A stretch of DNA of 64,000 nucleotides from Verrucomicrobiota bacterium (GTDB lineage: Bacteria > Verrucomicrobiota > Verrucomicrobiia > Limisphaerales > CANJXF01): NCBI GenBank assembly GCA_038214755.1, contig JBBQRQ010000011.1, forward strand, positions 1 to 64,000, written 5' to 3'. The position numbers and the translations under genes were made by a program. The notes beneath the pieces were generated by a model, which was not told where the DNA came from, did not search any database, and worked only from the letters and a program-made list of their open reading frames with translations. Of this stretch, positions 1 through 64,000 are shown one piece after another. How positions within the stretch are numbered: the stretch's first letter is position 1; each line of letters begins with the position of its first letter.

Positions 1-1
1 G

Positions 2-130
2 CAGCGCATCTTCAAACGGGATTACCACGGTTTGGCAGACGCCATTCCGGTCGAAGAGATCGCCCCAGAGGTAAGGACTGTCCTGGATTCCATCCTCGAA
101 GTCGCCAATCGCGCCAAACCCGCTATCTGA
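2..130 (+). CDS. 3' end of an upstream gene running in from the window edge (…QRIFKRDYHGLADAIPVEEIAPEVRTVLDSILEVANRAKPAI*), product unknown
   Basis: Frame open from base 2 to TGA at 128-130, 2 nt before the mod ATG (operon-like spacing). Confidence 0.55.
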   Translation, partial: QRIFKRDYHGLADAIPVEEIAPEVRTVLDSILEVANRAKPAI

Positions 131-132
131 CC

Positions 133-2688
133 ATGTCCCGCCCACACCACGACGCTTACGAATTGACCAACGCCGAAAAGCGCGACCTCACAAAACTCAT
201 CAACGAAGGAAAGCCGCTGCCGGAAAAATACCGCTTCATCCTGTTCGCCGACAAACGCGAGGTCGAACTCGTCTGGAACGGCAAGTCCCGCGAAGTCTGC
301 ACCACCATTCTGCCGTTCCAAACGCTGGAACACGTTGACGAGCCACGCAAGGAAAAGCGCGATGACGAGCAACTTGGCTTTGACCTCCGCGGACGCCAGC
401 TCAAAGGCTGGACAAACAAACTCATCTGGGGCGACAACAAACTCATTCTCTCCTCCCTCAAGGCCGGCGCGCTCCGCCGCCAGATCGAGGACGCCGGCGG
501 CATCAAGCTCATCTACATTGACCCGCCCTTCGACGTCGGCGCGGACTTCAGCATGGACATCGAGATCGGCGGCGAGACTTTCCACAAAGAGCCGAACCTC
601 CTCGAACAAATCGCCTACCGCGACACCGGGGGGCGCGGCGCGGATTCCTTCATCGCCATGATTTACGAACGCCTCATCCTCATGCGCGACTTGATGCACA
701 GCGAGGGCAGCATCTATGTGCATTGCGATTGGCGGGTAACAGGATTCATCCGCATGGCACTGGATGAAGTCTTTGGGCGAAATGCTTTCATCAATGAAGT
801 AATTTGGAAACGTCAGTCCGCGAAAAGCGGTTCGTTCGACGGCATGGGACAATTCGGGCGAATCCACGAAACAGTTTATTTCTACAGCAAGACAGACCGC
901 TTCACTTGGAATCAACAATTCGCTCCTTACCACGAAAGCTACATCCAAGATTTCTACAAATACGTCGAGCCAGAAACAGGAAGACGATACCGCTTGAGCG
1001 ACTTGACTGGCGCAGGACCACGCCAAGGAGATTCGGGCGGACCTTTGAAAATTGGCGAGGCGGTTGTGCGGCCTGCTGCTGGGCGGCATTGGGCGTTGGG
1101 TTTGTTGCCGAACGAGACTGTGCAACTGGCAATGGATCGTCTCGTTGCCGAAAAGAGGATTCAATTCCGCGAAGGCGGTATGCCGCAATACAAACGCTAT
1201 CTCGACGAGATGCCGGGCGTTTCTTTGCAGGACATGTGGACGGACGTTCTTTCAGTTGCGCCGCAAAGCGAAGAGCGACTTGCTTACCCAACCCAAAAGC
1301 CCGAAGCCCTGATGGATCGGATTATCAAAGCCAGCAGCAACGAAGGCGAATTGGTGGCGGACTTTTTCTGCGGCAGCGGCACGACGGCGGCCGTGGCCGA
1401 AAAGCTGGGCCGCAAATGGATCGTCACCGACCTCGGCAAGTTCGGCATCCACACCACGCGCAAACGGCTCATCCAGGTGCAGCGCGAGCGCAAAGCCGCC
1501 GGCCAGCCCTTCCGCGCCTTCGAGGTCTTGAACCTGGGCCGTTACGAACGCCAGGCCTACCTGAACATCGGCGGCCGTTTGAGCGCCAAGAAAAAAGCCG
1601 ACGCCCTCGCGCGCAAGGAACAGGAATTCCGCGAGCTGATCCTGAAAGCCTATCGCGCCGAGCCGCTCGGCGGCGGCAGTTTTGCGGGGAGCGCGGGCGT
1701 CCCGCCTGCCGTTTCCGGCGTCGCGCCGGAAACCCCAACCTACGGCGCAGCCGCAAAACAAAAAAATCAGGCGCTGCGCGCGAAAGACGAAGCAACGGGC
1801 GCGACGCCCATTGCCGCACGCGAGACGCGCGCGCTCCCCAGTGACGAATTCTTCCACGGCAAATCCGGCGGGCGGCTCGTCGTGGTCGGCCCGATCAATC
1901 TGCCCGTTGGCCGGTTGTTCATCGAGGAAGTCATTACCGAATGCCGCAAGCGCGGCGCGACGCGCGTTGATGTGTTGGCCTTTGAGTTTGAGATGGGACT
2001 GTTCCCCGCCGTGCTGGACGAGGCGAAACAAAAGGGTATTGATCTCGCGCCCAAAACCATTCCGCCGGAAGTGTTCGACAAGCGCGCCGTGGAAAAAGGC
2101 CAGGTGCGTTTCCACGACGTGGCCTACATCGAGGTGACGCCCAGATTTTGGAAATCCGAAATCCGAAATCCGAAATCCGAAATGACCTTGGCCGTGGAAC
2201 TGATGGATTTCTCGGTCTATTACTCGCAAGGCGTCGCGGATTCGATTGCCGCCGAATTGAAGGAAGGCAAAAGCGAAGTGACCTGCGAGCAAGGCAAGCT
2301 CATCAAGTTGAGCAAAGACAAGAACGGCGTCATCACGCGCGACGTGCTGACGAAGCAATGGACCGACTGGGTGGATTACTGGGCGGTGGATTTTGATTAC
2401 GAGAGCCGGAAGGAAATAATCAACAAGACGCGGAACATCGCGACCGGCGAGGAAATCCGTGACTGGAATCCCAAAGACCCGACACTCGTCGAGCATTACA
2501 CCCACTGGGAAGGCGCATACGTTTTTGAAAACGAATGGCAGAGTTTCCGAACCCGCAAAGACCGGGATATTGAATTGAAGAGCGCCACGCACACTTACGA
2601 AAAGCCCGGTCGTTACATCATCGCCGTGAAAGTCATTGATATTTTCGGCAACGACACGATGACCCTCGTGCCGGTGAATGTGGGTTAG
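133..2688 (+). CDS. mod: Type III restriction-modification methyltransferase (Mod), beta-class N6-adenine MTase
   Basis: 851-aa ORF with NKLIWGDN, catalytic IYIDPPF, YPTQKPE and SAM-binding DFFCGSGTT; long C-terminal extension ending VKVIDIFGNDT as seen in type III Mod proteins. Confidence 0.9.
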   Translation: MSRPHHDAYELTNAEKRDLTKLINEGKPLPEKYRFILFADKREVELVWNGKSREVCTTILPFQTLEHVDEPRKEKRDDEQLGFDLRGRQLKGWTNKLIWGDNKLILSSLKAGALRRQIEDAGGIKLIYIDPPFDVGADFSMDIEIGGETFHKEPNLLEQIAYRDTGGRGADSFIAMIYERLILMRDLMHSEGSIYVHCDWRVTGFIRMALDEVFGRNAFINEVIWKRQSAKSGSFDGMGQFGRIHETVYFYSKTDRFTWNQQFAPYHESYIQDFYKYVEPETGRRYRLSDLTGAGPRQGDSGGPLKIGEAVVRPAAGRHWALGLLPNETVQLAMDRLVAEKRIQFREGGMPQYKRYLDEMPGVSLQDMWTDVLSVAPQSEERLAYPTQKPEALMDRIIKASSNEGELVADFFCGSGTTAAVAEKLGRKWIVTDLGKFGIHTTRKRLIQVQRERKAAGQPFRAFEVLNLGRYERQAYLNIGGRLSAKKKADALARKEQEFRELILKAYRAEPLGGGSFAGSAGVPPAVSGVAPETPTYGAAAKQKNQALRAKDEATGATPIAARETRALPSDEFFHGKSGGRLVVVGPINLPVGRLFIEEVITECRKRGATRVDVLAFEFEMGLFPAVLDEAKQKGIDLAPKTIPPEVFDKRAVEKGQVRFHDVAYIEVTPRFWKSEIRNPKSEMTLAVELMDFSVYYSQGVADSIAAELKEGKSEVTCEQGKLIKLSKDKNGVITRDVLTKQWTDWVDYWAVDFDYESRKEIINKTRNIATGEEIRDWNPKDPTLVEHYTHWEGAYVFENEWQSFRTRKDRDIELKSATHTYEKPGRYIIAVKVIDIFGNDTMTLVPVNVG
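1686..1839. repeat. REP/REPIN-like palindromic element in frame inside mod
   Basis: GGGGAGCGCGGGCGTC...GACGCGCGCGCTCCCC inverted ends with GGAG foot; translates as GSAGVPPAVSGVAPET...ARETRALP. Confidence 0.8.
2151..2183 (+). repeat. Heptamer tandem repeat (GAAATCC)x4+GAAAT inside mod
   Basis: Directly visible; encodes KSEIRNPKSE; same heptamer as the intergenic array elements. Confidence 0.9.
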
Positions 2689-2754
2689 GAATCTGTGGCT
2701 GAGGCAAACCTTGCCAATGACAGCAGGGAGAGTTTGACGGATTGACCGGCTTGC

Positions 2755-2778
2755 GTGCTACAGTCTAACTATGTCCCC
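2755..2778 (+). repeat. Copy 1 of a 24-bp direct repeat (extended -10 promoter plus ATG); copy 2 at 4482-4505
   Basis: GTGCTACAGTCTAACTATGTCCCC vs GTGCTATAATCTAACTATGTCCCC, 22/24 identical. Confidence 0.75.
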
Positions 2779-2789
2779 AATGTTGAACC

Positions 2790-2920
2790 TGAAATCCGAA
2801 GGCCGAAATCCCGCAGAGCGGGACGAATATCCGAAGCCCGAATGCTTGTTACCCAGCCACAACCTCGGCCCACTTTTTCCTGTCGGCGGCCAAAAGTTTC
2901 GGCTTTCAGATTTCGAGCTT
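2790..2920. repeat. Degenerate heptamer-array inverted-repeat element
   Basis: GAAATCCGAAGGCCGAAATCC...ATCCGAAGCCCGAA left arm; TTTCGGCTTTCAGATTTCGAG right arm. Confidence 0.6.
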
Positions 2921-2922
2921 CG

Positions 2923-3066
2923 TTGAAACAATGGTGCGCCGACGCCACCGCTGCCGAGGAGAACGGCCCGCATTACGATTTTGTTTTCGTGGACCAGAAC
3001 GGCTTTGAAAAACACTCGCCGAAAACTTTTGCCGCGCTCGCCGCGAGCTTCATTGAATACAAATAA
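2923..3066 (+). pseudogene. C-terminal remnant of a type III restriction (Res) subunit
   Basis: LKQWCADATAAEENGPHYDFVFVDQNGFEKHSPKTFAALAASFIEYK* resembles, from recall, the C-terminus of type III Res proteins; no helicase part is present upstream. Confidence 0.65.
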
Positions 3067-3101
3067 TCGCCAATTTTTCCTGATTGAAGTAAACTCCAGC
3101 T

Positions 3102-4322
3102 TTGAAAAATATGAAGCCGCCCAGCGATCAAGAACTAGAAGCGATCTTGAATGATTTGGAATCCGACCGGGCCGAGAGAAAGGAAGCGTGGTCTGGATCG
3201 GCTCCGGAAAAATGCCGGGAGGCCGTGTGCGCCTTCGCCAATGACCTGCCCAACCATCAGCAGCCGGGCATTGTTTTCATCGGAGCCGGTGACGACGGCC
3301 GCCCGTCGGGCGCGCCCGTCACCGATCAATTGCTGCTCACACTGGCAGACCTCAAGACCGACGGAAAGATCATCCCTTCACCCACCTTGACGGTCGAGCG
3401 GCGCACGCTTAAAGGCGGCGATATGGCGGTCGTCTGCGTCTGGCCGGCGGATGCGCCACCGGTGCGCTTCAGCGGGCGCATTTGGATCCGCATCGGCCCC
3501 CGTCGCGGTCTCGCTTCGGCGCAGGACGAGCGCATTCTCAATGAACGTCGGCGTCACCGGGACATTCCTTTTGACATTCAGCCGTGGCCTTCCGCCCGGC
3601 TGGCCGATCTTAGCCGCACCGCTTTTGAGGAGGAATATCTTCCCGGCGCCTTTGCTCCGGACGTGCTGGCGGCCAACGATCGCACCTATGAGCAGCGGCT
3701 GGCCGCCTGCCGCATGATCACCTCCGCCGATGACCCCACGCCTACCGTGCTGGGTCTGCTCACGCTGTCCCGCACGCCGCCGCGCTGGCTACCCGGCGCC
3801 TATGTCCAGTTCCTCCGCATCCAAGGCACGGCCTGGGCCGACCCGGTCGTGGACGAGGCCGTGCTTGATGGGCCGCTCGCCGCCATGATCCGGCGGCTGG
3901 ACGAGAAACTCTTATCCCACAACCGCGTGACCGTGGACTTCACTTCCACACCCATAGAAACCCGCCGCCACACCTATCCTCCGACCACCCTACAGCAACT
4001 CACCCGGAACGCGGTCATGCACCGCACCTACGAAGGCACCAACGCGCCAGCCCGCGTGTATTGGTTCGATGACCGCATCGAGATCATCAGCCCTGGCGGG
4101 CCTTACGGTAATGTCACTCCGGCTAACTTTGGCCAGCCCGGCTTCGCGGATTATCGCAATCCCCATCTGGCCGAGGCCATGCGCGTGCTCAACCTCGTAC
4201 AGCGTTTCGGCGTGGGCATCTCCATCGCCCAGGCCGCCCTGAAGGAGAACGGTAACCCGCCGATCTCCTTCCAGGTGGACTCCGCCATGGTTTTCGCCCG
4301 CGTCTATCCCGCCAAACTCTGA
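3102..4322 (+). CDS. AlbA_2 (Schlafen-like) DNA-binding domain plus HATPase_c_4-like ATP-binding protein (alternative start ATG 3111)
   Basis: ESDRAERKE, AVCAFAN, GIVFIG at the N-terminus; NAVMHRTY, FDDRIEIISPGG, YRNPHLAEAM, VQRFGVGI at the C-terminus. Confidence 0.8.
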   Translation: MKNMKPPSDQELEAILNDLESDRAERKEAWSGSAPEKCREAVCAFANDLPNHQQPGIVFIGAGDDGRPSGAPVTDQLLLTLADLKTDGKIIPSPTLTVERRTLKGGDMAVVCVWPADAPPVRFSGRIWIRIGPRRGLASAQDERILNERRRHRDIPFDIQPWPSARLADLSRTAFEEEYLPGAFAPDVLAANDRTYEQRLAACRMITSADDPTPTVLGLLTLSRTPPRWLPGAYVQFLRIQGTAWADPVVDEAVLDGPLAAMIRRLDEKLLSHNRVTVDFTSTPIETRRHTYPPTTLQQLTRNAVMHRTYEGTNAPARVYWFDDRIEIISPGGPYGNVTPANFGQPGFADYRNPHLAEAMRVLNLVQRFGVGISIAQAALKENGNPPISFQVDSAMVFARVYPAKL

Positions 4323-4324
4323 TC

Positions 4325-4471
4325 ATGCCCCGCCCACACCAGGACGCCTACGACCTCACCGACGCCGAAAAGCGCGACCTCATCAAACTCATCAATGAGG
4401 GAAAGCCGTTGCCGGAGAAATACCGCTTCCTACTTTTCAAAGACCAAGCTGAGGTCACCCACGGGCTGTGA
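4325..4471 (+). pseudogene. Truncated second copy of the mod 5' end (MPRPHQDAYDLTDAEKRDLIKLINEGKPLPEKYRFLLFKDQAEVTHGL*)
   Basis: First ~38 codons align with Mod MSRPHHDAYELTNAEKRDLTKLINEGKPLPEKYRFILF, then diverge to TGA at 4469-4471. Confidence 0.9.
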
Positions 4472-4482
4472 TCTCGACTATG

Positions 4483-4491
4483 TGCTATAAT
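4483..4491 (+). promoter_or_regulatory. Extended -10 sigma70 promoter (TGcTATAAT), probably leaderless
   Basis: Perfect TGnTATAAT 6 nt upstream of ATG 4498. Confidence 0.65.
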
Positions 4492-4497
4492 CTAACT

Positions 4498-7056
4498 ATG
4501 TCCCCGGTATTTCATTCTTCGCCTCGATTCTGCTGTCTTTTGACCACGATACTTTCGTTAGTGTTAGCTCCGGCGCTCCTCCGGGCGGGACTGTTGCCCG
4601 GCAACGTCTGGCCCAACCCCACGCTGGAATTGGACTCCAACGGCGACAGCGTTCCAAACTTCTGGAATCGCGGCGGCTCACTTACCGCGATTGATGTGTG
4701 GACGACTGTGCTGTCGGTCAGCCCGACGCATTCCTTCCAACTTAACGACACCAGCACCACGGCGTATGGCGAGTGGTATTCCGACCGGCTCAACATCAAC
4801 GGTGGAACGAATTACCAACTCCGCTACAACCTTCGTTACACCATCACCAACATCGGGCCGATGCGTGTGACGGTGAATTTTTACAATGCCGCCGACACTT
4901 ACGTCACCGGGGTGAGTTATCAGTTTTCTGGCGCACACAACTTCTGGGAGGAGATGACGCAACAGTTCACAACCCCGGCCAGCGCAGCGAAGCTCGGCCT
5001 CACGTTCACCTCCGGCGGTGGGTCTGATGTAACCGGCCAAGCCTGGCTGGACGACATTTCTCTGGCCACGGTAACCCCGGTCAACTCGCTGGTTCCTTAC
5101 ATTGAAAACTTCCCGTTGTTGCCCAATCCACTCGTCATCCGCGACTGGAAGCAAACCGCCAGCGATTATCATCAACTCGCGTTCAACCCATCCATCACCG
5201 GACAATATCTGCCGCTCTTGTATGAATACACCGTGAATACTTCCGGCGGTTACAGTGGATCTGCGTTCAGTCTGCCGAGTTACGTGGGCCGTGCGCGTGA
5301 CAGCGGCGAGGCGCTCACCGTGCTTGGCGCAGTGCTAGGTGGCACGCTCGCGGGGCTGAACATGGCCGCGCTCAACGGCAAGGACCGCGTCCAGCAGTGC
5401 GAGGCCTTTTACACTGTGGTCAATGGCCATGGACTTCTCTTCAACAACCTTAACTCGCAAGGTTCCGGCTCGGCTTGGTATGACATTTTTCCCAGCACCC
5501 TCTTTTACGAAATCGGCTCGCGCTATCCGGGTAGCGTCTCCTACCAGGCGAAGATGCGCGCCATCGCGGACAGTTGGCTCACCGCGTTGCCGGTGTTGAG
5601 CAATAACTGGGAGCACACAGGATTTAATTTCACGACTATGACGCCGACGGATTTCGCCTGGGACGAACCGGACATGGCCATCGGCATCGCGTGGCTCGAA
5701 TACATGGCTTACGCGCAGTTCAACGACGCAAAGTATCTTACCGGGGCGGACACTTGCATGACGCAGATGAACAGTCGCACGCCCAATCCGTTCTATGAAG
5801 TGCTGGGCTTCTTTGGGCCACCGCTGGCCGCCCGCATGAACGCGGAGTTGGGTCGCACTTACTCCACCAGCAAACATCTGAATTGGATTTTCGCTCCCAC
5901 CTCCGATGCCCGGCCCGGTTGGGGCTGCGAAAACTCGCGCTGGGGAAACTACGATGCCTATGGCCTTATGGGTAGCACCACCGATTCAAGCGGGTATGCC
6001 TTTTCGATGAACTCCTACTGCGCGCCCGGCCTCATCGCGCCCGTCGCCCGATACGAGCCGCAATTTGCGCGATTGCTCGGTCGCTGGTTGTTGCACGCCG
6101 CCGCCAACGCGAACCTCTTTTACCCAAACACGCTTCCGACGAACATGCAGTCGAGCGCGGCGTGGGTGCAGCAAACCGGCGTGCAAAGCATCTCTTACGA
6201 AGGCGCGCGGCGACTCGGCCCCACTACACCTTACGCTACTGGCGACGCCTCCGAGCCGGTGCAGGATTTAAATCCGTACGGCGCCTGGGGAAGTGGTTGG
6301 ATGGCGGCGTTGTTCCAAACTTCGAACGTACCGGGTATCCTCCAAATTGATTGCGTCGCCACTGAAGCGTTCGCGCCCGCGACTTGTCCTACTTACCTCT
6401 ACTACAATCCGTATGCAGTCGCCACGCAGGTCGTCGTAAACGTCGGGACAGGTATGAAACACCTTTACAACGCCGTCACTGGCGCGTTTCTTGCCACCAA
6501 TGTTTCAGGAAACACCACGCTCACGCTCGCGCCGGATTCAGCGATAGTCCTGGCACTGTGCCCCTCGACCAACGCCATCAGTCAGTCAGGCCGTAAGCTT
6601 CTGGTCGGTGGTGCCGTCATTGATTATTGGAATGGCATTCTCGACACCGACATCGACGGGCTGCCGAACTGGTGGGAAAGCCGCTACTTTGGAAGTATCA
6701 CCAACGCGCTACCTCAATCGCCGGCGGCCAATGGCTACAGTAACCTGCAATGCTACTGGCTCGGTCTTGACCCGACCAATCCGCTTTCAACCTTCCGCGT
6801 TCAGGCAAGTATCCAATCCGGCACCAGCTTCCCGCGAATCACCTGGTCGTCTGTGGGCGGCAAGACCTACACCGTCGAATACGCCAATAGCTTTGCGACT
6901 GCCGGTGCAAGTTTCACCCCCGCGTTGACGGTAACCGAAACCAACGTGCCTGCTGGAGTAGCGAGCACAGAAACTTTCTTGGATAACTACACTCTGACCG
7001 GCGGTCCCCCCAGCACGAACGCCCGCTACTACCGGGTGAAGCTGGTGCAACCATGA
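4498..7056 (+). CDS. Secreted putative glycoside hydrolase: signal peptide, CBM-like jelly-roll domain, large helical catalytic-like domain, DxDxDG repeat, C-terminal YYR domain
   Basis: Signal peptide ending ALLRA; GNVWPNPTLE...WLDDISL domain; aromatic/acidic core (WYDIFP, WDEPD, YEVLG, GYAFSMN, SYEG); DTDIDGLPNWWE; ends RYYRVKLVQP. Family not assignable by eye. Confidence 0.6.
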   Translation: MSPVFHSSPRFCCLLTTILSLVLAPALLRAGLLPGNVWPNPTLELDSNGDSVPNFWNRGGSLTAIDVWTTVLSVSPTHSFQLNDTSTTAYGEWYSDRLNINGGTNYQLRYNLRYTITNIGPMRVTVNFYNAADTYVTGVSYQFSGAHNFWEEMTQQFTTPASAAKLGLTFTSGGGSDVTGQAWLDDISLATVTPVNSLVPYIENFPLLPNPLVIRDWKQTASDYHQLAFNPSITGQYLPLLYEYTVNTSGGYSGSAFSLPSYVGRARDSGEALTVLGAVLGGTLAGLNMAALNGKDRVQQCEAFYTVVNGHGLLFNNLNSQGSGSAWYDIFPSTLFYEIGSRYPGSVSYQAKMRAIADSWLTALPVLSNNWEHTGFNFTTMTPTDFAWDEPDMAIGIAWLEYMAYAQFNDAKYLTGADTCMTQMNSRTPNPFYEVLGFFGPPLAARMNAELGRTYSTSKHLNWIFAPTSDARPGWGCENSRWGNYDAYGLMGSTTDSSGYAFSMNSYCAPGLIAPVARYEPQFARLLGRWLLHAAANANLFYPNTLPTNMQSSAAWVQQTGVQSISYEGARRLGPTTPYATGDASEPVQDLNPYGAWGSGWMAALFQTSNVPGILQIDCVATEAFAPATCPTYLYYNPYAVATQVVVNVGTGMKHLYNAVTGAFLATNVSGNTTLTLAPDSAIVLALCPSTNAISQSGRKLLVGGAVIDYWNGILDTDIDGLPNWWESRYFGSITNALPQSPAANGYSNLQCYWLGLDPTNPLSTFRVQASIQSGTSFPRITWSSVGGKTYTVEYANSFATAGASFTPALTVTETNVPAGVASTETFLDNYTLTGGPPSTNARYYRVKLVQP

Positions 7057-7116
7057 GCCGGCTCCTGAACGCATCTCAGTTTCTTTCAGTTCGAATTTCC
7101 TCTAATCCTGAATTTT

Positions 7117-7285
7117 GAAATCCGAATTGCCGAAGCCCGAAAGAAGCTCGAAATCCGAAGGCCGAAACTGCGCTTGGCCTCTCGCACGGAAAAGTGCTCC
7201 GGGGTCGCGCCTGACTGGCAGATATTCGCTTCGAGTCTTCGGATTTCTTTCGGCCCTTCGGATTACGAACTTCGGTCTTCGGGCT
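7117..7285. repeat. Heptamer-array inverted-repeat element
   Basis: GAAATCCGAA...CCGAAAGAAGCTCGAAATCCGAAGGCCGAA, spacer, then TTCGGATTTCTTTCGG...TTCGG. Confidence 0.8.
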
Positions 7286-7372
7286 AATCAGTTAGATTTA
7301 TTTTCGGAGCGAATTTGCGAAATCATGTGGCAGGGATGTGATTAAATGGGGGTGAGGCCGGAGCCGATCATC

Positions 7373-7502
7373 TTTGGGACTGCGGCGGCAGGACGCCGCT
7401 TTTCCTGCACGGTGAAGAAAACAACTGTATCCGTCTGTGCGAGCGCTTTCGGTATCAGCCAAGCGTGAAGCCAAAGCGGCGTCCTGCCGCCGCAGTCCAA
7501 AA
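7373..7502. repeat. REPIN-like palindrome (GGAC foot)
   Basis: GGACTGCGGCGGCAGGACGCCGCTTT / AAAGCGGCGTCCTGCCGCCGCAGTCC perfect inverted arms. Confidence 0.85.
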
Positions 7503-7723
7503 AGAAACTGCCTTCAGCCTCACCCATTTTTAATCACACCCAGACGGCAGTTGGGTTGCAAGTTCATGTTGCATGTGATACGCCCCGGCCCTCGTGTTTC
7601 ATTATCCTTGCTCTTATCATGCGGTGATAGTGAGATAGTAAAGTGTTCTCCACCGCTCCAGTGACTAAGCCCGAATTCCGAAATTCCAATCCCCGAACTC
7701 CGAAAGAAGGCCGAACTCACGAA

Positions 7724-9574
7724 ATGCCAGCGGGCCGGAGCGCCGGGTTGCCACCGGCTTTGGAGATCGAACCAGGAAAAGCCGGTGGCAAACCGGCGCT
7801 CCGCGTTTGGCGCGTGCTGTTGCGGGCCGCCGCTTTTTACCTGGCCGCTTCGTGTCTGTCCGTCGGAGCCAAAGGCGCTGAGTTGCCCAAAGCTTCCGCA
7901 CCCGCAGTCGTGATTCACAGTGTCCTGGTGGACGGCCAGGATCAGAAGTTCTCCGCCGAGGCTCCAACTCAGACTGAAGTTCGGAGCGAAATTGTTTCAA
8001 GTCGCAGCGCGAAGTCTGAACGGCTTCAAATCTCTTCTGCTGCCCAACGGTTGGAATTCAAGTTCGGTCCCGCTACCACCTCGTCTAATCCGCCGGTGCG
8101 ATTTCGCTATCAACTCGAGGGAATTGACAAAGATTGGCGCGAGGCAGGCGGCGAGATGCGTCTGACTATAAAATTTCTCGACTCAGCCAACAACACGGCT
8201 GGCGCGGTGGATTTCGTGGCCCGAGGCGAAAGTCCAGGTTGGGCGGGCAATGTCGCCGATTCCAGGTTGGTCCATCGTCGGGAGCAGATCACTGTGCCGC
8301 CGCGCGCGGCCTCGATGCAAATCGAACTCTTCTCCGGTGGCGACGAGCAAACCACCGGCATCATGGCCATTGATGATCTCTCCGTTTCTTTCGCGGGTGG
8401 GACCAACGCGAAACCTGAAGTCCCCGTGTTCAGTTCTCGCCATACCGGAAATAAAGACCTCGACCCTTCATTGGGAGTTCCACGCAATTGGATGCGGGAT
8501 GGCTCCAAACCGACCATTGCCCAGATGCGGCAGTTAGATGACAGAGAACCGCGACACGTTTTGGCCGTCGTGGATACTGACTCTACAAGATGGGGTGCCT
8601 GGCGGACGGACCAGAATTCGTCTGTCCCAGTCAACCCAGGGGATTCGCTCGTCTTGCTCTGGAACGAAATGTACAGCATCGGCTGGGGTGGCGCGCGCGA
8701 GGTCAGCTATAGTTATCTGCCAGCCGGTGAATATCATTTCCGGGTCAGAGCCGTCACGGAAACTGGCGAGTGGACGAATGAAATGACCTCCTTGGCGATC
8801 ACGGTGTTGCCGCCCTTCTGGAAGACAAGTTGGTTTTTGGCTGGAACCCTGGCTCTCGCGGTCGTGGCGCTGGTTGCTGGCGTCCGTTACGCGACGTGGC
8901 GCAAGATGCAATCGCAAGTTGAAATACTGGAAGGGCGACATGCCATCGAACAAGAGCGGGCGCGCATCGCTCGCGACCTGCATGATGATCTCGGGGCGAG
9001 TCTGACGCAAATTGCGTTGCTCAGTGAATTGGCTAAAGCTGACCTCGCCCAGCCGGATTTGGCGAAGACTCATCTGAACCAGATTTTCACTACGGTGGGG
9101 GAGTTGGCGCGGCAGTTGAATGAAATCGTGTGGGCCGTCAATCCGGCGAACGACACGCTGGAACATTTCACCAGTCACATTTGCAAGTTCGCCCAGGATT
9201 ATCTGAGTGCGGCCGGGATTCGTTGTCGGCTGGATTTCCCGGAATCCGTGTCGTGTTATCCCATGCCCTCCCTCGAGCGGCACAACCTTTTCCTCGCGGC
9301 CAAAGAGGCCCTGCATAACATCGTCAAACATGCGGAAGCGGAACAGGTTTGGCTCCGCTTGAAACTCGAACCAGATGTGTTGTCGTTGTTAATTGAAGAT
9401 GACGGAAAAGGCTGGGACGCAGAAATAATTACGGGGCCATCTAACGGCGTGGCGGGGGATGGATTGTCCAACATGCGGAAGCGCATGGAGCAACTCGGTG
9501 GTCGCTTCGCGCAACAGAGCAAATCCGGTAGCGGGACGACCGTGCGGCTGGTCTTGCCGCTTAGGAAATCATGA
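7724..9574 (+). CDS. Membrane sensor histidine kinase (Y_Y_Y domain with inserted CBM-like domain, one TM helix, HisKA_3, HATPase); start uncertain (7661 GTG, 7724 ATG or 7814 GTG)
   Basis: FRYQLEGIDKDW...YSYLPAGEYHFRV; PPFWKTSWF TM; ERARIARDLHDDLG; EALHNIVKHA, IEDDGKG, GDGLSNM. Confidence 0.9.
   Translation: MPAGRSAGLPPALEIEPGKAGGKPALRVWRVLLRAAAFYLAASCLSVGAKGAELPKASAPAVVIHSVLVDGQDQKFSAEAPTQTEVRSEIVSSRSAKSERLQISSAAQRLEFKFGPATTSSNPPVRFRYQLEGIDKDWREAGGEMRLTIKFLDSANNTAGAVDFVARGESPGWAGNVADSRLVHRREQITVPPRAASMQIELFSGGDEQTTGIMAIDDLSVSFAGGTNAKPEVPVFSSRHTGNKDLDPSLGVPRNWMRDGSKPTIAQMRQLDDREPRHVLAVVDTDSTRWGAWRTDQNSSVPVNPGDSLVLLWNEMYSIGWGGAREVSYSYLPAGEYHFRVRAVTETGEWTNEMTSLAITVLPPFWKTSWFLAGTLALAVVALVAGVRYATWRKMQSQVEILEGRHAIEQERARIARDLHDDLGASLTQIALLSELAKADLAQPDLAKTHLNQIFTTVGELARQLNEIVWAVNPANDTLEHFTSHICKFAQDYLSAAGIRCRLDFPESVSCYPMPSLERHNLFLAAKEALHNIVKHAEAEQVWLRLKLEPDVLSLLIEDDGKGWDAEIITGPSNGVAGDGLSNMRKRMEQLGGRFAQQSKSGSGTTVRLVLPLRKS
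7736..7803. repeat. REP-like palindrome (GGAG foot) at the kinase 5' end
   Basis: CGGAGCGCCGGGTTGCCACCGGCTTT / AAAGCCGGTGGCAAACCGGCGCTCCG. Confidence 0.8.
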
Positions 9575-9580
9575 AGACGA

Positions 9581-9749
9581 AAATCCGAAATCCGAATCCC
9601 CGAAATCCGAAAGAAGTCCGAAATCCGAAGGCCGAATATGACTTCCACCTCTCCCATGGAAATGGGCTTCCGGGACCGCGTCTCTCCACGGTCGCTTCGG
9701 CTTCGGACTTCGGATTTCTTTCGGATTTCGGATTTCGGACTTCGGATTT
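9581..9749. repeat. Heptamer-array inverted-repeat element between kinase and regulator
   Basis: (AAATCCG)n...AAAGAAGTCCGAAATCCGAAGGCCGAA, spacer, TTCGGACTTCGGATTTCTTTCGGATTTCGGATTTCGG. Confidence 0.85.
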
Positions 9750-9752
9750 GTC

Positions 9753-9842
9753 TCAGAGCGTGTCTAAGAAACGTAGCCTCCGACGTGAGGAGGCGGATTT
9801 CTCCAATCTCCGTTATATCCGCTTCCCTACGTCAGCGGCTAC
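9753..9842. mobile_element. One-ended IS1031-like MITE (TCA|GAGCGTGTCTAAGAAAC) abutting a GTAG REPIN
   Basis: End matches the TIRs at 18049 and 49662; followed by GTAGCCTCCGACGTGAGGAGGCGGA...TCCGCTTCCCTACGTCAGCGGCTAC. Confidence 0.6.
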
Positions 9843-9865
9843 TATGATTTTACTAATCGACTCCC

Positions 9866-10510
9866 ATGACAAAAATTGATGACACTCTAATTACCGTAGC
9901 GATTGTTGAAGACGATGCCCAGGTACGACAAAGCCTTGCAGACATTCTCAAGCGCGGCCCGGGTGTGGTTTGCGTCGGCGAGCATGGCAACGCGGAGGAG
10001 GCCTTGCGCGAAATCCCGCGCGTGCAACCCAAGGTGGTGTTGATGGACATCAACCTGCCCGGCATGGACGGTGTTCATTGCGTGAGGCGGCTGAGCGAGT
10101 TGGCCCCGAAAACACAGGTGGTCATGCTCACCGTCTATGACAACACTGACACTATTTTCAACTCGCTGGCGGCTGGCGCCAGCGGCTATTTGCTCAAGCC
10201 CATCAGTTCCGCACAACTCCTCTCGGCGGTCAAGGACGTGTATGCCGGTGGCGCTCCGATGACGAGCAACATTGCACGAAAAGTAGTGCAAGTGTTCAAG
10301 CAACCTGCGCCCTCCACCGGTGAAACGGAAAACCTTTCGCCGCGTGAGCAGGAGGTGCTGGATTTTCTGGCCAAAGGCTATCTCTACAAGGAAATCGCCG
10401 AGCAACTCAACATCAGCTATGGCACGGTTCACACCTATATCGAGCGAATTTTCAAAAAGTTGCATGTTCGCTCGCGCGCGCAAGCCGTGGCAAAATATCT
10501 CGGCGCGTAA
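9866..10510 (+). CDS. NarL/FixJ-family response regulator (REC plus LuxR HTH)
   Basis: IVEDD, LMDINLPGMDG, GYLLK, LSPREQEVL...KEIAEQLNISYGTVHTY. Confidence 0.95.
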   Translation: MTKIDDTLITVAIVEDDAQVRQSLADILKRGPGVVCVGEHGNAEEALREIPRVQPKVVLMDINLPGMDGVHCVRRLSELAPKTQVVMLTVYDNTDTIFNSLAAGASGYLLKPISSAQLLSAVKDVYAGGAPMTSNIARKVVQVFKQPAPSTGETENLSPREQEVLDFLAKGYLYKEIAEQLNISYGTVHTYIERIFKKLHVRSRAQAVAKYLGA

Positions 10511-10605
10511 CGCGGCCCCGCTCTAGGCGGAATTAGATCAACGGTGCTGACTTTTAACGGTAGCGAAAGAGTCTCCTCGACGTGCCTATCCGCGCGTCCG
10601 GTCTT

Positions 10606-10623
10606 GTCGGCAGAATTGCCGAC
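10606..10623. promoter_or_regulatory. Candidate operator GTCGGCA-N4-TGCCGAC upstream of a TATAAC -10 (10654-10659)
   Basis: Perfect 7-4-7 inverted repeat between the regulator and the PEP-CTERM gene; no clear -35. Confidence 0.4.
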
Positions 10624-10719
10624 TCGTATGAATCCGGCAACTGTTTAGGGTTCTATAACTGTCAGCTAACGCACAAACGACTTAGCTGCTGACACATTCA
10701 ACCCAAACCAAAAAACTTA

Positions 10720-11412
10720 ATGAAAACCAATCAACCTATAACAACCAGGCTATTGCCCATAACTCTCGCTCTGTTTTTCGTTTCCGCTTCGCTGCGGGCC
10801 GATGTCACTCCCGGCAATTTCTGGGTCAATCCAACCTTTGAAACCGGCGTCAACCCCGGCCTGACGACTGGCACGCCCACTAACTGGAACCGCGGCGGCG
10901 CTGACGGGAGCATCCTTCAGTGGGTCACGGCAAAATCGGTGAGCCCCACGCACTCGCTGGCCGTGATCAAACCCGTCGCCGGGGCCTTCGGCGAATGGTA
11001 TTCCGACGTCTCCATCGTCGGCCTGGCTGGCTTCGGCAACACGGTCAGCTTGCACTGGCACGAGATGTACGGCATCACCAACGGTGAGATGCGCGTGACG
11101 GTGCGGTTCTTGGATGGCGGCGGCAACGGGCCCGACAACCATTTCGTCGTGACAGGCAATAGCGCCGGTTGGGCCGGCACCGTGGGGAGTTCGACGTTCT
11201 CGGTGCGGAATGTACCATTGCTGGTAAACCAGCCGGGCGCGGTGACGATGCGCATCCAATTGGTATCCGGCGGTGGAGATACCACGATCGGCAGCTATCT
11301 CATCGATGATCTCTCCGTCGTCGCCGTACCAGAACCTTCCACCATCGCGCTGCTAGCCGTAGGCGGATTGGTCGGAGTAAGTGCGTTGCGCCGCCGCAAG
11401 ATCGCGCGTTAA
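10720..11412 (+). CDS. PEP-CTERM surface protein with one CBM-like jelly-roll domain
   Basis: Signal peptide; GNFWVNPTFE...IDDLSV; VPEPSTIALLAVGGLVGVSALRRRK. Confidence 0.9.
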   Translation: MKTNQPITTRLLPITLALFFVSASLRADVTPGNFWVNPTFETGVNPGLTTGTPTNWNRGGADGSILQWVTAKSVSPTHSLAVIKPVAGAFGEWYSDVSIVGLAGFGNTVSLHWHEMYGITNGEMRVTVRFLDGGGNGPDNHFVVTGNSAGWAGTVGSSTFSVRNVPLLVNQPGAVTMRIQLVSGGGDTTIGSYLIDDLSVVAVPEPSTIALLAVGGLVGVSALRRRKIAR

Positions 11413-11638
11413 ATGGCAGGCCAGTCCCGCGCGCGCCGCAGTCCGCCTGGCTCGGTGCGCGAACGCCAAACGATGTCACAAAAATGAGTCTCGCTTTTGG
11501 GGCAGGCATTCAGTCGCCTCAGAACTCCTGATCCCGTGCGAAGTCGGCAACCGTTTACGTTTTTCGCAGAACACTGTGGCTAACCATTCGGCTCCGACGC
11601 TGGACGAACTGCCATCGTCAACCATCAAGAGAATTAAT

Positions 11639-14125
11639 ATGAATGTCCGAGTCCCGCTGTTTTTTATAACGGCGCTGTTAATAGTGACCAGTCCAGCCCG
11701 CGCTGACTTGCTGCCCAACAATTTCTGGGTGAATCCAACTTTCGAGAGCGGCACCAACCTCAACCAAACAACGGGCACACCCTCAAACTGGACTCGTGAT
11801 GGCGGTGACACCACCATCTGTCAGGTGATCACCAACAACTCTGTCAGTTCAAGTCATTCGTTGGCAGTCATAGACACCACTGGTAGCTTCGGCGAGTGGC
11901 GCTCCGACGTCACTCTCAGCGGCAACGCCACCAACGGCGACGCGTTGAATATCCAGTGGTATGAAATGTATAACCTCAGCGCCCCCGAGATGCGCCTAAC
12001 CGTGCAGTTCTTTAACGCCACCACCAACGTCGTCGGAGAAACCCACTTTACCACCTCCGGCACGAGTAGCGCCGGATGGGTGAGCACCATCGCGAATTCG
12101 ACGTTTACGAAGCGGAATGCGGCGTTGGTGGTGCCGGCCGGCGCGGTGAGGATGCGCTGTGCCCTGGTCTCCGGCGGAGACCCAGCCATTACCGGTGTAA
12201 TGGTCATTGATGATTTATCGGTGGCCCGCGTTAACTTGTTGCCCGGCAATTTCTGGGTGAACTCGGCTTTCGAGAGCGGCACTAACCTCAACCAGACTAA
12301 CGGCACACCCGCAAATTGGACACGCGACGGCGGTGACACGAATATCTGTCAGGTGACCACCAATAACTCCGTGAGCTCGAGCCATTCGTTAGCCGTCATA
12401 GATAATAATGCTAACACTATTACCGGTTACGGCGAGTGGCGCTCCGATGTCAACCTCATCGGCAATGCCAGTCCCGGCGACACATTGGATATCCAGTGGT
12501 TTCAAATGTATAACATGAACTTTCCCAGTATGCGCCTAACCGTGCAGTTCTTTAACGCCAGCAGCAACGGCGTCGGAACAACCGACTTTACCACCGGCAC
12601 GAATACAAGTAGTGCCGGATGGGTGAGCACCATCGCGAATTCGACGTTTACGAAGCGGAATGGGGTGTTGTTGGTGCCGGTCGGCGCGGTGAGGATGCGC
12701 TGTTCCCTGGTCTCCGGCGGTTTCCCAGGCATCACCGGTGTAATGGTCATTGACGACTTATCCGTGGCGCGCGTGCCGGTACCAGGTAATTTCTGGGTGA
12801 ACTCGAGTTTCGAGCTCGGCACTGACCTCGACCAGACCAACGGCACACCCGCAAATTGGACTCGCGGCGGTGGTGACGTGACTATCGATCAGGTGACTAC
12901 CAGCAACTCTGTTAGCTTGAGTCATTCGTTAGCCGTCATAGATAACAATACAGACGTTGATCTCGGTTACGGCGAGTGGTACTCCGACGTCACTCTCATC
13001 GGCAACGCCACAAACGGCCAAGCGTTGAATATCCAGTGGTATGAAATGTATAACGTGAGCGTCGGTACCCAACATGAGATGCGCTTGACCGCGCAGTTCT
13101 TTAACGCCGCCAACGACCTCGTCGGAGAAACCCACTTTGTCACCGTCGGCACGAGTAGCGCCGGATGGGTGAGCACCATTGCGGATTCGACGTTCACGAA
13201 GCGGAATGGGACGTTGTTCGTGCCGGTTGGCGCGGTGAGGATGCGCTGTTCCCTGGTCTCCGGCGGCTCCGGAGCTCCCACCGGGGTAATGGTCATCGAC
13301 GACCTGACGGTAGCCCTCAATTCAGCAACGCCAGTAATACCTCCGACCGTCCTGGCAGGTAACTTTTTCCCGAACCCGACGTTTGAGGTGGGATCTCAGT
13401 TGGACGATCCCGCAGCCGCATCTGAGTCGGGTTGGACGCGCGGCGGCAATGATGCCACGATGGATCAGGTCACCACGAGTAACTCCGTCAGCCCCACGCA
13501 CTCGCTGTCCCTCGTGGATAATTCCTTGAGTTACGGCGAATGGTATCAGTACCTCACCCTGTCCGGCGTGGCGGCGGGCGACGTGCTCGACGTGCAATTC
13601 TTCCGAATCTACAGCACGACAAACGGTCCTATGCGTTTGACCTTCGGATTCCGCACTGCCGGGGGCGCTAGCTTTGGGCCGCAATACGATTTCCTCGGGG
13701 GTGACCCTTTCGGTGGCCAAAGCCCGGGCTGGCTGGGCAGCGTCGCCGCATCGCCCTTCGAGCGGGTTTCGGGCCGCTTCCTCGTGCCCGCGGGCACCGG
13801 GCAACTCTCGGTTAAATTCGCCTCCGGCGGTGCCGGGGATGTAATGGGGACGATGGTCATTGACGACCTGTCCGTGCGAATCAGCAGGCCGGTCATCACG
13901 GAGATTGCGTCCCAGGTCGGCGGCAAGAACCTCACGTGGTTAAGCATGCCCAGCAAGACCTATACGGTGCAGTTCGCCGCCACGCTCTTGAACACGAATA
14001 CGGTCTGGACGTCGCTCGCCACAAACCTGGTTTCGGGCGGTGGGACGAACGGTCTCTCGACGTCGTATTTGGACACGGCCACCCATGCTGGCAACACCGG
14101 CTTCTATCGTGTCATACAGGAGTAA
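11639..14125 (+). CDS. Secreted protein with four tandem ~175-190-aa CBM-like repeats and a C-terminal FYR domain
   Basis: ATG 11639 (MNVRVPLFFITALLIVTSPARA signal peptide); repeats start near 11717, 12245, 12785 and 13358, each from NFWVN/NFFPN to MVIDDL; ends GFYRVIQE. Confidence 0.85.
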   Translation: MNVRVPLFFITALLIVTSPARADLLPNNFWVNPTFESGTNLNQTTGTPSNWTRDGGDTTICQVITNNSVSSSHSLAVIDTTGSFGEWRSDVTLSGNATNGDALNIQWYEMYNLSAPEMRLTVQFFNATTNVVGETHFTTSGTSSAGWVSTIANSTFTKRNAALVVPAGAVRMRCALVSGGDPAITGVMVIDDLSVARVNLLPGNFWVNSAFESGTNLNQTNGTPANWTRDGGDTNICQVTTNNSVSSSHSLAVIDNNANTITGYGEWRSDVNLIGNASPGDTLDIQWFQMYNMNFPSMRLTVQFFNASSNGVGTTDFTTGTNTSSAGWVSTIANSTFTKRNGVLLVPVGAVRMRCSLVSGGFPGITGVMVIDDLSVARVPVPGNFWVNSSFELGTDLDQTNGTPANWTRGGGDVTIDQVTTSNSVSLSHSLAVIDNNTDVDLGYGEWYSDVTLIGNATNGQALNIQWYEMYNVSVGTQHEMRLTAQFFNAANDLVGETHFVTVGTSSAGWVSTIADSTFTKRNGTLFVPVGAVRMRCSLVSGGSGAPTGVMVIDDLTVALNSATPVIPPTVLAGNFFPNPTFEVGSQLDDPAAASESGWTRGGNDATMDQVTTSNSVSPTHSLSLVDNSLSYGEWYQYLTLSGVAAGDVLDVQFFRIYSTTNGPMRLTFGFRTAGGASFGPQYDFLGGDPFGGQSPGWLGSVAASPFERVSGRFLVPAGTGQLSVKFASGGAGDVMGTMVIDDLSVRISRPVITEIASQVGGKNLTWLSMPSKTYTVQFAATLLNTNTVWTSLATNLVSGGGTNGLSTSYLDTATHAGNTGFYRVIQE

Positions 14126-14227
14126 CGGCAGAAGCGCACAATTTTTTCCGGCGATGAGAACGCACAGACGTTAGGGTTTGCTTGCACCCAACCAGTCCTT
14201 GCCAGTCGCGAGTCCGTGAAGTAGTCT

Positions 14228-15112
14228 ATGAACATCCTGATGCAGAAACAAAAATACCGCAGCGAGAAACTTCCGTCGAAGGGTTCAGCTTTTACGCTGA
14301 TTGAACTCCTGGTCGTCATTGCCATTATCGCCATCCTGGCTGGCCTGCTCCTGCCTGCCCTAAGCAAGGCCAAGGTAAGAGCACAGGCGGCTCAGTGCTT
14401 GAGCAACACCAAGCAATTGATGCTGGGCTGGATCATGTACTCCGGCGACAACCAGGATCGGGTCGCCAATAACTTCGGGGTGACGGAGACGATTGCTGAA
14501 GTCACCGGCGGCACCTACCGGAATTGGGTCAACAACGTGATGAGTTGGACCACCGACAGCATGAACACCAATACTCTCCTGATCAAGAACGGCATTCTGT
14601 CCCCTTACGTCGGCGGCAATCTCGGCGTTTACAAGTGTCCGGCAGACAATTTCCTCAGCGCTCCCCAGCGGGCAAGCCGGTTCACCTCCCGCACACGGAG
14701 CCTGTCCATGAACGCTTTTTTCGGCCCGTTTAACAGCAATCCCAATGGCGCCTGGGCACAAGGTCGCAACGCTTTTGCGACTGATTGGCGTCAATGGCTC
14801 AAGCTGACGTTAGTCCCAAAACCTTCCAACTTCTTTGTCGTCATTGATGAACATGCTGACGGCATCAACGACGGTTATTACTTGAATAATCCGGATCCAA
14901 ATGCCACCAGCAAGTGGGGGGATGCTCCAGCTTCCTATCATGGCGGCGCCTGCGGGATTTCCTTTGCGGATGGACATTCTGAAATTCACAAATGGAGAAG
15001 CGTCACCACGAAATTTCCTGTCACCACCACCAGTTACAACCCACCTAACTTCGATACATTGGGTCGTCAGGATTACCGTTGGCTCGTGGAACGCACTGCC
15101 GTGAAGTATTAG
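14228..15112 (+). CDS. Prepilin-type N-terminal cleavage/methylation protein with H-X9-DG C-terminal motif (DUF1559-like)
   Basis: [44 protein letters not shown]. Confidence 0.9.
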
Positions 15113-15376
15113 GCAACCAGACACGTCGGGGGAGTTCCAAATTTATTGTTCCTCTCGCGAGTCGAAATACAAACGAGGCTATCGGTTTCTTATGAGTTTT
15201 CTGTCAGATCCACGGGAAGGTAGCGGAAAGACCAACCAGTCGAATCAGGTCCAAACTTCATTATTTGACAACATGTCGATCTCGGACAGTGATTGACAAT
15301 ACAACTTAGTATGGGATGCTTTTAAGCACCTCCGCGCGGCTGAAAGGCATGTGGAAGTCAGGAAACTTATTCACCT

Positions 15377-18028
15377 ATGCAAACTAGAATAGAATCGTTA
15401 CAGATCAATTGGAAGTTCGCCATTCCCCTTGCTGCAGCCTTGCTGCTCGCCGTCAACTCAACTCACGCCGCTAACTTGCTGGTTAACCCGGGTTTCGAGT
15501 CCAATAGTGGCCACAACATTCCTGTTGGCTGGACACGTTTCGCGCCGCCGAATGCCCAGACCAATGGTAACTATTGGGTCGAAAGTGCCGGAAACCTCGC
15601 ACATTCTGGAAGTCTCTATTGGAAGGAGTGGGGCGCATCTTATCTGCCGGCCCCCACCAACAACGTGGCGGGCCTCTACCAGGACTTCGGCAGTGCTGCT
15701 GGCTCAACCTATCAAGCCAGTGGATGGTTCTTCACCAAAGGCAGTGACGCGATGGGACCGGATTCCTACGTTTGGGTCGAAGTTTCCTTTTTCGGTTCGA
15801 GCAGTAATCTTCTGGCTCTTTACAAGTCGGATAGGTTCATGCCCAGTGTAGGGACCGACGCCTGGTTTCAATATCAAGTCACCAATGCTTGCGACGTGTC
15901 GGCACCGGTTCCAACTGGCGATCCCTATTTCACCACCTATGCCGTGACCGGTTCGGTGAGCCAGTTGGTAGCGCCCATCGGAACTCAACGAGTCCGATAC
16001 CGTTTTGCCTACCTACAGTCGGGCAGTCAAGGTGGGTCCTGTTATCTTGACGATGCAGTGTTGAACCAGATCAGCGGCCCGATCGCGCCCGTCATCAGCA
16101 ACCTTTTTCCGGTCAACCTGATCTTCGTCAAGCCCAGTGACGGCATCACCTTTAATGTAAGATCGCCCAGTGGCTTTACCATCAACACTAATGCCATTCA
16201 CCTGATCGTTAACGGGGCGGATGTATCGGGGAACCTGGCTATCACCGGTTCTTCCTCCAACAAAAACGTCGCTTACTCCGGGCTGCAATCCAATCTGACT
16301 TACACGGCGTCGATTACGGTGACAGATGCCTTTGGTTTAAGCGCCAGTGCGAGCACTTACTTTGAGACAACGTGGGTGGGCGTACCTCCGGTTGTGTATC
16401 TGTGGGAAGCAGAAGACTTTGATTTTAGCAACGGAATGTATCTGAACAATCCAGACCCTTGCAGCACGAGCGGCAATCCCAACTGTTATTTTGGAAAAGT
16501 CGGTGTCGAAGGTGTGGATGAACATAATTTGGGCGCGAGCGGCGGCCATCTTTATCGCCCGGACGATCTCATCGCCACTGGCGTCTCGGGAGATTACTTG
16601 CGGAAAAACCTCGTCGTTGCCAATCGGCTCGATTACCGAATTGACCCATTCATATTCAGCGAGTGGATTAACTATACCCGCGACTGGTCCAACGGCACCT
16701 ATTGGGTGCTGGGACGACTAGCAACCGGGGAAGGCTTATCCGGGACATTGACGTTGAGCAAGGTGAATCCCGACACTACAACTACCGACCTTGGCACGTT
16801 CACGATTGACAATGGCTTGGGGTGGACTACTTACCAAAATGTTTTTCTGAAGGATACCAATGGCAACCTTGCGAATGTAACGCTCAATGGCAAGGCCACG
16901 TTGCGCGTGACCAGCGGAGGAGATCTACTGCCGGGCTTTTTCATGCTCACCGTCGCCCAGGTCGATTTGCCCATTTTAAGCAACATGTATCCTACCGGAG
17001 CGCATCCCTTCGAGTACACCAACGCTTTTAGTTTCACTGTGACTACCACGGGCGCCACCTTTCCTGTCGGCGGCATCAAACTGAACCTCGACGGGATCGA
17101 CGTTTCCTCGGGACTGGTCATCACCGGCTCCAGCTCGAATAAGAACGTGGTTTATCCCCTACTACAACCCAACGCGATCCATACGGCCATTTTTACCGGG
17201 ACCAACTCTCTCGATCACGGCATCAGCGTGACGAATCGTTTCGATACCTTCAGCCAAAGTAATATTATGGTTGAAGCGGAGGATTTCGACTATGATGGCG
17301 GACAGTATGTTGGTAATTGGTTCCCCGATGCCTATGCAGGATTCGGAGCAACTACCAATATAGATTTCCAGCACTCGACGATAGAAGGCGAGCAGTTTAT
17401 CTATCGTGCCGACGGCATCCCCGAAGAGATCGCGCGGGACTATCTAAGACAGAGCTTTATTGAGGTTGGCGGAATTGATTATCACCTGGCTTGGTATGGA
17501 ATCGGTGACTGGGCCAATTACACCCGGACTTATCCTACAGGCAACTTCCGTATCTATGCGCGTTCCGCTGGTTTCGGCAGCTATACAATTTACTTGGATC
17601 AGGTTGTTAGCGGCGCGGGGACGACCAACCAAGTCACGCGCAGACTTGGCCGATGGAGCGCCACGGGGCCGAATAACCAATCCCACCATTGGGTGGCGTT
17701 GACGGATGATGGGATGGCAGCGCCAGCCATAGTCAAACTGGGCGGCGTCAACACCCTTCGCCTTACTACCCCAACCGGCAATTGCTATCCGACCTACTTC
17801 ATGTTAGTCCCAGCATCTGGCATTACTCTATCAGCGGCCAGGTCAGGTAGTAACGTGATCATTTCTTTCCCGACCCAATCAGGCGTTATCTACCGCGTCT
17901 TTTACCGCGATGCTTTGACTACGGGCACCTGGACGCTTCTTAACACTGTGCTGGGTGACGGCGCGATCAAAGCCGTGACCAATGCCGCGAGCGCAACTCA
18001 ACGGTACTTTAAGGTCGTCGCGCCATAG
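15377..18028 (+). CDS. Secreted multi-CBM-like protein (NLLVNPGFE domain, two EAEDFD/CBM6-like modules with Ig-like linkers, C-terminal YFK domain)
   Basis: Signal peptide; duplicated [Ig-like + EAEDFD...W(I/A)NYTR] unit; ends QRYFKVVAP. Confidence 0.75.
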   Translation: MQTRIESLQINWKFAIPLAAALLLAVNSTHAANLLVNPGFESNSGHNIPVGWTRFAPPNAQTNGNYWVESAGNLAHSGSLYWKEWGASYLPAPTNNVAGLYQDFGSAAGSTYQASGWFFTKGSDAMGPDSYVWVEVSFFGSSSNLLALYKSDRFMPSVGTDAWFQYQVTNACDVSAPVPTGDPYFTTYAVTGSVSQLVAPIGTQRVRYRFAYLQSGSQGGSCYLDDAVLNQISGPIAPVISNLFPVNLIFVKPSDGITFNVRSPSGFTINTNAIHLIVNGADVSGNLAITGSSSNKNVAYSGLQSNLTYTASITVTDAFGLSASASTYFETTWVGVPPVVYLWEAEDFDFSNGMYLNNPDPCSTSGNPNCYFGKVGVEGVDEHNLGASGGHLYRPDDLIATGVSGDYLRKNLVVANRLDYRIDPFIFSEWINYTRDWSNGTYWVLGRLATGEGLSGTLTLSKVNPDTTTTDLGTFTIDNGLGWTTYQNVFLKDTNGNLANVTLNGKATLRVTSGGDLLPGFFMLTVAQVDLPILSNMYPTGAHPFEYTNAFSFTVTTTGATFPVGGIKLNLDGIDVSSGLVITGSSSNKNVVYPLLQPNAIHTAIFTGTNSLDHGISVTNRFDTFSQSNIMVEAEDFDYDGGQYVGNWFPDAYAGFGATTNIDFQHSTIEGEQFIYRADGIPEEIARDYLRQSFIEVGGIDYHLAWYGIGDWANYTRTYPTGNFRIYARSAGFGSYTIYLDQVVSGAGTTNQVTRRLGRWSATGPNNQSHHWVALTDDGMAAPAIVKLGGVNTLRLTTPTGNCYPTYFMLVPASGITLSAARSGSNVIISFPTQSGVIYRVFYRDALTTGTWTLLNTVLGDGAIKAVTNAASATQRYFKVVAP

Positions 18029-18032
18029 GCTT

Positions 18033-19985
18033 GTGAAACGAACTCTTACAGCATGTCTGAAAATTCCATCCGCCTGTAGCAGCCGAGGTAACGAGGCTCT
18101 TACTTTTTCGGCAAACCTCCGTCAAAGCGAGACCACGCCGGAAGTCAGAGCCTCGTTACCTCGGCTGCTACGATTTTTCAGACACGTTCTTAGTCTCCAA
18201 ATCCTCCTGGCGGTCGCTGTTCAAACGGCGCTCGCCATCCAAGCCCCGAATGGGTTGGTGAGCCGGACAGGCGATCTAAGCGTCGTATTGCACTGGGACA
18301 AGAATACCGAGACGAACCTCGCGGGCTATCGTGTTTATCGTTCGCTCAATAGCAGCGGCCCATACAGCCTGCGGACTACCAGTCTATTAACCGATCCAGG
18401 TTTTTGCGATCTGACGGTTAGTAATGGGCAGACAAACTATTACCAAATCACGGCCGTAACTTCTACTTCCCAGGAGAGTCTTCCTTCACTCACCCAGGCG
18501 GCGCTACCTCATCCCTTTGCTGACGATGATGAGTTCCTTGAGTACCTCCAACAAACCAGTTTTGATTACTTTTGGTACTTGGCTAATCCGAGCAATGGGT
18601 TGGTGCCGGACCGAAGCGCGGTCGGCTCGGCCTGTAGCATCGCCGCAGTAGGCTTTGGGTTGAGCGCCATCGCAATCGGTATCGACCATGGTTGGATCAC
18701 ACGTAACCAAGGAGTGGCGCGAGTCCTTACCACCCTCAATACTTTTCTCCAGAAGCCGCAGGGAACGAACGTCGCAGGCATGATTGGATATAAAGGTTGG
18801 TTCTACCATTTCCTGGATATGAACACCGCCTTGCGCGCCAACTCGGAACTCTCCTCCATCGATACAGCTTTGTTGCTGGCGGGGATACTTCATGCCAAAC
18901 AGTATTTCGATAGCACCAACTCCGATGAGACTGCCATTCGCACGACAGCGGACGCGATATTTAACCGCGTAGATTGGAATTGGATGGCGCAAGGAACCAA
19001 CGCCCTATCTATGGGCTGGTTCCCCACGTCAGGCTTTATCGCGGGCAATTGGATTGGCTATAACGAAGGGATGATTCTTTATTGCCTTGGCCTTGGCACT
19101 GCGACGAACCCGTTGCCTGCTTCAGCATGGAACCGTTGGACCAACAGCTATATCTGGTCCACCAATTATGGTCAGACCTATGTTCAGTTCGCTCCTTTGT
19201 TCGGGCACCAGTATTCCCATTGCTGGATTGATTTCCGCCATGTTGCGGACGCCTATATGAACAGCCATAGCAGCACTTACTTTGAGAACTCGCGTCGCGC
19301 AAGCCTAGCCCAACGGACTTACTCCATCGCCAATCCGGGACAAAAGGTGGGATATAGCAGCAACGTTTGGGGATTGACCGCGTGTGATGGTCCAACTGGA
19401 TACGCGGCGCGCGGCCTCCCACCCGCCGGACTCGATGACGGCACGATTGCGCCCACTGCCGCCGGCGGTTCGATAGCCTTCACTCCCGAATACTCGGTGC
19501 CGACATTACGCTACTTCTATAGGCAATACCGGCCGCGCATTTGGACTGCGTATGGGTTCCGCGACGCATTTAACCTCGGCGCTCAATGGTACGCCACCGA
19601 TGAGCTTGGAATCGACCAAGGCCCCATTGTCATCATGATCGAGAACTATCGCACCCAACGCGTTTGGCGGCTCTTCATGAAAAACCCGGAGGTCCAACGC
19701 GGGTTGGAGCGGGCGAATTTTGTCTCACTTCCTTTTATCGCGCCAAGGTTGCAGACACTGCCTTTTCAAACAGCATTTAACCTCGACTGGGACTCCACCA
19801 CCGGCCGTAGCTATCAAGTCGAATACTCGCCGGACCTTGGCACTTGGTTTGCCTCGCCGACGGGGGAAATCCTCGCCGCCGGTCCAACTGCCAGTTGGAC
19901 TGATAACGGTCCGCCTGCTACCGCAACCGTGCCTTACAGCGTCGCTCAACGATTCTACCGCGTGTTCCAATTCGGCGCGCCTTAA
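18033..19985 (+). CDS. GH144-like (DUF3131/glucoamylase-family) putative endo-beta-1,2-glucanase with Fn3 domain and C-terminal FYR domain
   Basis: GLVPDRS, SIAAVGFGL, GWFYHFLD, ELSSIDT, GYNEGM, LFGHQYSHCWIDFR, WGLTACD, DGTIAPTA, YGFRDAFN, GIDQGPIVIMIENYR; GTG start 4 nt after the upstream stop. Confidence 0.85.
   Translation: MKRTLTACLKIPSACSSRGNEALTFSANLRQSETTPEVRASLPRLLRFFRHVLSLQILLAVAVQTALAIQAPNGLVSRTGDLSVVLHWDKNTETNLAGYRVYRSLNSSGPYSLRTTSLLTDPGFCDLTVSNGQTNYYQITAVTSTSQESLPSLTQAALPHPFADDDEFLEYLQQTSFDYFWYLANPSNGLVPDRSAVGSACSIAAVGFGLSAIAIGIDHGWITRNQGVARVLTTLNTFLQKPQGTNVAGMIGYKGWFYHFLDMNTALRANSELSSIDTALLLAGILHAKQYFDSTNSDETAIRTTADAIFNRVDWNWMAQGTNALSMGWFPTSGFIAGNWIGYNEGMILYCLGLGTATNPLPASAWNRWTNSYIWSTNYGQTYVQFAPLFGHQYSHCWIDFRHVADAYMNSHSSTYFENSRRASLAQRTYSIANPGQKVGYSSNVWGLTACDGPTGYAARGLPPAGLDDGTIAPTAAGGSIAFTPEYSVPTLRYFYRQYRPRIWTAYGFRDAFNLGAQWYATDELGIDQGPIVIMIENYRTQRVWRLFMKNPEVQRGLERANFVSLPFIAPRLQTLPFQTAFNLDWDSTTGRSYQVEYSPDLGTWFASPTGEILAAGPTASWTDNGPPATATVPYSVAQRFYRVFQFGAP
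18046..18192. mobile_element. IS1031-like MITE (141 bp plus TTA target duplication) carrying a GTAG REPIN, in frame in the GH144-like signal peptide
   Basis: TTA|CAGCATGTCTGAAAAT...TTTTCAGACACGTTC|TTA; internal GTAGCAGCCGAGGTAACGAGGCTC / GAGCCTCGTTACCTCGGCTGCTAC. Confidence 0.8.
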
Positions 19986-19987
19986 CG

Positions 19988-20046
19988 GAAATCCGAAGTT
20001 CGAAATCCGAAATCCGAAAGAAATCCGAAATCCGAAGGCCGAAGCC
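19988..20046. repeat. Left arm only of a heptamer-array element
   Basis: GAAATCCGAAGTTCGAAATCCGAAATCCGAAAGAAATCCGAAATCCGAAGGCCGAAGCC directly after the stop codon. Confidence 0.75.
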
Positions 20047-20127
20047 CAGGAAATCTCCCAAGCGCACAAGAAACGTCGAGGAACCACGAAGGTCAGGTTG
20101 AAGTAACTTTGAGGTTTCCGTAGCAAG

Positions 20128-20225
20128 AGCGGTGGAGGGCCACCGCACTCCAAGACGCTCGCGCGAATTGTGATGGCGCATGAATCACGCGACCGCGTAT
20201 TGGAGTGCGGTGGCCCTCCACCGCT
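20128..20225. repeat. REP doublet with inward-facing GGAG feet
   Basis: AGCGGTGGAGGGCCACCGCACTCCAA / TTGGAGTGCGGTGGCCCTCCACCGCT perfect inverted repeat. Confidence 0.85.
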
Positions 20226-20269
20226 TTTTGGAAAACGAATTTCTATTCTACTGAAAATGTCGAGGAATC

Positions 20270-20302
20270 AAAAAAAAGACACTCGCTTACTCGCGAGTGT
20301 CT
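20270..20302 (-). terminator. Intrinsic terminator of the PEP-CTERM gene
   Basis: AGACACTCGC-loop-GCGAGTGTCT stem preceded by an A run (U run on the minus strand). Confidence 0.7.
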
Positions 20303-20346
20303 GGTGAAAGCTTGCGACAAGCCAGGCTTGTCCTGCTTCAGCATGG

Positions 20347-21213
20347 CTAGCGCTTACGCCGGATAGCCAACAGTCCAAGCATTCCCATGCCGACCAATGC
20401 GAAAGTGCCCGGCTCGGGAACAATCGTGGTGTAGGTCGTCTGGCTGAACAAAGCGTTAATAAAGTCGCCGCTACTGCCTGTGCCTCCTTGAGCGTAAACT
20501 CCCACTTGAAAGCTGACCGGTCCCTTTTCGGTGTTCGACCATGGTTGCGGACCGGTCGTTACGACACCGGCGCCACGGTCAATGAAGAACTCAATCGTAT
20601 TTGCAATACCACCGGGACCGTCGCCACCAGCGATTTCCCTGATCCCGAGCAAAATTGAAGTGCCGGGAACATAGCCGTTGCCGCTTCCGTTGCTGCCAAA
20701 GATATGGAAGGGAGCGCCACCGCCGAAGGTGACGATCTCGCCGGCATCGGAGTTAACTATAAACAGCGCATCGCCCGTGATGGAACTGTTGATGCGAATG
20801 CCAGCCTCTTTTCGAGGCGCATTGGTACCGTCGGTCAACGTTAACCGGGTCGTAAAGAGAAAGCTCTGGTCAATGTTGTGCGTGAAGGCCGTTGTGCCGC
20901 CATTGGTGGAGGCAATCACATCATGGCGATTGGCGCCATTGAACGCTCCCGTATAGGCATCGCGGATCGTAAATGAAGCCGGATTGCCATTGATGGCGGG
21001 GCCTGGTGGGGTGATGGTGAGAGTTGATCCCGGGTTGTCGTTAAACACACGGGGGCTGACGGTATAACCGTTGATTGTGGCCTGAGCAAAGGCTCCGTGA
21101 GCGGTCGCGAGGGCGAGACCGAGGACTGCCGCATAAAAGGCGCAGCGTGTTAGGTAAGTAGTTTTCCTTGGCCTTACGATAGCAAGGGAAAGTTGGGCGT
21201 GGGGTTGGTTCAT
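20347..21213 (-). CDS. PEP-CTERM surface protein
   Basis: Signal-like AAVLGLALATAHGAFA; ends VPEPGTFALVGMGMLGLLAIRRKR; TTGACA-N17-CACGGT lies upstream of ATG 21213. Confidence 0.85.
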   Translation of the reverse strand: MNQPHAQLSLAIVRPRKTTYLTRCAFYAAVLGLALATAHGAFAQATINGYTVSPRVFNDNPGSTLTITPPGPAINGNPASFTIRDAYTGAFNGANRHDVIASTNGGTTAFTHNIDQSFLFTTRLTLTDGTNAPRKEAGIRINSSITGDALFIVNSDAGEIVTFGGGAPFHIFGSNGSGNGYVPGTSILLGIREIAGGDGPGGIANTIEFFIDRGAGVVTTGPQPWSNTEKGPVSFQVGVYAQGGTGSSGDFINALFSQTTYTTIVPEPGTFALVGMGMLGLLAIRRKR

Positions 21214-21351
21214 GTGGGAGACCGTGAGATTTCCATCGGACAATGTCAAGCCCTCATTCTTCTAAATTTTATAAAGCCGAGTTGCCTCCGGTCGCAAGGG
21301 ACGGCGGCGGGAGGAGAAAACCGGGTGGTCTTCCCCAGAGGAGATTCACCC

Positions 21352-21476
21352 TGGCGCAGGTTTTCGAATCTGCTTTGTCGCTGCTGTATCGCCGGTTTCT
21401 AACCGGCAGATTTAAACGATTCCAGCGTCTGCGGATTGGAAATCCGCGATACAGCAACTGGCCAGGCTGCGCTACG
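21352..21476. repeat. Double-hairpin REPIN-like element (GTAGCGCAG family)
   Basis: CTGCTGTATCGCCGGTTTCTAACCGGCAG...GCGATACAGCA...CTGCGCTACG; relatives at 34466-34726 and 50744-50910. Confidence 0.7.
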
Positions 21477-21605
21477 GGATCACCGCGGTGGCGCTGATTT
21501 GTTGGTAGGGTCAAGATGCGCCGTCCAACAAAAAATGACTCCAGGTCTTGACTTTTCTCGTCGAAAACATTCTTCTCTCGTCTTCCAAGATTTCGTTTTG
21601 AAAAA

Positions 21606-22418
21606 ATGAAAGCATCATCCTTCACCAAAACTCGTCGTGGTTTTACGTTGATTGAGTTGCTGGTTGTCATCGCGATTATCGCCATCTTAGCTGGGTTGCT
21701 TTTGCCGGCTCTGGCCAAGGCCAAGGAAAAAGCGAACCGGATTAAGTGCGCCAGCAATCTCAAGCAAATGGGGCTGGCCAACATCATGTATGCCGGTGAC
21801 AACCGAGGCGCGTTGAGCGGAGGAACCGGATATTACGATGACAATTTGAATTGGATGTATAAAGGCTTTGCCAAGTCCCCTCAAATGTTTGTCTGCCCGA
21901 GTACCAGAAATTATGTCCGGGCGGATGTCTTCGCTCCAAACCCTCTGACGGGCGAACAGGAGCTTTTAGATTTGCAGGGATTAACCCTGAACAAGAACGC
22001 GATGTACGGTTATAGCTACGAAAATTTTTCGTGGTGGCGGAAAGATTCGCAGGGCAGTCATGAATCAACTGGGCCTACGGCGGCAGAAGCAGCTTTCAGC
22101 AAAAACCAAGTCCGCAAAACCGAATCGAGAGTCGGCTCCAGAAGGCATCAAAACGCGGGGGATGGTCTTGGGCTGTTGGGTAATCTTCCGGGCCCCACTC
22201 GAACATGGCTGACCCTTGACGGAGATAACAACAGCGCGAGCAACCCCTTGAAGATTTACAATAACTACCCCGATAAAAACGACAATCACGGTGAGACTGG
22301 AGCCAACGCGAATTTTGCGGACGGACATGTGGAGTGGGTTAGAGAAAGGGGCAAATATTATCTGATAACCCGCGAGCTATCCCAGGATGAAGGACAGGGC
22401 GGAAAGAATGTCCAGTAA
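21606..22418 (+). CDS. Prepilin-type / H-X9-DG-like protein (DUF1559-like)
   Basis: [44 protein letters not shown]. Confidence 0.9.
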
Positions 22419-22575
22419 TTCTGCCCAACCTTTGCCAATGAAATTTTTTCCGTATGGCAATGCCTTCAATAAAAAACAAACGAAAGGTTTCCGTTGCCAG
22501 TGGGTTGGCAATGGATAAGGTGGGTGCCGCGAATTTGATGGAAGTGAGTCCAACAACGAATCCGAAAAAACCAAT

Positions 22576-25500
22576 ATGAAAAATTCAATAACAGATCGTA
22601 TTCTATTTAGCGTGGTGCTGGCTTTTCCTTTGATCATGCCTTCCGTCTCTCGCGCCGTCCCTTATGCCTGCGACATCACGAATAATGCCGGAACTGTATC
22701 CTTTCGGCTGAATGAGAACGCCGACAACGTCAAAATTGTATCCAATAGCGGAACTATCACCAATGACCTTGGCGCCGGGATCAAAGGGCTAACCGTAACG
22801 AACCTCGCAATTGCCAGCGGAAACATCAAGGTGATTGTTCTGCGATCCGCACCCGCGGGTTACACGCAGAGCAGCATCGATGGTTTTCAAGACAACGGGG
22901 TATATGTAAATAAATTCGAGCATCCGCGCGGGGTTGTCGTAAACAAAAGCCCAGTTACCCCATCCTTCGGCCGTATCTACGTTAGTTGCGCCCGCGTTGG
23001 AACAACCGCCGGCTCATTTGTGCGGACGACATCGGATGGTATCTATCTGATCAACTCCGACGACACCGTTGCGCTCGACACCGGAACAAATCCACGCACC
23101 GCTGGTATTCCTTTTAGCACCGGAACGGAAACGGCCAGCCCGTTGCGCCTGACCATCGGCAAGGATGACAACCAACTCTATATTTGTGATTTGTCCGATC
23201 CTAAGGGCGGACTTTGGGTAACTGATTTAGACGTCACAACAGGAACCAATGCATTGGCTGTCATTGGTGACGCTTCACAAGGGGCAACCAATCATGGGAG
23301 TATTTACTCAGCGGTCGTTGAGGGAACATTGGCCAACTCTAACCTGAAAATCTTCACCATGGACGAAGACCTCGTTCCAGTAAAAAGCGCCTGGCGTTAT
23401 GACGTGAACGGCGGACCTATTCCATTCGCTGGCCCGACTAACAGCTTAGGCCAGGCGATGACAAATGTTCTCATCGATTTGGCAAAAGGTGGCAGTAGCA
23501 ACTATCTCTACGCTTCGCAGAACAGCCCTGCCGGAGATGCTGTGGGCATTCGCGTCTTTACGGCCGATGGAATTACGATCACAAACTCATTGGATGCCAG
23601 CCGAGCCTACCTGACAAACTCTTCTGCCGCCGACTTGCTGCGGAACGCCCTTGCCTTGGATCTTTCGCCCGATGGAACTACGCTGGCGGTTCTCCAAGGG
23701 TCATCCCTGTCGGGACGTGTCCTACTCGTTCCGCTCGTAAACGGACTGTTCAATTTCGCCGGAACAAACTCTTTCTCGGTGGCGAATTCAAGCAACAACA
23801 ATCGCGATCTTGCTTATGATGCAGCAGGCAATATTTATGTTGTCAGCAGCTCAGGCGAATGGCTGCGCATCTTCTCCAAAGGCGGAGCTACCATTGCCAC
23901 TACTGGAACAGACGGCACCTTCAACATTGCAGTCCCCCCGCTCCTCGTCGGAGTGACCGCCACCGCCACCAATGCCAATGAGCAAGGGCCGGTCAATGGG
24001 CAGTTCACCATCACGCGCAGCGGCGACACCTCCGGGTCACTGACGGTCAACTACACGGTCGGCGGCACTGCGGCAGGGGGATCGGATTACACCGCGCTTC
24101 CCGGCTTGTTTACATTCCTGCCAGGAGCGACATCCACTAACATCACCGTAGCGGTGACTGACGACGCGGTTGCGGAGCTGACGGAGACGGTCATCCTCAC
24201 CATTAGCAGCAGCCCGACTTACGGCATTAGTAGCGGCTCGGCAACCGTTTCCATTCTCGACAATGAAGCCCCGGAACTTTCACTCACGCTCGCGCAATCG
24301 GAGTCGCGACTCCTCGAAGGGTATGCGCCGTCTAAAGTTGGATTTCAAGTGACGCGGCGAGGATTGGTGACCTCTGCCATGACAGCTAATCTTGCCTACT
24401 CCGGCACCGCCGCAGTGGGAGTGCGTTTCAACGGTCCATCCACCGTTTCCATCGGCGCAAACGTGGCCAACGTTACGTTCAACCTCACGCCAATCAACGA
24501 CCAGACTTATCAGAGCAATCAAACGGCAATCGTCTCAGTGGCGGCGGGAACGGGCTACGCAATAGGATCGACCAATTCCGCGACCGCCACGGTCATTGAT
24601 GATGAAGCTGTGCCGGGAACGACTTTATTTACCGATAATTTTGAAACCAGTTCCGCATCGCAGTGGATTGTTAACACAGTGGATGGAGGAGCCGATTCGC
24701 ACGCTGACTTTGCTTATGACTACAGCCAGCTTTTCGTTCCACCAGCGCCAGGCGGAAGTAGCACCTTGGGATTGCGTTTGCGCTGCAACGAGACAACCGG
24801 CAATCGCAATGCCATCAGTGTTTCGCCACTGGGGTTGAACTTGCAGGGCGACTACCGTTTGAAATTTAACATGTGGATCAATTACAATGGTCCGATGTTT
24901 GATGGCGGCGCCGGTTCTACTTTCCACATGAACGCTGGCGTGGGAACAACGGCGGACCATGCCAATCTGGACAACTTTGGTTTCGTCGATGGCATCTGGT
25001 TCTCGGTCGATGGCGATGGCGGTTCGACCTTCCTCGCCGGCGATGCCAACGCCTACATCGGCGCGGATTTGCAACCGGACGAGTCTGGCTTCTATGCGGC
25101 GGGAACCAACAACCTGCCCCGGAGCACTGCCTCGAATCCCTTCTACTCGTTGTGGGGAAGTATCCCGGCCCCGGCGGCTCAATTAACAGCTTACCCCAGC
25201 CAAAGCGGCACGAGCCAACCTGGAAATATGGGCGTCGCATGGCACACAGTGGTCGTCACCAAAGCGACCAACGCCGTAACCTGGGTGATTGATGGCATTA
25301 CCATAGCCACCGTCCCCACCGCTACAGCAACGTTATCCACGAATGTGTTTGTAGGTTATGCGGATCAGTTTGCCGGCACCTTGTCGAGTGTCCCGGTTAT
25401 GAGCTTTGCCATTGTGGATAACCTTCGCGTGGAAACTTTCGTGGCAGCCCCTCCCGCCGCTCCACGTATCACCAGCATTCGCATTGTAGGGAGCAACGTT

Positions 25501-25680
25501 GAGATCAACTTCACCGGTGCGGCGGCGGATGCGCCTTCATCATTCGCCGTGCAAAGTGCCGCCGTCGTTACCGGGACTTATGCTGACACAGCGGCCACCA
25601 TTACCAGTCCAGGCGCGGGAGTTTTCCAAGCGACTTTTCCTATTAATGGGGCGACGCGTTTTTACCGTATTAGACGCTGA
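22576..25680 (+). CDS. Large secreted protein: propeller-like N-terminal region, two Calx-beta-like domains, lectin/ConA-like domain, C-terminal FYR domain
   Basis: Signal peptide; FTITRSGD...VNYTVGGTA..GSDY...DDAVAELTETVIL..ILDNE; ends TRFYRIRR. Confidence 0.8.
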   Translation: MKNSITDRILFSVVLAFPLIMPSVSRAVPYACDITNNAGTVSFRLNENADNVKIVSNSGTITNDLGAGIKGLTVTNLAIASGNIKVIVLRSAPAGYTQSSIDGFQDNGVYVNKFEHPRGVVVNKSPVTPSFGRIYVSCARVGTTAGSFVRTTSDGIYLINSDDTVALDTGTNPRTAGIPFSTGTETASPLRLTIGKDDNQLYICDLSDPKGGLWVTDLDVTTGTNALAVIGDASQGATNHGSIYSAVVEGTLANSNLKIFTMDEDLVPVKSAWRYDVNGGPIPFAGPTNSLGQAMTNVLIDLAKGGSSNYLYASQNSPAGDAVGIRVFTADGITITNSLDASRAYLTNSSAADLLRNALALDLSPDGTTLAVLQGSSLSGRVLLVPLVNGLFNFAGTNSFSVANSSNNNRDLAYDAAGNIYVVSSSGEWLRIFSKGGATIATTGTDGTFNIAVPPLLVGVTATATNANEQGPVNGQFTITRSGDTSGSLTVNYTVGGTAAGGSDYTALPGLFTFLPGATSTNITVAVTDDAVAELTETVILTISSSPTYGISSGSATVSILDNEAPELSLTLAQSESRLLEGYAPSKVGFQVTRRGLVTSAMTANLAYSGTAAVGVRFNGPSTVSIGANVANVTFNLTPINDQTYQSNQTAIVSVAAGTGYAIGSTNSATATVIDDEAVPGTTLFTDNFETSSASQWIVNTVDGGADSHADFAYDYSQLFVPPAPGGSSTLGLRLRCNETTGNRNAISVSPLGLNLQGDYRLKFNMWINYNGPMFDGGAGSTFHMNAGVGTTADHANLDNFGFVDGIWFSVDGDGGSTFLAGDANAYIGADLQPDESGFYAAGTNNLPRSTASNPFYSLWGSIPAPAAQLTAYPSQSGTSQPGNMGVAWHTVVVTKATNAVTWVIDGITIATVPTATATLSTNVFVGYADQFAGTLSSVPVMSFAIVDNLRVETFVAAPPAAPRITSIRIVGSNVEINFTGAAADAPSSFAVQSAAVVTGTYADTAATITSPGAGVFQATFPINGATRFYRIRR

Positions 25681-25696
25681 TTTGGATTAGGAATGG

Positions 25697-25729
25697 AAAG
25701 GCGCTGACTTTGGCGTGGGTGCCTTTTTT
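25697..25729 (+). terminator. Possible intrinsic terminator
   Basis: AAAGGCGC...GTGCCTTTTTT 16 nt after the stop; loop rather long. Confidence 0.45.
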
Positions 25730-26433
25730 ACTTACGCGGATTTTCGCTGGCAGTGTAGGGGCTGGACTTTTTTAGAGTATGCTGGCTATTTGATTCTTGG
25801 AGGAAGACTGTTTCTCTTCACCCTGGCATTCAAAAGACATTATCTCTCATTGGGTGCCACATCGCCTCGTCTTGTTTTCGTTGGTGCTCGCATCCTTGTG
25901 ACGTCGGGACAACAACGGCTTCATTGCTCCTATCGAATTTGATTCCGTCACCAGGCAACGTCATGCGCTACGATTTATTGCGGAGAGAGATCACGTGCGC
26001 ATTGCCCGCTTCCAGTGAAGCCTGGAACTCGCATCGTGATTTTTTTCCCAGGCAACCTCGAACAAATCGGGCAGGCCGCGCGAAATTTATGAACAGCCGA
26101 CCAATAAATTCGTTGCGCATTTGTCGGAGTGATGGACGTCCTCGAACTTGAAGTGTTGCGAAGAATTTCAATTCATTTAAGCAGGCGAACCAAGCAAGAC
26201 TCTGCATACCTGTTTCTTCGAGTACCATGCTGATATTGGAGTCAGAACTTCACAGTGGCCTGATCCTGCGTTCGCACATAAGCAAAAAGATTATGTTGCC
26301 GGGGGGACTGGTCAATGGAAAAAAGGTTCCTTCCAAATTCGCACCTGCCGGACTATGTCGAAGGAGAACGAGCGCCTCGGGGGAAGAAGCGACAACCTCT
26401 TACAAATTTATTGCCTAATATTGGTGAAGGTAT

Positions 26434-27312
26434 TTAGGGTCCCTTTTTTGCAGAGGTGCGGTTTGTTAGCCAATTCCAGTCCCGATCAAGGCCGGCTGTA
26501 GTCCAGTGACCACCGGGAAGGGTGTAGTTATATTTATAAGGAACATTGATGAGACCTAATCCATTCCCTGTGAAAGGAAGGTTCTTTTCAACCCAAACCC
26601 GTTTCTCCCCGTGGCCATCGGCAAAGGAAAAGCAATTACCCCTTTTCCCATGATAGGCGGCTGGAATGTCCGGATAGTCGTGACCATTCAGGCCCATTTG
26701 CAAAAAACCATCGTTCATCGTAGCCATACTCTCGTCGCAAAAAATAAATGCATCGCCAGGCTTTGGATTAGTGAGGTCACTAGCCTTGACATATACTCGC
26801 CATCCTTTGTTATAGGCGCCATCCCCGATCGCAGCAGGTGGAGGAGGATAATAAGCGGCTCCCATATTGCCATTCATGGAGACAGAACGAATTCTTATCC
26901 CATTGTCGGATGGAATGTTGTCTGCCGGACAACCATACACCTTAACTTGTCCGTTCAAAAATGGTCCCAGCAATGCACTGCGATAAACCTCCGCGTTCGT
27001 ATTGGCTTGCTGACTGGCCCAATTCACCCCTAAGCCGCTACACCAGGTTTTATCGTAATCGGCTGAACCGAGGTTCCCATTAGGAACGAGATAATTGCGG
27101 TTATCTCCAGAATACATTTCGCAGGCGATTGCCATTTGCTTCTTGTTGTTCAGGCATTGCGTTGTGAGTGCCGCCACTTTGGCCTTGGCCAAAGCTGGCA
27201 AGAGCAGCCCAGCCAGGATGGCAATAATGGCGATAACTACGAGTAGCTCAATCAACGTGAAGGCAACGGTTCCCTTTAGACGAAGATGGCGAAGGCATGA
27301 AGTTCTTTCCAT
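26434..27312 (-). CDS. Prepilin-type / H-X9-DG-like protein (DUF1559-like)
   Basis: Likely start [50 protein letters not shown]. Confidence 0.9.
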
Positions 27313-27356
27313 AAACTTGTTTATATTGCTTGGCGGAAGCGACCAACAGCCCCGCA

Positions 27357-30300
27357 TCAATTATTGTGCTGTAGCCGATAAAACATATTACTGCCGCCCA
27401 GCGGCGCGGTGACTTGGAATGTTCCAGCTCCCGCCGTGATAAACGATGCGGCTGTATTCGTCGTATAAGGTCCCGTCACCACGGTGGAACTTAACAATTT
27501 GAACGCATTGGTGGTGTCGAAAATGTTGGTGCTGACAAAGGACATCATCACATTAGTGCCGACGATAGTAACAGTAGGTGGCGAGAAGGTCGGCGACGGA
27601 ATGAAAACAAACAGTGTTCCGGTAGTGCTGGTGGTGCTTCCCACGACATTGGTCACACCAACGGTATAATTTACGGCATCCGCTAACGTGATGTTTGATA
27701 TGCTCAAAGTGGTGTTCGTTGCGCCGGAATAATGAGTGCCATTGGATACATTGACCCCGTTAGTCTTCCATCGGTAGGTAAACGGCGGTGTTCCAGCGGG
27801 AGCCGACACGGTGAATGTGGCGGTGGAACCCCAGAGGTTGGTTTGGCTCGCGGGAGAAACTACCGCGCCGGAAGGCAGATCGGCGAAAGACAAGGTCGCT
27901 GAGACGGTAACCGAGCCGGATGCATTGCCGACGATAACGGAATAGGTTAGGGCCGCGTCAGCCGCCTGAGCGTTGGTAATAACCAGAGTGTTCGCCGTGA
28001 CGCCGGAGTAGTGCGCGCTGTTGGTCAAACTGACGCCATTAGTTTGCCATTGAAATGAGGTAGGCGCAGCGGGACCGACCGCCGTCACAATGAACCTCGC
28101 ATTCGCCCCTGGATTCGTAACTACGTTCGGCGGTGGCGGAACGACTTCTAGAGTAGCGACCAGACTGGTAACTGATCCTGCGGAATCGCTAAATACAGCA
28201 TAATAGTTTGTGGCGATTGCGGCAGTGGCATTGTTCAGCAATAGCGTATCGGTGAATGAAGTGGCATTAACAGAATTGGTCTGCAGTGGAACGACCGCTG
28301 CCGTTCCTGTTCCTTTATACCATACATTCGTAATGGGCGCCGTCCCGAGCGTCGCGGATGAAGTAAAGGACACATTTGCTCCTTGGGTCACAATCAGGCT
28401 GATCGGCTGATTCGTAATGAATGGGGAAAGCTCCACCACCCGCACGTTGGAATAATAAACGAATTGACTAGTCGGGTCGCCCAAATCTTTAACCGGATCA
28501 AGGTAACCCAGCATAATCGTTCCGTTGGTGAAGATAGTCGTATTAGCATAAGTGGCGAGCACTTGCGAACGGTCTATGAAAAGACTGATGTTGGTTTGTC
28601 TCGTCTGTTCGAGGCTGACATCAACCCATTGGTTGACCGGACTTCCGCCGATGCGGCTCGCCGCCGTGTCCTGGGACACGAATGGCGGATGCTTGAAAAC
28701 TCCGGCTTGGGAAAGAGCGGTATTGCTGACCGGTTCGACGGAACCACCGTTGGGCAAGGTCTGGCCGGTGAATCCGTCATAATCCGCAGGAGTTATTGAG
28801 CCAGCGCCAGCGTTGACGACGGACCAAGCGCCGTCAATGTTGGTCGTACCGCTACCGCCTGTTAGTGCTGTCACGGGGGTGGTCGGTTTCCAATTGCAAT
28901 TTGTGCCGCGGTGGTTAAGACCAAACATGGCAAACTCATTGGGAGTGCTGCCTGGAGCCGAGTTATTTATCGCATTCGCTTGAAGCGAAAGATACATTTG
29001 AAAGCGCAAGGCATAATTGCCGGTAAAAGTCCGACCCTGGGGATAGAGGTTAACTCCTGCGGGAGATGGAAAAGAGAAGTCCTTGTTCACGGTCATCCGC
29101 AATGCCGTGGTCCAACCGTTGGCGGCCATGACCGGGGATGGTGGAACTCCGTCGCTGGCCACCGGGTTGCCGAACGTCACGTCGAAGTTATTGGTTCCAC
29201 CAGCATCGGAAGGGTCGGGTCGGACGTTGGCATAATTAGTAATGACGACGGGCAGTTGGGTGGTGGCACCCAGGTTCGTGCTGGCAAAGGTCAGAGTCCA
29301 GTTCGTGCTATCTAGTGAGTTCGTCATGGGATTAGACCACAGAACGACCTCTGGGCCGACGGTATTATCAAGCTCGGTTAAAGTTACTGTAGGGGGGGCG
29401 ACGGTATAGGCCTTACCTTCTGCACTGGTTAGATTGGTGTTCGAGACGGCATTGGTGAGGCTTATGATAACCGTGACATTGGTTGGAAGCGCGGTGAGGT
29501 TGGCATGGGCGACTGGGTTTCCGACAATGTTAGTAATGATAATATCGCCAGGATTAATAATGATCCCTGGCTCGCCGTTAACTGGCACTTCCGTGCCGGG
29601 GGCGGTCTTCCTCTGCGCGCGAGCGGCGTAGTCCGTCGGGAAGATTGCCGTGCCAGTATAGAAAAAATTGGTGACCGTATAAGCGGTAGGGGTAACACTG
29701 CCCACACCATTGCCTGGGCCATTAAGATCTCCCGTCCGGGTGATGATAAAATTGGCATAATCGCCCGGGATTCCCCGGTTCATGGTCGCACCGAGAGCTG
29801 CGGACGCAGCGGACAAGGTGAGTAATTGCGGGCCAGTGTTCAAGATAGAAACGGTGCCGAGGAGAGGAGCTGCCGCTGTGTAAGTCGCACCGCCACTAAC
29901 TCGTAGTGTTACCGGAAGGGTAGGGCCGATCACCGGAGTGGCGGTGGGAGTCACAATAATAACCTGCGACCAGTTACCGCCACCCGGGAAATCGCCCGCA
30001 GGGAAAGTGACGGTATTAGATGTGACGATGATGCCGTTAAGGGCATTGTTGGTATTAAGGGTGTAATTGCTCAAATAGACAGCCGTGCCACCGAGCGTAT
30101 AATTAACTACCACAGGCCCGATCAGATGATTGGTCGTGAGAGTAATCGTGAAAACGCCTGGAATCGGAGTGCCGGGAGTCGCGTTGTTGATGTAATTCTG
30201 CGAGGCTGTAGGCGTGGTGGCAACCACTGAGGCGCTCACCGCCGGCAGGATCAATTGAAAACTGCCATTGGTGCCGGTGAAGTCATTGCTCGTGACGCAC

Positions 30301-31670
30301 GTCGTGGTAATCCCCAAAGAATAAATCCGCAAGAGACCTTGGAACTGACTGTAAACGTAAAGGTTGTTCGCCGCGTCCCAATCCATTCCTCCGCGAGCAT
30401 TTTGAAGACCGAGAGTGCCAGTAGTGTTATTATAGGGAGTATTTGGTATGTTGAAGATGCTGCTTTCGTCGGGAATGCCGTCAATCAAACTTGCAATCGT
30501 AATGCCAAAATTAAAATCCAGAGAGGCCAAATAGCGCCCATCAGGAGAGACTCTGACTCCCCCGTATGTTCCAACCGCTCCACCGAAGCCACGGATACCA
30601 TTCCAGAGGTCGGCTCCATCGTGCAGTGAATCGTAAAGCTTTGTTGTGCCCGTGGGGTCAAGAATCTGAATGTCGCCATTGGAAAAATTAGCGCGCCCGA
30701 ACCCACCAATGATCTTACCATCTTTTCCAAGTTCCACTTCCACCCGCAACCCCGCAATTGAATCAAGACCTAGCGTGTAAGCGTAATTCGGCGGGTTGTT
30801 CCAAGGCAGCGGACCGGCGCCAATATCATAACGGTAAATACAGTTGAAAGAGCCGCGGAACGTTCCCGGACCGAGCACAAGGCTTGGAGCAATTGTTGCA
30901 TTTGGCACAGCCAACGATGCATCCCCAGTCCAGAGCACCAGATTGCCCGCTGCCAACGACCCCGTCATTAATGGTGTGCTATGGGAGAAGTCGGAGTGAA
31001 TTCCAGCCGCCGCCGCCGCCGTTTGCCCGATGATTGACAGCACCAGGTTGGAGTCACTCAAATCAGGTTTGAATTGCCAAAGAGCAGCCGCAGCCGTCGA
31101 GAAATCGTTCACCAAAAGCGTATTATCGGGAGCCACGCGCATTCGCCACGGACCCACGCCGCCCGATCCGGCAAAAGTTGAGGTGGCCGTGGCGTTGGTA
31201 CCTTTGCCCAAGGCCTCCGTCTGGTCCGCGTTAAGGGCGTAAAGTCCTATGCCTTTATTGTTGGGGGTTGTTCCACCAACAAGACCATTGCCAGCATAGA
31301 TGCGCCCGAATGAATTACCGAGCTTGGGGTTTTGATTTACTCCGACGCCGCGCGGCGAGTTCCATACAGAAAACTGAGCTGTGTCCGTGCTGATGAGCGA
31401 CGGCGTACCATTGCCAATCTTGGTGACGATAATTGAATAGCTGGTGTGGGCACCCAATGGGAATGATTGAGCGCCTCTCGCGAGCACTCCCATCGCGTTA
31501 GTGGTACTATCCTCGAAGACAACATTCACGGTGCCGCCGCCTTCGTTCAAGATGAATTGAATGTTGCCGCCGTTGTTGGTGATACCGGAAGCGTAAGGAT
31601 GCGCCTTCGCGGCAATAATGGGCAGGAACAACAGGGCAAACAGGCAAATGCGGGAGAGGAATGTCTTCAT
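27357..31670 (-). CDS. Large secreted protein paralogous to 22576-25680, with three extra Ig (I-set-like) domains and C-terminal FYR domain
   Basis: [23 protein letters not shown] signal; [24 protein letters not shown] Ig motifs; ends [10 protein letters not shown]. Confidence 0.8.
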
Positions 31671-31821
31671 AAGGATAGAGGTTTGTTTTTTTCTAAATGC
31701 TAAGGAATTTTTTAAGAATAGCACTCAGTACTTTTGAGTTAAATAAGCAGAAACTTTTTTGTCAATCGCGAAATTCATATTTTTGGGCAAAGGCGCGGTT
31801 CCGGTGAGCCATGTAATTCGG

Positions 31822-32100
31822 TTAAGACCGACGCCCGGACGATGAAGGTCCGCGTTGCTGAAATTTTTCCTCAAACTTCTTCCGATCTCTCTCCAACAAT
31901 TCCAGAATCGCCAGATTCACATCGTCGCTGGTCTTCGGGAATTTCAAAACGATTTGCACATTGGTCAGCCGTTTCTGCTCAATGAACCGCAGGGCGCGAG
32001 ACGTGTGTTTGAAATCCCTCGCTGCCTCAGGGTTTTGCGTCGCCGAATCCTCTCCCCTCAAATAGAGATGGGAAATGATGCTCTGGATCAGCACGCGCAT
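31822..32100 (-). CDS. Small hypothetical protein
   Basis: MRVLIQSIISHLYLRG...ARDFKHTSRALRFIEQKRLTNVQIVLKF; protein-like composition and a promoter-like sequence upstream. Confidence 0.6.
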   Translation of the reverse strand: MRVLIQSIISHLYLRGEDSATQNPEAARDFKHTSRALRFIEQKRLTNVQIVLKFPKTSDDVNLAILELLERDRKKFEEKFQQRGPSSSGRRS

Positions 32101-32215
32101 GGGGCGATTCTCTTGCCCGTTCTCGTTCATACAAGAAAAAAGCGGCGCGAGAATCCTTAAGCTGCCATGCCGGGAAACACCATCTCATCTCGGAAAAAAC
32201 TCTCGGGACGATCAA

Positions 32216-32392
32216 GCTCAAAATGCGAAATCCGAATGCCGAAATCCGAAAGAACCCGGAATCCGAAATCCGAAATCGCATTTAGGGCCGTCGGCACAGA
32301 AATGCGTTTCGCGCTTGTTCAGACTGGGCGCCTTCGGTCTTCGGCATTCGGATTTCTTTCGACATTCGGATTTCGAACTTCGGATTTTGAGC
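32216..32392. repeat. Heptamer-array inverted-repeat element
   Basis: GCTCAAAAT...ATTTTGAGC outer inverted repeat around (AATCCGA)n / (TCGGATT)n arms with AAAGAA/TTCTTT core. Confidence 0.85.
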
Positions 32393-32493
32393 TCGGCCCT
32401 TCCCTCGTCGGGTTCCTTCTTTCCGTTTGAAAACTTGCGCTTTGCTTATCGCTCGAAGAACTTTTCTTTGCTAAAAAAACTCGCGCCACCATC

Positions 32494-34203
32494 ATGCGAC
32501 ATCTTCAACAAAAACTGGCCGTCGCTCGCGGAGAACGAATTGCCGAAGTTGTTTTTCGCAACGCCAATCTCGTCAATGTTCTCAGCGGCGAAATTTATCG
32601 CGAACACATCGCGGTTGACGACGGACGCGTGGTTGGACTCGGTAATTACGAAGGAAAAAAAATCATCGATCTCGACGGCGCTTATCTTGCGCCGAGTTTT
32701 ATCGACGGCCATTTTCACGTCGAAAGCACGATGCTCACTGTGCCGGAATTTACGCGCGCCGCTGTTCCGCACGGCACCGGCGCAATGGTGATTGACCCGC
32801 ACGAATACGCCAATGTCCTCGGCCTCGACGGTATTCGCTACGTTTTGGAATCGAGCAAAAATCTGCCCATCGATTTTTTTATTATGCTGCCTTCGTGTGT
32901 TCCCGCCACGCATTTGGAATCCGCCGGCGCAAAACTCACGGCGAAAGATTTGGCTTCCATGATTGATGACGAGCGCATCGCCGGGATCGCAGAACTGATG
33001 AATTATCCGGGTGTTTTCTTGGGGACAAAAAGCGAACTAGCAAAAATCGACGCGGGCAAAGGCAAAGCGATTGATGGACATGCCCCCGGTTTGCGGGGAA
33101 AGAATCTCAACGCCTACGCGCTGGCGGGAATTCGTTCCGATCACGAAAGCACGGATGTCGATGAGGCGCGGGAAAAACTTCGGCTCGGTTTGCACCTGCT
33201 CATTCGCGAAGGCAGCACCGAACGAAATCTCGAACACCTTATTTCGCTCGTCACTCCGCAAAATTCCGTTAATTGCTCCTTCGCCACCGATGACAAACTG
33301 GCGGGCGATTTGGTGGCCGAAGGTCACATCGACCATTCCGTTCGCAAAGCGATCAAACTTGGGATTGCGCCGATCACGGCCATGCAAATGGGGACGATCA
33401 ATACCGCGCGGCATTATCGTTTGAAAAATCTCGGCGCGATTGCCCCGCGATTTTGGGCGGACTTCGTTGTGTTCGAAGATTTGAAAAAAATCGTGATCAA
33501 ACAAACTTACAAAAAAGGTTTGTTGGTCGCGGAGAATGGAAAATATCTCGGCCCAATGCCCTCGTCTGTTCCGCGCTCGCGCAACGCGATGAACCTGCGT
33601 TATTCGCCAAAAAATTTTCAGGTCAAAGCCAACGGCGCAAAAAAAATCAGAGTCATCGAAATTATCCCGCAACAAATCGTCACGCGGTCCACGAGCGCCA
33701 TTCCGAAAATTGAACAGGGCGAAATCGTTTCCGACATCGAACGCGATATTTTAAAACTCGTCGTTGTTGAGCGACATCACGCCACCGGAAATGTCGGCGT
33801 CGGTTTTGTGCGCGGATTTAAAATGAAGCGCGGCGCGCTCGGTTCGACCGTGGCGCACGACGCACACAATGTGGTCGTCGTCGGCACGAATGATCGCGAC
33901 ATTCTTCTCGCGATTCAATCGCTGGAAAAAATGCGCGGTGGCCAGGTCGCTGTCGCCGATGGGAAAATTCTTTCCGCGCTCGAACTTCCGATTGCCGGAT
34001 TGGTTTCCGATCAACCGCTGGAAAAGGTCATAAAAAAAATCGATGCACTCAATGCCGCCGCAAAAAAACTGGGCTGTGATCTGGACGCTCCGTTCATGAG
34101 CCTTTCGTTTCTGAGCCTGTCTCCCATTCCCGAATTGAAATTGAGCGACCAGGGTTTGATCGACGCGGTGAATATGAAGATCATTGATTTGATCGAGGCG
34201 TAA
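32494..34203 (+). CDS. ade: Adenine deaminase
   Basis: FIDGHFHVES, DPHEYANV, PSCVPAT, AELMNYPG, IDGHAPG, DHES, IREGS, VAHDAHN, SLSPIPELK. Confidence 0.95.
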   Translation: MRHLQQKLAVARGERIAEVVFRNANLVNVLSGEIYREHIAVDDGRVVGLGNYEGKKIIDLDGAYLAPSFIDGHFHVESTMLTVPEFTRAAVPHGTGAMVIDPHEYANVLGLDGIRYVLESSKNLPIDFFIMLPSCVPATHLESAGAKLTAKDLASMIDDERIAGIAELMNYPGVFLGTKSELAKIDAGKGKAIDGHAPGLRGKNLNAYALAGIRSDHESTDVDEAREKLRLGLHLLIREGSTERNLEHLISLVTPQNSVNCSFATDDKLAGDLVAEGHIDHSVRKAIKLGIAPITAMQMGTINTARHYRLKNLGAIAPRFWADFVVFEDLKKIVIKQTYKKGLLVAENGKYLGPMPSSVPRSRNAMNLRYSPKNFQVKANGAKKIRVIEIIPQQIVTRSTSAIPKIEQGEIVSDIERDILKLVVVERHHATGNVGVGFVRGFKMKRGALGSTVAHDAHNVVVVGTNDRDILLAIQSLEKMRGGQVAVADGKILSALELPIAGLVSDQPLEKVIKKIDALNAAAKKLGCDLDAPFMSLSFLSLSPIPELKLSDQGLIDAVNMKIIDLIEA

Positions 34204-34206
34204 ACT

Positions 34207-34368
34207 GAAATCCGAAATCCGAATCGCCGAAATCCGAAAGAAGCTCGAAATCCGAATACCGAAAACGACTTCCGCCAGCGCGCAAAAAAGTGCTTTTCCG
34301 CACGCACAGTTCCGCAGCAACTTCGGCCTTCGGGCTTCGGATTTCTTTCGGATTTCGGATTTCGGATT
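34207..34368. repeat. Heptamer-array inverted-repeat element
   Basis: Begins 3 nt after the ade stop; same arm-core-spacer design; spacer resembles those at 37000 and 58780. Confidence 0.85.
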
Positions 34369-34465
34369 AAAAGTAGCGGTGTCCTATCGTGGCGCGTCTG
34401 TGATCGCTGCTGAATTTTCTGGCGTCGAGAGAATTCTGTTCAAACCTGAATTTTGCATTAGAGTC

Positions 34466-34726
34466 GTGGCGCAACGCCGGAGAAGCATTACAACTCTGCC
34501 AACTGCTGTATCGCGCGACTCGCAATTGACAACGCGCTGGATGGGGCGATGTCCTGCGGGTTGCAAACCCGCGATACGGCAGGTTAAAAACCTGCGCTAC
34601 GGGGCGCGTCTTTGGCCGTAGCGCAGCTTTGCAAGCTGCTGTATCGCCGGTTTGCAACCGGCAGGGCGTCGCGACATCCTGCGGGTTGCAAACCCGCGAT
34701 ACGGCAGGTTAAAAACCTGCGCTACG
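34466..34726. repeat. Two tandem double-hairpin REPIN-like elements
   Basis: 50-bp exact direct repeat TCCTGCGGGTTGCAAACCCGCGATACGGCAGGTTAAAAACCTGCGCTACG at 34552-34601 and 34677-34726. Confidence 0.8.
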
Positions 34727-34745
34727 CCATGTCGTGAAAAATTGA

Positions 34746-36989
34746 ATGAGACAATCGCTCTTCGACAAAACCATCGTCACCACGTTAGCTTTCGCGTCCG
34801 TCATTTTTGCGGTCGATCTGGTTGTTCCGGCGGGCATAGGCGAGTGGATGCTTTATTTCGTTGTGTTGCTTTTTACACCGCGTTCCCGCCGGCTGCTTTA
34901 CCCCATTTTTTTTGCGGCGCTCTGCACACTGTTCATTGGCGTCGGTTTTTTCTTTCCTGATTTTTCGGGCGCGCCCTTTGATCTGGAATTCGGAATTCAC
35001 CGTCGGCTGATCGCTGTTTTTGTTTTGTGGGCCATCGCGGTGTATCTGGTGCAACGAAAGTTTTCCGAGATGCAACGGCGGGAAAGTCAGAAGAGATTCT
35101 CCGCCTTCCTGAACAACACTTCGACCGTCGCGTGGATGAAGGACGAAAATTTCCGCTACGTTTACACCAACGAACCTTTCCAGAGATTTTTAAAGAAAAA
35201 TCCCGATCAAATTCACGGCAAAACAGATTTCGATTTTTGGCCGGAACAGATCGCCCGCGAGTTGCGCGCCCACGATCAACAGGTCTTCGCTTCGGATAAA
35301 AATCTGGAAACCACCGAAACGATTCCCGATGCTGAGGGCCAAGTTCATCACTGGCTGATCCACAAGTTTCCGTTTCGCGACGCGAAGTCGCACCGGTTTG
35401 TCGGCGGCATGGGGGTCGATCTGACCGGGCAGAAACACGTGGAAGAAGCGTTGCGCAATTCCGAACTGCGCTTTCACTCCGTTTGGAATAGTTCGGCGGA
35501 CTCCATGCGCTTGACGGACAAAGATGGAAAAATTGTCGCCGTCAACCCCGCCTACTGCCGCCTGGTTGGTCTGAGCGAAGCACAAGTGGTCGGCCAATTG
35601 TTTCCCACAACTTATAAATGCGACCTCGAAGAAGTCTTGAAACTTTACCGCGAACGATTTGCCCATCGCACCATTCCGCCGCTGCTGGAACGAACGGTGG
35701 AGTTTCCAAGTGGGAAAATTTTGGAGTTGGAATTTTCCAATTCATTTCTCGATTTCGAGGGACAACCTGCGCTCTGTCTCGCCATTTTCCGGGACGTCAC
35801 TGGTCGCAAGCAACACGAAGATCAACGCCTTGATCTCGAAAGAAAATTGCTTGATGGACAAAAACTGGAAAGTCTCGGCGTGCTGGCGGGAGGCATCGCC
35901 CACGATTTTAATAATTTGCTCACCGGCATTTTGGGAAACGCGGGTCTCTGTTTGATCCAAACTTCCGAAGTCTCTCCCATTCGCCCCTCCCTGGAAAACA
36001 TCGAACACATTTGTCTGCAAGCCGCCGATCTTTGCAAACAAATGCTGGCCTATTCCGGCCACGGCCATTTCATCATTCAAAAAATTGACCTCAATCAACT
36101 CGTGGGAGAGATGACGCAACTTCTGAAAATTTCCATCGCAAAAAAAGTGGTGTTGAAATTTGATCTCGGCGAAAAACTCCCCGCGATCGAGGCCGACGCC
36201 GCGCAAATCCGCCAGGTCTTGATGAATCTCATCATCAACGCCTCCGAGGCCATCGGTGACAGAAACGGTATCATTAGCATCCGAACGGGCGTGACCCACG
36301 CCGATCATTCTTATCTTGCCGAGGCTTATCTTTCACCGGAATTGCCGGAAGGCGATTACGTTTATCTGGAGGTCGCGGACTCGGGCAGCGGGATGAGCGC
36401 CGCGACCCAGGCGAAAATTTTCGATCCATTTTTCACCACGAAATTTACCGGGCGCGGGCTTGGTCTGGCGGCGGTTTTGGGAATCGTGCGCGGTCACAAA
36501 GGCGCTTTGAAAGTTTATAGCGAACCCGGCAAAGGGACGACTTTCAAACTGCTCCTTCCCTGTTGCAGCGCTGAACCGACCATCATCGAACCCGCCAAAA
36601 CGCCGTCAAAAAATTGGCGCGGGAGCGGCACAATCCTCGTGGTCGATGATGAAGAGGGGGTTCGAAAAATCGCGGCGCGAATATTGGAGCTTTTCGGTTT
36701 TTCCACATTGCTGGCGAGTGATGGAAGGGAAGGCGTGGAAATGTTTCGCGCCCATCAAGGAAAAATTTCAGCCGTGATTCTTGACATGACCATGCCGCAT
36801 CTCAATGGCGAAGAAGCCTTCCGGGAAATTCGCCGCATCCGCAGCGACGCGCGCGTGCTGCTGGTCAGCGGCTACAATGAACAGGACGCGACGGATCGGT
36901 TCGCTGGCAAAGGTCTGGATGGCTTCCTGCAAAAACCTTTCAAGCCCGATGAGCTGCGCAACAAGCTCAGGGAAATTTTAGAAAAATAA
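34746..36989 (+). CDS. Hybrid sensor kinase (TM region, two PAS, HisKA, HATPase, REC)
   Basis: AGGIAHDFNNLL, NLIINA, DSGSGM, FDPFFTTK, GLGLA, ILVVDDE, ILDMTMP. Confidence 0.95.
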   Translation: MRQSLFDKTIVTTLAFASVIFAVDLVVPAGIGEWMLYFVVLLFTPRSRRLLYPIFFAALCTLFIGVGFFFPDFSGAPFDLEFGIHRRLIAVFVLWAIAVYLVQRKFSEMQRRESQKRFSAFLNNTSTVAWMKDENFRYVYTNEPFQRFLKKNPDQIHGKTDFDFWPEQIARELRAHDQQVFASDKNLETTETIPDAEGQVHHWLIHKFPFRDAKSHRFVGGMGVDLTGQKHVEEALRNSELRFHSVWNSSADSMRLTDKDGKIVAVNPAYCRLVGLSEAQVVGQLFPTTYKCDLEEVLKLYRERFAHRTIPPLLERTVEFPSGKILELEFSNSFLDFEGQPALCLAIFRDVTGRKQHEDQRLDLERKLLDGQKLESLGVLAGGIAHDFNNLLTGILGNAGLCLIQTSEVSPIRPSLENIEHICLQAADLCKQMLAYSGHGHFIIQKIDLNQLVGEMTQLLKISIAKKVVLKFDLGEKLPAIEADAAQIRQVLMNLIINASEAIGDRNGIISIRTGVTHADHSYLAEAYLSPELPEGDYVYLEVADSGSGMSAATQAKIFDPFFTTKFTGRGLGLAAVLGIVRGHKGALKVYSEPGKGTTFKLLLPCCSAEPTIIEPAKTPSKNWRGSGTILVVDDEEGVRKIAARILELFGFSTLLASDGREGVEMFRAHQGKISAVILDMTMPHLNGEEAFREIRRIRSDARVLLVSGYNEQDATDRFAGKGLDGFLQKPFKPDELRNKLREILEK

Positions 36990-36999
36990 AAGAAGAATC

Positions 37000-37173
37000 A
37001 AAATCCGAAATCCGACTCCCCGAAATCCGAAAGAAATCCGAAACCCGAATACCGAAAAAACGATTCGCGGCCCTCGCCCCAACAAAAGTCTTTTGCCACG
37101 AACCACAGCCGCCGCATTTTCGGGCCTCGGGCTTCGGATTTGTTTCGGATTTCGGATTTCGGCCTTCGGATTT
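37000..37173. repeat. Heptamer-array inverted-repeat element filling a convergent intergenic gap
   Basis: (AAATCCG)n...AAAGAAATCC, spacer, (TTCGGAT)n; right end touches the stop of the 37172 gene. Confidence 0.85.
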
Positions 37174-37672
37174 AGTAGTCGTAAATACCCGAATCGTGAG
37201 AGTAACCGCCTCCGCCCGCGCCAGCCGATTCTTCCCCTTCAAGACCTCCCAAAACATCGCCCATATCCTCTTCAATTTTTTCCGGATCTTCGCCGGCCTC
37301 CAGCCGCTTGATGGCCACCTCGAATTCTTTCGGCATCGAGCCTGCGGGCAATATGTCTTTCATCTTCCGCATCATTTGCGCCATGTGTTTTGGGTTATTT
37401 TCATCCATGTGCTCCATGTCGCGTTCCATCTCGCTCATCGCGCGCATCACTCGCGGATCATCCATGTCGGGCATCGGCCCCTCGCTGTTTTCGCCGGGAG
37501 TGGGCGCAGATGTTTCTTTAACGCCTTTGGGCGAGGCAAAGGTGCTCATCTGTTTCAACATTTTTTTTGAGCCGCATTTCGGACAAGTCGGAAGACGTTC
37601 AGGATTGATCCGTTTGGAAAGAAAATTAAAAATGACGCGGCACTTGGGGCAGGCGAATTCGTAGATGGGCAT
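37172..37672 (-). CDS. FmdB-family zinc-ribbon protein
   Basis: MPIYEFACPKC...CPKCGS. Confidence 0.85.
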   Translation of the reverse strand: MPIYEFACPKCRVIFNFLSKRINPERLPTCPKCGSKKMLKQMSTFASPKGVKETSAPTPGENSEGPMPDMDDPRVMRAMSEMERDMEHMDENNPKHMAQMMRKMKDILPAGSMPKEFEVAIKRLEAGEDPEKIEEDMGDVLGGLEGEESAGAGGGGYSHDSGIYDY

Positions 37673-37675
37673 GGC

Positions 37676-37904
37676 GATTTAGGATTCACGATTTACGATT
37701 TACGCGCCCCAAAAAATTACGAGCCGGGGACACCGTAGGGCAGGCTTTCCAGCCTGCCGGTTCACGAGACTTTCTAGTCTCGTGAAAGAATAGAGAACTT
37801 TTTCTACAGATTTCCGAGGGACTGGAAAGTCCCCGGAACCGGCAGGCTGGAAAGCCTGCTCTACGGTGTCCAGCCTCGTAAATCGTAAATCCAAAATCGT
37901 AAAT
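37676..37904. repeat. Nested element: (GATTTAC)n...(GTAAATC)n arms around a GTAG REPIN (37728-37871)
   Basis: GATTTAGGATTCACGATTTACGATTTACG / CGTAAATCGTAAATCCAAAATCGTAAAT; inner CGTAGGGCAGGCTTTCCAGCCTGCCGGTTC / GAACCGGCAGGCTGGAAAGCCTGCTCTACG. Confidence 0.85.
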
Positions 37905-37910
37905 GGCTGA

Positions 37911-38855
37911 TTATTTCAACCGATCAAAATTCTTTTGCAGAATCTGCCAATCTTTCAACCCTTTGACCTTCTCCTGAAAGCTGGCGTTGATCTTCGCTTC
38001 GTTCGCATTTTTCGTTGGGCGATTGACTTTGTAAAAAATTCCGAAGCGCCCCGGAAATGCTTCGCCCGCCAATTTGTAAGCAGCCATTTCATCGGTTACG
38101 TCGTGCTCGGCTGGAACCAGATTAAACGCGCCGCCCTTGCGGGGGTTGGCGGCATCAAACGCGCCTTCGTAAAACTCCACGCACTCACTCAAGCATTCGA
38201 TCACACTAAAGCCATCGTGATCCATCGCGGCTTCCATCATTTGCAAAAGATGATTTGGATTGGTCGCCGTCGCGCGCGCCACGAACGTCGCTCCGGCGGA
38301 AATCAATTGCTTCATTGGATTGACCGGCTGATCGACTGCGCCCCAAATGTCCGTTTTGCTTTTGAAACCAATCGGCGATGTCGGCGAAGTTTGTTTTTTG
38401 GTCAGGCCGTAAACGAAATTATCCATGATGACATAGGTCATCTTGATGTTTTTTCGCGCAGTGTGATTGACGTGATTTCCGCCGATGGAAAAAGCGTCGC
38501 CATCCCCTCCGAAAACAAACACGTGAAGATCAGGCCGCGAGAGTGAAACACCGCTGGCAAAAGGCAAGGCGCGCCCGTGGATGTAATGCACTCCGTGCGC
38601 CTGCACGAAATACGGAAAACGGCTCGAACAACCGATCCCCGCAATGGTCGTGATCTGTTCGTGCAACATTTTGCGCTTCTCGATCAGTTTGAAATAAAGC
38701 GCCAACACGGAAAAATCGCCGCAGCCAGGGCACCACGTCGGATGGTCGGCCGCGACTTCTTTTTTGGTGAGGCCTTTGCGTTCGGAATCGGGAAGGGGAG
38801 TAACTGAGGTGATGTCGCCGCTGCGAGGAGGAATTTCTAATTTTGTTTCGTTCAT
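37911..38855 (-). CDS. korB: 2-oxoacid:ferredoxin oxidoreductase beta subunit
   Basis: WCPGCGD, GIGCSSR, HGRALP, GGDGD...IGGNH, DNFVYGLTKKQ TPP-binding motifs; substrate specificity not determinable. Confidence 0.9.
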   Translation of the reverse strand: MNETKLEIPPRSGDITSVTPLPDSERKGLTKKEVAADHPTWCPGCGDFSVLALYFKLIEKRKMLHEQITTIAGIGCSSRFPYFVQAHGVHYIHGRALPFASGVSLSRPDLHVFVFGGDGDAFSIGGNHVNHTARKNIKMTYVIMDNFVYGLTKKQTSPTSPIGFKSKTDIWGAVDQPVNPMKQLISAGATFVARATATNPNHLLQMMEAAMDHDGFSVIECLSECVEFYEGAFDAANPRKGGAFNLVPAEHDVTDEMAAYKLAGEAFPGRFGIFYKVNRPTKNANEAKINASFQEKVKGLKDWQILQKNFDRLK

Positions 38856-38944
38856 AAATTTTTGTGCAAAGGAGAATTTTCTTCCTTATCGAATGGAAAA
38901 CCCGACGAACTTTTTTGCAAAAAGATTGGGGATTTCCAGCGGCT

Positions 38945-38973
38945 ACGCTAGGAAGGCAGGCAGGGAATGTCAA
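38945..38973 (-). promoter_or_regulatory. sigma70 promoter for the beta-subunit gene
   Basis: TTGACA-N17-TAGCGT on the minus strand. Confidence 0.6.
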
Positions 38974-39090
38974 ACTTTTAGCTCTGAACAGCAAAGCTCC
39001 TGAAAGATGATAAGCCTGGTAAAATTTTGCTGTGGCACATTCACATCTCAAAGACTTTTTTCGGGAAACGTTTCTTCGTCCAGTTTAAAT

Positions 39091-40017
39091 TCAGTGCGCT
39101 GAGTTTGCGGGCAGGACGGTTTTGGTTTTTTGAGGAGGAGAAGTAAGGTTGGTTTTCCGATTCCAAACCCGAGGAGCCTGCAATGGTTTCTGAACGCGGG
39201 GTTCGGTGGACGGAATAATCTCAGTCACTGCATCGCCGAGCTGCTTCATTGGATTTTTTTCGGCAGACGGTTCAGCTTTTGAATGGCGGATCAAATCAAT
39301 GATTTCGGGAGCGTGTAAATTGGAGACGGCTGCCCCGATCACCAGATTTGCTTTTTCCTGAATTTCTAATTTCGAAAACTTGTCATCTGCGAAATCCAGT
39401 AACTTCACGAGATTTGTAATTTGGATTCGCGGACGTAAAAAGAGTGAGTCGTCGAGTACAGAAAAATCCACCAATTCCTTCGTTGTGCCAAAAAGGGTTA
39501 GGGTCACGACTGCCCGCTCTACGGTTGGACGGGAACGAAGAATGTTGCCACGCCATTCCACTTGATACACGGGCAACATGAGAACTTCTTTATTTATCCC
39601 ATCCGGATAGAACCGCCACTGAGTTATCCGCCGGCGATATTTTTTTTCGAGGGCTGGAAGGTCTATTTCAAGTGCAATGAGCCAGTTCGTGGCGCGTTGA
39701 TAGGCTCCGTTTTCATCAATTAGAGAAGGAAATTTTGAAAGCTCAAAATTCCGACGCCTGATCGATTCGTCAGAATCCGTCGGCATGAATCCTCGTTTTC
39801 GAAAATTCGCTAAGTGTCCATCTCCGAAACCAAAGAAAAAATTATCGGTCAGAATGCTCCCGCTGAAATCCTTCAAGTACGGAGACCCGATGTGGCTGCC
39901 GTTTCGCACGTCTGATTGATTGAACGTCTTCCCCGGAGAGAGTCCTGTCTGATCGCAAAAGAAATTCACCTCGACCAACATCAATATCGTTGCCACAAAT
40001 TGGTAGGCCAGATTCAT
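39091..40017 (-). CDS. Hypothetical protein (308 aa)
   Basis: Long ORF co-oriented with the island genes; no family recognised. Confidence 0.6.
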   Translation of the reverse strand: MNLAYQFVATILMLVEVNFFCDQTGLSPGKTFNQSDVRNGSHIGSPYLKDFSGSILTDNFFFGFGDGHLANFRKRGFMPTDSDESIRRRNFELSKFPSLIDENGAYQRATNWLIALEIDLPALEKKYRRRITQWRFYPDGINKEVLMLPVYQVEWRGNILRSRPTVERAVVTLTLFGTTKELVDFSVLDDSLFLRPRIQITNLVKLLDFADDKFSKLEIQEKANLVIGAAVSNLHAPEIIDLIRHSKAEPSAEKNPMKQLGDAVTEIIPSTEPRVQKPLQAPRVWNRKTNLTSPPQKTKTVLPANSAH

Positions 40018-40052
40018 TTCGCAGTTATCAGGCGTTCGTCAGACCTTGAGTG

Positions 40053-40325
40053 TTACCGCAGCAGAATATGAAAAAGGAAATAAAAAATGACGGCCGGCAA
40101 AGGTAACAACACGAACGCCAGTGGAACTTGCCAACTCGCGCCTTTCCAAAAAACCGGTAAGACAAAAACAACTGTGGTTACCGCGAGAATTCCGGCGATA
40201 AATACGAGATGCAACTCCCGTTCGACGCTGCCCCACATTCCTAATTTTTGAGTTAGAACCCATAGCGCCACGTTTAGAAAGAAACCGATAAGCAATCTGA
40301 GCAAACTTTGTTGTGGCAAACTCAT
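40053..40325 (-). CDS. Small three-TM membrane protein
   Basis: 90 aa, three hydrophobic segments, 13 nt downstream of the 866-aa gene. Confidence 0.6.
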   Translation of the reverse strand: MSLPQQSLLRLLIGFFLNVALWVLTQKLGMWGSVERELHLVFIAGILAVTTVVFVLPVFWKGASWQVPLAFVLLPLPAVIFYFLFHILLR

Positions 40326-40338
40326 GCCTAAAAACTTT

Positions 40339-42939
40339 TCAAGGATCGTGCCTCTTTAAATCGGAGCATCCGGAAATTCTCCATTTGTCCTGATTGGTAA
40401 AACCGTAACCGGTCGCCGTATCCGCGAAAAAATCCATGCAGATGTCCAGCGGATATCCACCCATCCATCGCGAAAAAAGTTCACTTAACGCCGAACCATA
40501 TTGAGCGTGAGCGATCCCACCTGAGTCGAACGCGCCCGGACACAATCCTTGGTCGGTCCATGCTACGAATGCCTGCGGTTTGCGGCCCGTAAATTGATAT
40601 TCCAACACAATATTGGTGCTCCCTGTTTCCGAGAAATCTATGCCAAAGGCGTTAGCCCAGCCAGCATGATAGGTATCGCATCCGTTAAGAATGACGAGAC
40701 GGTAAGGGCGCTTGTTATCGCGGAGAAGGGTGCGCGTGGAGCGATGCTTTTTGTTTTCCAAGACACGTTCAACGTCATCGGAGAGCAGGTTTGATTTGTG
40801 CACGTTTCCCGCAATCGCATCGGCGTTTCCGTGTCCGAACCAAAAGAAATTCCCGCTGCTCTTGAGAGCGTTGAGCAGTAGTTCTTTGTCGTCGTCATTG
40901 TCGTACCGAAATGTGCTTGTGTAGGGGATGTTCCATTGTGGAGACAATGTGTAGGAATCGAAGCTCGAAGGATTCCCCACGATGTTGATTACCGAATCAC
41001 GCATCAACTGTTCGCGACGATTGTTGAAGGCAAACGTGTAAGCGTCCCAACCCCAAGCGACGGCGAATGTATCTGAGACGCTACCGGTCTGCTTGATAAA
41101 CCACAATTGCCCACTAGGAACATTGGTTGGGTTAAATGGAGGCGGCAAACTTCCGCTCCCGGTAGGTAGCGTAAAGACGGCAGCGCGAACGTGACTAAAT
41201 GCAATTTGCTGACCGTTGAACGTCAAATCCCACGCCGCAAGTTCCGTCCCGTTGGTGGTGCTCGATGTGTAGTAAACGAGCGGCTGATTCTGCTCGTCGT
41301 AAAATTCAACGCGAAAGTTCGCATTCTGGTACGCAAAGGTGAGATCGAGAACCAATGTGTGACTAAACTCTGAAGTCCATTTTGCAAATGCCACCTGGTT
41401 TGTGACGATAATATTTTTAGTTGCTCCGGAAATTTTGGCGGGAGCAGGCGGCACTGCCCCGGGAGAATACTGAAAATTCAACGCTATCGAGTAATTGCCA
41501 TTGGTCATCCAAATAGTGTTCCAGTTAATGTACCAACGTTGATCGGCTCTTTTCGTCAGGAATGCATCCGCTCGATTGCTATTTATGAGCAATGAAATCG
41601 GCTGCTGATCGACATGACTTTTGAGCGGCACGGGAATTAGCGCATAGTCGCGAAAGGTTTGGTTCGTAGCAATGTTACCTAGGTTCAACGGGTTGTCTGC
41701 ACCGTTTGGACACGTATCCAGTTTGTATTCGGCAAGGTTCGGCAAACCATCCGCATCAGGATCATCGTTAGGACCTTGATCCAGATTTCCGAAGTGCGCC
41801 AATTCCCATTCGTCGGGCATGCCGTCTCCATCGTCGTCTTGCGGAATAATCGTAACAGGCCGCTTCACAAAACCTCCGTGTCCATCCGTCAACACATAAA
41901 GAAATCGGTCTTGCGTGAGGTAATTAGAAGTTCGCGTATAGACGATTTCGCCGTTAGCGTTGGTTTCCGCAGTTCCGCGCGACGGCTGTTCAATGACCGC
42001 CAATTGCAACGAATTGCTGTCCGCATCCGTGGCATTGGTCAGGATGGGAAAAGAAATACCCGCCTGATTGGTGAACAACGTAAATTCCAGCGGCGGCGCG
42101 GAAGGATGATTATTTCCGCTCTCGTTGACGAAAACAAAAACGGACGCTGAATTTGAACCGCCCACATTGTTCGTGATCGAATACGAAAAAGTATCCATTC
42201 CGGAAAACGCGTTGGTCGGGCTGTAAAGGAAAATGGAACCGTCATCACTGTATTCAATCAATCCGTGACTCGCGGCCTGAACGCTCGAAAGAAGAATCGG
42301 GTTGTCATCGGGATCTATGTCGTTTTCCAAAATATCAAGTTGGTTGGAAACAGAACCTTGTTCGACGCCGAAAATATCCAGTCGCGTAATCGGTGTCGGC
42401 GCAAAAACGCGATAGAATCCTGAACAGACATTGCTGTTTGTGTTGACTGGATTGCAGCTATTGCCACCGAAGGAAAACGAACTGACTGAATTGGAAGAAC
42501 TGCTCTCACTTTGAAACGTTGCTTCTTTGGAACTGCTCAAATTCGAGATTTCCCAAGGTGACGGCGGCAGGGGAGGGAAATCGTCTTTTTCATTCGACTG
42601 CGATGATGATGAAAAACTGTTTGGACTTGGCGGGCCGCCACTTCCACCGCCGCCACCTCCTCCATTGCCGGACGGCCAACAAACAGCATTGGTGTGAACA
42701 AAAGTTGTCCGATTCGTTCCAACCGCTGCCGGATAAGCGTTGGTAAGCGTTTGCCATACATCATTCGGATCGAGGGTCGCTCGGTATTGAACAATGTAAA
42801 TGGCGTTGCTCTGGCTCTGCCAACGAAGCACCGCGTCATTGCCTTGCACCGAGAGGGTTAGCCCTTCGACTCCTGGAGCATATTGGAGAGAAAGGCCGGA
42901 AAGAACTATTGCCAAAAACAAGACGCATTTCGTTTTCAT
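40339..42939 (-). CDS. Secreted protein: N-terminal FYR-type domain, two cadherin/Ig-like domains, DxDxDG repeats, C-terminal caspase/gingipain-fold-like domain
   Basis: Signal peptide; LENDIDPDD...GMDTFSYSI; DDDGDGMPDEWE; FFWFGHGN...LVILNGCDT His/Cys dyad pattern. Confidence 0.65.
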   Translation of the reverse strand: MKTKCVLFLAIVLSGLSLQYAPGVEGLTLSVQGNDAVLRWQSQSNAIYIVQYRATLDPNDVWQTLTNAYPAAVGTNRTTFVHTNAVCWPSGNGGGGGGGSGGPPSPNSFSSSSQSNEKDDFPPLPPSPWEISNLSSSKEATFQSESSSSNSVSSFSFGGNSCNPVNTNSNVCSGFYRVFAPTPITRLDIFGVEQGSVSNQLDILENDIDPDDNPILLSSVQAASHGLIEYSDDGSIFLYSPTNAFSGMDTFSYSITNNVGGSNSASVFVFVNESGNNHPSAPPLEFTLFTNQAGISFPILTNATDADSNSLQLAVIEQPSRGTAETNANGEIVYTRTSNYLTQDRFLYVLTDGHGGFVKRPVTIIPQDDDGDGMPDEWELAHFGNLDQGPNDDPDADGLPNLAEYKLDTCPNGADNPLNLGNIATNQTFRDYALIPVPLKSHVDQQPISLLINSNRADAFLTKRADQRWYINWNTIWMTNGNYSIALNFQYSPGAVPPAPAKISGATKNIIVTNQVAFAKWTSEFSHTLVLDLTFAYQNANFRVEFYDEQNQPLVYYTSSTTNGTELAAWDLTFNGQQIAFSHVRAAVFTLPTGSGSLPPPFNPTNVPSGQLWFIKQTGSVSDTFAVAWGWDAYTFAFNNRREQLMRDSVINIVGNPSSFDSYTLSPQWNIPYTSTFRYDNDDDKELLLNALKSSGNFFWFGHGNADAIAGNVHKSNLLSDDVERVLENKKHRSTRTLLRDNKRPYRLVILNGCDTYHAGWANAFGIDFSETGSTNIVLEYQFTGRKPQAFVAWTDQGLCPGAFDSGGIAHAQYGSALSELFSRWMGGYPLDICMDFFADTATGYGFTNQDKWRISGCSDLKRHDP

Positions 42940-43077
42940 AGTTTTTTTTGACTGGCCGCTTTGAAATTGCCGCCGTCAATAGGAAGCGAACTTGTCCAAA
43001 AAACGCAAGATCAAAATCGACCTTTCTACACGGAGCGTGTGTGGTCACTTTTTTCTGGTTCTGTTTCCTAAGCCCTC

Positions 43078-43293
43078 GTGGCGAAAACTGAACGCAAAAT
43101 TATCGGCGAAGCAGTTCTCAGATACCGAATAAAATCGAAGTTGAGTCAGGAAGCTCTGGCGGAGAAAGCTGACATTCACCCTAATTACGTAGGTCGAATC
43201 GAGCGGGGAGAATGTTCTGCCACGGTTGAAATTCTAATCAGAATTGCCAAGTCCCTCAACGTTCATCCCCACAAGTTTTTTTTGAAACTTTAG
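43078..43293 (+). CDS. XRE-family HTH regulator
   Basis: RIKSKLSQEALAEKADIHPNYVGRIERGE. Confidence 0.9.
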   Translation: MAKTERKIIGEAVLRYRIKSKLSQEALAEKADIHPNYVGRIERGECSATVEILIRIAKSLNVHPHKFFLKL

Positions 43294-43401
43294 TCGAGCG
43301 TTTGTTTCCTAAGGTCAGTCGTTTGCAATGCCGCGATTTCTTTTGCCAGCCGTTGAGTCACAGGCCGAGGTTCGGGTAGGGTCATCTTGCGACCCGGCTA
43401 A

Positions 43402-43776
43402 TTAGCTGATCCGATTCTCGGACACAATTTCCACCGTTCTGCCGTCGGGATCCGCAACAACCGCCCGACGACCCCATGGCGAATCTTTCGGCGGCGTAAT
43501 CACGGGCGTTCCCAACTGTTGCAAAGTTTCGAGTGTCACATCAATAGATGCGACGCGAAAACCGAGACGGGTCGCGCCGCCTGCGCGAGGGTCAGGCGTA
43601 GCGCCTTCGCTCCCCGGATAAATTTCGAAAACTGTTCCACCCAAATCACACGAATGATGAACTGGGCCAGAGCCGTGTTGCTCTTGGGTGAAGGTCAGAC
43701 CCAACGCGCGATACATCCCAAGCGTCGCCTCCATTCGCGATGTTCGCAGAACTAAAAGTGAAAGCGGCGAATACAT
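43402..43776 (-). CDS. VOC/glyoxalase-family protein
   Basis: MYSPLSLLVLRT..., EQHGSGPVH, LGFRV, SPWGRRAVVADPDGRTVEI; starts 5 nt after the alpha-subunit stop. Confidence 0.85.
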   Translation of the reverse strand: MYSPLSLLVLRTSRMEATLGMYRALGLTFTQEQHGSGPVHHSCDLGGTVFEIYPGSEGATPDPRAGGATRLGFRVASIDVTLETLQQLGTPVITPPKDSPWGRRAVVADPDGRTVEIVSENRIS

Positions 43777-43781
43777 GGACT

Positions 43782-45605
43782 TCAAAGTTTTCTCACACCC
43801 GCCGCGACGGTCGTTTTCGCCCGTTCCAAAATTTCGCGCACGCGGAAAGTCAGTCCATCGGTTTTGGTGATGCCGCGAATTTTCGGATCGCAATAACGCG
43901 CGCGGAGCAGGCCGCCCAGTTGTCCGAAACCGTACAAACCTTCGTCGTTCATCTCGACGACGAACACGTGATTGAATCCGGCAAAAATATTTTCCAACCC
44001 CGGCGGCAACGGGCTGATGTGTTTGATGTGAATCGATGAAACGCTATCGCCTGCCCCGCGCGCGCGATCCACCGCTTCGCGAATCGGCCCTTGCGTAGAA
44101 CCCCAGCCGACTAAAAGCACATTGCCTTCAGACGGGCCGTAAATTGTCGGCACAGGCAAACTTTCTCCGAGCGCCTGCAATTTTTTTCGCCGCTTTGCCA
44201 CCATTTGCATGTGCAACTTTGGTGAGCCAGTCGGATGGCCCAACTCATCATGCTCCAATCCCGTGGCGATGGGATATTTGCCGCTTTGAATTTTTGTGCC
44301 GGGGGCGACGTGTCGCGTAATGCCATTCGGCATCGAGAGATCGTACGGCTTGTGATCGGCTACCGGCGTGAGGTCAGGTGAAATGTCCTGGCAAACTTTT
44401 TCGAGATTCGGTTCTTCAAAAGCTTCGATGCGAGTTGAGATAGCTTGATCGCTGAGAATAACAACCGGGACGCTGTACTTGCGCGCGATGTTCACCGCTT
44501 CAATGGCTGTGTAAAAACAATCTTCCACATTCGCGGGCGCGATGACCACGCGCGGCGAATCTCCGTGCCCGCCGTTCACCGCGATATTCAAATCCGATTG
44601 CTCAACATTCGTCGGCATTCCCGTCGAAGGTCCGCCGCGTTGAATATCGCAAATGATCAACGGCATTTCCGCCATCACGCCCCAACCGATGGCCTCGGTT
44701 TTCAATGAAATTCCAGGGCCGCTCGATCCCGTCACCGCCACGCGACCGGCATAACTCGCGCCGAGCGCCATCGAGATCGCGGCGATTTCATCTTCCGTTT
44801 GCACAAATGTCCCGCCGTATTTCGGCAACTCGCGCCGCAACAATTCCATGATGTCCGACCACGGCGTAATCGGATAGCCCGCGCCGAAGCGAACTCCCGC
44901 CGCGATCAATCCGTAAGCAAGCGCTTCGTTGCCGTTCATCACTACTTGATGGCCGGATTTTTTCTGCGAATCGACAAACTGAAAAGTCTCAATCAAATTG
45001 CCGAGCGAATAACTGTAGCCGGCGTGAAAGGCGGCGAGGGCATTCTTCAAAACGCTTTCGTCTTTGCCCGTGAAACGTTCGGCGACGAGCTTCTCCAACT
45101 TCGCCACGTTGAGATCAAACATTTTGGCGATCAATCCGAGCGCAAAAATATTTTTGCCTTTATCTTTCGCCGTTCCGCCGATTGCCTCGACGGTCAGACC
45201 CGAAATCGCGACGCCGACGTGATGATAATCCTTGGTCCATTCCGGCTTCGGTTCGACGTGGCCGGAATCGTATAAAACAATTCCGCCTTTTTTGAGCGAG
45301 TCGATGTGGTTCTCGTAGGAATGTTGATAGAAAGCGAGTAGCACGTCGGCCTCATCGCCGGAACTGAGAACTTCGCCCGAACCGATACGAACTTGAAAAA
45401 TCGAAGGCCCGCCGGAGATGGTCGAAGGAATTGTCATGAAGGTCATGACTTCCTGTTCGCTGCGTCCGGCGAGTCGCGCTAAAAATCCGCCGATGGCTTG
45501 AATTCCGTCCTGGGAATTTCCCGCGATGCGAATAATTGCCTCGGAGATTTTTGAAATTTTGGGAGCGCCGCCAGCGATAGGCGCGGTCAAAGTTGATTCA
45601 CTCAT
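43782..45605 (-). CDS. korA: 2-oxoacid:ferredoxin oxidoreductase alpha subunit (gamma-alpha fusion)
   Basis: MNGNEA, GYPITP, EDEIAA, SSGPGISLK, QRGGPSTGMPT, GWGST, VEMN. Confidence 0.92.
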   Translation of the reverse strand: MSESTLTAPIAGGAPKISKISEAIIRIAGNSQDGIQAIGGFLARLAGRSEQEVMTFMTIPSTISGGPSIFQVRIGSGEVLSSGDEADVLLAFYQHSYENHIDSLKKGGIVLYDSGHVEPKPEWTKDYHHVGVAISGLTVEAIGGTAKDKGKNIFALGLIAKMFDLNVAKLEKLVAERFTGKDESVLKNALAAFHAGYSYSLGNLIETFQFVDSQKKSGHQVVMNGNEALAYGLIAAGVRFGAGYPITPWSDIMELLRRELPKYGGTFVQTEDEIAAISMALGASYAGRVAVTGSSGPGISLKTEAIGWGVMAEMPLIICDIQRGGPSTGMPTNVEQSDLNIAVNGGHGDSPRVVIAPANVEDCFYTAIEAVNIARKYSVPVVILSDQAISTRIEAFEEPNLEKVCQDISPDLTPVADHKPYDLSMPNGITRHVAPGTKIQSGKYPIATGLEHDELGHPTGSPKLHMQMVAKRRKKLQALGESLPVPTIYGPSEGNVLLVGWGSTQGPIREAVDRARGAGDSVSSIHIKHISPLPPGLENIFAGFNHVFVVEMNDEGLYGFGQLGGLLRARYCDPKIRGITKTDGLTFRVREILERAKTTVAAGVRKL

Positions 45606-45691
45606 GCGCGTTTATAATTTGTTCCGAGATGTTCCTTGTTGCGAAAATTTCCCGATGGTCACTGCAACTTTTCATGGATTACCAACCGTTC

Positions 45692-45720
45692 ACCGTATGG
45701 AGTGCGAGCTAGAGTGTCAA
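45692..45720 (-). promoter_or_regulatory. sigma70 promoter for the alpha-subunit gene
   Basis: TTGACA-N17-TACGGT on the minus strand. Confidence 0.6.
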
Positions 45721-45877
45721 ATAATTCCCGGCTTTTCCAGTCTCAAATTCGAGAAGTTTCTACAGAGCAAAATCACAACCAGTCAGAAAATGCCGCTGGA
45801 GAAGTAGCAAGGATAATTTTGGTCGAGAGGAACATTAAGACTTCGCCTAACTGGTGTGCGATGAACGCGAGCCTCTT

Positions 45878-45977
45878 CGGGTTGCATCTGCCTCCGGCGG
45901 GTGCGAACGATTCCTTTTCTATTCGATGTTCAATGTTTAAAAAACACTTCGCACCCGCCGGAGGCAGATGCTACCCG
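45878..45977. repeat. REPIN-like palindrome
   Basis: CGGGTTGCATCTGCCTCCGGCGGGTGCGAA / TTCGCACCCGCCGGAGGCAGATGCTACCCG; GTAG foot on the minus strand. Confidence 0.85.
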
Positions 45978-46007
45978 CGTCGCTGGAACCTTCGGAAATA
46001 AAACCCC

Positions 46008-47216
46008 TCACTCATAGCGCAACGCTTCAATCGGGTCCAAACCAGCCGCTTTTTTCGCGGGATAAAATCCGAAGAAAATTCCAACCGCCGCACTGAAAAC
46101 AAACGCGACAAGAATCGACGTAACGGAAGTCAGCGCCGGCCAATTCATTTTTGTCGCGAGCAGCCGAGAGATTCCCACGCCCAACATGATTCCAATGGTT
46201 CCGCCAATGACGCTCAACGTCACCGCCTCAATTAAAAATTGCAGAAGAATATCTTTGCCTTTCGCCCCGACGGCCATGCGGATGCCAATTTCCCGCGTCC
46301 TCTCCGTCACGCTGACTAACATGATATTCATTATTCCGATTCCGCCGACGACCAGCGAAACGCAAGCGATTCCACCAAGCAACGCCGTCATCGTTTTCGA
46401 GGTGGCCGTAGCCGCCTCGGCCAGTTCCAATTGACTTCGCACGGTAAAGTCTGCTTCGCGTCCACCGCGGCGTTGTTGCAACAAGCCGGTTACTTCGGAT
46501 TGGATTCGGCTCATGTCTTTAGGAGACGATGCCTCGATCAAAATGGCGCTGAGATATTGGCGACCCATTACTCGCCGCATCGCGCTGGTGTAAGGAATGA
46601 TCACGGTATCATCTTGATCCGAACCAAAAAAACTGACGCCCTTCGAGGTGAGAACACCGATGATCTTGAAAGGAATATTGCGAAGCCGAATGGTTTGCCC
46701 AAGTGGATCACTGCCAGCAAAAAGTTGATCGGCCACGGTTTTTCCAATGACCGCGACTTTGGCGCCGCTCCGCACATCGGGTTCGGAAAACATCGATCCA
46801 TCAGAAAGCGGCCAGGCGCGAATGCTCAAATAATCCGGCGATTCACCTTGCACCTGCGTATTCCAATTCATCCCGTTGGCCATGACTTGCTGCCGGTCGC
46901 GAACTTCGCCGCTCACCGCGACCACGCCGGAAATTTCCGTTGAGATCAGTTGGGCTTCATCCGGCGTCAAGGTGCTCATCGAACCCCAGCCGCCCCGCGC
47001 GCCACTCGAACTGGAACTCCCCGGAAAAACCGACAGCACATTTTGTCCGAGGCTCGCGATTTGCGCTTCGACTTGCGACTTCGCGCCATTGCCGATGCTC
47101 ACCATCGCGATCACCGCCGCGACGCCGATGATCATTCCGAGCATCGTTAAAAAAGTGCGGAGTTTATTTCGTCGCAAAGCCCGCAATGCAATTCGAATGG
47201 TCGCGAATATTCTCAT
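46008..47216 (-). CDS. MacB/FtsX-type ABC transporter permease
   Basis: LTMLGMIIGVAAVIAM, VGGIGIMNIMLVSVTERTREIGIRMAVGA, LDPIEALRYE. Confidence 0.95.
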   Translation of the reverse strand: MRIFATIRIALRALRRNKLRTFLTMLGMIIGVAAVIAMVSIGNGAKSQVEAQIASLGQNVLSVFPGSSSSSGARGGWGSMSTLTPDEAQLISTEISGVVAVSGEVRDRQQVMANGMNWNTQVQGESPDYLSIRAWPLSDGSMFSEPDVRSGAKVAVIGKTVADQLFAGSDPLGQTIRLRNIPFKIIGVLTSKGVSFFGSDQDDTVIIPYTSAMRRVMGRQYLSAILIEASSPKDMSRIQSEVTGLLQQRRGGREADFTVRSQLELAEAATATSKTMTALLGGIACVSLVVGGIGIMNIMLVSVTERTREIGIRMAVGAKGKDILLQFLIEAVTLSVIGGTIGIMLGVGISRLLATKMNWPALTSVTSILVAFVFSAAVGIFFGFYPAKKAAGLDPIEALRYE

Positions 47217-47247
47217 AGGGCGACTCTTGGAGGGGTGTTGCCCAAAC

Positions 47248-47376
47248 CGTAGGGCAGGCTTTCCAGCCTGCCAGTGACGAGACTTTCAGTCTCGTGAAGG
47301 AGATGAGATTGTTTCATAGGTTTTCCGAGGGACTGGAAAGTCCCCCACACCGGCAGGCTGGAAAGCCTGCCCTACG
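47248..47376. repeat. GTAG REPIN, close copy of 37734-37865, inside the ABC operon
   Basis: CGTAGGGCAGGCTTTCCAGCCTGCC...GGCAGGCTGGAAAGCCTGCCCTACG with shared inner ACGAGACTTTC..GTCTCGTGAA hairpin. Confidence 0.85.
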
Positions 47377-47411
47377 TGCGTTTTGGTAACGGTGTAGCAG
47401 ATATATATTTC

Positions 47412-48173
47412 TCATGCTGATAACTTAATTGCCTTTTGCGCTTCTTTCAGGCGGCGTGACTCCTCCTCGGCGTCCAACCGTTCTGTGACCAGTTGGTCGC
47501 TCAAAATTTCTCCGTCCCGCATCACGACATTTCGCTTCGTGTAACGGGCGATGTCGAGTTCGTGCGTTACCATCACGATGGTGATTCCTTGCGCGTTGAG
47601 TTTTTGAAAAATTCCCATCACTTCGATGCTCGTTTGCGTATCCAGATTTCCGGTCGGCTCATCGGCCAAAAGCAAGCGCGGTTCGTTGACCAACGCGCGA
47701 GCGATGGCGACGCGTTGTTGTTGTCCCCCGGAAAGCTGACTTGGCTGATGCTCGGCGCGATCTTTCAAACCAACCATCTCCAGGGCCTGCAACGCTTTTT
47801 CAGCCTGCTCTTCGGCGGAAAGATTTTTCTGACTGTAGAGCGTCGGCAATTCGATGTTTTCCAAAGCGGACGTGCGCGAAAGTAAATTGAAACCTTGAAA
47901 GACAAATCCTATTTTTTCGTTGCGAACTTCGGCCAATTCATCGCGGTCCAAACCGGAGACATCAATTCCATCGAGTAAGTAATGGCCCTCGGTCGGTCGA
48001 TCCAGGCAACCGACAATATTCATCAGCGTCGATTTGCCGGAACCGCTCGCGCCCATGATCGCGACGAATTCGCCTTTTTCAATTCTCAGAGAAATCCCGC
48101 GCACGGCGTGAACTTCCACGTCGCCGGTCTGATAAATTTTGTGAACGCTGTCGATCTGGATGATTGCGTTCAT
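47412..48173 (-). CDS. MacB/LolD-type ABC ATP-binding protein
   Basis: [37 protein letters not shown]. Confidence 0.95.
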
Positions 48174-49480
48174 CGACCAAACCTCGAGCTTCCCCCAAAC
48201 GGATTTACGGCGGGCTTTGGAGCTTCGCTTTCAGGCACAATAGCTCCTACCACGATCTCGTCGCCTTCCTTCAATCCTTCCAAAACTTCCGCCGCCAGCC
48301 CGTCGGTGATGCCGGTCTTAATTTGAATCGGCTTGGGTTCGATAATTGTCTCTCCATTTACAATCTTTTTTTCCGCCAGATAAACTGTCTTGGGACCGCC
48401 ACGATCCGGCCTTGGTCCTCCAAGACGCGGGGCGCCGCCAGAGCCTCCACCGGATCGAGAACGTCCTTCCCGTCCACCGCCACCACGAGCACTTGCGTTG
48501 GTTTGCGCTGTGGCAACTTGCGCGGGCGCGTTCGTCGGTTTTGCCCCAGCAGAATCAGGCGGCCGAAATCGCAGCGCGGCATTTGGAATTTTTATCACAT
48601 CTTCTTTATGAGCGACGATGATTGAAACGCTGGCGGTCATGCCGGGCTTCAGTTTCAAATCGCGATTGTTCACTTCGATCACAGTGTCGTAGGTCACCAC
48701 GTTTTGAGTCGTGATCGGCGCGTTGCGGACTTGAATGACCTTGCCCCGAAAAGTTCGCGTCGGAAACGCGTCCACCGTAAAGGTCACCTCCTGTTCGACC
48801 AGGACTCCTCCGACATCGGCTTCCGAAACCATCGCGTCGATTTGCATCTTGGTGAGATCATTGGCAATTTTGAAAAGCACCGGCGCATTCATGCTCGCGG
48901 CGACCGTCTGGCCGACATCCACTTCGCGAGACATCACCACGCCATCAATCGTGGAAAAAATCGTCGTGCGCGCCAAATCAACTTTGGCTTTTTCCACCAA
49001 AGCCTGCCGGATTTTCACGGTGGATTCCGATTGATGCAACTCGGCCATGGCTTTGTCGTAGTCCGCCTTCGCCAGAAGTTTATCGGCGTAGAGGGCTTTG
49101 GCGCGCTCGGCATTGAGGCGAACCAATTCGAGGCCCGCTTCTGCGCTGGAGAGTTCGGCTTCGTTCTGGTTCACGTTCGCCAAGTAAGTTGCCGGATCGA
49201 GTAGGGCAACGATTTGACCATTGGTCACCGGTGAATTGAAATCAGCGTAAAGTTTTTGGATGATTCCAGAAATCTGGCTGCCCACCTGGACAGTGACCAC
49301 CGGATTTAATTGTCCACTGGCGGTCACGACCTGCATCAAGTCCCCCCGGCCAATCACGGCGGTTTTATATTCGGTTTTCGTCGATTGCGATTTCTTCCAA
49401 AAATAAAATCCACCCCCGCCGAGTGCCGCCAGCACCAATAAAATAATGAGCCATTTCAATCCCGATTTTTTCTTTGCCAT
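48170..49480 (-). CDS. MacA-type periplasmic adaptor subunit
   Basis: N-terminal TM; VQVGSQISG, coiled coil, GQTVAAS, VSEADVG, LKPGMTA. Confidence 0.92.
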   Translation of the reverse strand: MAKKKSGLKWLIILLVLAALGGGGFYFWKKSQSTKTEYKTAVIGRGDLMQVVTASGQLNPVVTVQVGSQISGIIQKLYADFNSPVTNGQIVALLDPATYLANVNQNEAELSSAEAGLELVRLNAERAKALYADKLLAKADYDKAMAELHQSESTVKIRQALVEKAKVDLARTTIFSTIDGVVMSREVDVGQTVAASMNAPVLFKIANDLTKMQIDAMVSEADVGGVLVEQEVTFTVDAFPTRTFRGKVIQVRNAPITTQNVVTYDTVIEVNNRDLKLKPGMTASVSIIVAHKEDVIKIPNAALRFRPPDSAGAKPTNAPAQVATAQTNASARGGGGREGRSRSGGGSGGAPRLGGPRPDRGGPKTVYLAEKKIVNGETIIEPKPIQIKTGITDGLAAEVLEGLKEGDEIVVGAIVPESEAPKPAVNPFGGSSRFGR

Positions 49481-49588
49481 ACGATGTTAAACCGATCTGA
49501 ACACAATGGTTCACCTGTTGAAAATTAAAGTCGCCAACACCTAGACGCCAATTTCCGCGCGGAAGATTCATTTTTTCCGCCTAACCGA

Positions 49589-49840
49589 TTTTGGACTGCG
49601 GCGGCACGACGACGCTTTTCCTGCACGCTTCGCTAAAGAGTGAATCTCTCGAAATGGCTGAGAACGTGTCTGAGAAATCCCCAAGCCACGTAGCCGCCGA
49701 CGTGAGGAGGCGGACAATCCTGCGGCCTTTCGGGCGAAATCCGCCTCCTCACGTCGGCGGCTACATTTCTCAGACACGCTCTGAGACCGTTGGCTTCTTT
49801 CACCGTGCAGCCAAAGCGGGAACATGTTCCCACAGTCCCA
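49589..49840. repeat. GGAC-foot REPIN (relative of 7373-7502) interrupted by a MITE
   Basis: TTTTGGACTGCGGCGGCACGACGACGCTTTTCCTGCAC ... GTGCAGCCAAAGCGG...CAGTCCCA. Confidence 0.7.
49659..49784. mobile_element. IS1031-like MITE (120 bp plus TGA target duplication) carrying a GTAG REPIN
   Basis: TGA|GAACGTGTCTGAGAAAT...ATTTCTCAGACACGCTC|TGA (16/17 TIR match); internal GTAGCCGCCGACGTGAGGAGGCGGA / TCCGCCTCCTCACGTCGGCGGCTAC. Confidence 0.85.
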
Positions 49841-49860
49841 GGATGCGCCCCTCGGAAAAT

Positions 49861-50646
49861 TTAATGTTCCGCAAACCGGTTGAGATGAAACTCAATTCCA
49901 TCCGCCACTCCATGTCCGTGAGAAAATTTGCTCACGTGACCGTCCTGCGCGAGCACAGTGGCTTTGACCGATTCGACCGCGTTTTGCGGCGCGACAAGGT
50001 AACGCGCGTATTTCTGGGCGAGCATGGGCAAATCATTCAAGTGATCGCCCGCCACTAAAATATTTTCCGCCGAAATTCCCAGCCGCCGCGAAACTTCACC
50101 CAGCGCAGTCCCCTTGTTGTAACCGGCGTGGCTGAATCGCGCGTAAACATCGTTGCGCACCACCGTCAGTCCGGGAATTTTTTCGCAATATTTTTCGAGA
50201 TAGCTGTGAATGATGTCCGCGTCCGCATTTTTTTCCGCGATCAAACAAAAAGGCGAAAACGGATCTTCATAAACCGTCGCGGAAAATCGCTCGTTGACCC
50301 ACGTCATCAATTGCGGGACATCCTCGCGGACGCGCAAAAAAAGTTCCGCATGGGCGTGGCTGCAATCGCGATTCCAATCCGCCAACTCGACGTACTGCGA
50401 ATTTTCATGAAAATAAATTTCGCGCTCAACCAGGACCAAATAATCCGGCTTCACCGACAAACGCGAGCGGCCAAGCGCTTCCATCAAGCTGGACAAATCG
50501 CGGCCAGTGTTGATGACCCAAATCACTCCTTGCGCTTGAAGTTCGCCAATGAGTTGCTGCAATTTCAAAGGCACCGGAGGATTTTCAAACTCGGCAAAGA
50601 GGGTTCCATCGAAGTCAGTTGAAAGTAATTTAATCGGCAACGACAT
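49861..50646 (-). CDS. HAD-superfamily subfamily IIB hydrolase
   Basis: STDFDGT, NTGR, NKGTAL, GDHLNDLPM. Confidence 0.9.
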   Translation of the reverse strand: MSLPIKLLSTDFDGTLFAEFENPPVPLKLQQLIGELQAQGVIWVINTGRDLSSLMEALGRSRLSVKPDYLVLVEREIYFHENSQYVELADWNRDCSHAHAELFLRVREDVPQLMTWVNERFSATVYEDPFSPFCLIAEKNADADIIHSYLEKYCEKIPGLTVVRNDVYARFSHAGYNKGTALGEVSRRLGISAENILVAGDHLNDLPMLAQKYARYLVAPQNAVESVKATVLAQDGHVSKFSHGHGVADGIEFHLNRFAEH

Positions 50647-50743
50647 AGCGTTTCAAATTATAGGCAGGCTGCCAGAGGCGATAGAAAAAGTTCCATGTTT
50701 CCCCTGACATCCGAGTAGCGCGGGTGCGAAAAGATTTTTTGAA

Positions 50744-50910
50744 CGTAGCGCAGGATTGCATCCTGCTGTATCGCCGGTTTGCAACCGGCTGAACGTCGCA
50801 AAGCTGCAAACAAAAATAGAAAGCCTCTGGTTTCCCAAAAGCCTTCCGCTCTGGCCGTGTCACGCAGGTTAAAAACCTGCTGATACGGCAGGATGCAATC
50901 CTGCGCTACG
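50744..50910. repeat. Double-hairpin REPIN (GTAGCGCAG family)
   Basis: CGTAGCGCAGGATTGCATCCTGCTGTATC / GATACGGCAGGATGCAATCCTGCGCTACG. Confidence 0.85.
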
Positions 50911-50954
50911 AGCATTGCCGAACGCCCATCCCTCCGTTAAAGTTCAAAAGATTT

Positions 50955-51410
50955 ATGCCCACACTTCAGGAACGCTGCGACGACGCCATCATGGATTTCA
51001 CCACCGGCGATTGCGATGCCGCGATTGAAAAATTGAAAACCATTTTGGCGGAGGACCCGGATTATTTCGACGCGCAACTCGCGCTCGGCCAGGCTTATTT
51101 TGCCAAAGGAGATTTTCAAGCCGCGATTATCGAAGGTCACAAGGCGCAAAAATTAAAACCGAACGAACAACTTGTTCACACCAACCTGAGTCGCGCCTAC
51201 ATGAAGATCGGCGACAAGACGACGGCGGAACATCACGGCCTGCAAGCGCGCATCGCGTCATGGAAAGAAAACATGACCCCGCCCGCTCCGGGATCGACCG
51301 AGCCGGAATTGGAAATGGCCAAACCCAAACCGCCGCCGATGAAAATACCGGAAAAATTTCCTGATATGCCGTGGAAGAAGAAAACGGGAGATTCGGGAAC
51401 AAAGCATTAA
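50955..51410 (+). CDS. TPR-repeat protein
   Basis: DPDYFDAQLALGQAYFAKGDFQAAI...AQKLKPNEQLVHTNLSRAYMKIG; TTGCCG-N17-TAAAGT upstream. Confidence 0.8.
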   Translation: MPTLQERCDDAIMDFTTGDCDAAIEKLKTILAEDPDYFDAQLALGQAYFAKGDFQAAIIEGHKAQKLKPNEQLVHTNLSRAYMKIGDKTTAEHHGLQARIASWKENMTPPAPGSTEPELEMAKPKPPPMKIPEKFPDMPWKKKTGDSGTKH

Positions 51411-51455
51411 CTTCTTTCCTATGAATCCGCCCGGCCGCAAACAGGAGTCAACAAG

Positions 51456-51833
51456 ATGAAAGTTTGTGCCTAATGCGGGCGAGAGAACAGCGACGAGACT
51501 CTGAATTGTTTCGAGTGCGGCACAGACGAATTCAAAGGCGAAAAAGCCGTAACTGAACCGCACCTCCGACCGGAATTTCATTTCGGGGAATTGTCCGCCG
51601 ATGAGATGGAGAAGCAGTGGACTACTCTGGTCAAATGTCGAACGCTCACGGAAGCGGATTTGGTGGTAAGCCGTCTTGACGCCGCTGGCATTACCACTTT
51701 TCTTCCCGATGAATTTGTCATGCAGGCTATCTCTTGGAATTTAAATACGTACGGTTACGTTCGCGTTCAAGTTTCGCCGAAAGATTACGAGCAAGCCAAA
51801 GAACTTCTTTCAGCCCCGGAACAGAACGCTTAG
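51456..51833 (+). pseudogene. Zinc-ribbon plus DUF2007-like gene with in-frame TAA at codon 6
   Basis: AGGAG RBS, ATG AAA GTT TGT GCC TAA TGC...TGT TTC GAG TGC (CxxC...CxxC), in frame with the 51591-51833 ORF (EADLVVSRLDAAGI...VRVQVSPKDYEQAKELL). Confidence 0.7.
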
Positions 51834-51847
51834 ATTTCTTTTAAATT

Positions 51848-52129
51848 ATGAAATCCGCCTACGAACTCGCGATGGAGCGTTTGAACAAAACTGCGCCAGC
51901 CGCAAAAGTCACTGACAAACAAAAGAAGCAACTCGCCGAACTGGATTCCAAATATTCCGCGAAAATTGCCGAGCGCGAACTCTTCGTAAAAGGCGAGCTC
52001 GCCAAAGCTATCAACAAAGGTGATTACGAAGAAATGGAAAAACTCGAGAAACAACTCGTCAGTGATCGCAGATCACTCAGCGCGGAACTCGAAGAGAAAA
52101 AAGAAAAAGTTCGTCAGACAAAAGCATGA
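51848..52129 (+). CDS. Small coiled-coil hypothetical protein
   Basis: MKSAYELAMERL...; charged helical 93-aa ORF. Confidence 0.75.
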   Translation: MKSAYELAMERLNKTAPAAKVTDKQKKQLAELDSKYSAKIAERELFVKGELAKAINKGDYEEMEKLEKQLVSDRRSLSAELEEKKEKVRQTKA

Positions 52130-52176
52130 TCTAATTATTCATTACAAAGTGACCAGGCACATGTTAGCTTTTTTCC

Positions 52177-52536
52177 ATGAACGAATGTCTTGCGGAATCG
52201 GATTTGCGTGAACTAAGTCAGACCATGCTCGCTGATTTCGAGCGGCGAGTCGCTTCGATCCCGCAAGACCTTTGCGCCCCATTTCACAGCGAAGCCATGA
52301 AACTCGAAGTGGAATTGCTTTCCATTTACAAGATGGTGACGTTGTGCGTTCGCAAGGAACAGGATTTAGATCGCGTCGCTTCTTACTGGGACTTGATGGT
52401 GAATATTTGCGACCAAACCTCCCGACATCTTTTGAAACTCGTCCAGCAACATCCTCATTGCGGGGCCGATTGGTATCACGATCGAGTTCTCGACCTTCGA
52501 AATAAATGCCATCGTCTCCAGCAGATGCACTCCTAG
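52177..52536 (+). CDS. Hypothetical all-helical protein (119 aa)
   Basis: Clean ORF with TTACAA-N17-TAGCTT 6 nt upstream of the ATG. Confidence 0.6.
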   Translation: MNECLAESDLRELSQTMLADFERRVASIPQDLCAPFHSEAMKLEVELLSIYKMVTLCVRKEQDLDRVASYWDLMVNICDQTSRHLLKLVQQHPHCGADWYHDRVLDLRNKCHRLQQMHS

Positions 52537-52633
52537 CTGGATTGCAGAAGCAAATTCGGACAGTCCGCCTTCTAAAGAACTCTTCCGAACACTGGACCAA
52601 TCCAATCCGCCCTGATTTCGATTTGCTCTGAGT

Positions 52634-54313
52634 ATGAATTATTTCTACGCCACTTTTTCTTTCGTCCTGTTGGGAATTGTTTGCCCCTGCCCCGCGAAAA
52701 ATTACGACATCATTATCCGCAACGGAACCATTTACGACGGCACCGGACAGAAACCGTTTGTCGCTGACCTCGCGATTCAAGGTGATTCCATTGCCAAAAT
52801 CGGAAAACTAAAACGCGACCACGGCACAACTGAAATCGATGCGCGTGGTCTCGCCGTCGCTCCCGGTTTCATCAACATGTTGAGTTGGGCGACCGAGGCG
52901 TTGCTTCACGATGGGCGCTCGCAAAGCGATATTCGCCAAGGCGTCACGCTGGAAATTTTTGGCGAAGGCGAATCAATGGGCCCGCTCAACGCCACGATGA
53001 AAAAGGACATGGTCGAGCAGCAGGGCGACATCAAGTTCGAGGTAAGGTGGACAACTTTGGGCGAGTATCTGGATTATTTGGCCAAGCGCGGAGTCTCGCC
53101 GAACATCGCTTCGTTCGTCGGCGCAACGACCGTTCGTGTTCACGAAATCGGTTACGCGAATCGTCCGCCCACGCCTGAGGAATTGGCGCGGATGAAAACG
53201 TTGGTGCGCGTTGCGATGGAAGAAGGCGCGCTCGGCGTTGGTTCTTCGTTGATTTACGCTCCTGCTTTTTACGCAAGGACGGATGAATTGATTGAACTGT
53301 GCCGAGCCGCCGCGCCCTACGATGGAATTTATATTTCGCATCTGCGCAGTGAGGGAAATCGTTTTCTGGAAGCGCTGGATGAACTCATTGCCATCTCGCG
53401 CGCGGCCAATATTCCAGCCGAAGTTTATCATTTGAAAGCGGCGGGCGAATCGAACTGGAACAAACTTGATTCGGCGATTCAGAAAATCGAGAAGGCGCGG
53501 CGGGAAGGTTCTCGCATCAGCGCAGACATGTACACCTACACTGCTGGCGCGACCGGGCTGGATGCCGCCATGCCGCCGTGGGTGCAGGAAGGCGGATTGA
53601 ATCAATGGATTTCCCGGTTGAAAGACCCGGCCATTCGCGAACGAGTGAAACGCGAAATGTCCACGCCGACCGATGAATGGGAAAACTTTTTTCTCGCGGC
53701 GGGATCTCCTGAAAAAATTCTTTTGGTGGGATTCAAAAGTGAAAAGTTAAAACCGCTCACTGGAAAAACTTTGGCCGAAGTCTCCAAAATGCGCGGGACC
53801 TCGCCGCAGGAAACCGCGATGGATTTAGTGATCGAAGACCACAGCCGGATCGACACGGTTTATTTTTTGATGGCGGAAGAAAATGTGCGCAGACAAATAA
53901 AACTGCCGTGGGTTAGTTTCGATTCCGACGCATCCTCCCTCGCGCCGGAAGGAGTTTTTCTAAAATCCAATCCGCACCCGCGAGCCTACGGAAATTTTTC
54001 GCGCCTGCTCGGAAAATATGTGCGCGATGAAAAAATTATTCCTCTCGAAGAAGCCGTGCGGCGGTTGACTTCGTTGCCTGCGGAGAATTTGAAATTACAA
54101 AAGCGCGGTTCACTCAAAACCGGAAACTTCGCTGACGTGGTTATTTTTGATCCAGCAAAAATTCAAGATCACGCCACCTTCAAAAAACCGCATCAATATT
54201 CCACAGGGGTTCTGCACGTGTTCGTCAACGGCGTTCAAGTTGTGACAGATGGAGAGCACACCGGCGCAAAACCAGGTCGCGTTGTTCGAGGGCCGGGTTG
54301 GCAGAAGAAATAG
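52634..54313 (+). CDS. N-acyl-D-amino-acid deacylase family amidohydrolase, secreted
   Basis: Signal peptide; IIRNGTIYDG, APGFIN, SHLRSE, YHLKAAG, HPRAYGNF, ADVVIFD. Confidence 0.9.
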   Translation: MNYFYATFSFVLLGIVCPCPAKNYDIIIRNGTIYDGTGQKPFVADLAIQGDSIAKIGKLKRDHGTTEIDARGLAVAPGFINMLSWATEALLHDGRSQSDIRQGVTLEIFGEGESMGPLNATMKKDMVEQQGDIKFEVRWTTLGEYLDYLAKRGVSPNIASFVGATTVRVHEIGYANRPPTPEELARMKTLVRVAMEEGALGVGSSLIYAPAFYARTDELIELCRAAAPYDGIYISHLRSEGNRFLEALDELIAISRAANIPAEVYHLKAAGESNWNKLDSAIQKIEKARREGSRISADMYTYTAGATGLDAAMPPWVQEGGLNQWISRLKDPAIRERVKREMSTPTDEWENFFLAAGSPEKILLVGFKSEKLKPLTGKTLAEVSKMRGTSPQETAMDLVIEDHSRIDTVYFLMAEENVRRQIKLPWVSFDSDASSLAPEGVFLKSNPHPRAYGNFSRLLGKYVRDEKIIPLEEAVRRLTSLPAENLKLQKRGSLKTGNFADVVIFDPAKIQDHATFKKPHQYSTGVLHVFVNGVQVVTDGEHTGAKPGRVVRGPGWQKK

Positions 54314-54319
54314 CCTTTG

Positions 54320-54401
54320 GTGGATCATGGCTGTGTCGAAGACCAGCCGCAGGAATTTTAACACATTGCGGCTGGTCGAGGACGACACAGCAGCGCTCCA
54401 C
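54320..54401. repeat. Degenerate REPIN-like palindrome between convergent genes
   Basis: GCTGTGTCG..GACCAGCCGCA / TGCGGCTGGTC...CGACACAGC; GGAG foot on the minus strand. Confidence 0.7.
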
Positions 54402-54449
54402 AAAATTTCAAATTAGGACACAGCCAAAACCTTTCCCCGTTGGGCCGCT

Positions 54450-55604
54450 TCATGCGTTTGCTAATTCGCGCTCCGTCTTCAGCCGCAACTGTCCGCAAGC
54501 CGCGTCGATGTCGTGGCCTTTCTCGCGGCGCAAAGTGGCGATGACTTTTTCGCGTTCAAGGGCGGCGAGAAATTTTTCCTGCGCTTCCTCGGTCGGGCGA
54601 ACCCACGGCAAATCTTCCACTTTATTGTAGGGAATTAAATTTACCTTCGCGTGCAGGCGATGGGCCAGTTGCGCGAGGGGTTTGATCTGAGTCAAGGCGT
54701 CGTTGATTCCCGCGATCAAAATATATTCCAGCGTGATCATCCGGCCTTTTTTTTGTTCGTAATATTCGCAAGCGGCGATGAGATCGCGCAGCGGATATTT
54801 TTTGTTGATCGGCATGATTTTGTTTCGCGTTTCGTCGGTCGCTCCGTGCAGTGAAATGGCGAGACGAAATTGAAGCGGCTCCTCGGCGAGTTTGCGGATT
54901 TGTGGGACAAGTCCGCTGGTTGAGATCGTGATTTTGCGCGCGCCGATTCCTCCGCCCCACGGCGCATTTAAAATTTTCAGCGCCTTGATTAAATTATCGT
55001 AATTGGCCAGCGGCTCGCCCATGCCCATGATGACGAGATTGTTGATCAAACGCGGAACGGGGAACGCGGAACGCGGAATCAACGCAGTCCTGGCCTCCGC
55101 GTTTTGGGGATTTCTTTCCGCGTTCCCTGTTCCGCGTTCCGCGTTTTGACTACGTTCAATCGCCAAAACTTGCTCGACGATTTCTTCGACGCGCAGATTC
55201 CGTTTCCAACCTTCCAAACCGCTGGCGCAAAATTTGCAGCCGTAGGCACAGCCGACTTGCGTGGAAACACAGAGCGTGTGGCGGTCACTCGCTTCTCCGT
55301 AAAGCGCGGGCGTGGCGGGAATCAAAACACTTTCGATGAGCGCGCCGTCGGTGAGTTTCCAAAGAAATTTTTGCGTGGTGTCGCGCGAGCCTTGTTTGCG
55401 GACCAACTCGAGCGTCTGCAGAGAAAATTCTTTAGCCAGAAGTTCGCGCAAAATTTTGGGAAGATTGGTCATCGCCTCCCAACTCGTGACGCGGCGTTTG
55501 TAAATCCAGTCAAGCACTTGCGGCAGGCGATAAGCCGGCTGCTCCCAGATTTTAAATTGGGTTTGCAGCTCTTCGAAAGAAAGCGATTTGATGTCGCGCG
55601 TCAC
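54450..55604 (-). CDS. rlmN: 23S rRNA (A2503)-C2 / tRNA radical-SAM methyltransferase RlmN
   Basis: CVSTQVGCAYGCKFC, MGMGEP, ISLHG, NLIPYN, DIDAACGQL. Confidence 0.95.
   Translation of the reverse strand: MTRDIKSLSFEELQTQFKIWEQPAYRLPQVLDWIYKRRVTSWEAMTNLPKILRELLAKEFSLQTLELVRKQGSRDTTQKFLWKLTDGALIESVLIPATPALYGEASDRHTLCVSTQVGCAYGCKFCASGLEGWKRNLRVEEIVEQVLAIERSQNAERGTGNAERNPQNAEARTALIPRSAFPVPRLINNLVIMGMGEPLANYDNLIKALKILNAPWGGGIGARKITISTSGLVPQIRKLAEEPLQFRLAISLHGATDETRNKIMPINKKYPLRDLIAACEYYEQKKGRMITLEYILIAGINDALTQIKPLAQLAHRLHAKVNLIPYNKVEDLPWVRPTEEAQEKFLAALEREKVIATLRREKGHDIDAACGQLRLKTERELANA
55051..55146. repeat. (GGAACGC)n heptamer-array inverted repeat in frame inside rlmN
   Basis: CGCGGAACGGGGAACGCGGAACGCGGAA / TTCCGCGTTCCCTGTTCCGCGTTCCGCG with TTTCTTT core; encodes NAERGTGNAERNPQNAEARTALIPRSAFPVPR. 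Confidence 0.85.
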
Positions 55605-55725
55605 GGCGACAATCTAACGAGTAAGAAACAAAAACCAAGCCGCGCGCGCGTCCCGCTCGTTTCCGTCTTGAATGAGATGGCCCAATGACGGATATTTTTC
55701 ACACATAAGAAACCCTCTGTATTCC

Positions 55726-55911
55726 ATGAGCACAGTTAAAGAAATTGAAGCGGCGATTCCTCGATTGACCCGTGGGGAGATCGAAGAAGTCAGGGCGTGG
55801 ATTGACGATTATCTCGAAGAGCAGTTCGAATTGACCGATGAAGTGAAGGCAAAGCTTGATCAATCGCGGGGCGAGATTGCTGCTGGAAAGTTCACCTCTC
55901 GCCAGCCGTAG
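55726..55911 (+). CDS. Putative type II antitoxin
   Basis: MSTVKEIEAAIPRL...acidic, 61 aa, 5 nt upstream of a RelE-like gene. Confidence 0.7.
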   Translation: MSTVKEIEAAIPRLTRGEIEEVRAWIDDYLEEQFELTDEVKAKLDQSRGEIAAGKFTSRQP

Positions 55912-55916
55912 TACTC

Positions 55917-56180
55917 ATGGCTGCCGCGCTTCAAATCTGGTCGCCAACATTTTCCCAGGCGTTTGATTCCTTGCCTTCTTCTATTCGCGAGAATGTTCAA
56001 CGAAAGATTAATGAGATGGGAACGCGGCTCGAAGCTTTCTCCCACCAGCGGCTTCAAGGCCGTTCTGAATTCAAACTTCGAGTTGGTGATTATCGTGTGC
56101 TTTACGAATTCGATTTAAAACTTGGGCGAATTTATCTGCATTACGTCGGCCAGCGCGGTCGAATTTACAAACAACGGTAA
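55917..56180 (+). CDS. RelE/ParE-superfamily toxin
   Basis: RLQGRSEFKLRVGDYRVLYEFD...VGQRGRIYK. Confidence 0.85.
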   Translation: MAAALQIWSPTFSQAFDSLPSSIRENVQRKINEMGTRLEAFSHQRLQGRSEFKLRVGDYRVLYEFDLKLGRIYLHYVGQRGRIYKQR

Positions 56181-56349
56181 GCGCCACGTGCTTCCTCTTT
56201 TCGGGGAGACGGCTAGGGTGAGGGCGAGCAATTTTCTCCAGTGAAATGGTAAGGTTACCAAAGTCTTTGGACTTCGCCAATTGCGCGATGGGAGAACAAT
56301 GATATTTTGTAGCTCGAATAAGTGAAGGACATCGGCGTCTATAAATACT

Positions 56350-56910
56350 ATGAAAAAAATATTCTTTGTTCTGACCATGGTGATGGGCTTTCACGCCAGA
56401 GCGGAACTCTTCAGTCCGCAATCAATCACCGGCGGCGCATTCGGCGCTCTGGCGGGCGCGATCATTGGTGGCCGGCACGCGGGTGAAGGCGCGGCCATTG
56501 GCGCGGGGGTCGGACTTTTGGCAGGCTCTCTCGCCGACGACCGTTCGCGCCGTCATGGGTATTATTCAGGCGGATACTCTTCCTATCCCGGCCGCAGTTA
56601 CGCGAGTTTCGGCTATTCCTCCGGGGGCTATTATCGGTCGCATCATCGGCACGGATACGGAGGGCCGAGCTATTCTTTTGGTTTCGGCTATAGTCCAAGT
56701 TATTATTCCCCGGCTTATTTTGAACCAGTAATTTCGACACCAATTTATTCCCAACCGTATTACTCCCAACCTTATGTTGTGCAGCAGCAGCCCGTGCAAC
56801 AGGCCGCGACTCCAGCGCCCGCTCAAGTGACCATCATCAACAACAACAATTATTACAACTCCGGTTCCAGCACGCCGATGAGCAGCGCCAATGCAATGTT
56901 CGGACGCTAA
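56350..56910 (+). CDS. Secreted glycine-zipper protein with Tyr/Gly/Ser-rich tail
   Basis: Signal peptide; GGAFGALAGAIIGG...GAAIGAGVGLLAG. Confidence 0.75.
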   Translation: MKKIFFVLTMVMGFHARAELFSPQSITGGAFGALAGAIIGGRHAGEGAAIGAGVGLLAGSLADDRSRRHGYYSGGYSSYPGRSYASFGYSSGGYYRSHHRHGYGGPSYSFGFGYSPSYYSPAYFEPVISTPIYSQPYYSQPYVVQQQPVQQAATPAPAQVTIINNNNYYNSGSSTPMSSANAMFGR

Positions 56911-56950
56911 TTTAAATGCTTCGGCGCGGCGCGAATCCCATTATTAAAAT

Positions 56951-57580
56951 ATGAAATATAAAAATACTTTTGCATTCCTGTCACTCGCTGTCGGAGCCAG
57001 TCTATTCGTCGGTTGCGCCAGTTCGGGCGTGAGAAATCCATCCGGTGTTCCCGTCACGGAAATGCGCCCCGATGAACGCGGGTTCGTCGCGGGGACCGGC
57101 GTGGAATCCCAAGACATGGTTGCCGTGACCGACAAAATGGCGCGAAGCATTTTGAGCGTCCCGGAAATTTCCAATGCGAAAGGAATTCCCCGCGTAGTGT
57201 TGGAACCGGTTGTGAACGAGACTCGTTTTCCGATCAACAAAGATATTTTTCTCACTCGCATCCGCACCGAACTCAACACCAAGGCGCGCAATAAAGTCCG
57301 TTTTCTCGCTCGTGAACAAATGAAAGCGCTGGAGCGCGAACGCGACTTGAAACAATCCGGCCAGGTCACGGCCAACAGCGATCCCAACGTCGTCGAATTC
57401 AAAGGCGCGGACTTTTTTCTCACGGGCAAATTGCAGGGGATGACCACGCGCACTTCGTCCGGCACGAGTGATTATGTGCTCTATTCCTTTCAACTGATCG
57501 ATGCGCGCACCAGCGATATTATTTGGGAGGACTCCGCCGAAATTAAGAAACAAGGGCTGGAAGATGCGGCGTATCGCTAG
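56951..57580 (+). CDS. LpoB-like lipoprotein
   Basis: Lipobox FVGC; ESQDMVAVTDKMARSIL, VVNET, GADFFLTGKL, FQLIDARTSDIIWE. Confidence 0.75.
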   Translation: MKYKNTFAFLSLAVGASLFVGCASSGVRNPSGVPVTEMRPDERGFVAGTGVESQDMVAVTDKMARSILSVPEISNAKGIPRVVLEPVVNETRFPINKDIFLTRIRTELNTKARNKVRFLAREQMKALERERDLKQSGQVTANSDPNVVEFKGADFFLTGKLQGMTTRTSSGTSDYVLYSFQLIDARTSDIIWEDSAEIKKQGLEDAAYR

Positions 57581-57595
57581 GCGGTTTTCGTTCGC

Positions 57596-58762
57596 ATGAA
57601 AAAATGTTTTTCACTTTGGACACTTGGAGTGTCTCTCGTGGCCTTGGCCGGTTGCGCGACTGAGGATTCCAATTCGCCCAAAACGTTTCGCAACGGCGCG
57701 GCGGTCAACCCCGTTCCCGCTCGCGATAAGCTGCTCTGGGAATATCACGACGCGCTGACCGAGTTGCGTCGCGGAAAGATCGACGAAGCCAAACGACTGC
57801 TCGATGACGCGCTCCTTTCGATGGGCGGAATCAATGCCAACGACAAAAATGCCAAACGCTCGCGACGACTTTTTTCCGGCGAATATAAAAAAACTTTTTT
57901 GGGCGAACCGTACGAGCGGGTGATGGCCTATTACTATCGCGGCATTCTCTACTGGATGGATGGCGAACCGGACAATGCGCGGGCCTGTTTTCGCAGCGCG
58001 CAAATTCAGGACAGCGACACGGAGAACAAAGAATATTCCAGCGACTACGTTTTGCTCGATTATCTCGACGGCCTGGCTTCCGTGAAATCGGGCGGTGATG
58101 GTTCGGATGCGTTTGCGCGCGCGAAAAAAAATTCTAAAAGTTTTTCCCTTCCACTCTACGACGCGAAGGCGAACGTTTTATTTTTTATCGATTACGGCAG
58201 CGGCCCTTTGAAATACGCCACGGGCCAATACGGAGAGGAGTTGCGTTTCCGAAGTCAAATTTCCCTCGCCCACAGCGCGACGATTCGAGTGGAGACACAA
58301 ACCATCTCAGTCCCTCCACACGATGATTTATACTTTCAAGCAACAACCCGCGGCGGCCGCGTGATGGACCACATTCTCGCCAACAAAGCTGTTTTCAAAA
58401 CCACCACCGGAAACGTGGGCGACGCGGCCATCGTCAGCGGCGCCGTCCTGGCGGGCACTCAACAAGGACGACACAATAGCGGTGATGAAATCGGCCTTGG
58501 TCTCGCGGCTTTCGGACTCATCAGCAAACTGGTTTCCTCCGCGACCATCCCCGCCGCCGACACCCGTTACTGGAATAATTTGCCCCAATATTTAAGCTTC
58601 GCCGCCCTCACGCTTTCGCCGGGCCAGCACGTTGCGAAAGTTGAATTCAACGACGGGCAAGGCCACGTTTTGCCGAACCTCACCAAGACGGTTACGATCA
58701 ACGTTCCCGCCAATTCACGAGACAACGTCATTTACGTCAGCGATAAATCCACCAACTCATAA
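57596..58762 (+). CDS. TPR-like lipoprotein (COG3014-like)
   Basis: Lipobox LAGC; FLGEPYERVM...DNARACFR; ADTRYWNNLP. Confidence 0.7.
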   Translation: MKKCFSLWTLGVSLVALAGCATEDSNSPKTFRNGAAVNPVPARDKLLWEYHDALTELRRGKIDEAKRLLDDALLSMGGINANDKNAKRSRRLFSGEYKKTFLGEPYERVMAYYYRGILYWMDGEPDNARACFRSAQIQDSDTENKEYSSDYVLLDYLDGLASVKSGGDGSDAFARAKKNSKSFSLPLYDAKANVLFFIDYGSGPLKYATGQYGEELRFRSQISLAHSATIRVETQTISVPPHDDLYFQATTRGGRVMDHILANKAVFKTTTGNVGDAAIVSGAVLAGTQQGRHNSGDEIGLGLAAFGLISKLVSSATIPAADTRYWNNLPQYLSFAALTLSPGQHVAKVEFNDGQGHVLPNLTKTVTINVPANSRDNVIYVSDKSTNS

Positions 58763-58764
58763 TT

Positions 58765-59364
58765 ATGAAAAATAAATTTGAAATCCTAAATCCGAATTCT
58801 CGAAATCCGAAAGAAATCCGAAATCCGAACGCCGAAAACAATCTCTGTCCGACGCCTAAAAAAGCGATTCTCGACCAGCACAGTCCAGCAGCACTTTCGA
58901 CCTTCGGGTTTCGGACTTCTTTCGGATTTCGGATTTCGGATTTCGGATTTCGCGAAAAATTCTTTCTCGTTTTTTTCTCTACTGTGATCGCGGCGGCTTT
59001 GGCAGGCTGCGCCAGCGGCGGCGCCTACGAGGCTCGCAACGCCACCAAATACGATTTGGAAAACCGCGATGTCTTCGTGCTCATGGACGCGGGCGCGCAA
59101 CGCTCCATCACCAGTTCGGGTATCCAGCAGCGCGTCACGCCCGATGGACGGCTCGAAGTCACCGCCAATATTCGCAATCGCGAGAGTCGCCGCGTTCAGG
59201 TGCAGGTCAATTGCGTCTTCAAAGATGAGCAGGGATTTTCCACCGGCGACGAAACGCCGTGGCAAAATTTAATCCTCACGGAAAATTCACAGGAGGCGGT
59301 GCATTTTATCTCCATGAACGACAAGGCCCGTCGCTACACCATTCGCGTTCGAGAAGCGCGTTGA
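58765..59364 (+). CDS. YcfL/DUF1425-like lipoprotein with a repeat element inside its signal peptide
   Basis: Lipobox LAGC near residue 82; DGRLEVTANIRN..VQVNCVFKDEQGF..ETPWQNLIL. Confidence 0.75.
   Translation: MKNKFEILNPNSRNPKEIRNPNAENNLCPTPKKAILDQHSPAALSTFGFRTSFGFRISDFGFREKFFLVFFSTVIAAALAGCASGGAYEARNATKYDLENRDVFVLMDAGAQRSITSSGIQQRVTPDGRLEVTANIRNRESRRVQVQVNCVFKDEQGFSTGDETPWQNLILTENSQEAVHFISMNDKARRYTIRVREAR
58780..58951. repeat. Heptamer-array inverted-repeat element in frame inside the ycfL-like gene
   Basis: Same arms, core and spacer as 34207 and 37000; encodes EILNPNSRNPKEIRNP...FGFRTSFGFRISDFGFR. Confidence 0.9.
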
Positions 59365-59400
59365 AGGTTCCCTGATCTTAATCACCTCTAAATTAATCTT

Positions 59401-60369
59401 ATGAAAAAAATTCTTCTGCTCACTCTGCTCGGCCTCGCGGGCTGCGCGTCGTCTCCTCAACCGGAAGTGCGGACATACGGTTACACTTCGGGCGTCGCTC
59501 CCAACGCGGCTCCTGCTCCCGCTTCGAGCGAAACGTTTGTCTATGATCAAAAACCTTTGCCCGGCCAGCCCGCGTTAGTCGCGCCCGACCAGGCCAAATC
59601 CATCATCGACAAATTTAAAGACGCTTACGCAAAACTCGATAGCCCGCGCATGTTGATCTACGTCAATCGCGAGTTGGTGGACGAAAAAACAGGAATGAAA
59701 TTGATCGCGCGGACGGAAAAAACCGAGAGCACCCGCCGTCGAGTGGACAGCACCATTGACGCGAATGGACGCACTTCAAATTCCGTCACGATCAACGCGG
59801 GCCGCGACGTGACGATCAACGGCTCTGACACCGATGCGCTCGGAAAAGGGAAAATTTCCAGCAAAACGGAACGCGTCTCCAACGAAAATCGTTATCGTCT
59901 CGAAGAAAAAAATCGCACGCTCGCTGACCGGCAAACGGTTCGCGATGTCGAACGTCTTTTTGGCCGACCGCTTCGGGCCGCGGGCGCATCGTTGACCGAT
60001 CAAACTATCGCAACCCAATTGATCGCGGACCGTCCTGTTCGCTCGTTCGTAGTGAACACGGAAGGAGAAGTTGCTCGCAAAGATCGCCAGGCGCTGGCCA
60101 AAATCGCGGACGTCGTGATCGAGGTGTTGATTTCATCGCGACAAATTACCGTGGGTGGAGTTTCCGCTGATCAGGCTTATTCGGTTCCTGACATTGAAGC
60201 GACGGCGACGCGTTTGAAAGATTCCAAAATCATCGGGCAAGCTTCCTCGCGGGATGTCCTTGGCAAAGATCGTTACGCCGGGAGCATCGCGCGAAATTTT
60301 GACGTGCAAGACATCGCCGAAGCCACCGCTCTCGCGCTGATGGAAGACATCACGACCAATGCAAAGTAA
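59401..60369 (+). CDS. Lipoprotein of unknown function
   Basis: MKKILLLTLLGLAGC lipobox; fourth lipoprotein of the operon. Confidence 0.75.
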   Translation: MKKILLLTLLGLAGCASSPQPEVRTYGYTSGVAPNAAPAPASSETFVYDQKPLPGQPALVAPDQAKSIIDKFKDAYAKLDSPRMLIYVNRELVDEKTGMKLIARTEKTESTRRRVDSTIDANGRTSNSVTINAGRDVTINGSDTDALGKGKISSKTERVSNENRYRLEEKNRTLADRQTVRDVERLFGRPLRAAGASLTDQTIATQLIADRPVRSFVVNTEGEVARKDRQALAKIADVVIEVLISSRQITVGGVSADQAYSVPDIEATATRLKDSKIIGQASSRDVLGKDRYAGSIARNFDVQDIAEATALALMEDITTNAK

Positions 60370-60385
60370 GCGACGGAAGTTTCTG

Positions 60386-60639
60386 CCGTAGCCGACGACG
60401 TGAGGATATCTCCACGATTTGCAATCGGGCGCCGTGACCATGAACCTAAATTTTGCGCGGGAGCGTCTTGGACTGCGCCAGCCCTCTGGCGCTTTTGGAA
60501 CGTCCCGGCAATCCCAAAGCGGCAGAGGGCTGCCGCAGTCCAAGACCGTGCGGTTGTTTCACGGTTTATGGATAGGCGGTCTGACTTTTCCTGATCGATA
60601 AGATTAAATCAGACCGCCTCCTCACGTCGTCGGCTACGG
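60386..60639. repeat. Three-layer nested palindromic element between convergent genes
   Basis: Outer GTAGCCGACGACGTGAGGA|GGCGGTCTGA arm split by a 60407-60574 insert, which itself contains a GGAC REPIN at 60465-60546. Confidence 0.8.
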
Positions 60640-60654
60640 GATCGCGCATCGCAA

Positions 60655-61407
60655 TTATTTCTCGCCGTAATTGATGCTCATTGCGCCGCCTAAAAAATTG
60701 ATCACGCGACTATTTTTGCAGTTCAACTTTTGCATTTTCTCCGCCACGCCGCGCTGCGCCGGATAATTTTTCAGCGACTCCAAAATGTAAGCGTAAGTGG
60801 CGCAGTCACCGCAAAAAACTTTTCCAAACAGCGGAACAATCCAGCGCAAGTATCCAAAATAGATTTTCCGCCAAAGCGCGTTGTCCGGTTTGCCGAAATC
60901 CAAAACCAAAATCCGCCCGCCCGGTTTGGCTACGCGAAACATTTCTTCCACTCCGCGCTCCCAACTCGGCAAATTGCGCAATCCGTAGCCGATACTCACA
61001 ACATCAAATTGTGAGTCTGCGAATGGTAAATGCTGCGCGTCGCCCTCGATAAATTGTAGCGGCGGTCTGTGACCGCCGGTGATTTTTTTTAAATGGCCGT
61101 GGCCACAGACGACCGCGACAACCCGTTGCTTCGCCACGTCTAACATTGGTCGGCTGAAATCCAACCCAGTAACTTCTGCGCCACATTTTGCCAGACCCAG
61201 AGAAATATCTCCCGTGCCACAACACACATCCAGAGCGTGCTCGCCTGGTTTCGCATTCGCCAAACCCACAAGCTGTCGTTTCCAATTCCGATGCAGCCCA
61301 AAACTTTGCAGGTCATTGATCAGATCGTAGCGCGGCGCAATTTTGGCGAACAAATCATGTACCTTCTCAGCGCGTTGTTCACCGGGCTGATAAAAAGGGT
61401 TGGCCAT
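60655..61407 (-). CDS. ubiE: UbiE/MenG quinone C-methyltransferase
   Basis: IAPRYDLINDLQSFGLHRNWK, LDVCCGTGD, GLDFS, GDAQHLPF, IGYGLRN, RVAKPGG, YAYILES. Confidence 0.9.
   Translation of the reverse strand: MANPFYQPGEQRAEKVHDLFAKIAPRYDLINDLQSFGLHRNWKRQLVGLANAKPGEHALDVCCGTGDISLGLAKCGAEVTGLDFSRPMLDVAKQRVVAVVCGHGHLKKITGGHRPPLQFIEGDAQHLPFADSQFDVVSIGYGLRNLPSWERGVEEMFRVAKPGGRILVLDFGKPDNALWRKIYFGYLRWIVPLFGKVFCGDCATYAYILESLKNYPAQRGVAEKMQKLNCKNSRVINFLGGAMSINYGEK
61054..61121. repeat. Degenerate GTAG REP-like palindrome in frame inside ubiE
   Basis: TTGTAGCGGCGGTCTGTGACCGC / GTGGCCACAGACGACCGCGACAA; encodes VVAVVCGHGHLKKITGGHRPPLQ. Confidence 0.7.
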
Positions 61408-61409
61408 TT

Positions 61410-62537
61410 TCAAATGCGATTAACCTTCTTCACCGAGCTTAAGATTTTTTCAACCGCATGCGCTTCATTGTCCTCGCTCAGCCAAATCCATTCCAATTGC
61501 ATCTGGTGTCGGAGCCACGTCATTTGCCGTTTGGCGAATTGTCGCGTGCGGATTTTCACAAGATCAATAGTCTCGGCTAACGGACGTTTGCCCTGCAAAT
61601 ATTCCACCACCTGACGATAGCCGATGGCTTGCATGGACGTTTGGTTTTTTTCCAAACCGCGTTCCATTAAATTCTTTGTCTCGTCCACCAAACCGCGCGC
61701 AAACATTTCATCGACCCGCCGGTTGATGCGCGAATGTAAATCGGACCTGCTCCGGGCCAGAGCAAACACCGTCGGCAATTTTTGAAGAGGAGTTTGCGCC
61801 CGTTGTTCAGAAAATGGTTTCCCCGTCAGACGAATGACTTCAACTGCGCGAAGGACGCGGCGGGGATTTTTTCGGTCGATCTTTTCAAAAGCTTCGGGAT
61901 CGCCCTCTTGCAACTCGCTCAACAAATCGGCGAGCGGAATTTTTTGGAGTTCAGCGCGCAAGGGGGAATTGCCGGGCGGCGCTTCACCCAGACCTTCGAG
62001 AAAAGCTTTCAAATAAAATCCGGTGCCGCCGCAAAAAATGGGGACGTGGTTTCTAGATTGAATTTCCACGACGGCTTTTTGCGCGAGCGAACAAAATTTT
62101 GCCGCGTCAAAACTTTCATCCAAATCCACCACGTCAATGAGGTGATGCGGAATTTTTCTCCGCTCGTCCGGCGAAGGTTTTGCCGTGCCGATGTCCAGGC
62201 CGCGATAGACTTGCATGGAATCGACGGAAATGATTTCACCGTTCAACTGTTCGGCCACTTGCAACGCCACCGCGCTTTTGCCGACGGCGGTGGAGCCAGT
62301 GAGGTAGATGGGAACAGTAGCCGCCGACGTGAGGAGAAGCGCCTCGGTCTGCAACCGGGCATCGCGGCCACGACGCCGGAACGCCGATCTCCTGATCGGC
62401 TCGGAGGAAATACTATCAGCACCGGGCCGATCAGGAGATCGGCGTTCCGGCGTCGTGGATAGGCAGACCTGCTCTGGGACACGAGTTTCCGCCTCCTCAC
62501 GTGGGCGGCTACGGGCGGGTTCATGGGGGAAGTTCAT
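61410..62537 (-). CDS. miaA: tRNA dimethylallyltransferase with a repeat-derived N-terminal extension
   Basis: GSTAVGKS, DSMQVY, IGTAKP, PHHLID, GGTGFY, AIGYRQ, TRQFAKRQMTW; ATG 62537 overlaps the lgt stop (ATGA). Confidence 0.92.
   Translation of the reverse strand: MNFPHEPARSRPREEAETRVPEQVCLSTTPERRSPDRPGADSISSEPIRRSAFRRRGRDARLQTEALLLTSAATVPIYLTGSTAVGKSAVALQVAEQLNGEIISVDSMQVYRGLDIGTAKPSPDERRKIPHHLIDVVDLDESFDAAKFCSLAQKAVVEIQSRNHVPIFCGGTGFYLKAFLEGLGEAPPGNSPLRAELQKIPLADLLSELQEGDPEAFEKIDRKNPRRVLRAVEVIRLTGKPFSEQRAQTPLQKLPTVFALARSRSDLHSRINRRVDEMFARGLVDETKNLMERGLEKNQTSMQAIGYRQVVEYLQGKRPLAETIDLVKIRTRQFAKRQMTWLRHQMQLEWIWLSEDNEAHAVEKILSSVKKVNRI
62317..62512. repeat. Nested REPINs in frame in the miaA 5' end
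   Basis: Outer GTAGCCGCCGACGTGAGGAG / CTCCTCACGTGGGCGGCTAC; inner perfect 33-bp stem 62368-62458. Confidence 0.85.
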
Positions 62538-63340
62538 GCTCGACCCTTCAAGCCGCCCGGCGTGCGCGATTTTTTTTTTGCCCAAAACAAAGTCAAGCCA
62601 GCGACGAAAATCCCGATGCTGACAAATTGCCCGGGGCTGATCGTGCCGTGGAAAAAATATTCCGACCGGCTGTAGTCGGCGCGAAAAAGTTCCACAAAGG
62701 ATCGAAGAACCGCATAGCAAAGAAGATAGGCCGCAAAAATTTGGCCATCGAATTTCTTGCGCCGATACAGCCACGCGAGAAAAAAATACAAACAGAAATT
62801 TAAAATCGATTCGTAAATTTGGGTCGGGTGGACGGCGAGGGCGTTCGAACCGGAGAGATGAGTGGCGTGGCCCACTGGAAAACGAATCGCCCAGGGGAGC
62901 GAACATTCTTTTCCAAAACAACAGCCGGTCATCAAACAGCCGATTCGACCGAACGCGTGTCCGAGAGGGATGCTCGGCGCGAGAACGTCGGCGAATCGAA
63001 GCAGAGGAATTTTCTTGAGGCGAGAGTAAAGAATCGTCGCGATCGCTGCGCCAAAAAAACCGCCGTAAAAAACCAGACCGCCATGTTGGATCATGAAAAT
63101 TTCCGTCCACGGTTTGTCGGCATATTCCTGGCGCCAATACGTGATGACATGAAGAACGCGCGCTCCGACGATGACGCCCAGCATTAGCCAAAGCGCAAAA
63201 TCCATGACCACTTCGGGAGCGATTGCGGTGCGCATTCCACGTCGGCTCGCCGTCCAAAGCCCGAGGAAAAATCCGACGGCAACAAAAATACCGTACCAAT
63301 GAATGGAAAAATTTCCGAGTTGAAGCGCGATGGGATGCAC
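62534..63340 (-). CDS. lgt: Prolipoprotein diacylglyceryl transferase
   Basis: IHWYG, GARVLHV, GGLVFYGG, GRIGCLMTGCCFG, HPTQIYE, RSFVELFR; likely GTG start at 63340. Confidence 0.93.
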   Translation of the reverse strand: MHPIALQLGNFSIHWYGIFVAVGFFLGLWTASRRGMRTAIAPEVVMDFALWLMLGVIVGARVLHVITYWRQEYADKPWTEIFMIQHGGLVFYGGFFGAAIATILYSRLKKIPLLRFADVLAPSIPLGHAFGRIGCLMTGCCFGKECSLPWAIRFPVGHATHLSGSNALAVHPTQIYESILNFCLYFFLAWLYRRKKFDGQIFAAYLLCYAVLRSFVELFRADYSRSEYFFHGTISPGQFVSIGIFVAGLTLFWAKKKSRTPGGLKGRA

Positions 63341-63344
63341 GGCC

Positions 63345-63758
63345 TCAGTGGCAACCGCAGCCGTGTCCACAAGAGCCGGATTCCATTTCGTCGGGCGACG
63401 GAACGCGTCCCGATTCCAAGGTCTTGCTCACATATTTGGAGACGGTGTCTTGCACTTTGTGCATCTGCTGCTGCGCGTCCACGAAACCTTTTGCGATTGG
63501 GTTGTTGAAAAACTCTTCGCGATTTTTCTCAAACTCCGCGATTTCCTGATCGGTCAATTGCGAGCCTTGCTGCTGTTTGTGCTGAAGATATTCGCCGCGT
63601 TCGCTCAAGGTTTCGTATTGCTTTTGCGCGGCGCTATCCGCGGCAAAGGCGTCGAGCCGCTCGCGAATAGACCGGACTTCCGGCTGTTCGAGAAGAGTGT
63701 GGCAAAGTTCCTCAATTTTTTGAGTGAGGAGATCGGATTCTTGAATTGTTGTTTCCAT
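63345..63758 (-). CDS. YlbF/YmcA-family regulator
   Basis: Helical Q/E-rich body, NPIAKGFVDAQ, C-terminal SCGHGCGCH. Confidence 0.75.
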   Translation of the reverse strand: METTIQESDLLTQKIEELCHTLLEQPEVRSIRERLDAFAADSAAQKQYETLSERGEYLQHKQQQGSQLTDQEIAEFEKNREEFFNNPIAKGFVDAQQQMHKVQDTVSKYVSKTLESGRVPSPDEMESGSCGHGCGCH

Positions 63759-63942
63759 AAATTTGATGGGATAATTGCTAATTCACGCGCCGGGTAACTT
63801 TAGCCGCTAACCTCGCTGCTGCAACCTGTTTTCAGTTTGCGCGGTCTGTATGAGATGGGAGCACACGGTTCGCGCGAAACGAATTCCAGCCCAGCGTCGC
63901 CTCTTTGCATTTCCTCTTACGGCCACTTAACTTGTGGCTCTC

Positions 63943-64000
63943 ATGAAAAGCATTTTGCGACTGACCGCGTGGGTATTGGTAGCATTCGTTTCCCGTTCGT
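63943..64000 (+). CDS. Possible start of a secreted protein running off the window (MKSILRLTAWVLVAFVSRS...)
   Basis: ATG followed by a basic then hydrophobic stretch, open to the edge. Confidence 0.4.
   Translation, partial: MKSILRLTAWVLVAFVSRS

Follow-up and report, generated by a model that had tools for sequence, protein, structure and literature searches.

The window analysed here, a stretch of 64,000 nucleotides from an uncultured Verrucomicrobiota bacterium, carries repeat elements in six genes, which encode a type III-like Mod methyltransferase, a GH144-like protein, RlmN, a YcfL-like lipoprotein, UbiE/MenG and MiaA, with a further element at the 5' end of a sensor kinase open reading frame (Table 1). 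The inserts that the initial annotation had named were all recovered where it had placed them, and all lie in open reading frames. Comparison with orthologues revealed seven frame-keeping, repeat-derived inserts in the six genes, absent or shorter in the orthologues; the mod, GH144-like, ycfL-like and ubiE sites were compared through coordinates, the DNA of G001 and G005 and protein homologues. Although all had been described as palindromic, mod insert 2 consists of a single arm of 7-base tandem units (z -1.9) and is not a palindrome. Strong hairpins are present at 7 of the 8 gene sites (z from -4.2 to -14.5 in 8 of 10 tested stretches), whereas folding was weak in the remaining two, mod insert 2 and the 7-base run of the kinase. 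Each tested stretch recurs at 16–305 further positions of the genome. Of 87 coding controls from the same window, none had z below -3 and one had at least 10 other sites.

Table 1. Repeat-derived elements in the window and host genes with their coordinates.
Feature	Position	Strand	Remarks
mod host gene, type III-like Mod methyltransferase	133-2688		
mod insert 1, REP-like dimer ending in GGAG, inner stem present	1686..1839	+	16 other sites, z -4.3
mod insert 2, single arm of family 3, the most frequent 7-base array	2150..2183	+	
Sensor kinase ORF, 5' end	7665..7803	+	decayed 7-base run (7665-7729) and GGAG-ended REP dimer (7736-7803)
GH144-like (PF10091) gene insert, GTAG REP dimer with extended stem	18054..18184	+	dimer at 18076-18171
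rlmN host gene	54450..55604	-	one genomic match, above the TIGR00048 cut-off including the insert
rlmN loop insert, inverted 7-base array hairpin (family 20)	55048..55146	-	33 codons
YcfL-like lipoprotein gene insert, complete inverted 7-base array (family 3)	58780..58951	+	
UbiE/MenG loop insert, GTAG REP dimer (family 9)	61054..61121	-	
miaA host gene	61410..62537	-	one genomic match, above the TIGR00174 cut-off
miaA 5' coding insert, nested, GTAG REP dimer (family 2)	62317..62512	-	
miaA inner element, second REP-like dimer (family 4) inside the family 2 dimer	62368-62458	-	

The first mod insert contributes about 50 codons in frame, and the matches of four relatives skip this segment of about 50 aa, from residue 517–520 to residue 568–570; the second brings a net gain of about 6–7 aa against relatives. 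In the GH144-like protein, whose likely start is GTG 18033, an insert of about 46 aa lies in the n-region of the signal peptide after residue 5, and the homologues, mostly 604–609 aa long, have identical first five residues. The ycfL-like insert (172 nt, z -10.1, 154 other genomic sites) follows codon 5 of a frame that begins at ATG 58765, with a start codon context common to G001. The affected UbiE segment spans 22 aa here vs 8 in the orthologue. The miaA insert comprises 196 nt after ATG 62537, a start codon overlapping the end of lgt at its stop, and the distance from the lgt stop to the MiaA P-loop is 236 nt here vs 34–55 nt in seven congeners. Three window inserts are located directly behind start codons. 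An unpaired terminal tag of the GTAG type on a short stem-loop is directly visible in three elements, those of the GH144-like gene and of ubiE and the outer one of miaA. Ends of GGAG or GGAA are present instead in mod insert 1, the kinase element and the inner miaA element, which are REP-like but outside the GTAG consensus. Behind the kinase element and ahead of a normal-looking signal peptide lie in-frame GTG 7814 and TTG 7820; because these starts lie behind it, the element may be outside the translated region.

The window reflects a genome-wide pattern, which we followed with a catalogue of about 20 families with at least 15 copies. In 1038 orthologue pairs at ≥60% identity with G001, the single and repeat-poor congener behind the genome-wide counts (2.78 of ~4.4 Mb read), 165 segments were longer here by at least 7 aa, of which 103 were repeat-like, although for most sites an apparent insertion here may be a loss there. 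None of the 42 segments longer in G001 was repeat-like, compared with 20 of 300 length-neutral controls. The 103 repeat-derived insertions among the 165 support the proposal of a dense, in-frame occupation of genes by several families of repeats. When 1289 G001 genes were placed on the genome, the repeat-bearing interior sites comprised 69 in-frame insertions vs 0 frameshifts or stops, and the pipeline detected 62 of 69 simulated frameshifts. An intrinsic element length of 3n was ruled out: among intergenic dimers, every length class modulo 3 is represented (34, 30 and 30 for family 0). Because all length classes occur and only 46.5% of 6972 frames of intergenic dimers are stop-free, about 85% of random insertions are expected to be disruptive. 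Of the 1436 well-supported elements, 158 (~11%) lie within called genes and 1278 outside gene interiors; with called genes covering 4.03 of 5.11 Mb, repeats are depleted in genes about 30-fold.

The intragenic copies differ from the intergenic ones, being more decayed and matching other copies over 32 nt vs 58.5 nt. Shorter families are more often intragenic (rho -0.58, p 0.007, 20 families), but across families the intragenic share does not track the number of stop-free frames (rho 0.16, p 0.51). Two 7-base families have intragenic shares of 64–65% (16/25 and 11/17), and the commonest one has 3% (3/113); the frame and stop filter alone fails to explain these differing shares. Among intragenic arrays, single arms number 78 vs 19 paired arms. 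By fifths of the aligned span, interior inserts number 19, 27, 27, 27 and 3, counted by a method blind to terminal inserts. The net gain per insert has a median of 23 aa (range 7–80), and hydrophobic residues are scarce in the inserted stretches (20.6% vs 32.6%). An ORF-score classifier had given a count of 136 intragenic copies, which was discarded because the classifier did poorly where an orthologue covered the site: 33 calls were right and 29 false, 37 copies were missed, 17 cases were correctly left unflagged and 14 had no anchors.

Host genes are conserved like other genes (identity 0.79 vs 0.80; 77 vs 585 genes, p 0.56), with an aligned length of 481 aa vs an average of 320 aa. They include alaS, pheT, glnS, valS, gatB, ispG, purM, hemL, nrdJ, recG, recJ and rlmN, named through their G001 orthologues, and each of these 12 has one strong locus. 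dnaE, which is present as two overlapping pieces with 87% DNA identity, was dropped as a single-copy host since the two pieces differ.

Two types of candidate cassette accompany the repeats. Seven of 12 matches to the RAYT model NF047646 score above the cut-off, and repeats of the catalogue lie no more than 500 nt away from 10 of the 17 matches to Y1 transposases. Families 0, 6, 7, 10/13/18/21, 15 and 19 occur on both sides of Y1 matches, and family 2 on a single side of one; no cognate gene for families 4 and 9 was seen among the Y1 matches of this genome. Three Y1 matches lie inside long host ORFs, and G001 has none. The second type is a four-helix-bundle gene (PF05635) bracketed on both sides by inverted 7–9-base arrays: 8 of the 10 matches above the cut-off have a flank-pairing score of at least 13, vs 3 of 150 small control genes. 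Family 1 has a cognate cassette of this type (C157). The assembled four-helix-bundle matches include no cassette for families 3, 20 and 22, and no four-helix-bundle gene flanked by the three 7-base units commonest in genes was found in this genome. A few 7-base units recur as hundreds of dispersed copies.

The RlmN insert is positioned ahead of the MGMGEP strand, in a loop of 31 aa vs 17 in G001. An alignment-based prediction suggested an intact fold (mean pLDDT 81.7, below 50 at residues 160–180 only; a single-sequence attempt gave 35.6). In 59 of the 183 relatives compared, this loop is filled by 7-base arrays, whose arms match each other and which together use 35 different units; loop length ranges from 9 to 47 aa, and z is below -2 in 30 of 105. 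Pairing of the 5' half of a loop is stronger with the 3' half of the same loop than with halves from other genomes (median -29.0 vs -22.0 kcal/mol), and own-half pairing falls in the top tenth for 66 of 143 loops vs 15 of 143 controls. Where both nearest-neighbour loops bear arrays, they differ by at least two unit changes in 16 of 24 pairs and by one change in 1 of 24; at ≥95% core identity, 6 of 9 pairs differ by at least two. The newer part of these results is that a single enzyme loop carries different predicted 7-base hairpins even among very close relatives. The RlmN, MiaA, UbiE and GH144-like sites hold other repeats in unrelated genomes and metagenomes, and a metagenome scan for a near-identical strain found none (best 82% identity).

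We consider it probable that many hairpin-repeat families landed throughout the genome and that selection on the protein kept those that preserve the frame, contain no stop and are tolerated. The suggestion in the initial annotation that selection retains only tolerated in-frame insertions agrees with the 69 to 0 frame count and the depletion of repeats in genes, and both REP dimers and 7-base arrays fit such a filter, as judged from sequence. Small cassette genes of their own would probably spread the repeats, REP dimers being copied by RAYT enzymes and 7-base arrays being made by some process linked to four-helix-bundle cassettes. Survivors would be located in loops, linkers or signal-peptide fronts, where translation is predicted to turn them into additional peptide of no consequence for the protein. 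An existing insert may also offer a tolerant target for further insertion, which would explain both the nesting and the repeated use of one site.

An action of the hairpins on the mRNA, through pausing, RNase III cleavage or stability, could instead keep them to tune expression, with the peptide as a by-product. The strong stems, the three inserts directly behind start codons and the better pairing of RlmN loop halves with their own partners agree with this, and the fact that RlmN loops throughout the order have matching arms could mean that the hairpin itself is under selection. The reading is nevertheless unlikely given the wide range of RlmN loop lengths with z below -2 in 30 of 105, the greater decay of intragenic copies and the excess of single over paired arms in genes. 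Excision or ribosome bypass, which the initial annotation had also raised, would leave proteins of normal length; it would suit the presence of elements in essential genes and the likeness of the stems to 23S rRNA intervening sequences, which carry a PF05635 ORF, a family that is array-flanked here. For an excised element, such as an IStron or rRNA intervening sequence, there is no requirement to preserve the frame; that none of the 69 sites breaks it argues, indirectly, against removal. The decay of intragenic copies and the bias of the encoded peptides towards polar residues point the same way, and to our knowledge no catalytic RNA core fits into 30–200 nt, so that we regard removal at the RNA level as very unlikely. 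Contigs of one DNA run, which may be the source of this genome, match the window without differences and break at the repeats; an excised form is not claimed from their joints, which have sides shorter than 30 letters, typical of other repeat copies.

Decay of the host genes, or assembly artefacts of a metagenome bin, appears extremely unlikely. Repeats do lie at 92 of 350 contig ends, breaking the assembly, and the two dnaE pieces point to some contamination or paralogy; the hosts, however, are conserved like non-hosts and mostly single-locus, random mis-assembly is incompatible with the 69 to 0 frame keeping, and other repeats occupy the same four sites in unrelated genomes and metagenomes. 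For the 7-base arrays in loops, an origin in place by polymerase slippage or template switching, with the REP dimers alone mobile, is doubtful. Loop arrays are often short single arms, and heptamer slippage has been proposed previously, as PMC4679880 summarises. Against it stand the multiple unit changes between most neighbouring RlmN loops, including those of very similar enzymes, the hundreds of dispersed copies of the same few units and the bracketing of four-helix-bundle genes by arrays. More tentatively, the inverted 7-base arrays may be non-autonomous offspring of a mobile and little-described cassette based on the four-helix-bundle gene, and may repeatedly overwrite the same loops in two-armed form with a new unit each time. 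Alongside REP-RAYT and further small cassettes (DUF559, GxxExxY), these arrays might account for the bulk of new protein sequence in those Limisphaerales that are rich in repeats, with a share of 62% among the lineage-specific insertions of this genome.

More than 100 short repeat hairpins lie in frame in ordinary and housekeeping genes, and in the preferred reading, selection on the protein, they would be translated as harmless additional loops. The old Rickettsia idea of selfish repeats writing new protein sequence is thereby given numbers, 103 of 165 insertions with a frame filter of 69 to 0, and the RlmN loop offers a single, easily sampled site for testing the origin of bacterial 7-base repeats across hundreds of genomes. 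In such genomes start codons are easily called behind a hairpin, and segments of hairpin origin skew both alignments and lengths.

The initial annotation knew of no description of such inserts in Verrucomicrobiota, but Di Nocera et al. 2013 (PMC3733652), in the text available, covers Opitutus terrae of this phylum with 70 intragenic REP entries. As described there, its GTAG-tagged palindromes are likewise mostly dimers adding 20–30 aa, with several families per genome, double inserts, a proposed neutral placement in linkers or loops, and shared host types (two uvrA, HrpA/B helicase, dnaE2 and N-6 DNA methylase). The present genome differs in having more families and 7-base arrays; that paper holds no orthologue-based count or test of in-frame vs broken sites, and its main text has 0 occurrences of 'heptamer'. 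The available text of Kamneva 2010 (PMC3000692), on PVC indels, gives 0 hits for 'repeats'. Rickettsia palindromic elements (Ogata 2000, 2002), which have CGTC-type ends and host genes shown to be expressed, are also in-frame palindromes in unrelated genes, read as peptide, and the location in conserved genes is shared; as far as the available text of PMC10969869 and PMC3733652 describes them, they form families of ~150 nt that encode a conserved peptide, and their host genome is reduced. Compared by description, the elements here are shorter and belong to many unrelated families with many unrelated peptides and several frames, and cognate RAYT genes are present. REP-RAYT systems (REPtrons, REPINs), defined by a RAYT that cuts and spreads the repeats, resemble them in GTAG-ended short stems, often as inverted dimers, in high and mostly intergenic copy number (hundreds of intergenic copies; 1278 of 1436 outside gene interiors) and in RAYT genes flanked by cognate repeats, and differ from the GGAG or GGAA ends of some families, the ~11% of intragenic copies and the three Y1 matches inside host ORFs found here. 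Unlike 23S rRNA intervening sequences, the arrays bracket four-helix-bundle genes outside rRNA. Within the literature searched, which excluded subscription papers, we found none on 7-base arrays tied to four-helix-bundle genes or on arrays replacing each other within a protein loop. According to the available text of PMC4692102 and PMC4679880, the heptamer repeats of Xanthomonas and Nostoc and those of Beggiatoaceae, respectively, are also 7-base tandem units, often in inverted pairs, and 7–11% of those in Xanthomonas overlap ORFs (PMC4692102). Intragenic repeat hairpins as such are therefore already in print for a relative, while 7-base inverted arrays are less described, and those reported here differ from known heptamer repeats in their many coexisting units and in one loop with 35 different units across relatives.

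The inserts that the initial annotation placed in mod, the GH144-like gene, rlmN, the ycfL-like gene, ubiE and miaA are all present in the window sequence and all keep the reading frame, with the second mod insert corrected from a palindrome to a one-armed tandem array; for the kinase element, a position in the leader, ahead of the coding region, is possible. Eight of ten window stretches tested fold far more stably than shuffles, and all ten recur 16–305 times in the genome studied (G000; 5.11 Mb, 175 contigs, completeness 97%, with the window as contig C11), and 87 coding controls lacked the strong folding and genome-wide recurrence typical of these stretches. Orthologues of the insert-bearing window genes lack the segment or have a shorter one: at the first mod insert about 50 residues are missing from four relatives, and around the second two relatives are shorter by 6–7 residues. 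A Mod homologue in the relative G011 has an apparent gap of ~105 nt between matches at this second site (from coordinates only), perhaps another insert. The gene at 3102–4322 is followed by a copy (83%) of the initial 139 nt of mod, matching Mod residues 1–56 with one internal stop; the window shows no evident res gene. The RlmN and UbiE inserts are interior loops. For the GH144-like protein, most homologues among the 120 matches listed are 604–609 aa long, most of those printed share the few opening residues given by the GTG 18033 start, and the interval from the hairpin to the signal core contains no ATG, GTG or TTG. The YcfL-like start context is common to G000 and its repeat-poor congener G001, which lacks the element, and the next in-frame start in G000 would remove most of the signal peptide. 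In miaA the ATG and the lgt stop overlap, the protein of one congener has the same four initial residues, and no in-frame start was found between the element and the P-loop. Another window gene contains four or five internal repeats of ~180 codons (families D1, D2, D10, D13 and D14) and is related to the PEP-CTERM-like gene upstream of it; these are ordinary domain repeats, separate from the hairpin inserts.

Clustering of frequent 13-mers yielded a G000 catalogue of 1627 elements in 44 groups, comprising REP-like tagged stems (mostly dimers) and 7–8-base tandem arrays. Period-7 arrays number 429, or 84 per Mb, compared with 7.6 per Mb in the portion of G001 analysed (2.78 of ~4.4 Mb). With a simple gene caller that trims gene starts, 158 of the 1436 well-supported elements fall within called genes, 30 codons or more from the gene boundary, a per-base density ~30-fold lower than outside. 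Among 1038 G000/G001 orthologue pairs (at least 60% identity; segments counted if at least 7 aa longer), 165 segments were longer in G000 and 42 in G001. Repeat-derived segments, defined by six or more matching places in their own genome, self included, made up 103 of the 165, in 89 genes and with a median net gain of 23 aa, and none of the 42 within the G001 DNA read; the same criterion selected 20 of 300 variable, length-neutral segments. Extrapolated by aligned length, the whole proteome would hold ~320 inserts, which together with the 158 intragenic elements places the genome total at an estimated, uncounted 160–320. The last fifth of the aligned span holds the start points of only 3 of the 103 inserts, compared with 19–27 for each other fifth, a deficit that is either real or an effect of the method. 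The hosts, identified via G001 orthologues, include valS, alaS, pheT, glnS, argS, gatB, fmt, two uvrA, recQ, recG, recJ, mutY, dnaE, dnaE2, nrdJ, carB, purM, hemL, ispG, acnA, miaB and rlmN; their conservation equals that of other long genes, and under a strict NCBIfam threshold 46 of the 89 went unmatched. A single strong locus was seen for 17 of 20 hosts checked; valS and argS are each in two consecutive pieces, and dnaE has two differing pieces (C163 and C71; ~200-codon overlap, 80–87% DNA identity, repeat inserts in both), which stem either from paralogy or from the presence of a second strain in the bin.

When 1289 G001 proteins were aligned onto the G000 genome, 69 insertions bearing a catalogue repeat were in frame and no frameshift or stop carried a repeat; sites without one comprised 155 in-frame insertions, 3 frameshifts and 5 stops. 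The pipeline detected 62 of 69 simulated frameshifts. Since element lengths are not built as multiples of three and under half of their frames are stop-free, the ratio of 69 to 0 indicates that disruptive insertions were removed or never fixed. This agrees with the earlier proposal that selection keeps only tolerated in-frame inserts and runs against excision from RNA; the in-frame-only pattern is predicted by translation of the inserts and not by excision. A filter on translated inserts also fits the more frequent entry of shorter families into genes, the greater decay of copies inside genes than of intergenic ones, the polarity of the insert segments, the purine-rich strand preference of single arms in genes (55 vs 23, p = 0.0004, codon bias uncontrolled), and the predicted RlmN model, in which the core is kept and loop 160–180 is disordered. 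A solved RlmN structure has almost no residues at that position. Against a pure filter, how much of a family lies in genes is not predicted by its number of stop-free frames, and two 7-base families have most of their copies inside genes. On balance, the finding is real and large in scale, and is probably best explained as tolerated selfish repeats, predicted to be translated as loops.

The relatives compared for RlmN are labelled chiefly Verrucomicrobiota subdivision 3, Limisphaerales or Pedosphaera, which makes membership of G000 in this order most likely. The comparison drew on 190 loci, giving 189 in-frame loops, 183 of them distinct (best hits, among which broken copies would be under-sampled). 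The loop figures are descriptive, kin not being independent: a 7- or 8-base run occurs in 59 of the 183, vs 4 same-gene controls, with 35 different units; arms pair better with their own partner than with foreign arms, and arm units are reverse complements (at most one mismatch) in 12 of 28 two-armed loops vs 44 of 756 cross pairs; units are two or more changes apart in 6 of 9 pairs with at least 95% core identity; and for 35 of the 59 no array was called in the nearest neighbour. Six loops (L009, L013, L224, L237, L256 and L265) carry a 6-base inverted array variant encoding serine runs followed by Thr/Arg runs. Other sites are reused as well, with in-frame arrays at the MiaA N-terminus in G013 and G020, reuse of the UbiE loop in G004 and G005, and a different REP in the signal peptide of the GH144-like homologue P0010. 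Most simply, an insert already in place would offer a tolerant target and may then be exchanged or extended, the nested miaA element being an example.

Analysis of likely sources identified seven matches above the family cut-off for RAYT, the Y1-type transposase found near cognate REPs. Catalogue repeats lie within 500 nt of 10 of the 17 Y1 matches in G000, on both sides in seven. No Y1 match occurs in G001, a genome free of the repeat burst, and matches to the four-helix-bundle family PF05635 number 11 in G000 vs 2 in G001 (two genomes allow no statistical test). Eight of ten four-helix-bundle genes lie between inverted 7–9-base arrays, each with its own unit. The sole DUF559 gene, with family 5-like hairpins on its flanks, and three GxxExxY (PDDEXK_3) genes, flanked by 8–10-base arrays, resemble the RAYT and four-helix-bundle genes in being bracketed by their own repeat type. 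The repeats may be moved by RAYT, four-helix-bundle, DUF559 or GxxExxY proteins; for the non-RAYT cassettes, we know of no chemistry for repeat movement. Three Y1/RAYT matches lie within open frames of 1003, 970 and 1440 aa; compared with G001, two of them add 243 and 287 aa.

Locations of candidate cassette genes and of individual features (G000 contigs unless stated)
Feature	Location	Strand	Context
DUF559 or GxxExxY gene	C14:2934-3251		own flanking hairpin/array type
DUF559 or GxxExxY gene	C22:39206-39556		own flanking hairpin/array type
DUF559 or GxxExxY gene	C14:48679-49029		own flanking hairpin/array type
DUF559 or GxxExxY gene	C4:68740-69081		own flanking hairpin/array type
Y1/RAYT match	C88:17593-20601		flanking REPs, long open frame
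Y1/RAYT match	C64:10325-11047		flanking REPs, long open frame
Y1/RAYT match	C33:15701-16571		flanking REPs, long open frame
Partial mod copy	window:4318-4483
Mod homologue	G011:C83:2090-3028
Gene with internal repeats	window:11684-14125

The literature searched yielded no paper on array units successively replacing each other within a single protein loop, nor on a link of four-helix-bundle genes to 7-base arrays. The classic case of repeats in genes is that of the Rickettsia palindromic elements, and heptamer arrays, partly intragenic, are known from Xanthomonas, Nostoc and Beggiatoaceae. The initial annotation knew of no description in Verrucomicrobiota; Di Nocera 2013, however, had reported REPs inside genes, most richly in O. 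terrae (70 entries), and proposes their neutral placement in loops.

Follow-up and report, generated by a model that had tools for sequence, protein, structure and literature searches.

As described in the passages cited here, sensors that join beta-propellers to a Y_Y_Y domain, 700-900 residues in length, bind oligosaccharides directly (PMC3243724). In one of them, BT4663, the Y_Y_Y domain is a spacer engaged in dimerization (PMC5121618), and a scissor motion has been reported for the same protein (PMC8534201). Carbohydrate-binding-like modules also occur as periplasmic sensors: Shewanella PghK carries a CBM9/DOMON-like sensor in which a predicted beta subdomain interrupts the host subdomain (bioRxiv 2023.05.05.539549), and Pseudomonas LadS and RetS carry the carbohydrate-binding-like DISMED2 (PMC4866733). 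Additionally, insertion and permutation are found together in nature, as in RNAP insertion domains and PDZ, and a permutation links two CBM families (PMC13114784, PMC13552848). Neither Y_Y_Y kinases nor CBM-like sensors are new, and the locus analyzed here involves no new signaling principle. The architecture that it encodes was not described in the literature searched, a search with most subscription papers, supplements and CIRPIN-DB outside its scope.

The window is a 64,000-nucleotide stretch of DNA from a Verrucomicrobiota bacterium (GCA_038214755.1, JBBQRQ010000011.1:1-64000), belonging to an order of soil and sediment bacteria. It encodes a sensor histidine kinase with the following layout:

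7643..9574, + strand: sensor histidine kinase open reading frame (P0001), 643 residues (sequence, Pfam)
7814..7876, + strand: signal-peptide-like hydrophobic segment, residues 58-78 (read from the sequence)
7907..8152, + strand: N-terminal part of the Y_Y_Y (Ig/Fn3-like) domain, residues 89-170, with a low-confidence loop (model, structural matches)
8153..8386, + strand: insert half B, residues 171-248, equivalent to the C-terminal half of an unpermuted CBM4/9-like unit (BLASTP, profiles)
8387..8446, + strand: 20-residue linker from the old C-terminus to the old N-terminus, holding a degenerate relic of an N-x-x-F-E start motif (sequence)
8447..8674, + strand: insert half A, residues 269-344, equivalent to the N-terminal half of the unpermuted unit (BLASTP, profiles)
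8675..8692, + strand: six-residue exit linker (model, DSSP)
8693..8818, + strand: C-terminal part of the Y_Y_Y domain, residues 351-392 (Pfam PF07495 at 350-389, structural matches)
8831..8893, + strand: single transmembrane-like segment, approximately residues 397-417 (read from the sequence)
8954..9565, + strand: HisKA_3 (His447 at 8981-8983) and HATPase_c (Pfam, sequence)

The start codon probably lies later than 7643; a GTG at 7814 opens the signal-peptide-like segment, and about 30 residues separate this segment from strand A of Y_Y_Y. HisKA_3 (49.7 bits) and HATPase_c (49.2 bits) both score above the Pfam cut-offs, the phospho-accepting histidine being His447, and HATPase_c carries what we take to be N, G1, G2 and G3 box-like motifs. 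The protein ends with HATPase_c and has no fused receiver or AraC domain, a separate receiver-GerE gene being found downstream. Pfam gave no match to Reg_prop propeller repeats anywhere in the kinase, in keeping with the original prediction that propellers are absent. The same module is present, in unpermuted order, in the products of three nearby genes, listed here with the regulator:

9866..10510, + strand: NarL/LuxR-type response regulator, receiver and GerE HTH (Pfam)
10720..11412, + strand: PEP-CTERM protein with one unpermuted unit at 10804-11322 (Pfam, profile)
11639..14125, + strand: secreted protein with an array of four unpermuted units at 11708-12226, 12236-12769, 12779-13315 and 13346-13879 (profile)
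4468..7056, + strand: secreted protein in which a shorter unpermuted unit (4591-5067) accompanies an enzyme-like domain of no assigned class (profile, Pfam)

The enzyme-like domain of the last protein belongs to a large unnamed family and had no sequence match in the PDB. Apart from these six unpermuted units and the one insert, the window's genome gave no matches.

Within the Y_Y_Y domain of the kinase is a 174-residue module (8153-8674) whose halves stand in B-then-A order; its position and its reversed halves are as the original prediction had described them (sequence, BLASTP). When the insert is put back into A+B order, it aligns with repeat 1 of the array over 152 of 154 residues at 40% identity (E 1e-34, BLASTP), and it matches each of the other five unpermuted units of the window, among them the one in the PEP-CTERM protein (E 4e-28) and the one that forms the N-terminal domain at 4468-7056 (E 2e-14). 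In its native order, the insert matched single-unit proteins solely as separate halves. Comparison of profiles gave the same picture, with re-ordered kinase inserts matching secreted units at probability 100 over 158 columns and native-order inserts aligning over 79 columns only. The insert is a circular permutant, with its homologous halves swapped and, as covariation suggests, the same contacts, and the permutation first proposed for it, which turned on a significant re-ordered alignment, is upheld by both methods. Its recurrence across many independent proteins and genomes speaks against an assembly artifact, which is rejected.

The location of the module inside Y_Y_Y, also part of the first claim, was confirmed in two ways. 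Pfam finds Y_Y_Y in the kinase as two separate stretches (the best at 350-389, E 4e-11, 43 bits), and the distance from the Y_Y_Y tryptophan to the motif Y-x-x-L-x-x-G-x-Y is 170-203 residues in family kinases, with one at 240, among the 181 of 245 in which both motifs were detected. Among 68 ordinary Y_Y_Y loci, the same distance is 9-11 residues in 63 and 21 in two, the motifs being not found in the other three; these controls are ordinary Y_Y_Y proteins that were the sole yield of a related-locus search of genome contigs. The evidence supports the claim of a new sensor architecture. Inserts of another kind at this Y_Y_Y position, which the original prediction suggested looking for in homologous kinases, were not seen in 28 other HisKA_3 kinases, a small survey of five genomes with proteins chosen by length, in which none had split Y_Y_Y halves.

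An AlphaFold2 model of residues 88-392, built on a 149-sequence alignment, is all beta and has a pLDDT of 90.5 and a pTM of 0.87. Structural comparison places at the top of its matches the Y_Y_Y domains from 3v9f (BT3049; Z 12.2, rmsd 2.3, 100 residues aligned), 4a2l (BT4663; Z 12.1, rmsd 2.6, 103 aligned) and 3ott (BT4673; Z 11.1, rmsd 2.6, 104 aligned), and the next match falls to Z 8.6. Because each of these matches runs from model residue 1 to approximately 305, the split Y_Y_Y halves in the predicted structure close into, and fold as, one domain. The pTM of the model and covariation likewise point to a single sandwich formed by A and B, the outcome on which the original prediction depended. 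Among covariation sets of 245 permuted and 601 unpermuted rows, 8 of 35 inter-half couplings within the top 60 pairs were common to both (random mean 1.3, maximum 6, 500 draws), and other cut-offs gave values not clear of chance: within the top 30 pairs 1 of 10 was shared, and within the top 100 it was 9 of 49, against a random maximum of 9. Covariation is thus supportive of one folded A/B domain at one cut-off and not decisive. DSSP of the model gives one 14-residue strand (335-348) that extends from the insert through the exit linker and suggests a stiff two-stranded stalk. Foldseek with the sensor model was uninformative (best TM 0.17), and no CBM was among the 50 structural matches listed for the sensor, which excludes nothing, as these were filled by the Ig-like part.

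Profiles identify the unpermuted unit as a distant CBM4/9 relative, with a predicted beta-sandwich fold. A profile of 50 secreted units matched a profile built from 21 Pfam CBM_4_9 members of the same order (those that were near full length, out of 30 loci) with probability 96 and E 4e-9 over 143 colinear columns, whereas control profiles for F5/8, CBM6 and LamG did not exceed a probability of 1.0, nor 20 column shuffles 0.69. The link to CBM4/9 runs through the secreted units, since the re-ordered kinase insert profile itself matched CBM_4_9 weakly (probability 22). An Atlas feature search placed CBM_4_9 and galactose-binding-like clusters at 0.92. The insert is below every Pfam cut-off, and the best unit in the window scores 16.6 bits against CBM_4_9 (PF02018), short of the gathering cut-off of 25.9. 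One of the 50 unpermuted units reaches E 0.01, and the unit at 4591-5067 is under the cut-off with E 0.01; a distant relative of the 4468-7056 protein in genome G074 clears it at 26.5 bits. Against the unit profile, no single CBM4/9 member exceeds 8.5 bits, and PDB sequence searches with unit profiles returned nothing under E 0.05. A poor single-sequence model of an unpermuted unit (pLDDT 46.8) gave Z of about 8-9 to CBM27, CBM16 and CBM22, no higher than to non-CBM jelly-rolls. The N-x-x-F-E start and D-D end motifs, which we take to be the structural calcium site of CBM4/9-like modules, are kept in 88-100% of secreted units and 20-43% of kinases, the window kinase retaining D-D without F-E. 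As the secreted units match CBM_4_9 colinearly, A-B is the CBM4/9 order; and since the unpermuted unit is distantly CBM4/9-like, it is most likely the kinase that has the derived order, B-A.

The homologue search returned 105 proteins. Source names among the homologues are Verrucomicrobia (two of subdivision 3), with two labeled Candidatus Binatia. Representatives numbered 903 at E 0.001 or better, many of the weaker of which will be plain Y_Y_Y proteins, and 252 at 1e-10, the best 150 of these being listed. Among 258 proteins examined, 148 have the full order of Y_Y_Y N-part, B, A, Y_Y_Y C-part and kinase; A-B order is absent from all 194 that contain a kinase domain, and every A-B protein lacks one. 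An additional LamG domain stands at the N-terminus of some family members. Insert matches occur in 52 of 301 genomes of the order when kinases and arrays are counted together, and the family profile, with nine candidates scored per genome, found at least 40 full-length kinases, spread over 25 of 151 genomes; the highest number was six, in G042 and in G110. A sample across the phylum gave unit profile matches in 8 of 401 genomes.

Conservation within the module separates a core from an opposite face. Trp200, Pro219, Ser231, Gly239, Trp283, Asp311 and Trp320 are near-constant across kinases and secreted units, and the opposite-face positions vary by subfamily, forming a polar and aromatic face that is invariant within subfamilies and different between them. 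The window subfamily (69 members) has ten invariant positions whose residues occur in at most 10% of other kinases, including Trp317, Ala319, Ala188, Asp190, Glu228 and Phe230; invariance alone is weak evidence, because 53 of 146 columns are invariant overall. The largest other cluster (87 members) has His317 (100%), Glu319, Asp286 and Arg177, and the secreted units have Tyr317, Glu319, Tyr321 and Arg173. Where the window subfamily has Trp317, Ala319, Asp190 and Glu228, secreted units have Tyr (92%), Glu (98%), His (58%) and Ser (46%). Strand alternation and covariation, rather than coordinates, served to assign the face, after conservation had been seen, and its pattern is as expected for a putative sugar pocket with paralogue-specific ligands. 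The original prediction held that the sensor detects the same ligand as the proteins of its regulon; this is doubtful, since the putative pocket residues differ from those of the neighbours.

We propose, with a probability of about 0.62, that the protein is a propeller-less, single-pass HisKA_3 kinase whose Y_Y_Y domain carries a permuted CBM4/9-like insert that binds an oligosaccharide directly, through a pocket specific to each paralogue. A sugar freed by neighbouring enzymes would bind the sheet face of the insert, for which Arg173, Asp190, Glu228, Phe230, Arg285, Asp286, Trp317 and Arg321 are the candidate residues in the window kinase. Fn3 strand alternation and topology would put the insertion loop at the membrane-distal pole, the normal propeller site, as in BT4663. 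The ligand would shift the insert against Y_Y_Y, and the stalk would relay this movement to Y_Y_Y and the membrane helix, comparable to the scissor motion of BT4663. His447 would then be phosphorylated, and the adjacent NarL-type regulator would turn on the glycan locus. The regulator at 9866-10510 is likely the cognate partner of the kinase; a member of the same regulator cluster adjoins most family kinases. For the window subfamily, our best guess, held with low confidence, is a mannoside or glucoside, based on its GH130 and PF10091 neighbours. GH130 and an MFS transporter accompany the subfamily at three loci (L114, L115 and L246), and Pfam finds in the window a PF10091 protein (17982-19985), a family presumably linked to GH144 beta-1,2-glucanases.

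The insert might instead dock an accessory periplasmic protein, or sense a non-sugar molecule or the state of the envelope, and CBM-like folds do have non-sugar roles. We consider this unlikely. Glycosidases and lyases were no commoner near family kinases (24 of 49 loci) than near control HisKA_3 kinases (9 of 20; p=0.80), the controls coming from three genomes and including other probable glycan sensors, and a broader set with CBMs and sulfatases gave 37 of 49 against 11 of 20 (p=0.15). Pointing instead to sugar sensing, one part of the family sits among genes for GH99-like, GH92 or alpha-1,3-glucanase proteins, at 17 of 49 loci against 1 of 20 (p=0.014), in a set defined post hoc and with kin that are not independent. 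These counts were made by hand from Pfam tables, over three neighbouring genes on one flank and four on the opposite flank, and many family loci have no CAZyme neighbour. The eroded calcium motif of the kinases and the similar Z of non-CBM jelly-rolls also fit a role other than sugar binding. Against it stand the subfamily-invariant patch of Arg, Asp, Glu and aromatic residues, the homology to CBM4/9, and the finding that, apart from the regulator, no single accessory gene is conserved beside family kinases.

Trees separate the kinase inserts from the secreted units. In FastTree, with 174 dereplicated rows, 72 secreted units lie on one side of a branch with support of 99 and 102 kinase inserts on the other. 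IQ-TREE, with 50 of these rows (16 chosen and 34 random, nine long-branch kinases being left out of the draw), gave the same split at 99/88 with all 29 kinase inserts on one side, and at 96/92 once the linker and calcium-motif columns were removed. Both trees are unrooted. From these data, a single old permutation, common to a large conserved family, is the best fit, and it probably arose through a duplicated A-B gene. In such a history, an A-B gene would have been opened once, early in the order, at the hairpin between its halves, which would give adjacent new termini fitting a Y_Y_Y loop, and propellers would have been lost. The family would then have duplicated, and its paralogues diverged on one sheet face.

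The opposite direction, in which the permuted kinase module is the older and secreted arrays came from it by tandem duplication and trimming to A-B, is improbable, though the unrooted trees leave it some low odds. The kinase inserts are more diverse (median identity 33%) than the secreted units examined (50%), and the midpoint root puts the secreted group among the kinases; the secreted sample is, however, skewed toward close matches, and the CBM4/9 order of A-B and the better retention of N-x-x-F-E and D-D in secreted units argue for the unpermuted form as ancestor.

The original prediction had a B+A fragment cut from a tandem array such as 11639-14125 and grafted into the kinase, which would read the ligand of its neighbours. 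A graft from this array or a close ancestor is now very improbable, and as a local or recent event it is largely refuted. In favor of a graft, a stretch in native order (B, linker, A) spans every repeat junction, the window insert is among the kinase inserts closest to secreted units (mean identity 40% against a family median of about 31%), and its placement as sister to all secreted units was not rejected (p=0.165). A clade of the window insert with three local repeats was rejected (AU p=0.004), however, and all kinase inserts fall on one side of the dividing branch in both trees; the best secreted match of the insert, at 48%, is in another genome while its neighbours reach 31-43%, and its face residues differ from those of secreted units. 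Linkage between kinase and unpermuted genes, a further point for the graft, is seen in 6 of 10 loci of the window subfamily, the other four being contigs of 1.5-5.4 kb. Flanks were fetched for 50 kinases at 49 loci, from roughly 70 kinase matches, and 47 of the 49 had no unpermuted unit in flanks of which many stop at contig ends; the two that did (L114 and L115) are both of the window subfamily. Five genomes, three of them at least 90% complete, contain arrays and no such kinase found with the query used. The linkage in the window may have been retained from the origin or may reflect later regulatory recruitment.

Homology and gene linkage in the window subfamily would also suit an insert that binds the homologous secreted and PEP-CTERM proteins and reports their state, as the original prediction offered in part, but this is hardly credible given the 47 loci with no unpermuted unit in the fetched flanks, the five genomes with arrays in which no such kinase was found, and a canonical propeller kinase at locus L120 that adjoins homologues of the same PEP-CTERM and array proteins.

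Taken across the lineage, these kinases may be compact glycan receptors derived from one ancient permutation, in which a CBM4/9-like allosteric switch replaces 700-residue propellers and about ten recoded pocket positions act as a specificity code for the glycan loci of this poorly cultured order, an extension that we hold tentatively, at somewhat less than even odds. As the module escapes Pfam, NCBIfam and sequential structure search, hundreds of these kinases bear no annotation beyond 'signal transduction histidine kinase'. A name for it offers a testable way into sensing in an abundant and mostly uncultured soil and sediment lineage, in the form of a 300-residue soluble sensor with specific putative pocket residues. 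Protein engineers build switches by coupling permutation to insertion, and the locus is an unusually clear natural case of this coupling.

Among known systems, the closest are the Bacteroides HTCS proteins BT4663, BT3049 and BT4673, in which, as here, Y_Y_Y stands directly before one membrane helix (Z 11-12) and oligosaccharides are sensed, a job that is proposed for the window kinase. Unlike the HTCS proteins, the window kinase has no propellers and a Y_Y_Y domain broken by about 180 residues, its sensor is approximately 300 residues long rather than 700-900, and it pairs HisKA_3 with a separate NarL-type regulator instead of a fused AraC hybrid. Starting at the Y_Y_Y C-part, the family profile also matches kinases of approximately 1000-1100 residues in the same order (E ~1e-110). 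The unpermuted unit resembles CBM4/9 (PF02018, with CBM16-, CBM22- and CBM27-like folds) in its colinear profile, its start and end motifs and its low-confidence jelly-roll model, and differs in its score under the Pfam cut-off and in an extra segment of about 15 residues that is absent from the 4468-7056 unit; the kinase copy further differs in being permuted, with an eroded calcium motif. PghK and LadS/RetS share with it the use of a carbohydrate-binding-like module as periplasmic sensor, but in the passages cited their modules and hosts are of other families, they have no Y_Y_Y and no permutation is described. The permuted insertions in RNAP, PDZ and CBM families include, in the passages cited, none named as a sensor kinase, a Y_Y_Y host or a CBM4/9-like insert. 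Unlike them, the window encodes the permuted and the unpermuted form side by side, still 40% identical.

HisKA_3 cores that are closely related also carry sensors other than the permuted insert in Y_Y_Y. At six loci (L200, L211, L251, L253, L257 and L259) a different beta-rich sensor precedes the membrane helix, and four of these six sensors give weak matches to the GH2 sugar-binding domain. A third sensor type, which has no name, was found at two more loci (L194 and L260). Within the order, one kinase core seems to have had sugar-binding-like sensors exchanged on it.

Family kinases P0101, P0214, P0102 and P0192, and members in genomes G384 and G630, are longer than usual at approximately 850-900 residues, and in P0101 and P0214 a LamG domain lies at the N-terminus, ahead of the split Y_Y_Y. 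Another protein, P0175, reaches 995 aa, with an unclassified N-terminal part. At locus L246 (2603-4469) the kinase occupies two frames with a break near the end of the insert, which is a frameshift or a sequencing error.

The window kinase gene (7643-9574) is flanked by intergenic repeats, one of which overlaps its longest possible start, and these appear to be REP-like elements. The features around and upstream of the gene are:

7103-7280, 7666-7729, 9573-9757, 19988-20062: GAAATCCGAA-rich intergenic repeats, in inverted pairs
7334-7541, 7736-7803: further stem-loops
133-2688: ORF resembling a DNA methyltransferase, judged by motifs in its translated sequence
3102-4322: Schlafen/AlbA_2-RecG-C protein (Pfam)

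The last two lie immediately upstream of the glycan locus.

The enzyme-like domain of the secreted protein at 4468-7056, also found at L114 (5359-7590) and L115 (9635-11818), had no match in Pfam or the PDB. It lies near large unnamed Bacteroidota clusters, one automatically named GH88, and GH130 and an MFS transporter adjoin the domain, present there as two paralogues. It is a candidate for a new glycoside hydrolase family. At L169 (G518, contig C92) the gene homologous to 4468-7056 is broken across two frames directly after the unpermuted unit.

Secreted and PEP-CTERM genes are interspersed in the window with three prepilin-type genes, whose cluster has members in 19 of 61 loci; two of the three give weak DUF1559 matches:

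14228-15112, 21606-22418, 26434-27360: prepilin-type N-methylation genes (Pfam)

At L120 (G196, contig C140, 4613-10376) homologues of the window PEP-CTERM and array genes adjoin a canonical propeller-Y_Y_Y-HisKA_3 kinase and a regulator, and thus the same gene set is found with either sensor type.
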